Shown: positions 1-64,000 of the stretch, one piece after another
How positions within the stretch are numbered: position 1 is the stretch's first letter
Layout of the letters: the number at the start of each line of letters is the position of its first letter
Origin: Malacoraja senta
Lineage: Eukaryota
DNA length: 64,000 bases
Direction of reading: 5' to 3'
NCBI GenBank assembly: GCA_038087875.1
Contig: CM075989.1
Location: forward strand, 24,802,001-24,866,000
Position numbers and translations under genes: made by a program
The notes under the pieces: model-generated
What the model was told of the DNA's origin: nothing
Seen by the model: the letters and a program-made list of their open reading frames with translations, nothing else
The model's database searches: none

Positions 1-904
1 TCCAGAGATGCTGCCTGTCCCGCTGAGTTACTCCAGCATTTAGTGTCTATCTTCGGTGTAAACCAGCATCTGTAGTTCCTTCCTACACACTACCGGAGAT
101 CCAGGAGGAAAGGTAAATGTGTGTGACTTTCTGTGTGAATATCCTGTATGCCTTGTATGTGACTGATAGGAGTTGCTCTCAAACGTTGCCTATTTCCTTC
201 GCTCCATAGATGCTGCTGCACCTGCTGAGTTTCTCCAGCAATTTTGTCTACCTTCGATTTTCCAGCATCTGCAGTTCCTTCTTGAACGTTACTCTCATGA
301 TGTTGTGGACATGCATTCCAACATCTTGCAGTAGCTTCACATTACTCTAAATTCCCTTATTGCTTTTCCCCAAATGCATTCACTCACACGTTTCTGGATT
401 AAATCCCATTGACTACTTTCTGCCCAAATAGCCAGACTATTTATAACTTCTTGTAGCCTGAAGCTTTCCTACTCATTGTCAAACAATGCTGCCATGTTCT
501 GCTGATTTCTTTATCGTCGTTCTCATCTTTAGATCCAAATCATTCATACATAGTTCTCAAAATGTAAGTGAGTGAGTACTAGTCTCTGTGGAATCCCGTT
601 GGTAAACACCTGCTGTTACTAAAACTCCACCTTCAAACCTTTGTCTCCTGTCTCTGAGCCCGTTTTGGTTCTGTATTGCTACTGTGATTTGGATCTCATG
701 GCCTTTTACCTTCAGGCTTCCGAAAACCCACAGAAACCGCTTCAAACAAAGAGTATTCATTAACCTCCTTACACCTCCACAATGAACACAGTGCTGGAGT
801 AACTCAGTGGGTCAGACAGCATCTCTGGAGAACATGGATAGGTGACGTCTCGGGTCAGGACCCTTCTTCAGTTTTGTTGCCCCTTGGCCACTCTGACTAC
901 ATCA

Positions 905-1035
905 GAGACACACATGCATGCTGTGTTGCATTGCGTGTTTGTGTACAAGCACGCATATTTGTGTGTGCACATGTATATGTATGTACATGTACATGCCAGT
1001 CTGTGTGTGCACATGTACATGCACACGTGTGTGTA
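905..1035. repeat. Imperfect alternating purine-pyrimidine (TG/CA/TA) tract
   Basis: tgtgtgtgcacatgta duplicated. Confidence 0.75.
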
Positions 1036-2830
1036 AGGCAGTGCTTTTCCTGTAGACAACAAGATGCCAGTACACACGTCAATTTAAAATTAAGCCACAT
1101 TTATCAACATTTATTTCCATCCCCTTTACTGTTTTGATTTTGTGACCAATCAACTAATTTAAGAAGCTAATAATTAAATATGACAAGTTCTAAACAAATG
1201 AAAATCCAGCATTGCAGATTTTCAATGGGCCAGTACACCATAGTGAACACAGTGGTGGGGAGATACAGCGATGTAGAGGTAGGTTATAGGTGAAATAAAC
1301 CACCCGGCCCCCTTACTGTGGCTGGAGTCTGGTCAGTAAGTACATCTTGTATTAAAATCCATTTTTACAACTTCTGTTGTGAGTGCCTTTTTTAATAGAT
1401 AGTCTGTAGAAATGGTGCAATGGGCATGATCGAAGCAGAGGGCAATGATTGATTTGTTCTCCACATCATCATTTCATCAACCTGCCATTCTCAAAAGCAT
1501 TAAGTGGTCATAAGGTCCTAAGATCATAAGTGATAGGAGCAGAATTAGGCTATTCGGCCCATCAAGTCTACACTGCCATTCAATGGTCAGCAACATCAGA
1601 AACATTTGCTAATCTCTTACCTCGACGGAGATGCGATTTTTTTCCGTATCGTATCTCTGTCCGCACTGCGGGTTAACATCAAGGAGTTGGCGGCCTTTGC
1701 TGGAGACCGACTTCGGGAGCTCCAATTGAATGTTTATATGAACTTTTAAGTAGTTGTGTGCCTTGTTGTTGTTTTTTTTAGCATGGCTGTATGGTAATTC
1801 GAATTTCACTGTACCTTAATTGGTCCACGTGACAATAAACTGACCTTGAAACCCTTGAAACCTTAAAGATTCAGAACGATTGAGGAAACCATCTGCCACA
1901 AAGGGCAGGAGTGGATAATCTCCAGCAGCTTGGCAGAGACGGTTGGACAAGCCAAACTTTCATCTAACACCCAGAGTTTCACAAAGAAAATTGCCCTGGA
2001 GACCATAGAAAGTAGGAGCGAAATTAAAAGGGAAATTAGGCAACCAAAGAAAACATATGGAAAAATATTGCCAAGTAAAATAAGAAAGTAAATCTTGTGG
2101 TGTTTTAGAATTGTGCAAGCGGATAACTAAGGAAAGAACAGATAGTGTTAGGGAACGGAAATACAAAGCTGTACAGAGGTGGGGGTGTCATCAAAACTCA
2201 ACAAATCTATAATTTGGGGTTTAAGAAGGAACTGCAGATGCTGGAAAATCGAAGGTAGACAAAAATGCTGGAGAAACTCAGTGGGTGAGGCAGCATCTAT
2301 GGAGCGAAGGAAATAGGTGACGTTTCGGGTCGAGACCTTTCTTCTTCAGAAGAAGGGTCTCGACCCGAAACGTCACCTATTCCTTCGCTGCATAGAAGCT
2401 GCCTCACCCGCTGAGTTTCTCCAGCATTTTTATCTACCTATAATTTTGGGTTTGTAAGTTAATTGTCCTCAGTAAATTGTCCCTAGTGTGTAAAGCACAG
2501 ATGATAAAATGGGTTAATGTAGAACAAATTTTAATGGGTGACCGATGGTCGGCATGGACTCGATGGGCCGAAGGGCCTGTTTCCATGTTCTATCTCTAAA
2601 CTAAAGTAAACTAAACTATTGGCTGAAGAAATGTGTCCTCTTTTCAGTCCTAAATGGCCTTCCTTCAAATAAACCATGTGAGCCTGGAGGTTTAGAGGGA
2701 TATGGGCCAAATGCAGGCAGGTGGGACTAGTGTAGATGGCATTTTGGTTGGCCTGGGCAAGTTGGGCTGAAGGGCCCATTTCCCAGCTGTGTGACTAAAT
2801 ACAAACAAATCAAAACTAATAATTAGTCAG

Positions 2831-3282
2831 CTGCTCTACATCGGTGAGACCAAGCGTAGGCTTCCCGATCGCTTCACCGAACACCTCCGCTCGGTTCGCA
2901 GTAACCAACCTGATCTCTCAGTGGCTCAGCACTTCAACTCCCCCTCCCATTCCGAATCCGACTTTTCTATCTTGGGCCTCCTCCATGGTCAGAGTGAGGA
3001 CCACTGGAAATTGGAGGAGCAGCACCTCATATTTCGCTTGGGCAGTTTGTACACCAGCGGTATGAACATTGACTTCTCTAATTTCAGGTAGTCCTTACTT
3101 TCTCCTCCCCTTCTCAGCTCTCCCTCTAGCCCTCTAGCTCCTCCTCTTCCTCTTCCTTTCTTCTTCCGGCCCCCCCACCCTCACATCAGTCTGAAGAAGG
3201 GTTTCGGCCCGAAACATTGCCTATTTCCTTTGCTCCATAGATGCTGTCTCACCCGCTGAGTTTCTGCACCACTTTTGTCTAC
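2831..3282 (+). mobile_element. Penelope-like retroelement 3' fragment: GIY-YIG endonuclease C-terminal part plus 3' tail with hammerhead-like core
   Basis: 2831-3091 reads LLYIGETKRRLPDRFTEHLRSVRSNQPDLSVAQHFNSPSHSESDFSILGLLHGQSEDHWKLEEQHLIFRLGSLYTSGMNIDFSNFR*, with the YIG and downstream R, E and N motifs of GIY-YIG. It is followed by a pyrimidine tract and CTGAAGAAGGG..CCCGAAAC at 3191. Confidence 0.88.
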
Positions 3283-4109
3283 CTAATAATGAGCAGATGC
3301 TTCTGCAGCCCTGCGCTGTGGATTGGATGGCGGACGGTTGAAGCGGCCAATGCCGTTAGTCCACTGTCCATGATAAATGAAAGTCATTCCCTAGAATTGA
3401 AAGGCAAGTTCCAATTAAAAGACTGCATGGTAAGTGGAGCAGATGGTGCACTCTTTGTAGTGCAGTGATTAGTATCTATCTATCTTTCACCACTGTAGCT
3501 CTCAGCATTAACAGCACTCAAAACAGCACCGATTACTTTAATTAAACATACCAAGAGTTATGTTACCAGCAAAAATGGTCCAACGATAACATTTGTTTTT
3601 TTGTTTAACAGTGTGATGAATACCACGCTTGTGTTATTCTGCAGCCCGCCAGGACTCCATCACTAGGTGCCCAGGTAGGGGATGTACCACTGCCAGAACT
3701 TTCACAGGACGCTGAGAATGAAATAGATATGTTCTGTTTTTCTCATTCCTGCAAACCATTGAAGGACTGATAGCAGGAGGGGTCGTACATAGGTTACGTT
3801 ACGTTGCTTGATGGAGTATTGCAGCCTGCAGTGAGTATCTGATTGACCCATGGATTCTTAAACTGAGTAAAGATACTGCATTGATTTTGTTTTTCTCCTC
3901 CAGCTATTTAAAGTGATCAAAGTGATCACATAGAGGCGAGGCTTCATTTGATTCCAGTGACTCTCAGCCAATGGATTATTTACTGGGTGTAAATAACATC
4001 TTGCTGAGTCGTCACTCAGGGTAAGTGGGGTGAGGCTCATTGGTGGCACATCTGTCTGGGAGCCAGGGGTTTGTGATAATGCCCCACACTGGGACCAGTG
4101 CACAATCTA

Positions 4110-5066
4110 CACTGGGCCTGTAGTGCAGCACTGGGCCTGTAGTGCGGCACTGGGCATCTGCAGCACTGGGCCTGTAGTGCAGCGCTGGGCCTGTAGTGCA
4201 GCACTGGGCATCTGCAGCACTGGGCCTGTAGTGCAGCACTGGGCCTGTAGTGCAGCACTGGGTCTGTAGTGCAGCACTGGGTCTGTAGTGCGGCACTGGG
4301 CCTGTAGTGCGGCACTGGGTCTGTAGTGCAGCACTGGGCCTGTAGTGCAGCACTGGGCATCTGCAGCACTGGGCCTGTAGTGCGGCACTGGGCCTGTAGT
4401 GCGGCACTGGGCCTGTAATGCGGCACTGGGCATCTGCAGCACTGGGCCTGTAGTGCGGCACTGGGCATCTGCAGTAACTGGGCCTGTAGTGCAGCACTGG
4501 GCCTGTAGTGCAGCACTGGGCCTGTAGTGCAGCACTGGGCCTGTAGTGCAGCACTGGGCATCTGCAGTAACTGGGCCTGTAGTGCAGCACTGGGCCTGTA
4601 GTGCAGCACTGGGCCTGTAGTGCAGCACTGGGCATCTGCAGCACTGGGCCTCAAGTGCAGCGCTGGGCCTGTAGTGCAGCGCTGGGCCTGTAGTGCGGCA
4701 CTGGGCCTGTAGTGCAGCACTGGGCCTCAAGTGCAGCGCTGGGCCTGTAGTGCAGCACTGGGCCAGTAGTGCGGCACTGGGCCTGTAGTGCGGCACTGGG
4801 CCTGTAGTGCAGCACTGGGCCTGTAGTGCAGCACTGGGCCTGTAGTGCGGCACAGGGCCAGTAGTGCGGCACTGGGCCTGTAGTGCGGCACTGGGCATCT
4901 GCAGCACTGGGCCTGTAGTGCAGCACTGGGCCTGTAGTGCAGCACTGGGCCTGTAGTGCGGCACTGGGCCTGTAGTGCAGCACTGGGCCTGTAGTGTGGC
5001 ACTGGGCCTGTAGTGCGGCACTGGGCCTGTAGTGCAGCACTGGGCCTGTAGTGCAGCGCTGGGCCT
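4110..5066. repeat. 19-bp GC-rich minisatellite (CACTGGGCCTGTAGTGCRG) with interspersed 16-bp variant (CACTGGGCATCTGCAG)
   Basis: About 50 tandem units read directly. Confidence 0.95.
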
Positions 5067-7440
5067 GGAACCACGAGCTGAAAACCGCCTGCTCCCTTAG
5101 CTTAGTTTAGTTTAGTTTAGAGATACAGTATTGAAACAGGTCCTTCGACCCATCAAGTCCGTGCCGACCAGCAATCACCCCGAACATGGTGGTCTTAGGG
5201 TCTGTGTCTGTTTAAGTTACAATTATAAGATTTTGTGTTGTGGGCATTACTTGGTGGAAAGGTACAGAGCCTTAGTTCACTAGAACACAATGTAGGAATT
5301 CCTCCAGCCATATCATCAGTTGTCAATCAAACATTTTAAAGTCTGGTAAAATTGATATTATATTGCTGTTGAATTTTTTCAGCATGGAAACTGGCCCTTT
5401 GGCCCACTGAGTCTGCGCCGACCAGCAATCCCCGCACACTTAACCTACACACTAACAACAGTTTTACATTTACACCAAGTCAATTAACCTACAAACCTGT
5501 ACATCTTTGGGGTGTGGGAGGAAACCGAAGATCTTGGAGAAAACCCAGGTCTCTGGCGCTGTGAGGCAGCAACTCTACCGCTGCGCCTCCGTGCTACCCT
5601 AATCATGCAAGACATACAGTATGAGAAGTGTCACAGTTCACCTTTTATCATTGAGGAATGGCCAGTTGAGGTACTATCCCATGACCACAGGAATTTACTG
5701 AAGACTGACACACTCTACACCGCTTCCCTCTCCCAAGCTATTTATTACTCATCACCATTGTGGAGATCAGACAGAAACATCTGAAAACCATCATCTGACG
5801 GTAATATATCTGATGACAGAATGTGACAGTGGAAGGGAGTGGGGTTGATTTATCTGTGTCGACTAACAGGACTGAGCAGATTTATTAACAATGTGGATTC
5901 CCATTACCTGGGTCTGACATAATGAATGGACCAACTCATTGCTGCTGTGGTTTGAGATTGACAATAGTGACTCATCTCTGGAGACCTGGGCTCGGGTGAG
6001 ACGTGTGTCATTTGTGGTTCCTTTTACCTCCCTGCCTTTGAGTAACCTGACCACTAACTGTGGAGTGAAACTATGAAGGTGATTTGTGAACTTCTACTCC
6101 TCGAAGCAGTAGGCGGAGGGAGAAACTGTATCACCTGTAGCTACAATGGCTGCCTTGTTCAATGATCATCTGTCCACAAATAGTGCGATTCTCATTGTTG
6201 GGTAGAATATATAGAGCTCGCTCATTGATTGCTGTGGTGGGAAGACTCTTACTGGGATGAAGCAGATATAATTGATGGGTGACATGGACTTTCATACAAC
6301 CTTACAGGGGAAGGAAGTTCAGACATAGTACTTTGTCCCTGCCCATTAGGTGTCAAGGATGGTGTTGTAACTAAACACTTTGTGTTTGTACACATCTTCA
6401 ACTTCCAATCTTAGCTACTGCAGTGATTTCAGACTCAGGAAAAGGTTCCCAGCTTCACAGAACAGATAATCGCCAGGTAATCGGTCAAGCAGCCATTATT
6501 GATGCCAAGCAACTTTCTCATCATTCGTAATATGATGTGCTCATTTTTCCTGCAAATGTCAGCATCTGCAGTTGAGCTGATTTTCACAGATTCTGAACAT
6601 TCCTCTAAACCTTTGGCCCCATGAAGACTGGATCACCCACCCGAATTCCCATCTGCCTTCCCTCAATAGTGGCACAACTATTAGAGATGCTGCCTGTGTG
6701 GAGTCTGCATGTTCTCCCTGTGACCAATGACACTATGAAATAACAAGGACACTATGAAATCTTTCCCATCTCACCCTAAACCTATGACCTTTGGTTTTCG
6801 ATGCCCCTATCGTAGGTAAAATACTCTGCACATTCATCCTATCTATTCTCATGATTTTATACACCTCTATAAGATCACCCCTCAGTCTCATGGCCTGCTC
6901 AACCTCTCCCTATAGTTCAGGCCTGGCAACATCCTTGGAAAACCTTTTCTCTTTCCAGCTTAACAACTTCCTTCCTACAGCAAGGTGAACAAAACTGAAC
7001 ACAATAGTCCAAATACAACCTCACCAACATAATGTACAACAGTATCATAACATCCCATCTTGTATACTCAAGACCCTGGCTGACGATAGCCAATGTACCG
7101 CCCTATCTACCTGTGACGCCACGTGCAGGGACTACATACGTACCGGCGCTCCGACATCTCTCCAAGCCCCGCCATTCATCTACTTGCTATTTCCTAATAA
7201 ATTGGAAGAATTTGTTTTTCTCTGGAATTCGTCCATCAAAACAATGACATAAATGAAGCATTTTTCTTCCATAATTTTCAGAGAAAAATCCAAATGAGTC
7301 AAATATACTGAAGTAAACTTGAAGAAAGGATGTTGAGGAATTTCTCTGGTTTACAATATTCAGTGGGCCATTTATGATTCACAGTTGCTAGATAGGGCAC
7401 ATCAAATCTGGTTAACAAATTACCTCACAAAAGGACACCG

Positions 7441-7750
7441 AGTGCTGGAGTAACTCAGCGGGTCAGGCAGCATCTGTGGAGAACATGGATAGGTGACGTT
7501 TCACAGAGTGCTGGAGTAAGTCAGCGGGTCAGGCAGCATCTGTGGAGAACATGGATAGGTGACGTTTCACAGAGTGTTGGAGTAACTCAGTGGGTCAGGC
7601 AGCATCTGTGGAGAACATGGATAGGTGACGTTTCACAGAGTGCTGGAGTAACTCAGTGGGTCAGGCAGCATCTGTGGAGAACATGGATAGGTGACGTTTC
7701 ACAGAGTGCTGGAGTAACTCAGTGGGTCAGGCAGCATCTGTGGAGAACAT
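7441..7750. repeat. 66-bp tandem repeat derived from Penelope tail (~5 units)
   Basis: (agtgctggagtaactcagcgggtcaggcagcatctgtggagaacatggataggtgacgtttcacag)n. Confidence 0.92.
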
Positions 7751-8594
7751 CTCTTGCAATGTTAACTGATTATCGCCCCCTGTAGGCAGAGGATGGCACA
7801 GCGGATATGTTGTCCTGTTGAGTTTCACTGTCCGTATAACCCATTCTCACCTACCCCAACAATAGACCATTTCCTTGATCATCGTTGCTTTTTGCATATC
7901 TTCTATATCTCTGGTTTCCATTTCCCCTGAGTCTGAAGAAGGGTCTCGAACCAAAACGTCACCTATTCCTTTTCTCCAGAGATGCTGCCTGTCCCGCTGG
8001 GTTACTCCAGCACTATCTGTCTGTCTTGGATTTTCATTCAGCTGTGTTCAGGGTTGGTTTGGCATTAACTTTTCTTGCAATTGCTTGCTTTTCTCTAAGC
8101 TTCAAGTTTGTCATTCGCTCAGTACTGTTGTTTGAGACGACTCCTGTCTGACTCTCTGAGTTACTCCAGCACTTTGTGTCCTTTAGTGCATTAACCAGCA
8201 CCTGCAGTTCTTTGTTACATCTCCTTCGTTGTAGTAAACTCTCAATGTCACCTGTGTTAACCGCACCGGCTGTAATTGGGTAATGCAGCTATTATTTTAA
8301 ACCTCAGCTAAAGCCAGGCATCAAGGCTGGCCAAAGTACATTCCTCAGTGGCCAACTACCTGCAGGCTCCTTCTGCCGTTCCAAAAATAGATTGAGACTG
8401 ATCCAGCTGGATTTGTGCATTTTTTTCCTCGAATTTTACGATGTTTCCAATTTCAATTCATTCAACTAACACTCAGAATAAATTAGAATGGAGAACAAGC
8501 AAGCAAGCAGGGTCCGCAAAAATATTTAATGAAGGTGTCGGATCAGATCAACAGACTACAACTGATGTTTTTGTCAAAGCTCGCTGTGCAGAGA

Positions 8595-9449
8595 GTCAAG
8601 TCAAGTCAAGTGAGTTTATTGTCATGTGTCCCTGGTAGGACAATGAAATTCTTGCTTTGCTTGAGCACAACAGAACATAGTAGGCATTGACTACAAGGCA
8701 TTCTATAAATATATACACAATGGTCAATATACTGATAAAGTGCAAATAACAGTATTGGCTAGTAAAGTTCAGTGTTATGTCCGAGCCAGGTTTAATAGCC
8801 TGATGGCTGTGGGGAAGTAGCTGTTCCTGAACCTGGTCGTTGCAGTCTTCAGGCTCCTGTACCTTCTACCTGAAGGTAGTATGGAGATGAGTGTGTGGCC
8901 AGGATGGTGTGGGTCCTTGATGATGCTGCCAGCCTTTTTGAGGCAGCGACTGTGGTAGATCCCCTCGATGGAAGGGAGGTCAGAGCCGATGATGGACTGG
9001 GCAGTGTTTACTACTTTTTGTAGTCTTTCCCTCTCCAGGGCACTCAAGTTGCCGAACCAAGCCTCGATGCAACCGGTCAGCATGCTCTCTACTGTGCACC
9101 TGTAGAAGTTAGAGAGAGTCCTCCTTGACAAACCGACTCTCCGTAATCTTCTCAGGAAGTAGAGGCGCTGATGTGCTTTCTTAATAATGGCATAATTGTT
9201 CTCGGACCAGGAAAGATCTTCAGAGATGTGCACGCCCAGGAATTTGAAGCTCTGGACCCTTTCAACCATCGACCCGTTGATATAAACGGGACTGTGGGTC
9301 CCCATCCTACTCCTTCCAAAGTCCACAATCAGTTCCTTGGTTTTGCTGGTGTTGAGGGCCAGGTTGTTGTGCTGGCACCATATGGACAGTTGCTCGATCT
9401 CTCTTCTATACTCTGACTCATCCCCATCAGTGATAAGTCCCACAACAGT
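8595..9449 (-). mobile_element. 5'-truncated Rex1/Babar-type non-LTR retrotransposon (RT C-terminus + 3' UTR)
   Basis: ORF 8775-9542(-) contains VVGLITDGDESEYRREI..WCQHNNLALNTSKTKELIVDF..AHQRLYFLRRL..RFRNSYFP; (CTTGA)n tail at 8595. Confidence 0.85.
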
Positions 9450-9744
9450 AAGACTTATGTAACAGAGGCACATGGAACTGCAGATGCTGGAATACTTAGC
9501 AAAACACAAAGTGCTGGAGGAACACAGCGGGTCAGGCAGCATCTTGGCAGGGGATGGGCAGGCGACATTTCAGATTGGGACCATTCTTCAGATTCTATAA
9601 TATTCTACTTACAAAAGGAAAATGAATAGGTGATCTTGAAAGTGTTATCTTCACACAGCCATGTCCATTGACTCCCCGTGAGGGACCTTAGGTGCACTTC
9701 AAATGCACTTAGCTGCACTTTGCAACAGGCAAAACATACCGAAT

Positions 9745-9990
9745 AGTGAAAGGCTTGGATAGAGTAGATGTGGAGACGATGTTTCCACTGGTGGGAGAGT
9801 CTAGGACCAGAGGGCATAGCCTCAGAATAAAAGGATGTACCTTTAGAAAGGAGATGAGGAAGAATTTCTTTAGTCAGAGGGTGGTGAATCTGTGGAATTC
9901 ATTGCCACAGACGGCTTTGGAGGCCAAGTCATTGGATATTTTTAAAGCAGAGATTGACAAATTCTTGATTGGTACGGGCATCAAATGTTA
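9745..9990 (+). mobile_element. CR1 LINE 3' fragment
   Basis: KGLDRVDVETMFPLVGESRTRGHSLRIKG..FFSQRVVNLWNSLP. Confidence 0.85.
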
Positions 9991-10042
9991 CATGCTGGTT
10001 TGTCCCCACTGCTGCCAATTAGGAACTGCATACTCTCACTAA

Positions 10043-10373
10043 AAGCCCTGTCCCACAGTACGAGTTCATTCCAAGAGTTCTCCCGAGTTTGCCCTGATTC
10101 AAACTCGGAGATTTACGGTAATGGCTACTCGTCGGTACTGGGGGCTCTCGTGGACATTTTTCAACATGTTGAAAAATCTTCACGAGTCTTCCCGTGCTTA
10201 CCTGCCGTTAGCGAGTCTTCCCGAGTACCTGCCGTTAGTGTTACGATCCGCTAAGAGACATCCCCGAGCTCTGACGTAACCGCTACATTCATTCTCCGTG
10301 CTTACCACGAGTTTCTTTTTTTTTTTTACTCGGGAGAGCTCTTGGAATGAACTCGTACCGTGGGACAGGGCTT
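10043..10373. mobile_element. PIF/Harbinger-like MITE
   Basis: ~40-bp TIRs AAGCCCTGTCCCAC..GTGGGACAGGGCTT, flanked by TAA/TAA. Confidence 0.8.
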
Positions 10374-12351
10374 TAACTCTCTCACTCTCACAGCTGCCTG
10401 ACTGGTTAGCACGCAAGAAAAGCTTTTCACTGTACCTCGGTACACGAGACAATAAACTGAACTGTTCAGCAGGAAGAATTACCGCTCACCAGGACGAGTA
10501 ATCGTGCTTCAAGATTAATAAGAGTGGGAGCCTGTTGATCTGATTCCACTTGTTTATTAAATCGTTTCTGCAGATCACGCTTGCTAGTTCTCTGCTCTAA
10601 TTTAATGTGAGTGTTATCTGAATGAAATGCACGGGAAAAGCATCATAAAACCCGAGGCAACTGTACAATCTCCAGATGGACCAATCTCCAGTTACATCTG
10701 ACTGTTGTTAGGATCCCTCAAATATTTGATGCCTTCTAGCACTGCTCAGTCCAATCGTTGAGGTCTACATTGAATGAGTAGGCAAATAGAATCATAGAGA
10801 CACAGGCCCTTCGGCCCGACTCGTCCATGCCAACCAAGATGCCCCATCTAAGTTAGTTCCATCCAAGATAGAAGGATATTTGCATACTTCAAACATTCTG
10901 CACAAACCAGTTCTGCTGAGACCAGGGTGCATTGAAGCAGGGACCAGGGAAGCATTCCATGAATGGTCCAACGAGGTTGGGAAGTGACCAAAGTCACACA
11001 GGTAGAAACAAGGAGCTGCAGAGGCTGGTAAACAGCATCACGGGGAAAACAGGTGATGTTTCGGGTTGGACCCGTGTCTGAGGAAGGATCCCAACCCGAA
11101 ACGTCACCTCTCCATGGATGCTGCCTGACCCACCGAGTTACCCCAGCACTTTGTGTCTACTGTTTAAGCTACACTGGTGCTGGGGGAATACAGGGAGAGG
11201 CACAACGTCCTGGTGAAGTCGTCCACACATGCTCCTTGATTATGTGCAGGATTCCTAAAGCACAGAAACCAAGGTATTGTGTACAGATTGCTAAAGATTT
11301 GGCATGGAACATATGTCAAGATAGAAGCAGTGACCGTCAGGGCCAACTGTGGACACCTGGCAGAGGGCAGCAATGCCTCACCCCCCTCCTCCTCCTCCTC
11401 CTACTCACTGGGACAATAAGCTGCAGACAAGCTCTGTTCACATTTGGGTAGCAAGAGTGACCTCTAGTGCACTAAATAGAAGGCAGCCTGAAGCTCTAAA
11501 GCCTCAAAGTTGCAGTGTGTAGTACTGGATTTTTAATCTGCCATATAATCAATTTCTATGAAAAATCAATTAAATCAGAACGGTGGCGCAGCGGGTAGAG
11601 CTGCTGCCTCACAGCGCCAGAGACCAGGGTTCTATCCTGACTATGGGCGCTGTCTGTACAGAGTTTGTATGTTATCCACATACACTGAACTTTTCTCTCT
11701 CGTTTATTATATTATTTACAGTGTACTATGTTTACATATTGTGTTGTGCAGCAGCAAGTGAAAATGTCATTGTTCTACTTGGGACATATGACAATAAAAC
11801 ACTCATCTAGAAGAGCACTGAAATTGCCCAAACATTGGCAGCTGAGGAACAAGTATGGGGAAGGTGGGATAGTATGGATGGGAATGGCCCACAGGACAGA
11901 TTGGGCTCATGGATCCCTGTCTGTGTTACAAATATAACAACGTGATGAGGAGACGCACGCACACAGAAGATCCAGGAGTTACGGGTGTCAGAGGTTATGG
12001 GGAGAAGGCAGGAGAATGTACTACATGAAATCAATATTTCAATTAATCAATATCACCTGAGACTGCCCTTCTGGTTATCAATACTATCTTTGCTCATCTC
12101 ACCTGCTAACTTGCTGGTCATAACTGCTGCCTTCATCTCTGAACTGTAACCATGTATAACATACATGCCATGTCACCCCTGTTACAGGCGTCCAGTCACC
12201 AACACCATCTTCCAACCATCAACAAGCACATTTTGGATCCCGTTTGCAACTTAGAAGGAGGGTGCCGTTGACGTGAGATGTGCCGGGGACGTGCAGAGTG
12301 CTACCGCAACCAATGATCACAAGGGTACAGCATCCTACTTCCATCAATGAA

Positions 12352-12652
12352 CTTGTTTAGCTTAGAGATACAGCGCGGAAACATGCCCCTCGGCCCACCG
12401 GGTCTGCGCCGACCAGCGATCCCCGCACATGGACACCACCCTACACTCACATTTATACCAAGTCAATTAACCTACAAACCTGCACGTCTTTGGAGTGTGG
12501 GAGGAAACCAAAGATCTCGGAGAAAACCCACGCAGGTCACGGGGAGAACGTGCAAACTCCGTACAGACAGCACCCGTAGTCGGGATTGAACCCGGGTCTC
12601 TGGCGCTGCATTCGCTGTAAGGCAGCAACTCTACCGCTGAGCCACCGTGACC
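12352..12652 (-). mobile_element. tRNA-derived V-SINE (HE1-like), near full length
   Basis: Pol III A box TGGCTCAGCGG and B box GGTTCAATCC, V-domain gtctgtacggagtttgcacgttctccccgtgacc, CR1-like tail ending in (CTAAA)n. Confidence 0.85.
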
Positions 12653-13693
12653 GCCCACATCAACTCATTACCAGGTGAGTGAACGGCTTTAGTTTATCTC
12701 CTGTAAAGGTCAGCGTTCTCCTGTGGGATCCCTCTTGTCCCGCTGGGTTTCTCTAATAGGTTGTTTATTATCCTGCGAGTTGTTGAGTAAAATCCTCACT
12801 CTCTGTTTCAAGAAGCTAATCCCACCGGCCAGCTGAAAGGACAAACACAGGCAACATATCTTTCGTTGTGTAGGAAGGAATTGCAGATTCTGGTTTACAC
12901 CGAAGATAGACACAAAATGCTGGAGTAACTCAGCGGGACAGGCAGCATCTCTGGAGAGATGGGATGGGTGACGTTAGGTCGAGAATCTTCTTCAGACTGA
13001 GAATCATGGGCGAGGGAGACACGGAGATAAGGAAGGACAAAGTGGGAAAACGAGACATCAAAAGATGAGATCAAGGGGAGATGAGATCAAGGAGATAGAG
13101 GATGAGAGAGCAGAGAAAGACAATGAAGAATGGGCAGACAAGGAGAATCCAAACAACTGGAAACATTCCCACATGGAGCAAGTGTCATGTTGAGAGGAAT
13201 TCTCAGGGCCTGTCAGCCATGTGGTGCCATCAACCGGGAGACAACAGATATGTGTATAGTATGCTGCCACAATTATCAAATCATATTAACATCTGCAGTG
13301 TATTTCCTCATTATGGCAAAGTGTCTTCACTTGAGCACACATGTTGGGGATACCGGAGAGCTGCCAAAATAAATAGTATTCCTTCTTTCACATTACACTC
13401 TCTCTGAACCATACTTCCAAGCCAGTTCTAATCTAAGTCACAAGTTTTTGAAATGTAATGCAGACATAACAATGATTCACGAGGTCGTCAAATTCTAATG
13501 ATTTTCTGAATGGCATTTAAAAAAAGCTAACTACCTGTAGAGAGTATGACCAGACAGACTTGCATTTGTATAGCGCCTGTGATTGATAACCTCACAATAT
13601 CCCAAAATATATGATCAGCTTCTGGATTAATACGGGTGTCAAAGGTTACCGGGAGAAGGCAGGAGATGGGGTTGAGGGAAAGATATGCCTGCA

Positions 13694-14030
13694 GGCCCCA
13701 GGCCCCAACACTGGCCCGAACACCACCACCAGGCCCCAGGCCCCAACGCTGGCCCGAACACCACCACAAGGCCCTGGGCCCCAACGCTGGCCCGAACACC
13801 ACCACCAGGCCCCAGGCCCCAACACTGGCCCGAACACCACCACAAGGCCCTGGGCCCCAACGCTGGCCCGAACACCACCACCAGGCCCCAGGCCCCAACA
13901 CTGGCCCGAACACCACCACCAGGCCCCAGGCCCCAGGCCCCAACACTGGCCCGAACACCACCACCAGGCCCCAGGCCCCAACACTGGCCCGAACACCACC
14001 ACAAGGCCCTGGGCCCCAACGCTGGCCCGC
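13694..14030. repeat. 38-bp C-rich minisatellite (GGCCCCAGGCCCCAACACTGGCCCGAACACCACCACCA)
   Basis: About 8-9 tandem units, two alternating variants. Confidence 0.92.
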
Positions 14031-15374
14031 GCCGCCTGCCCGAACACCACCAGGCCCAGTCCCGTGATGCCATCTTTGCCACGAGGAGCAGCACCAACAC
14101 TCACCGCTTCCCTGACCGATCTCAGGCCCGGACCACCGAGTACGCCACCGTCGCCGACCTCCACATGGCCGCTGCCGCCGACCTTCACCTACCCACCAAT
14201 GGCGCCGATCCTCGCCGTCTCACCAGGACCTCCAACTATCGCCGCTTCACCGCGACCGCCGACCCTCGCCGTCTCACCGGCCATCTGCTGACCGGGACTT
14301 CCGGCACTTCGCCCACTGACCCGGACTCCACTCCTCGCGGGCCTCCACCATTGACTCTACCGACCCTCGCCACTCCACCGCCCACCAGCAGGCCACAGCC
14401 GTCGCCTTACCTGAGTCCCAGGCTCAGCACCGGGCCTGAAGTCACCTCTTCCCAGGGTGGAATTATCCAACACTGGAGGACACAGCTTTAAGGTGAGAGG
14501 GCAAGGGTTTGTACACAGAGGGTGGTGGGGGCCTGGAACACACGTGCTGCCAGGGGTGGTGGTGGAGGCAGGTACCATACTGGCGATTGGCTTTCAGATA
14601 GGCACATGGATGTGCAGGGAATGGAGGGATACGGATCACGTGCAGGCAGAGGAGATTAGATCAACCTGGCATCATATTGGGAATGGACATTGTGGGCTGA
14701 AGGGCCTGTCCTGTACTGTTCTATGTTCTATGTTAGTTCTATGTACGTTAGAACAGCTGTTGGAGCCCTTTTCCTCCACAGCAGAGATGTACAGGCAAGG
14801 GGAGAATACTGTACATCAGAAGTCATTGACTGGGTTTCCTGCTTGAAGCCAACACCACTCTGACTTCCAGCAAATGCTGAGGTGTTGAAAGTTGTGACAG
14901 CTCATTACGTTAAAAGTCAAGTCTAGACAGAGAGGTATTTGTAATCCGTGTCCAGAGCTATGGGTTTTTTCCCTCTCTTTTGTAGAGAGCTGCAGTACAT
15001 ATAAACATCTCAATGTTTAAGTAATTGGAATTCTTAGCACATGACTCAATTTGAGATCATTATGTCAACCTGCACTGACACATCACGGAGCCAGTGACAG
15101 TGGCCCGGATAGGTGGCCTTATGGTCCGGTGTTCATCATGAATAGGGTTCAGTACCGTGCTCTGTAGACCCTGCATTACATTACCTTGATGTGCAGCAAG
15201 GAACTGCAGATGCTGGTTTATACCCAAGATAGACACAGAGTGCTGGAGTAACTCAGCGGGTCAGGCAGCATCTGTGAAGAACATGGATAGGTGACGTTTT
15301 GGGTCAGAGCCCTCCTTAAGACCCCTGTCTGTCTACCTTACATTACTTTGATCCCTGATTTACACCCTTGGTAC

Positions 15375-15645
15375 TTGCAGTGCCGGAGACCCGGGTTCAA
15401 TCCTGACTACGGGTGCTGTCTGTATGGAGTTTGCACGTTCTCCCCGTGACCCCAAGGGTTTTCTCTAAGATCTTCAGTTTCTTCCCACACTCCAAAGACG
15501 TGCAGGTTTGTAGGTTAATTGGCTTGGTATAAATGTAAACTGTCCCTAGTGTGTGTAGGATAGCGTTAATGTGCTGGGATCACTGGTTGGTGCGGACTCA
15601 ATGGGTCATTTTCCGCGCTGTATCTCTAAACTAAACTAAACTAAA
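15375..15645 (+). mobile_element. HE1-like V-SINE (5' clipped)
   Basis: B box, V-domain, (CTAAA)n tail. Confidence 0.85.
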
Positions 15646-15766
15646 ATAGGGTTTATGAAGGAACTGCAGATGCTGGAAAATCGAAGGTAGACAAAAATGC
15701 TGGAGAAACTCAGCGGGTGAGGCAGCATCTATGGAGCGAAGGAAATAGAAGGGTTCAAAGAAGTGT

Positions 15767-15794
15767 CTGAAGAAGGGTTTCGACCCGAAACGTT
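15767..15794 (+). ncRNA. Minimal hammerhead ribozyme motif in the loop of a 64-bp fold-back
   Basis: CUGAAGA-A-GGGU-UUCG-ACCC-GAAAC-GUU, with palindromic AACGUU at helix III. Confidence 0.55.
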
Positions 15795-16721
15795 GCCTAT
15801 TTCCTTCGCTCCATAGATGCTGCCTCACCCGCTGAGTTTCTCCAGCATTTTTGTCTACCTAAACTAAAATTGGGCATTGGAGTCCTTGCCTCTGACGCAT
15901 CTACAACAAGGAAAGGACTTGCGTCAAACAGCACAGTCCACAACCACAGATTGGATAGTCCACCATTAACAAGATAATAATGAGGTAGCCCAGCATTGTA
16001 CATTAGCCACTAGGAGGTGGCTGTGGGTGTGGGCAGTGGGGGATTGTGGCCACAGCCAGTTGTTGTGGTTCTCAGGGCATGCTATGGGTGGACTTTTGGA
16101 GTGAAGGAATGGGTGACGTTTCGGCCCGAGACCCTTGTTCAGAAGTAAAAGGGTCTCGACCCGAAACATCATCCCTTCCTTCTCTCCAGAGATGTTACCC
16201 GTCCTGCTGAGTTACTCCTGCATTATGTGTCTATCTTCAGTTGAAACCAGCATCTGCAGTTCCTTCCTACAGCTCTTGTGTTGCCAGGTTTGCGAGTTAG
16301 AGATCCCCCCTGCTGCTGCTGCAATCTTCACGAAGCAGATTTATAGACGGCGTGAAACGAGCGCATTTCATGGATATGTAACTGTTGGGGAAAACCTTTC
16401 AGCTGCCGGTTGGTCCTAAAATGCAACATCTGTGAATCTTTAATTGATAGTAAAAACTAATGATGGTTCTGGGCTCTGGAGAGTGCAGTTTAAAGACACC
16501 GTCACTAATTACCATATTAATGGGAGGCTAAAGAATAAGTATAAAAATGGTTAAACAATATATAATCCAGAATATTGAGAAGAATGCAGTGCAGGTCTTT
16601 GACAAAACCTCAGCTGCCCAGCCCCATGGGATGATCCCTCGTGCATCATCTAGCCTCTTCTATTGTGTGTTCTAAATGCTGGAGATGTAGGCTGCACTAC
16701 ACAGGAAGGCTCTATGATAGA

Positions 16722-16983
16722 CAGAGTGCTGGAGTAACTCAGCGGGTCAGGCAGCATCTGTGGAGAACATGGATAGGTGATGTTTCACAGAGTGCTGGAG
16801 TAACTCAGCGGGCCAGGCAGCATTTCTGGAGAATATGGATAGGTGACGTTTCACAGAGTGCTGGAGTAACTCAGCGGGCCAGGCAGCATTTCTGGAGAAC
16901 ATGGATAGGTGACGTTTCACAGAGTGCTGGAGTAACTCAGCGGGTCAGGCAGCATCTCTGGAGAACATGGATAGGTGACGTTT
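16722..16983. repeat. 66-bp tandem repeat (4 units)
   Basis: Same unit as 7441-7750. Confidence 0.92.
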
Positions 16984-17870
16984 CCGGTCGAGATCCTTCT
17001 CCAGATATACATGGATACAGTGTCCCCTAGACCTCTCTTGCTTGGTGGGGCTCAGAGAAGCTCCCTTTCAATCCTAACTCCATTACTCAGTTGTAAGATG
17101 TGACATTTATCAAAAGTTATCAGTTGTTCATAAATGATTACAAACCACTTTATAATCTGAAGGGTCCTGACCTGAAACGTCACCTATCCATGTTCTCCAA
17201 AGATGCTGCCTCATCCACTCACTCCAGCACTTTGGGTCTTTTTTTGTCAAGAGTGTTTTATTGTCATTTGTCCCAAATAGAACAATGAAATTCTTACTTG
17301 CATTAGGTTTAGGGTTAAACTAGCATCTGCAGTTCCTTGTGTCCACAAACCCGTTTATTTGTGAATGCCTTTTGTCAAGAGTGTGGTCATCTTTGGTGGC
17401 TAAGTTCAGATAAAGTTCTTTCAGACAGTGACATCAACGTTGAGATGCGTAGAAGGATTCGCCGGGCTATTTCTGTTCACTTTACATGCTGTAAAATGGG
17501 GTTGCAGTGAGGAGCTGCAGCGAGCTATGAGACAATAGTGTGGGAGATGGTGAGGGAATGAGAATGCTCTTCACCACAGATCTCCAACGGCTGCCCGCTT
17601 CCACAAGTAGACACAGTCGTTTACTTTGTGAGTCGAGGCTGCATTGTTTCATTCAGGTGTGAACTCAATAAACTCAATTCAGCCATTTTGGCTGATTCAG
17701 GATTGAGAATCTCTGCTTATTCAAATCACTCCTAGTCAGATGGTGAAGCTGAACTTGCAGCACCCAGCACATTGAGTCAGGCCACAGTTTCCACAGCAGT
17801 AGGTTTGGTTTTGGAGTGGTTGTGTTTTTGTACAAAGTAGTCACTGATCTGCAGAGTGCCGTAGACTCCT

Positions 17871-17962
17871 CACTGCCGGCACGGTGCCAGAGTGTTGAAC
17901 GTTCCACACTGCCGGCACGGTGCCAGAGTGCCGTGCGTTCCACATTGCCGGAACGGTGCTGT
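17871..17962. repeat. Short tandem repeat, ~36-bp period, 3 units
   Basis: cactgccggcacggtgccagagtg recurs three times, the third copy diverged. Confidence 0.8.
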
Positions 17963-18249
17963 GCATCACGAATGTCCAACTAAAGCTCGCAAAGTTTCCA
18001 ATCACACTTCCCAAAGACACAGTACGCTGGAGGCCACACTGCCACACCAGAGACATCTCTGCTGCACAACTGCAATGACCCAGGTCAATGCTGACCTCCA
18101 CACAAGGCAACAGAATGAGGTTAGGAGGGAGAGATAGATCAGCCATGATTGAATGGCAGATGGACTTGATGGGCTAAATGGCCTAATTCTGCCCCTATCA
18201 CTTTTGAACTTTTGAACTTTACATGTTCTTCCTGTGACTATCTGGGTTT

Positions 18250-20285
18250 TCTCCAGTTATCCCAGTGTTAGCCCAGTGTTAGCCCAGTGTTATCCCAGTG
18301 TTATCCCCAGTTATCCCCAGTTATCCCCAGTTATCCCCAGTTATCCCAGTGTTATCCCCAGTTATCCCCAGTTATCCCAGTGTTATGCCAGTGTTATCCC
18401 AGTGTTATCCCCAGTTATCCCAGTGTTATCCCCAGTTATCCCAGTGTTAACTCCAGTTATCCCCAGTGTTATCCCAGTGTTATCCCAGTGTTATGCCAGT
18501 GTTATCCCAGTGTTATCTCCAGTTATCCCCAGTTATCCCCGTGTTATCCCCAGTGTTATCTCCAGTTATCCCCAGTGTTATCCCAGTGTTATGCCAGTGT
18601 TATGCCAGTGTTATCCCATTGTTATCCCCAGTGTTATCCCAGTTATCCCAGTGTTATCCCAGTGTTATCCCCAGTTATCCCCAGTTATCCCAGTGTTATG
18701 CCAGTGTTATCCCAGTGTTATCCCCAGTTATCCCAGTGTTATCCCCAGTTATCCCAGTGTTAACTCCAGTTATCCCCAGTGTTATCCCAGTGTTATCCCA
18801 GTGTTATGCCAGTGTTATCCCAGTGTTATCTCCAGTTATCCCCAGTTATCCCCGTGTTATCCCCAGTGTTATCCCAGTGTTATCCCAGTGTTATCTCCAG
18901 TTATCCCCAGTGTTATCCCAGTGTTATGCCAGTGTTATCCCAGTGTTATCCCAGTGTTATCCCAGTGTTATCCCAGTGTTATCCCCAGTGTTATCCCAGT
19001 GTTATCCCCAGTGTTATCCCAGTGTTATCCCCAGTGTTATCCCAGTGTTATCCCAGTGTTATCCCAGTGTTATCCCAGTGTTATCCCCAGTGTTATCCCA
19101 GTGTTATCTCCAGTTATCCCAGTGTTATCTCCAGTTATCCCCAGTGTTATCCCCAGTGTTATCCCAGTGTTATCCCAGTGTTATCCCAGTGTTATCTCCA
19201 GTTATCCCAGTGTTATCTCCAGTTATCCCCAGTGTTATCCCAGTGTTATCCCCAGTGTTATCCCCAGTGTTATCCCAGTGTTATCCCCAGTGTTATCCCA
19301 GTGTTATCCCAGTGTTATCCCAGTGTTATCTCCAGTTATCCCAGTGTTATCTCCAGTTATCCCCAGTGTTATCCCAGTGTTATCCCCAGTGTTATCCCCA
19401 GTGTTATCCCAGTGTTATCCCAGTGTTATCCCAGTGTTATCCCAGTGTTATCCCAGTGTTATCCCAGTGTTATCCCCAGTGTTATCCCAGTGTTATCCCC
19501 AGTGTTATCCCCAGTGTTATCCCAGTGTTATCCCCAGTGTTATCCCAGTGTTATCCCAGTGTTATCCCAGTGTTATCTCCAGTTATCCCAGTGTTATCTC
19601 CAGTTATCCCCAGTGTTATCCCAGTGTTATCCCCAGTGTTATCCCCAGTGTTATCCCAGTGTTATCCCAGTGTTATCCCAGTATTATCCCAGTGTTATCC
19701 CCAGTGTTATCCCAGTGTTATCCCCAGTGTTATCCCCAGTGTTATCCCAGTGTTATCCCCAGTGTTATCCCCAGTGTTATCCCAGTGTTATCTCCAGTTA
19801 TCCCCAGTGTTATCCCAGTGTTATCCCCAGTGTTATCCCAGTGTTATCTCCAGTGTTATCCCAGTGTTATCTCCAGTTATCCCAGTGTTATCTCCAGTTA
19901 TCCCCAGTGTTATCCCCAGTGTTATCCCCAGTGTTATCCCAGCGTTATCTCCAGTTATCCCAGTGTTATCTCCAGTTATCCCCAGTGTTATCCCAGTGTT
20001 ATCTCCAGTTATTCCAGTGTTATCCCAGTGTTATCCCCAGTGTTATCCCAGTGTTATCTCCAGTTATTCCAGTGTTATCCCAGTGTTATCCCCAGTGTTA
20101 TCCCAGTGTTATCTCCAGTTATCCCCAGTGTTATCCCAGTGTTATCCCCAGTGTTATCCCAGTGTTATCTCCAGTTATCCCAGTGTTATCCCCAGTGTTA
20201 TCCCGGTGTTATCTCCAGTTATCCCAGTGTTATCTCCAGTTATCCCCAGTGTTATCCCAGTGTTATCCCCAGTGTTCTCCCCATC
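18250..20285. repeat. ~2-kb array of 10-12-bp units (CCCAGTGTTAT, CCCCAGTGTTAT, CCCCAGTTAT, CTCCAGTTAT)
   Basis: Read directly; source of three spurious long ORFs. Confidence 0.97.
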
Positions 20286-22524
20286 CCAGTATTGTGCAGG
20301 TTGGAGGGTGAACAGACGAGGGTAACTTGCCCCGGGTGTGGGAGAGTGGTGGGAGATTCGGGTTGACGTTAATGGGCAAGTGAGAGGTTGCAAGGGGGGA
20401 TTGGTATTGATGCATTGCTCTGGGAGCCAGCATAGATTCAAAGGGCTGAAGGGCCTTCTGCTCTGCTGCAAGGATATGTGCCACCGTGGGGTTCCTCCAG
20501 TAATATGCTTTCTCATATTGAACCATATTCGCCTCAAAGTAATACAAAGTATGCTTAATTACTGGAGTAACTCAGCGGGACAGGCAGCATCTCTAGAGAC
20601 AATGAATGGCTCGTGACCCTTCTTCAGGTCGAGATGTTCTCAACCCAAAACGTCACCCATTCCTTCTCTCCAGAGATGCTGCCTGTCTCGCTGAGTTACT
20701 CCAGCATTTTGTGTCTACCTTCAGTTTAAACCAACATCTGCAGTTCCTTACTGCACATGCTTATTTACTGGTTATTTAATATTCCTGCCTCCACCTATAG
20801 TTCTGATAAGTTGCTGCTGTAACAAGAATCAGAGAAAACCAAAGATTCACAACTTGCTGTGTTTGAGAGCAGTGAAGAAAAAGCAAATATCAGTTTGTGA
20901 TCACCGGGTGAATGGTGCTAATGTGAAGAAGGGAGTCTAGTGGTGAATGGATGGAAGATGAGGCAGAGGAATGGTGTGAGAGGATCTCACCGTGGGGCCG
21001 AGTGGGACCAACTCCTTGACTGTCATCCATTACATCTCCCCCCTCCCCCCCACCCCTTCTCCCCCTCCCCCTCCTGTGCCAAGAGTCTGTCAACAAGGAA
21101 AGGATATCGACTTACATGAGCGAACATCACCCCTGGGGACATGAAGGGTCAGAGGAGTTTATAAGCCTGTGTGATACGTGATGCTTTCAGTTTGACAGGG
21201 AAGGTTTGGTCACTGGAGATTAGCCAATGATGGTTTGCACCCAGATGCTGTCTGGCCCAGAGTTCCTCCTGTACACTGTGCTTTGCTGAGGATTCCAGCA
21301 TCTGCAGTTCCCTGTGTGTGCAGCTCTCTCTGCTCCAGGGTGCACGGAGTGAGTTGTGCAGCAGTGGGTTTGGAAGCGGCGAGAGTGGGCATGGATCCCG
21401 TGTACATGTTGGAGCGGTCCCTGTGTTAACCCGAAACAAAAATACAACGTGCTGGAAAAACCCAAAGATCAGGCAGCAATATGTCTTCAGGCAGTCTTCA
21501 AGGGCAGTCACGTCACGTCACGGTGGCGCAGCGGTAGCGTTGCTGCCTTACAGCAAAATGCAGTGCTAGAGACCCAGGTTCGATCCCGACTACGGGTGCT
21601 GTCTGTACGGAGTTTGTACGTTCTCCCCGTGACCTGCATGGGTTTTCTCCGAGGTCTTCAGTTTCCTCCCACACTCCAAAGACGTACAGGTTTGTGGGTT
21701 AATTGTCCAATGCTGAGTGATGCTCAGCCTCGAGCTTTTCAGCGTTCCACATCCAGATCCAGACTCAGCCTGTTGTGTTTGGAAGGACATTGAGATTCAG
21801 GTTAAGTTGGCCCAGAGCTGACGCCTCACTGGCACAAAGCTAACTTTCATCCTTCTGCTTCCCAATATACAGATTTGTTTTGGTTAGGAAGGAACTGCAG
21901 ATGCTGGTTTAAACCAAAGATAGACACAAAAAGCTGGAGCAACCCAGTGGGACAGGCAGCATCTCTGGAGAGAAGGAATGGGTGACATCTCAACCTGGGA
22001 CATCACTATCCCTTTTGTCCTGAGATGCTGTCTGACCCGCTGAGTTACTCCAGCTTTTGGTGTCTATCTCTAGATTTGCTTTACTCTCTGGACAAATCAT
22101 ACTTTCTGACAAGGACCGAAAAAGCAGAGTTGAATCGTGAGGATGAGATTTTAACCCGTGCACGTGATGTACAGGAATGAATTACACTGTACCTCTGTAC
22201 ATGTGACAAATAAGGTACCATAAGAGGGAGAGTGGACCTTGCTTTCTGGGTTCTGCTGTCAACTTGGGCCATTGGTGTGAGACAAGGTGGTCAGACTCTG
22301 CCCTCTACAGGCCTCGCTGAACAATGCGTCTCTGACCACTGGTCTGTGCGGTGTCACGTGGACACTGACCACCTGGTTCATTGTCAATGGAGAATCACAG
22401 CCAGTTCCCACAAATCTCAAGAGGCCACGGCGCATTGATTAGCCCCTTGAAAGCCTCTGATTCCGGCTCATACTGGCACATCAACACTCGCTTTTAGGCA
22501 TCAATCAATTTTAAGATTGATTAG

Positions 22525-22825
22525 TTTAGTTTAGTTTAGTTTAATTTAGAGATATAGCATGGAAACAGGCCCTTCGGCCCACCAAGTCAGCGCTGACCAC
22601 ACATTAATCCCCGCACATTAACACACACACACTGGGGAAAATTTACATTTATACCAAGTCAATTAACCTACAAACATGTACGTCTTTGGAGTGTGGGGGG
22701 AAACCGGAGCGCCTGGAGAAAACCCTCACGGGTCATGGGGAGAACGTACAAACACCGTACAGACAGCACCCGTAGACTGGGTTGATCCCGGGTCTCTGGC
22801 GCTGTGAGGCAGCAACTCTACCGGT
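22525..22825 (-). mobile_element. HE1-like V-SINE (further copies/fragments at ~5100-5600, 11581-11680, 21521-21708, 28310-28596, 29933-30085, 31035-31260, 34030-34235, 41600-41760, 51150-51240)
   Basis: (TTTAG)n tail and V-domain on the minus strand. Confidence 0.85.
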
Positions 22826-24147
22826 GAAGATGTTCCGGGCGTGAAGTCGCATTGTGGTTGGGAAAACCACAGGATGGAAAACCCTGCAAGCTGAGGAACT
22901 AATATCTCTTCCATGTGGTAAAGAAAAGTAACTATCTCTCAGCCTATGGTCTTGTTTTCATCTCTGGGCTTGGTCCACCAAATGCCCATCATTCACCCTC
23001 ACCTGTATCCACCTATCACTTGCCTGGCTTTGCCCTGCCCCTCCTCTCTGCCAGCTTTCTTTCCCCTACTATAATCCATCTGAAGAATGGCCCTGACTAG
23101 AAACGTTGCCTATCCATGTTCTCAGCCCCCGGAGATGCTGCCCTCCCCCTCGCCTCCCCCTCCCCTCCCATCCTCTTCCCCCTCCGCCTCCCTCTTCCCC
23201 CTCCCCTCCCTCTCCACTCCCTCCTCCTCCCCCGCCCTCGCCCTCTTCCCCCTCCCCCCCCCTCCGCGCTGTATCTCTAAACTAAACTAAAAACCTAAAC
23301 ATTAGCAAAATGCGATGTCTGCAGGATGTGGTCGGGAGCCACTGAGTTGCACCATTAATAATCTCCCAGGTAAGGACAGGTGAGACTGGGTTAAGGTGGG
23401 AGTTAAAGAGAGTACCCAGCCCTGGAGTAACACTGGTTCACTCTTTACAAGATTCACAAGATGTTTTCCGTACATTATTTAATTGTTCCTGTGCTCTACA
23501 TGTTAATGTACATTCACTCACACACCCTGTGGTGCTGAAGCACGTCGGCATGTTTACTGTGGCCAAAGGATCTATACATCGACCAATGACAATATGTGGA
23601 TCAGCAAGTATTGGCCATTCACCAAGGAGCTGGTTAATTTGCCACATGTTCTTCATTACGCTTCACGTTGTACATCAGTGATGTGGATGAGGACATTGGA
23701 GGCTTGGTGGCCAAGTTTGCAGATGATATGAAGCTAGGTGGAGGGGCAGGTAGAGTAGAGAACGCTGGGACTCTGCAGAAGGAAGTGGATCGGGCTTGTT
23801 ACCTCAACAGCAAAAGCAGAATGTCTGCAAGATTACAAGAGGCAGAGGAGAAGTCGTCAAAAACATCTTTTCCCGTGATAGGCAAAAAAGTATAAATAGG
23901 AAGATTAATAGTTTCAGGTGAAAGAAAGGAGTCTTAAATGACATCTGAATAGTATTACATATTCACACAGTGAAGGGACTGGTGCACTACCATGCTGTAT
24001 TCTGCATCCTGTATCTTCCCCTTTGCTCCACCTATTGTACTTGAGTTTGAACTGTCTGTATCTATGTATAGTATTTCTGATCATCTATTGGAAAGTAAAC
24101 AAAACAAAGCTTTACTCTGTACCCCAGTACACATGGCAATAACAAAT

Positions 24148-24455
24148 GGCACGGTGGCGCAGCGGTAGAGTTGCTGCCTCACAGAGACCCGGGTTCGATC
24201 CTGACTATGGGTGCTGTCTGGATGGAGTTTGTACGTTCTCCCCGTGACCTGCGTGGGTTTTCTCCGGGTGCTCCGGTTTCCTCCCACACTCCAAAGATGT
24301 GCAGGTTTGTAGATTAATTTGGCTTGGTAAAATTGTAAATTGTCCCTAGTGTGTGTAGGGTAGTGTTGGTGTGTGGGGATCGCTGGCCGGCACAGACACG
24401 GTGGGCCGAAGGGCCTGTTTCTGTGCTGTATCTCTAAACAAAACTAAACTAAACT
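24148..24455 (+). mobile_element. HE1-like V-SINE, full length
   Basis: GGTGGCGCAGCGG..GGTTCGATCC..V-domain..(CTAAA)n. Confidence 0.88.
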
Positions 24456-24681
24456 CAACTTAAATGTCCGGAATACACTGTCAGAGGAAGTGAGGGAACC
24501 ATATGTAATTATTATGTTCTAAAGGCATTTGGACAAATTATTACTGTGTCCTTCATTAGATAGAGCATAGAAAGATACAGTCCGAATGCAGGCAAATGTG
24601 GGCAGTGAAGATGGACAAAGGCTTGGCGTGGACATGGTGGGCTAAAGAAACAGTTTCCTTGCTGGAAAACTTTGACTCTAA

Positions 24682-24918
24682 AGGGCCTGTACCACTTTCA
24701 CGACCTAATTCACGACCTTTTTTACTCGTGGACATTTTTCATCAGGTTGAAAAAACACCCCGACCTACTTGATGCCACGAGTACCTACGACTAGCATCAC
24801 GACCTGCTACGACCTACCTACAACCTCCTACGACCTCGTGATGGCCATGCTGCGAGTATGAGTCAAGGGCAAACTCGGCAGAGGTTGTGAATTAGGTCGT
24901 GAAAGTGGGACAGGCCCT
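24682..24918. mobile_element. PIF/Harbinger-like MITE
   Basis: TIRs AGGGCCTGT(A/C)CCACTTTCACGACCTAATTCAC; flanks TAA/TTA. Confidence 0.8.
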
Positions 24919-26485
24919 TTAATACAGAACCATCTTGCCAATCCCCTGGTCTTTGCTGCCATCTGGTGGAAATGTAGTTGTAATGCAGAATTTCACAAGT
25001 TGGTGGAAAAACTGAATCCCATATTTACCTCCAAACAGAACATGAGGTGTGGGTGGGTGGAGGTCTGCGTGGCGGGGGGGATGAGGTGTGGGTGGGTGGA
25101 GGTCTGCGTGGCGGGGGGTGGGGGGGGAAGTTGGTGTAAACATTGGACAGGATGTCCTGTGCACAGTTATATTGTCACAACATGGAGTGTAAAGTCAATC
25201 CAATATGCGGAATATTCAACGTTAAAGGCTGACAGACTGCAGGGTAAACCATATAGACAATTATATAGAACAAGCAATGAGCAGACTGCATTGGGGTCAT
25301 ATTTAATGTGTAAACAGTGTATAGAATATACAATGATGGGATGTGTAGAATGCCGTGTTCACACTGCCAGGTTGTACATGAGAGCCCGTACTGGGGTCTG
25401 TGTAGGGAGTGCAGCAACAATACACTGATGATGTAGAGCATCCACTGACAATTACTGAGTGTAGTACGGACCACAGTGAAGGAACATGTTGGCCAGACAA
25501 GGATGTGGACTTCGGTTCGCTTATCCTGACAGTGGTTTTAGGGCATTGTGTCGAGATGGCGGTGGTGGAAATATACGTGGGCAGTGCTTTGAGATGCCAA
25601 TTACATGTAGTCTCTCTCTCACAGTCATGATAGATAGATCAGCCGTGATACAATGGCGGAGTAGACTTGATGGGCCGAATGGCCTAATTCTGCTCCGAGA
25701 ACTTGTGATGTTATGAACAGTTACCGTTTTCTGTTTTCCTGAAAGAAGGATCCAGTGATGTTGAGGGACATCTGTAGAGGTCCTGTGTAATGTACAGGGA
25801 GCACCAATAGAGGTTGATTAATTGGACATGACCTGTGGCTGAGCCCTCATCATTATTTTTGTTTTCTCTCTTTTTTTGTATGGCTTTGTAAATATTTGAT
25901 TAGTGTATAAATGTAAATAATTTGGTGTACATATGGAAATAGGTGTTTATAGCTGCTAAATTTGTATAAGATAATTATAAGCAATTGAATAAGGGGTGGA
26001 AATTAATAAGCTTTGGCTTCTTCCTGCTCCTTTACGGACACATACGATTTCATTTATTTATAAATATTGTTTATGACACTGTATAAATATTCTTGTTTTG
26101 TTCTTTTTGTTTTTTGTATGCTGTTTCACACTTGCTTTTTACTCTTTTATTCTGTTCGAAATAAAGAATCAAATAAATAAATAGATAAATGATGATGACT
26201 GCAGATCCATCAGACGCTCACATGTCTGTGAATCACCAGGAGTGTCTGGATGTGTGAAAATCTACAACAGAACAGCACTATCTTTATAAACATTTTACGT
26301 TGCAGTGTAGAATCTGCATTTTTGCATCATATCCCCACAATGTGGTTTGTCTCCTCTGACAGTTCAATTGCCTTTGAATGTTGCAGCACCGTTACAGTCA
26401 GACAAGGGGAGCTCACGTTCAGAATAGAATCCTCTAACACGTGGGCTCTGGGCATGAAGCAAATCACAGCCCCTGAACCGTCTAA

Positions 26486-26650
26486 AGGGCCTGTCCCACT
26501 TGGGCGTCATTTGCGCGTCACGCAGGTGGCACGCGAAGATTTTGTGAATCCCCAAATCCTGGGACGCCGCGCGCGACCACGCGTCACTGCCTACGTCACA
26601 ACGCACCATGCGCGTGTAATACACGCCATGTGCGCATCAATAAATGACAG
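26486..26650. mobile_element. Truncated Harbinger-like MITE (one TIR)
   Basis: TAA + AGGGCCTGTCCCACTT followed by CpG-rich internal sequence; second TIR not seen. Confidence 0.55.
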
Positions 26651-28596
26651 AGCTACTGAAAGGAATGTAAATCGTACCATGGTCCTCTGCAGGAAACACA
26701 AGGGGAGATCCTTGGTTTCACACTTGCCTCAGGTCCCTTATTGAGAAAAATGTATTTAAAAAATAAGAATAATTAAGCATAGAATAATTAAGAATTAAGA
26801 ATATTCTGAAGAAGGGTCTCGACCCGAAACATCACCATTCCTACTCTCCAGAGATGCTGCCTGTCCCACTGAGTTACTCCAGCATTTTGTATCTACCTTT
26901 CAGAATAATTAAGGAAGTGGCTTTCCTATTTAAAAAGGCTTGATAACTGCCCTCAATCCAGGCCACACACTACTGAAAGGAGCCCACATCCCAGAGCAGC
27001 AGAGAACTCCCTGCCACTGTAGCACAGGAGAGGACCATGTGCACATGTGTTGAGAGGAAGTAGTCAGCTGAACAGGGCACGTTTTCATGCGGTTGAACCA
27101 ACTAACTGGAGTCTGCAGCAAGTTCGCCAGTGAGGGCCCGATGACCTCATCTCCTCCTGCTCTTTTAACTTTGTGATTTCCAATAAAACTGGTGAAATAT
27201 TTTGTAACTGTATATTTAACATTTTTGTAAATCACTGAACATAAAATGTGGCACTTTCCAATTTATCTAAATTAACGCAAATTGGATAAAAGCTTTGCTG
27301 CTCATTCTGCCAACAAGAGAACGGAAACATGTCCATTCAATGCACGATACACCACTCATACAGCTGAATGTCATCTTCAAGTTAACCCTTTGCTTACTGT
27401 CCAATTTTCATTTCATTACCTCATTGATAAAAATCAGACATATGTTCTGGAGAATAAATAATATGATTTATTATATTAACTAATATATTGAATCAAAGGA
27501 ACCAAAACCAAAAACTATAAATATCTCGAAAGCAGGATTTCTTTATTGAGGCAAATCACTTTGAAGTGTTATTCATATAGGGAGAGCGTGGAGGGCAAGG
27601 TATCAATTCCTCATGAATTCCATCAGGATTTGCTGTGAGGGTGAACGAGGTTAGTGTGAGCATGTTGTCTACAGAGCCTCCAATGTTACCACACAGCCCT
27701 ACTGGACTCTGAGATCGCCAGTGATGCTGACAAACTCTCATGTCCCATCCACGCTATAAATCCTCCTCACATCCTCTAAATCTCTGACATCTTACCGTGA
27801 TCTATGCCTTTTCTGTCACAGACATTATGTTTTGGAGAGAAGTTTCCTACTATTACCCTAGTTCTCCGTCAGCTTTCTCCAATCCAAGGAGCAGCCACCA
27901 GCCAGATGTTAGTCCCCCTGAGTAAAACCAGCTAAACATAGTTTCTGTGAGGTTACGTAAAGAGGACAGGTACATAGATAGGAAATTTTGAGGGATATGG
28001 AACAAACAGCAGCAAATGGGAATTTCTTAGATGGGATGTCTGTGCCAGCATGGACGAGTTGGGGTGAATGGCCTGTTTCCAAGATCGATGACTAAAAGAT
28101 TCTTAGTCCCTGGAGTCTGGGGCTGGAAACCCACTTCAGATGTGGGGAGGGGGGGGGCAGGGGAACCCCTGTATCTAAAGCTGTTGGAAAGAACTGCAGA
28201 TGCTGGTTTAAACCGAAGATAGACACAAAAAACGGGAGTAACTCAGCGGTAAAACACTTGTTGAGTTACTCCAGCTCTTTGTTATGGTTCTCCCTTGAGG
28301 CATCCTACAGTTTGGTTTAGTTTAGAGATACAGCGCAGAAACAGGCCCTTTGGCCCATCGAGTCCACACCGACCAGCAATCCCCGCACACTCACATTACC
28401 CCTACACACACTAGGGATAATTTAACATTTATACCAAGCCAATTAACCTACAAACCTGTATGTCTTTGGAGTGCGGGAGGAAACCAAAGATCTCAGAAAA
28501 AACCCATGCAGGTCCCGGGGAGAATGTACAAACTCCATACAGACAGCACCCATAGTCGGGATCGAACCCGGGTCTTGGGAGCTGCAAGTGCTGTAA

Positions 28597-28989
28597 AGCC
28601 CCTGTCCCACTTAGGAGACCTAAACAGCAACCTGTGGTGACCTTGCCCGCCACCCAAGGTTTCCATGAGGTCACCGGAGGTTTTGGTCACTCTCCCTAAT
28701 GGTCGACAGTGGTTTCCGCGTGGTCGCGGCTTCATCTAGGTTGCTGCTATTTTTTCATCATGATTAAACCTGGCCTCGACTAAAAATAGGTTGCCGTTTT
28801 AAAAATCGATAATTTTCTAGTTGCAGGTCTAGTCAAAGCTGGTTTTCTTCATAGTCAAGGAAGGTTTTCAACATATGTGTGGGAGGTGGTAGCAGTTAGT
28901 ATGGCATCACCTCGGCCTTGATTTTTGTTTGGGTGGCGGGCAAGGTCACTAGAGTTTGCTGTTTAGGTCTCCTAAGTGGGACAGGGGCT
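28597..28989. mobile_element. PIF/Harbinger-like MITE abutting a SINE head
   Basis: ~55-bp TIRs AGCCCCTGTCCCACTTAGGAGACCTAAACAGCAA; flanks TAA/TTA. Confidence 0.8.
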
Positions 28990-29239
28990 TTAGTTAAAAA
29001 TTGCCTTGGCTGCTCAGAGGATATTTAAATACACACCCCACACTGCTCTCTGGCCAAGGCCTAGTGACCGACCTCCGTCGGTCCACCCCCCTCCCCTCAC
29101 CAGCAGACGGGCCACAGGAAGCCTCCGGTGAACATCACAAACACCGCCTGGATACCGAGAAACGCCAGCACCCTGGAGAGTGCCGAGACCACGGTCTAAA
29201 TAGTGGTTATTGGATCAACTCATTGCAACTTACCGAATA

Positions 29240-29595
29240 GTGGTAGGCCTGTGTAGAGTGGATGTGGAGAGGATGTTTCCACTAGTGGGAGAGTCTAGGA
29301 ATAGAGGTCACAGCCTCAGAATTAAAGGACGTTCCTTCAGGAAGGAATTGAGAAGGAATTTCTTTAGTCAGCACATTGTGAATCTGTGGAATTCATTGCC
29401 ACAGACAGAGGCCAAGGGAATGGATATTTTTAAGGCAGAGATAGGTTCTTCATTAGTACGGGTGTCAGTGGCTATGGGGAGAAGGCAGGTGAATGGGGTT
29501 ACAGGGGAAAGATAGATCAGCCATGATTGAATGGCGGAGTAGACTTGATGGGCCGAATGGCCTGAATCTGCTCCTATCACTGATGAACATGAACA
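29240..29595 (+). mobile_element. CR1 LINE 3' fragment with 3' UTR
   Basis: VDVERMFPLVGESRNRGHSLRIKG..; 3' UTR gatcagccatgattgaatggcggagtagacttgatgggccgaatggcct. Confidence 0.85.
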
Positions 29596-32279
29596 CATCC
29601 GCATCTTGACAGCCCGACTCCTGATAAACCCAGGAGGCCCAGCCAGTGGGAGGAGAGAGTGTGGAAGCGGGGAGGGTGGAAAGGGAGAGATGATGCCATA
29701 CTAACTGCACCTCTTTACACAGGCTTGGAAGCCTGAGACCAGCATCATCTCGTGAGGCCAGTGAGTTGCCGGGACCGGTCCAAGCCAGCCAGGGCCCCCT
29801 CACTGTCGACGAGGGACCATGTCCCCACGCTGGCCCGGACCTTCTCTTCACTGCTGCCCATCATTTGGGATATACCATATCACGTGAGTTCAACCTACTC
29901 CGAGTGTCAGTGTGGTCATTGTCGAGGTCATTGGAGTGTGGGAGGAAACCGGAGCACCTGGAGAAAACCCACACGGTCACAGGGAGAACGTACAAACTCT
30001 GTACAGACAGCACCTGTAGTAAGGATCGAATCTGGGTCTCTGGCGCTGTGAGGCAGTAACTCTACCGCTGCACCACCGTGCCGCCCCTTGTGTAGCCCAG
30101 CTTCAGTTTCTGACACTCTCTGATTTCCGTTCTTATGGTCAGGCAGCCGGGCCCAACGCACATTAACTGGACGACCGACTCCACAGTTTCATGTTTCACC
30201 GCAGCGGAAATACTTGGCAGTGAGTGGCCTGACAGCATCCAATGTAAACCTTTATTAGTGCCCCATAAACTTAGCCATCAGCTTCAATTGAAATCAGTGG
30301 GTGAAAATACAACAGCTGCAACAACTCAATAACAAGGATGGATGGATGTCAAGGTAACCCCATGATCCTCACTGCTATCCTCCCTGGAGTAGTCGGGACA
30401 TCTTTCATTATAATTGTTAAAAAACATACACTGAAAAACAGGTAGACTTCCCATCTTGCATGAGATAACTGGCTGGTGATAACAGCTCATTAGATCAGGA
30501 ATTTCAATATTAAGACTTGCATTTAAAGCGATCTTCTTCTTGCGTGTGGCGTGCACAGCCTAAAGTTGTAGGACAACTTGTTCTATTAGATCTTATTTGA
30601 TTGTGCACCCTGGGTTGATTGCATTCGTCGAAACAGGGCGGACCAGGTGAAGGTTGCAATCTCCCACCCATTTAAAGAGATGGCATCATGATTGTTTGCT
30701 TCAATGTCGATTTTCAGACTCCAGAATAAATGCTTTAAATGGTGGTTTACAGTTTTGTAAAATTATTTTGTTTATTTTGATTGTGAGTTAATGTAGTAAA
30801 TAGAGAAATGGAAGGAGACAGATCTCAGACTGCTAGAAATTGCAGAGAGTTATGGCGGGGACGTTCCTCTGTTCACTTAGTCTGTGAATCGAGAGCCAGA
30901 GTCACAATGAAAGTATTCGGCAAAGGCTGGGAAGGTGCCACGAGAAGAGACCGTATTATGCAGCAGTGGCTGGGGACCAGAGCGGGAGAGTTAATGGTGG
31001 TGTTGAAAGGGGAATTGAAAGTGCTGGAGTAACTCTGTACGGAGTTTGTACCTTCTCCCTGTGACCGTGTGAGTTTTCTGCGGGTGCTCCGGTTTCCTCC
31101 CACACTCCAGGTTTGTAGGGTAATTGGCCTCTCTAGATTGTAAATTGTCCCTAGTATGTAGGATAGTGTGAGCGTGCGGGGATCGCTGGTCGGCGCGGAC
31201 TCGGTGGGTCGAAGGGCCCATTTCCCCGCTGTATCTCTTATGTCTAAAGTAAAGTCTAAAACTGAGCAGGTCAGGCAGAATCTCAGGAGAATATGGACAG
31301 GTGATATTTCAGGTGACTGATTCAAGACTGGGAAGCAAACCATCTGGATAGTTCCTGCGTGGGTCAGCATGGGCCTGACAGACTGAATGGCCTCATTTCC
31401 TGCTGTAACTGTGTGATTCAGGTTGTAAAATATTGGTACACATCAGTCACGCCGGATAGACAGCTCTGCATCTCACTGATTGGCCACAGACCCGTCCCTG
31501 ACCTCTCCACCTTGGGCACGCGGAAGGGGATGATTCACTGTTGATTTGGCACAGTTGTGTTAAATGCCCCATTCATCACATCCCCACCTTGACATTTATT
31601 GAAAATTGCCTTCCTTGCCGCATTTACTATCTCTGGCGAGGCGCGAGTGGAAATTGTAATTATATGTTGCATCATTTCAGCTGTTATTTATGTGCCTTGA
31701 GACTGAGGTGTCGCGCTGGCTCTATGATAAGATGACACAGAGTGAGATTTAAGGCAGATGCACTTTCCCATCAGCCCTGATGTGAGAATATTCAGTGTTG
31801 TTGACTGTACAAACTGTTCACAGATTCTCCCCTCCCCCCTCCCCCACTCAGCTGTGAGGTTAAGGTGCTGGCTTCTTCTTATATACCAGACATTTGGAGC
31901 TCACATTGCTGCCAGAAACATTTTCCATTGAAAATTGCTTCATTTAATCATAAGATAACGGTGAAGCCTAAAAAGAGGTAATCAAGCCATAAGATTGTGG
32001 CATCAAGGACATGTCACATCCCGGCCACTCCCCCCTCTCCCCCTCTCCCCCCATCACAGGTTTGCAGGTGTCAGGGTTTATGAGGATCGCTGGTCGACAC
32101 AAACCCGGTTGGCCAAAGAACCTGTTTCTCCACTGTATATCTAAAGTCTAAATGCAGGGGTTGGTTCTTTAAAGTGAAGGAGAGATAACCGGGTCTGAAG
32201 AAGGGTTTTGACCCGAATCGTCACCTATTCCTTTTCTCCAGAGATGCTGCCTGACCCGCTGCGTTACTCCAGCTTTTTG

Positions 32280-32582
32280 TGGTGGTGCAGCGGTAGAGTT
32301 GCTGCCTTACAGCGCTTGGTGCCGGAGACCCGGGTTCGATCCCGACTACGGGTGCTGTCTGTATGGAGTTTGTACATTCTCCCCGTGACGCCATGGGTTT
32401 CCTCCAAGATCTTCGGTTTCCTCCCACATTCCAAAGACGTGCAGGTTTGTAGGTTAATTGGCTTGGTGTAAGTGTAAATTGTACCCGGTGTAGAGTAGAG
32501 TTAATGTGTGGGGATCGCTGGTCAGTGCAGACTCGGTGGGCCAAAGGCTCTGTTTCCATGCGGTATCTCTAAATTAAACTAA
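32280..32582 (+). mobile_element. HE1-like V-SINE
   Basis: Same A/B boxes, V-domain and tail. Confidence 0.85.
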
Positions 32583-32589
32583 AAAAATT

Positions 32590-32860
32590 AGGCCATTCAG
32601 CCCATCAAGTCTACTCCACCATTCAATCATGGCTGATCTATCTCTCCCTCCTAACCCCATTCTCCAGCCTTCTCCCCATAACCTCTGACACCCATACTAA
32701 TCAAGAATCTATCTATCTCTGCCTTAAAAATATCCACTGACTTGGCCTCCACAGCCTTCTGTGGCAAAGAATTCCACAGATTCACCAGCCTTTAACTCAA
32801 GAAATTCCTCCTCATCTCCTTCCTAAAAGAACATCCTTTAATTCTGAGGCTGTGACCTGA
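32590..32860 (-). mobile_element. CR1 LINE 3' fragment (similar copies at ~45300-45530, 46660-46880, 51455-51618, 53200-53430, 60540-60710)
   Basis: Shared CR1 3' UTR sequence. Confidence 0.8.
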
Positions 32861-34646
32861 ATTTTGGGGCTATAATCTTTCTGTAATAATGCTGTAATTT
32901 GATGCAGTGATCATCGTTTATGAGCTGGAGTTTCCTACATTTGCTCCCCTATTCATTAACCGACCAGTGCAGAACACCTTGTATTGACTTCACCCAGATA
33001 CTTGGCCATCAGTCACGGGCTGACACTGGGCAAAGGCTCCACTGAAACTTGCTCCCTCATTCCTGCTGCGTTTGATTGCACCCTGCACTGATTGCTTTTA
33101 CAAACCTTTTGACCTCAACATCTAACCGTACTTGATGTTTTTAGAGGATGATTCATGTTCTATTACTGGAGGAGTTTAACATCTCTTTGTCCAGCTGGCA
33201 ATAAGGTCATTGTGTCCTGAGAAATTGTGTGGTATGATTTTATCCGTGCAAACAGTTAGTTTGTTTGGACACTACACGTGCAGGCAGTGAATATCAATCT
33301 GCGTCTTCTGTCATGTGTTTGAACACTTACATAAACAGGGAAGTCTTCATAACTAAGGCAAGTGTCCACCAGAGAGTCTGGCCAGAGCTGACCACTGTCT
33401 GAAGTTCAGCTTGTCACATCAGGGAGACACAGAGTGCTGGAGTAACTCAGCGGGTCAGGCAGCATCTCTGGAGAGAAAGAAAGGGTGAAAACAATGTGTT
33501 CTCTGTACCTTTTCATATCTCTCGTTTCCCTCTGCTCTGACTCTCAGTCTGAAGAAGGGTCTCGACCAGAAACGTCACCTATTCCTTTTTCTCCAGAGAT
33601 GCTGCCTGACCCTCCAGCACTTTATTATCCAGTGGCCTCGTTAACAATGACAGTAGAATGGGTGATTGGCCATGTTTGTCAAACAGGACTGATGCAAGGA
33701 GTGATGGAGCCAGGCTGTCTGCATTAGTCGCTTCCATCTCCCACACTCCGCCAACTCCACCAATCCCATTCACGGATACGCCTTTCCGCTGGGAATGGAA
33801 AATCAATAATCTTTTCATTTTCTGAAAAAGTTTTTAAATTTGAGGACGGGAGTGGATTTGTTTTCTAGAAAACAGCAGGCGAAAGTAAATAGGCAATATA
33901 ATGCGCTGTTGTGTCATTGTGCGTGGCTGAGGGTCTCTAGCTTGCTCACTAAGCTGCATCAATCCAAGATGCAGGACAACAAACACGATGAAATGTCAAC
34001 ATCCCAAAATGCTTCATGGGACAAACATCTACAAAATTTACAATCTTTACCAAAGCCAATTAACCTGCAAACCTGCACGTCTTTGGAGTGTGGGAGGAAA
34101 CCGGAGCACCTGGAGAAAACCCACACGGTCACAGGGAGAGCGTACAAACTTCGTACAGACAGCGCCCGTAGTCAGGATCGAACCCGGGTCTCTGGTGCTG
34201 TTAGGCAACAACTCTACCGCTGCGCCACCATGCCGCCATTTCCTTTTTTTTTTAATGTCCTTGAAAGCTTTCACTCTGAGCAAGGTTTGTAGCTCAGCAT
34301 TAAATAATTCTGTCTGATGCTGCCCGTGGTATTGGACGCCTTGCCTCGTGTTGGAGGAACTGTCTAAAATGGAGGTTGTTGTTACAATGTTTCTCTGTTC
34401 ACATCTTCTCTGCACAGTTTGACCTCCCACTCAAATTGAATTAAGATTATGAGCGTTTTGCAGCGTTCTTGTTTACAGAGCAGTTTGCATCTTGTCAGCA
34501 AAACTGATTGCTCATTAAGTGGATTTATCACAATGCTGTTCTTGCTGTGGGGAGGTGATACACTGGGCTGCCTGCTTGCCTCCTGATAGCCACCTCCTCT
34601 TGGTCCTGCGGCACAGTGAGCAGTACACAGTCAGTCTGGGTCCTTA

Positions 34647-35180
34647 AGGGGCTGTCCCACTGCAGCAACCTAATTGGCGAGTTTAGAAGAGTTTAGGAGA
34701 GTTTGAAAAAGTGTCATGTTGAAGACCTCCTTCGACTATGTAGAAGACCTCCTTCGACTACGTTGAAGACTAGCTACGACTAACTTCAGGAAAATTGGAC
34801 ACCGAATAGTGGAGAGTGAAGACGACCTCCTTCGACCTCCCTTGGACTATGATGAAGACTATCTATGACTACCTTCGACTACACTCTATTACCTACGACT
34901 AACATGCCGACCTACTACGACCTACTTCAACTAAACCTACGAGTAAAATAAAAAATTTTAAAAATTCCATGGCAAACTTTTTTTACTCGCGGGCATTTTT
35001 CAGCATGTTGAAAAATACACCGCAACATAGCTGAGGCCTCAAGTACGTGGGGACTGCTCTCAAGCATGAAGGAGAGTTACAAAGACCTCCTAGGACCTTG
35101 TGTCAACCATGCTGCGAGTATGAGTCGAGGGCAAACTCTTCTAAACTCGCCAATTAGGTCGCCGCAGTGGGGCAGCCCCT
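34647..35180. mobile_element. PIF/Harbinger-like MITE
   Basis: TIRs AGGGGCTG(T/C)CCCACTGC..ACCTAATTGGCGAGTTTAGAAGAGTTT, flanked by TTA/TTA. Confidence 0.82.
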
Positions 35181-37019
35181 TTAGTGTGAGTAATTCTGAA
35201 CACATTGGCACAATAAAGCATGGAGCCATCTCAGTCATTCTCATTGTAACCTTATTTATTCTCCTGCTTGGGATTTTATTTAGCCTGCAGGTTCTGATAC
35301 CAATCCAATCAGCTTGCTTATCCTTCAAGATATATTGCCTTAATCTCTGTTTCCTAACCAGAACACGCTCAACTAACGAGGTGTTTAGTAACAGTGATCA
35401 CACACGGCATCACACCCACCCTGTTCCTCCCAGGATCACTTCCACTGCCCTCTCTCCTGCCCCTGGTCTAATGTGAAGGGTTTCATTCTTTAACGTAGCT
35501 TTAACATTGAGATTGGAATGAGGGTCATTCAAGCCCTCGGGCCAACCGAGTCCACGCTACCACCAATCACCCGTCCACACTAATCCCCCACCCCACCCTT
35601 CCCTTCCCCATTACCCCTGGATACACAATAAGTTCTCCCACCATCCCATCCCCTTTCCCATTCCCCATCTACTTCCCCGTTATCCCTTCCTCTGGCTTCA
35701 CATTTCACTTTGCAACTTGTGTCAGGATGCTGTTCGTGGCCAATGCAGCAGGCGGTGGAGTGTGGCAGGGATCTGGAACTCACTGCTCTCAGGATGGTCG
35801 AGACATCTAGGCACAGAAGGGGTCAAAGTCCATAACTGCCTGATAATGGCAACATAGTGGTAAAGAAGGCAGGTTGAATGTTCTCCAGAGATGCTGCCTG
35901 ACCTGCTGAGTTACTCCAGCAGGTCCGACGTGAAATGTCACATATCCATGTTCTCCAAAGATGCTGCCTGACTGCCCTGGGTCAGGCAACATCTCTGGAG
36001 GCCTAAGGCCTGTGTTCACCTTTTATGCCACAACTTGTCTGCCTCTCCTCTACCCCCCCCCCCCCAATCAGACAGAAGAGGGTCCCAACCCGAAACGTCA
36101 CCTATCCACGTTCTCCAGAGATGCTGCCTGACCCGCTGAGTTCCTCCAGCACTCTGTGAAACGTCACCTATCACATTCTCCAGAGATGCTGCCTGACCTG
36201 CTGAGTTACTCCAGCACTCTGTGTCTTTCCTTAAGAGAGAGTTAATTTGAGCTCCACAAAGACAGCTATGACATCAGTTCACCAGTGTGTGCCCGTCGAT
36301 GCCCGGATCAGCTTCTTGTTACTCTTGCAGATCTTAACGGAAAATACATGCAAAGCCTAGATTTATATGAATCTTGCAACAATTAATACACTCCACTTCA
36401 TCTTGGAGCTCTGTAATAATGTAATTAAAACTCCTTCTAACAACTGATAACTACTTTGTGTTAATGAATTATCCTTACAGTTCCATGGTTGTGATCCATC
36501 TGCCAAGGGATTCGGCTTCTGTCCGACACTCTGCTAATAATGGGCTCAGATTGTGAAGTCACTAGACAGAAATCACCCATGCATGTTACATAGTGATTCT
36601 TCTTTTAATGATCCGTAACAAATTAAATAATCCAGATGATATCTACTCCAAATTGTGAAGACAATTTGCGAGCAGTGGGCTTGGATTAACAGTGCAGTGA
36701 GATGTGTGTTGCTAAGACTGGGATCAAATGCAGATTGTAGAATGTGCAAAAGAATAACTAGTAGCTTTGTCTCTGCCACCTCTTGCGTCCATCTGATGAA
36801 CTCATTAACAAAGCTGTTCCTGACATTGCTGTACGCAGGCATCCGCCCAATTCATTCCCTACAATTGGAGATGACGGACACTGAAGGAGGAATGACCATC
36901 TGATGTGGTCGCACTGACATGTTCTCCAGTCCTTGCCCTCAACATAACCCGCCCATGTTCTGACGCATGCCTGTGTGCTGTTCACAATGGCTGTCCTTTT
37001 GAAAGTCACCTTAGCACCG

Positions 37020-37325
37020 AATCACTTCCCTCTGGAAGGCGACTCCAGACTGTCAAAGCTGCCACAGCCAGACATAAAAACAGCTTTTTTCCACGAGTAG
37101 TAGCTCTACTCAATAACCAAAAACCTGTAGCCTCCTTTTGCTCTGGTATTTTATTTAATGCACATGTTTAATCAATAATGTTTTATTATTAATGTTTAAT
37201 GTTTTATGTATCATTCCTAACTGTCACTGTATGTCATGTTGTCACTTACGGGCAGAGCACCAAGGCAAATTCTTTGTATGTGAATACTTGGCCAATAAAT
37301 TTATTCATTCATTCAATTCATTCAA
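37020..37325 (+). mobile_element. Rex1-like LINE 3' end with (ATTC)n tail (inverse copy of the UTR at ~53540-53740)
   Basis: LPSGRRLQTVKAATARHKNSFFPRVVALLN, followed by AATAAA and an attc repeat tail. Confidence 0.7.
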
Positions 37326-38716
37326 AGCAAAATACTGCAGATGCTGAAAATACAAAATTAAAAAAGGTAAGTCAATAGAGGAGGACATGGCAGGTGGAAT
37401 ATAATGTGTAAACATTGCAAATTTATCCACTTTGATAAAAACATTTAAAAAACACAGCTAATGGGGAGTGTTTGAAAGGTGTTGATGTTCAAAGAGACAA
37501 TGGATGTCCTTGTACATAAACCACAGTGAGTTAACATGATGCTGCAGATGTCAATTACAAATTATATGTTGGCTGTTATCACAAGAGGATTTTAATCGAA
37601 AAGTGGAGATTTCTGGGTTTAATTCCCAAGCTAAGGTGAGACTGCATCAGGAATATTGTATAGGAAGAAACTGCAGATGCTGATTTACACCAAAGATACA
37701 CACCAAATGCTGGAGTAACTCAGCGGGTCAGGCAGCATCTGTGGAGAACATGGATAGGTGACGTTTCACAGAGTGCTGGAGTAACTCAGCGGGGCAGGCA
37801 GCATCCCTGGAGAGAAGGAGTGGGCGACGATTCTTCAGATTGGAGAACGTCACCCATCCCCAGAACGTTGTCCACAGAACTGGTCTCCCTACATAAAGAT
37901 GGGGATACTTGCAATGCTGCAGTGACCACCCAGGTGTGGTTAGCAGAGAGGTTGATGGGCTAACTTTATGATCGTGTCAGTGTGCTGGGTCTTCAGAGAT
38001 ATGCATGACCAGGAATTTGAGGTTTTGACTCTCTCCACGACCGTCCCATAGAATGAAGCCAGGTTTGTCGATCCTTGTACCTCCTCTCAGTTCTAAGTAG
38101 ACAACCCCTGTCCAAAAATGTTGATGTCTAGTTTCTGATCATGGGACAGGTCCTGTCAGCAACCACTCTATCAGCTCTGCCCCAATTTTATTTTAATGCA
38201 TCAATGAAATCATCCTTCATGCTTCTAAATTCTGGGAAGGACCAATAAAGCATATCGCTCATGTAATGAGTTCTAACCCACAGTAGGTTGAGCTGTTAAT
38301 AACCGCAGGCTCTGTAAAGGGTGTATTTCTAACTTTACTTTTCTTTCTTTATGATTTTGTTGTGAGTTTTTAAAAAGCCAGCTCTTCATTAATGTTGATA
38401 TTTCATTGGAATTCTTGCAAATATCCTGACCTTTCACCTAAACGTCAAACAATGATGTGATTCTGTGCAGATATATACATGTATGTCTGAAGAAGGGTCT
38501 CGACCCAAAACATCACCTAATCTGTCTCCACAGATGCTGCCTGAGCCACTGAGTTACTCCAGCTTTTTGTGTCTGTCTTTGGTTTTATATATATACTAGA
38601 CCAAGTGCAGACCCGTTGGGTCTGGACACCGAGTAACTAATATATGTATTATTTATACATGATTTAATATATGATTTAATTATTTATTTTCTACCTGTAT
38701 ATTTATTATATATATA

Positions 38717-40923
38717 TAGAAACATAGAAAGATAGAAAATAGGTGCAGGAGTAGGCCACTCGGCCCTTCGAGCCTGCACCGCCATTCGATATGATCATGG
38801 CTGATCATCCAACTCAGTATCCTGTACCTGCCTTCTCTCCATACCCCCTGATCCCTTTAGCCACAAGTGCCACATCTAACTCCCTCTTAAATATAGCCAA
38901 TGAACTGGCCTCAACTACCTTCTGTGGCAGAGAATTCCACAGATTCACCACTCTCTGCGTAAAAAATGATTTTCTCATCTCGGTCCTAAAAGACTTCCCT
39001 CTTATCCTTAAACTGTGACCCCTAGTTCTGGACTTCCCCAACATCAGGAATAATCTTCCTGCATCTAGCCTGTCCAACCCCTTAAGAATTTTGTAAGTTT
39101 CTATAAGATCCCCCTCAATCTTCTAAATTCTAGCGTGTACAAGCCGAGTCTATCCAGTCTTTCTTCATATGAAAGTCCTGACATCCCAGGAATCAGTCTG
39201 GTGAACCTTCTCTGTACTCCCTCTATGGCAAGAATGTCTTTCCTCAGATTAGGAGACCAAAACTGTACGCAATACTACAGGTGTGGTCTCACCAAGACCC
39301 TGTACAACTGCAGTAGAACCTCCCTGCTCTAATACTCAAATCCTTTTGCTATGAATGCTAACATACCATTTGCTTTCTTCACTGCCTGCTGCACCTGCAT
39401 GCCTACTTTCAATGACTGGTGTACCATGACACCCAGGTCTCGTTGCATCTCCCCTTTTCCTAATTGGCCACCATTCAGATAATAGTCTACTTTCCTGTTT
39501 TTGCCACCAAAGTGGTTAACCTCACATTTATCCACATTATACTGCATCTGCCATGCATTTGCCCACTCACCCAACCTATCCAAGTCACCTTGCAGCCTCC
39601 TAGCATCCTCCTCACAGCTAACACTGCCCCCCAGCTTCATGTCATCCACAAACTTGGAGATGTTGCATTCAATTCCCTCATCCAGTTCATTAATATATAT
39701 TGTAAATAGCTGGGGTCCCAGCACTGAGCCTTGCGGTACCCCACTAGTCACTGCCTGCCATTCTGAAAAGGACCCGTTTACTCCTACTCTTTGCTTCCTG
39801 TTTGCCAGCCAGTTCTCTATCCACATCAATACTGAACCCCCAATACCGTGTGCTTTAAGTTTGCATACTAATCTCTTATGTGGGACCTTGTCGAAAGCCT
39901 TCTGAAAGTCCAGATATAACACATCCACTGGTTCTCCCTTATCCACTCTACTAGTTACATCCTCGAAAAATTCTATAAGATTCGTCAGACATGATTTACC
40001 TTTCATAAATCCATGCTGACTTTGTCCAATGAATTCACCACTTTCCAAATGTGCTGCTACCCCATCTTTAATAACTGACTCCAGAATTTCCCCCACCACC
40101 GATGTTAGACTAACTGGTCTGTAATTCCCCGTTTTCTCTCTCCCTCCCTTTTTAAAAAGTGGGGTTGCATTAGCTACCCACCAGTCCTCAGGAACTACTC
40201 CAGAATCTAAAGTGTTTTGAAAAATGATCACTAATGCATCCACTATTTCTGCGGCTACTTCCTTAAGTACTCTGGGATGCAACTTATCTGGCCCTGGGGA
40301 TTTATCGGCCTTTAATCCATTCAATTTACCTAACACCACTTCCCGGCTAACCTGGATTTCACTCAGTTCCTCCATCTCATTTAACCCCTGGTCCCTTGCT
40401 ATTTCCGGCAGATTATTTATGTCTTCCTTAGTGAAGACAGAACCAAAGTAGTTATTCAATTGGTCTGCCATGTCCTTGTTCCCCATGATCAATTTGCCTG
40501 TTTCTGACTGCAAGGGACCTTCATTTGTTTTAACTAATCTTTTCCTCTTCACATATCTATACAAACTTTTGCAGTCAGTTCTAATGTTCCCTGCCAGTTT
40601 TCTTTCATAATCTATTTTCCCTTTCCTAATTAAGCCTTTTGTCCTCCTCTGCTGGACTCTGAATTTCTCCCAGTCCTCTGGTAGGCTGCTTTTTCTGGCT
40701 AATTTGTACGCTTCATCTTTTGTTTTGATACTATCCCTGATTTCCCTTGTTATCCACGGATGCACTAACTTCCCCGATTTATTCTTTTGCCAAACTGGGA
40801 TGAACAATTGTTGTAGTTCATCCATGCAGTTTTTAAATGCCTTCGATTGCATAGCCACCGTCAACCCATTAAGAATCATTTGCCAGTCTATCTTGGCCAA
40901 TTCACATCTCATACCCTCAAAGT
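38717..40923 (-). mobile_element. 5'-truncated CR1-clade LINE (HER1-like) ORF2 with reverse transcriptase, inactive
   Basis: 527-aa ORF with KSPGPD, NYRPVSLTS, QHGF, YLDFQKAFDKVPH, GVPQGSVLGP and FVDD (normally FADD). After an in-frame stop at 39329 the frame continues (..RTRGHSLRIRG..FFTQRVVNLWNSLP). (TTTCTATG)n tail at 38717. Confidence 0.95.
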
Positions 40924-42189
40924 CACAATATAATTATATTTCTATATTATATGTAAGTATTTTCAGTCAAGAGGCAGGACATTAAATGCAGCAGCAATCT
41001 GCTGGTAGAAGACATCTTTTGTTTGCTTTGTTTTTATGCATGAGTAAACCAATTCTCTGGCGCTGCACCTAAGGAGATTGGTTGCATTGTAAAGCTGTGA
41101 TTGTCAATAAAAAATGACAATGATGAGAGCAGAGCAGGTTGATGCTGAGGACTGAAAGGAAGAGGCATGGTTAATGGACACAGTTATCACCACCATTCCC
41201 AGCCTGGTTTACAGCAAGATGTTTATCCATCCCTTCACCTTATAACTGGGTTGCACTTTGTGCAGTTTTGAATATATATTTGCAGTGCTCTGACCTCACC
41301 TGCCTTTACGCAACTCCCAACAAAAGGCGCAGTAACTCAGCGGGTCAGGCAGCATCTCTGAAGAATGTGGATAGGTGACGTTTCGGGTTGGGACCCTTCT
41401 TCTGACTGATTGTAGTAGATGGGGGAGAGAAAGCTGGAAGGGAGGTGGGGGCAGGGCAAAGTTTGGCAAGTGATAGGTGGATACAGGTGAGGGGGAATTC
41501 TGATTAGCAGGTGATTGGACAAATGCCAGAGATGAAAAGAGAAAATGTGTGAGTTAAGGAGATGAGGATGGGATGAGAAGCCAGAGGAATAGATATAGAT
41601 GTTTAGTTTCTCTTTAGATTAAAGATACAGGGTGGAGACAGTCCTTTCGGCCCACCAAGTCCGCGCCGACCAACCAAAACGCATACACTAGTTCTACACT
41701 ACACGCTAGGGACAATTTGCAGAAACAAACCGACACGTCTTTGGAATATGGGAGGAAACAATGGACCTTTGTGGGCTCCACCTTTTCTTGGTCATCGGTG
41801 CCGGCTCCGATTTGTTCTGAATCATGTCATACCCTAAGTTTTCCTCTCCCCTCAGTCTCAGTCTGAAGAAGGGTCTCGACCCGAAATGTCACCCATTCAT
41901 TTTCTCCAGAGATGCTGCCTGACCCGCTGAGTTACTCCAGCTGTTTGAGTCTATCTAGTAGATCTAGATAATCTATGGCGTAAACCACTAATCAGGAATG
42001 TAAACCTGCCCCATTCTCCTGCTTTTGGCAATTCAATTGAAACTGTCAACATGACACGGCTCTAACTCACTCCTGATCTCATCTTGCACTTGTGTATTTA
42101 AACAAACTGAGAGCAGCCCCGCTCCGCTCTCTCTATTCACAGCGGCTGTTCGTGGTCCTGTCTGGCGTGCGGGGAAAGGCATTGTCCCC

Positions 42190-42600
42190 ACCCCACGCTT
42201 CCTCTCCTCTCTCCACCCCTCTTCTCCCCTCCCCTCGTCACCCTTCCCCTCCTCACCCTTCCCCTCCTCACCCCACCCTCCTCTCCTCTCTCCACCCCTC
42301 TTCTCCCCTCCCCTCGTCACCCTCCCCCTCCTCTCCCCTCCTCACCCCACCCTCCTCTCCCCACCCCACCTCTCCTCTCCTCTCTCCACCCCTCTTCTCC
42401 CCTCCCCTCGTCACCCTTCCCCTCGTCACCCTTCCCCTCCTCTCCCCTCCTCACCCCACCCTCCTCTCCTCACCCCACCCTCCTCTCCTCTCTCCACCCC
42501 TCTTCTCCCCTCCCCTCGTCACCCTTCCCCTCCTCTACCCACGTCACCCTTCCCCTCCTCACCTCTCCTCTCCTCTCCTCTCTCCTCCCCTCGCCTTTCC
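42190..42600. repeat. Polypyrimidine (C/T) low-complexity tract with internal duplications, upstream of the TMC3 ATG
   Basis: Repeated ctcctctctccacccctcttctcccctcccctcgtcaccctt units. Confidence 0.9.
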
Positions 42601-42688
42601 CCTCCGGTCAGACGTTGGATGTCCAGTCGGGGAGCGGCTGTGCGGACGGGCCGGAGTAGAGGGGCGAGCGGTGGGCGGACCGACCCCA

Positions 42689-63767
<21,079 letters not shown>

Positions 63768-64000
63768 TAAGTTTAGTTTAGTTTATTATTGTCATGTGTA
63801 CTGAAGTACAGTGAAAAGCTTTGTATGTGTGCTATCCAGTCAAAGAAAGGACTATAAATGATTACTATCGAGCCGTCCACAGATACAGGATAAAGGGAGA
63901 GGTCGAGCAGGCTAAGACTTCATTATTTGGAGCACAGGAGGATGAGGGATGATCTTATAGAGGTTTATAAAATCATGAGAGGAATAGATCAGGTAATGCA

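Follow-up and report, generated by a model that had tools for sequence, protein, structure and literature searches.

One of the commonest repeats in the 64,000-nucleotide stretch of Malacoraja senta DNA analysed here (the window) contains a minimal hammerhead ribozyme motif, which raises the question of how so short a repeat was multiplied and whether the ribozyme took part in it. An earlier note on this DNA had listed 20 copies of the motif and proposed that they represent a short, ribozyme-bearing, non-autonomous derivative of a Penelope-like element. All 20 positions were confirmed, 19 of them with no more than six edits and the one at 23080 by means of a profile, with small shifts of the coordinates (46258 instead of 46260, 58275 instead of 58276, and 844-871 and 41377-41404 for two minus-strand copies). 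Every listed copy is real, but the copy number, put at about 20, was too low: a profile of the 3' end of the element, constructed from 21 longer copies, had 67 matches in the window, 32 of them across the hammerhead core. A strict minimal-hammerhead descriptor gave four matches in the window, all from one repeat family (100 shuffles: mean 0.05, maximum 2), and no further hammerhead family was detected by descriptor in 663 kb. The Rfam scan of the window returned no hammerhead match at E ≤ 10; its 32 matches at this level were all under the gathering scores, and the miRNA-like ones among them were head-to-head pairs of the repeat.

Judged by sequence, the repeats are the non-coding pseudo-LTR (pLTR) core of a Neptune-type Penelope-like element. 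Longer copies extend upstream into a GIY-YIG endonuclease and a reverse transcriptase with the YIDD motif, and a search with the N-terminal part revealed open frames of up to 1,276 amino acids. The proposed link to Penelope was borne out by a full intact element in the genome (L161, G000:C8), where a core is followed 163 bp later by an ATG and a 1,221-amino-acid ORF, with a second core 120 bp past the stop codon. Pfam detected RVT_1 (E=5.9e-6) and GIY-YIG (E=0.002) in this ORF, both under the curated cut-offs; a single ORF with reverse transcriptase and C-terminal GIY-YIG is the architecture of an EN+ element. The protein had 889 relatives at E ≤ 1e-20, and those with 39-54% identity include cnidarian and mollusc proteins. 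It possesses a CCHH motif: a pair of cysteines lies between GIY and YIG (LIYCICCSRCQLIYIGE), and two His-bearing motifs follow. The linker ahead of the endonuclease is CNRKRCNTC (CX4CxxC). According to PMC8557442, a CX2-5CxxC linker is common to Neptune and Nematis and absent from Penelope/Poseidon; by these criteria, linker and CCHH motif place the predicted protein in Neptune or Nematis. Tandems of the element have units of 3.87-4.1 kb, ten alignments longer than 3 kb were 95-98% identical, and the intact L161-type element is apparently young, its copies being about 98% identical. Partial tandems forming pLTRs, an inverted truncated copy and a 30-40-bp tail were all found.

Three further features of long frames were observed. 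The young ORF (L161:2086-5748) contains a long proline-rich, partly repeated stretch at about residues 170-500, before the conserved N-terminal motifs, and its relatives mostly have 700-950 amino acids. The 3' UTR of one young copy (L177:5690-8430) is a tandem of about 2.7 kb between the stop codon and the hammerhead. Long frames with endonuclease and reverse transcriptase of up to 884 amino acids that adjoin Penelope copies at L069, L063 and L164 are presumably L1-like ORF2.

Two element 3' fragments with coding sequence lie on the plus strand of the window itself. The GIY-YIG fragment noticed ahead of the motif at 3191 is real (LLYIGETKRR...DFSNFR*, with Pfam GIY-YIG at only E=0.22 here); this copy (2826..3295) consists of the GIY-YIG end (2831-3091), a pyrimidine-rich UTR, the core (3191-3218) and the short 3' end. 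The coding fragment ahead of 55216 proved to be the C-terminal end of the same coding stretch, and this copy (54903..55312) continues with the UTR and the motif; the motif is there, but its core (55216-55243) is broken (CTGGAGA).

The massive amplification that had been claimed was seen alike in the window, in a genome sample and in exact genome-wide core counts. The sample of 60 hand-spaced 10-kb stretches (598.8 kb without N) contained 307 profile matches, i.e., 5.1 ± 4.1 per stretch or 6.4% of the bases (alignment overshoot included), which extrapolates to about one million matches in the genome. Exact searches counted 45,361 intact cores, 18,581 cores of the youngest type and 1,059 head-to-head junctions, with zero matches to the reversed-pattern control in each case. 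The copies form nine subfamilies with an internal divergence of 2.4-12.6%; short copies are the largest class in most of them, and subfamily alleles are common to short and long copies. Endonuclease-linked copies were found for subfamilies 24, 4 and 3, and subfamily 14 has one by reading (L181); no coding-linked copy was seen for subfamilies 23, 38, 17, 25 and 13 with a profile that misses diverged parents. With coding-linked copies in subfamilies 24, 4, 3 and 14, autonomous elements are the apparent source of the short copies, as abbreviated products. Of the proposed non-autonomous derivative, the abundance of short copies holds, but a separate, self-copying lineage appears improbable. Our literature search found no report of hammerhead ribozymes in elasmobranchs (Repbase and Dfam, outside that search, may already hold the family), nothing on Neptune or non-autonomous Penelope elements in elasmobranchs, and, among the papers listed, no application of "strong-stop" to Penelope pLTRs. 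The motif and its carrier are already known, and the repeat family is of an ordinary kind; less ordinary are the start of the copies just before the motif, not at the predicted cut site, and the probable spread of a young 66-bp unit into old copies by DNA recombination near chromosome ends.

The identification as a minimal type I hammerhead was upheld, as the layout agrees with the motif published in PMC4209133, with some corrections of detail. Helix II is present, but the pairing GGGUC/GACCC is better taken as a 4-bp stem (GGGU/ACCC or GGGU/GCCC) capped by a YNCG tetraloop, and local helix I, given as 2-3 bp, has 2 bp in the corrected reading. The supposedly canonical CUGAUGA at 61642 is a private change of that copy, the family sequence being CUGAAGA. 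The conserved core, the extra base, G10.1-C11.1, the palindromic helix III and the NUH triplet are kept in the six largest of the nine subfamily majorities, and three small clusters (n=6-10) have CpG decay at G12 or in the palindrome. Changes across the nine majorities comprise loop II, the closing pair (U-A to U-G), GUC to GUU and CpG decay. This constancy suggests selection on master elements; since other blocks downstream of the motif are equally invariant across the majorities, it is not hammerhead-specific.

The dispersed copies decay neutrally. Their non-CpG core bases are 91-98% conserved, like the non-core bases, CpG bases 70-83%, and G12 is lost in 26% of the copies, so that the expected excess conservation of the core does not exist in them. 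Among 183 copies of the genome sample, 72 kept the core bases and 29 all hammerhead elements; among the 32 core-spanning copies of the window, the core bases were kept in 12, and core, helix II, palindrome and 2-bp helix I together in three. These three are 15767..15794 (plus strand, with 4-bp helix II, CG palindrome and 2-bp helix I), 58920..58947 (plus, one G-U in helix II, in the solo stump 58917-59022) and 61615..61642 (minus, with the private CUGAUGA, in the stump 61552-61645). The motif at 57478..57505 (plus) has an exact core, and its helix I is one pair, as the copy begins one base before the core. The hammerhead has decayed in most copies and is probably inactive.

Predicted folding gave a similar picture. 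Helix I, of 2 bp, has a computed pairing probability of at most 0.014, the stability of the predicted fold was not significant (z -0.20 and -0.78), and the active monomer fold lay 2.7-10.3 kcal/mol above the best predicted fold in six constructs; the ground state that was predicted thus differs from the active conformation. Energies computed for dimers take no account of tertiary contacts and were set aside. Variation of helices I and II within the family is one-sided only (U-A to U-G). Distant relatives have different helix II sequences and helix I sequences of 3-6 bp at the same place (12 of the 49 metagenome loci with room, counted as descriptor matches within 700 bp after the endonuclease, helix III being mis-split in some rows). 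Such motifs were reported to be inactive as monomers and weak as dimers in vitro (PMC4209133), and the anole motif to cut only with protein and to be dispensable for insertion (PMC11167929).

The repeats are insertions of about 95 or 130 bp, flanked by target site duplications and with fixed ends. Positions are numbered with C3, the first base of the core, as 0 (profile position 421), so that the predicted cut falls after +27. The copies end at one of two 3' sites, 92-95 or 127-131 bases downstream of C3 (in the young subfamily, +90..95 in 18 of 30 copies and +127..131 in seven of 30), and the known 30-40-bp tail makes the difference. The 5' ends fell at -8..+1 in 113 of the 167 sample matches reaching there (0.068 per base), compared with 5 of 239 at the cleavage site (0.005 per base, no peak at +28) and 9 of 17 across a 350-bp stretch of upstream sequence (0.0015 per base); the rates were also elevated in the UTR and at +2..+19 (0.013-0.014 per base). 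Base conservation fades across -1..-6, and local alignment blurs copy ends by a few bases. Since the 5' ends lie 0-8 bases before the core and not at the cut site, we concluded that cleavage does not make the short copies; cleavage-defined 5' ends are excluded by the missing peak at +28. With neither its cores kept better than the flanks nor its 5' ends at the cleavage site, the family had been called ribozyme-bearing in terms too strong for most copies. Target duplications of 8-15 bp flanked 20 of 105 solo copies (one being an array self-match), compared with 1.4 on average for 10 shuffled pairings. For 12 of 105 copies (two being array self-matches), the empty site in another repeat was contiguous. 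In contigs from other organisms, loose ends were found at the same positions, so the end pattern is shared. An extra G of the kind that a cap would leave was not consistently present among the 20 duplication-bounded copies (one an array self-match), a point against an RNA start at the boundary.

An inverted arm was present within 150 bp of 29 of 128 sample copies, and the arms of these head-to-head pairs join at the near-palindrome CAG-T-CTG. Pairs in the window lie at 2215..2450 (long tail on the minus arm, short end on the plus arm), 15650-15881 (with the complete motif 15767..15794 in its direct arm), 16096..16274, 20557..20761, 21874..22075 (without the 5' half of the core) and 60814..60982 (core-less stumps). 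Fixed ends, head-to-head pairs and 66-bp arrays are features that the earlier reading had missed.

Further copies in the window are stumps. On the plus strand, they are located at 7902..8038 (core at 7933, broken), 11076..11172 (core at 11078), 23070..23142 (diverged, core at 23080), 26804..26927 (core at 26806), 32193..32281 (core at 32195, broken), 33526..33624 (with UTR remnant, core at 33549), 38485..38590 (core at 38487, G12 removed by CpG decay), 41843..41963 (core at 41863, palindrome broken), 45870..45988 (core broken; newly found), 46256..46392 (with tail and a 9-bp candidate target duplication), 49088..49188 (core at 49090, broken) and 58273..58412 (with tail, C3 mutated). Minus-strand stumps are at 786..871 (solo, beginning at the first core base, core broken: GAGA), 9467..9594 (with tail) and 12858..13029 (with UTR remnant and tail), both absent from the earlier list, 15184..15323 (with tail and two alleles typical of the 66-bp unit, no junction) and 41320..41454 (with UTR, core broken).

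Four candidate exons (42612-42792, 48664-48745, 51643-51741 and ~55349-55428, plus strand) may belong to one putative plus-strand gene, whose peptides we take to resemble a transmembrane channel-like (TMC3-type) protein; one of the exons was searched against the PDB, with no match. Sense stumps are not depleted in the putative introns (42600-64000), with 12 plus-strand vs 4 minus-strand loci and the near-intact cores 57478 and 58920 among them, which is compatible with little cleavage of the pre-mRNA, the numbers being small. Other tandem arrays of the window (~4100-5100, 18245-19700, 42148-42600 and 43200-44450; 19-bp, 11-bp, 15-bp and GT-rich units) are as expected near a chromosome end.

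The young subfamily allowed the comparison of copies with different priming sites. Among 30 young ORF-crossing copies (of 40 matches, and including L161 itself), 20 pass -20, 10 end at +3..+83 and none at -8..0, whereas 15 of 30 tail-primed copies begin at -8..0. Hence, 0 of the 20 ORF-crossing copies reaching the boundary stop there (Fisher p=8e-5 against the tail-primed copies), a contrast weakened by one further ORF-crossing match that starts at the exact head-to-head junction (C1:63771568-63771687). Since boundary stops occur in tail-primed but not in ORF-crossing copies, the boundary belongs to first-round synthesis.

We favour, with moderate confidence, the explanation that the short pLTR-core insertions arise by internal priming and run-off at an RNA start upstream of the hammerhead, with the arrays as products of later gene conversion. 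The RNA would begin at TCAGTCT, which resembles the initiator consensus; a weakness is that the DPE-like stretch is three bases off the usual DPE spacing. The reverse transcriptase would prime at one of two internal sites and run off at the RNA start just upstream of the hammerhead, and such run-off likely makes the 5' boundary. The two 3' ends would be the priming sites, as for the anole element (PMC11167929). Pairs would arise when both strands of the cut are primed and the two cDNAs then anneal, while long copies would come from a second, multimeric template pool, as the second round passes the boundary. The hammerhead would ride along in the short copies and then decay; selection on it would act only in the masters, through slow cutting of multimeric transcripts, as a dimer or aided by protein. 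A further weakness is that a start here predicts full-length copies stopping here, of which there are almost none, so a second template pool had to be assumed. The 10 of 30 ORF-crossing copies that end at +3..+83 are unexplained by run-off. In D. virilis, Penelope has an internal promoter with the start further upstream (PMC2377424).

As an observation on the same region, one AGAUGCUG can pair with either of two CAGCAU copies, each of which lies ~15-20 nt before one 3' end (profile positions of the three segments: 467-475, 496-503 and 526-533); this pairing may set the priming sites.

Alternatively, the 5' boundary could be set by a protein or a structure: a domain of about 130 nt would be held, so that first-round synthesis aborts or the endonuclease cuts at its upstream edge beside the C-rich tract. 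This is unlikely, though it merits serious consideration, as it would explain why the second round passes the boundary and agrees with the raised end rates in the UTR and at +2..+19. Moreover, in the predicted fold of the young subfamily, the first core bases pair with the end of the tail and close the domain at both copy boundaries. However, an older tailed copy lacks this closing helix in its predicted fold, although the boundary is common to older subfamilies as well, and the 5' junction shows additional bases and short segments copied again (L317, L333), which would resemble run-off at a template end.

More doubtful is a separate non-autonomous family that copies itself, with its own internal promoter, the Penelope enzyme and a working hammerhead. 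Fixed ends, target duplications, the roughly one million matches and the predominance of the short class in most subfamilies are what such a family would show, and TCAGT is kept in 8 of the 9 subfamily majorities, while bases further upstream vary. Against a separate family speak the subfamily alleles common to short and long copies and the coding-linked copies of four subfamilies; half of the short copies begin too late to include helix I or the whole initiator, and a working hammerhead is at odds with the retention of all its elements in just 29 of 183 sample copies and with ends away from the cleavage site.

The 66-bp unit forms a layer of its own. It spans +20 to +86 and was found at six loci of the window with 13 junctions: 7418..7747 (minus, four junctions, core-less host), 16702..17005 (minus, three junctions, behind a decayed host core), 36039..36241 (plus, one junction, host with UTR remnant), 37653..37870 (minus, one junction, host from another subfamily), 54701..54889 (plus, one junction) and the head-to-head pair 59708..60106, whose minus arm (59708-60011) has three junctions. 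These arrays repeat only the 3' half of the hammerhead, and no tandem of complete hammerheads is present there. Genome-wide, 15,536 exact junctions were counted, and the first 100 listed were all in C1:2.70-3.40 Mb. On C13, junctions were present in 7 of 7 stretches at 24.0-25.0 Mb and in 1 of 5 other stretches, and they were found in 6 of 20 stretches near the ends of C1-C9 (the ends of C10-C21 being mostly unsampled) vs 0 of the 60 sample stretches (p=1.3e-4). The clusters C1:2.70-3.40 Mb and C13:24.0-25.0 Mb appear as domains of ~1 Mb with sharp edges and no gradient toward the chromosome end; no junctions occur on C1 before 2.69 Mb, nor in samples from 3.6 Mb on. A general end-of-chromosome effect does not explain such sharp edges.

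The unit is much younger in sequence than its hosts: 57 inner units diverge 1.6% from their majority, compared with 16% for the 25 recognisable host cores (43 arrays), and GAAACGTC is intact in 54 of 57 inner but 8 of 25 first positions. Array hosts come from several subfamilies. The unit allele stands on both sides of the array in 19 of 32 scorable arrays (of 39) vs 41 of 396 single stumps; a second allele was present in 17 of 27 right-hand units vs 7 of the 99 single stumps located in clusters and 3 of the 297 elsewhere. A composite insert of ~120 bp, which includes an inverted segment from the young subfamily, occurred seven times, on C4, C5, C9 and C13, and travels inside 66-bp arrays (L370, L376, L394, L397 and L404). 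Two-sided alleles, clusters at chromosome ends and a travelling insert fit gene conversion between chromosome ends, by which the young unit has likely spread into old stumps there; a single duplication would have been distributed by ectopic gene conversion. Our literature search found no earlier report of a homogeneous 66-bp unit in Penelope stumps.

We considered a route through RNA for these arrays, in which the element's reverse transcriptase would write them from a 66-nt RNA circle that the host core cuts at the repeated GUC, followed by insertion into existing stumps by homology. What the unit repeats is precisely the substrate half (GAAACGUC and, after it, ACC); with the following unit as its partner in cis, a first core could form a complete helix III (ACGU/ACGU), and the unit as a circle has a predicted fold of -10.7 kcal/mol (300 shuffles: -4.8 ± 2.7). 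Nevertheless, host sequence is replaced on both sides, the arrays lie near chromosome ends, just 10 of 25 host cores have retained CUGANGA, the arrays are accompanied by a complex inverted insert, and the cis fold of core and unit lies 5.3 kcal/mol above the best predicted fold, which makes this route very improbable. We give equally little credence to its bolder form, the unit as a homing parasite of stumps: a catalytically empty retrozyme that would lend a helix III strand in cis, be excised as a 66-nt circle by the host core and be rewritten into homologous copies by the Penelope enzyme.

Finally, an origin of short copies from spliced RNA, with the boundary as a splice acceptor (pyrimidine tract, CAG/T), is hardly credible and largely refuted despite the strong acceptor-like sequence, because the predicted spliced join, built with the exon-end consensus, gave 25 genome matches, 0 of 15 examined having upstream coding sequence, uninterrupted target DNA flanks 12 of 105 copies (two array self-matches), conservation continues past the AG, and no GT..AG joint was seen among the joints examined in contigs of other organisms. 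The D. virilis intron that ends at helix I (PMC4209133) is in its favour.

The value of these repeats lies in what they record about the copying of Penelope elements, a process that is still poorly understood. In vivo, a very large number of insertions with 5' ends away from the cleavage site is in agreement with the finding for the anole element that RNA serves as template without being cut (PMC11167929), and the contrast between first- and second-round copies is a direct test of pseudo-LTR formation. In the 66-bp unit, the colonisation of dispersed copies by a minisatellite, from one chromosome end to another, can be measured. The additions made here are the second-round contrast, the intact partner element and the 66-bp unit.

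Compared with the minimal hammerheads described in PMC4209133 (Cervera and de la Peña 2014), the motif has the same CUGANGAH, G-C first pair, GAAAN, palindrome and NUH, is likewise located in the pLTR, and its copies are also mostly dispersed, single or on opposite strands; the layout of the Acropora Neptune motif is the same. Helix I consists here of U-A + G-C or U-G + G-C, whereas the 2-bp examples there are G-C pairs. The 45,361 exact cores compare with ~4,000 hammerheads in coelacanth and ~9,000 in Xenopus, and the examined part of the table and alignment of that paper contains no cartilaginous fish. EN+ Neptune-type elements (Craig et al. 2021, PMC8557442; Adineta, PMC3846280) share with ours the reverse transcriptase, CX2-5CxxC linker and CCHH GIY-YIG, as well as partial tandems, an inverted truncated copy, a 30-40-bp tail at one end, target duplications and solo pLTRs; the passages of these papers that were examined mention neither a sharp 5' boundary at the hammerhead nor a predominance of stumps among the products. 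Some EN+ families have a spliceosomal intron in the pLTR.

For PAc, the anole Poseidon element, Frangieh et al. (2024, PMC11167929) describe two internal priming sites that make the tail, comparable to the two 3' ends here, cutting and extension of both strands, a hammerhead unneeded for insertion and no reads ending at the cut site. In PAc, the hammerhead contains the start of the ORF, within which priming takes place, whereas here both sites precede the ATG and lie in the 5' UTR. Non-LTR retrozymes (PMC7229834; bioRxiv 10.64898/2026.07.22.740005), of which 120,000 were reported in axolotl (PMC7229834) and some in one chondrichthyan genome, are also non-coding and pLTR-derived, with a type I hammerhead and common monomers; unlike them, the window has no complete-hammerhead tandem, and the 66-bp unit is without the CUGANGA-helix II half. 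The closest parallel to the arrays is the subtelomeric 52-bp minisatellite in Xenopus SINE/tRNA-V (Bredeson et al. 2024, PMC10794172), whose tandem expansion is likewise confined to copies close to chromosome ends and was ascribed to recombination. Unlike that case, the arrays here have a Penelope stump as host and a unit that covers the substrate half of a hammerhead; their age contrast, the two-sided replacement and the travelling insert were measured.
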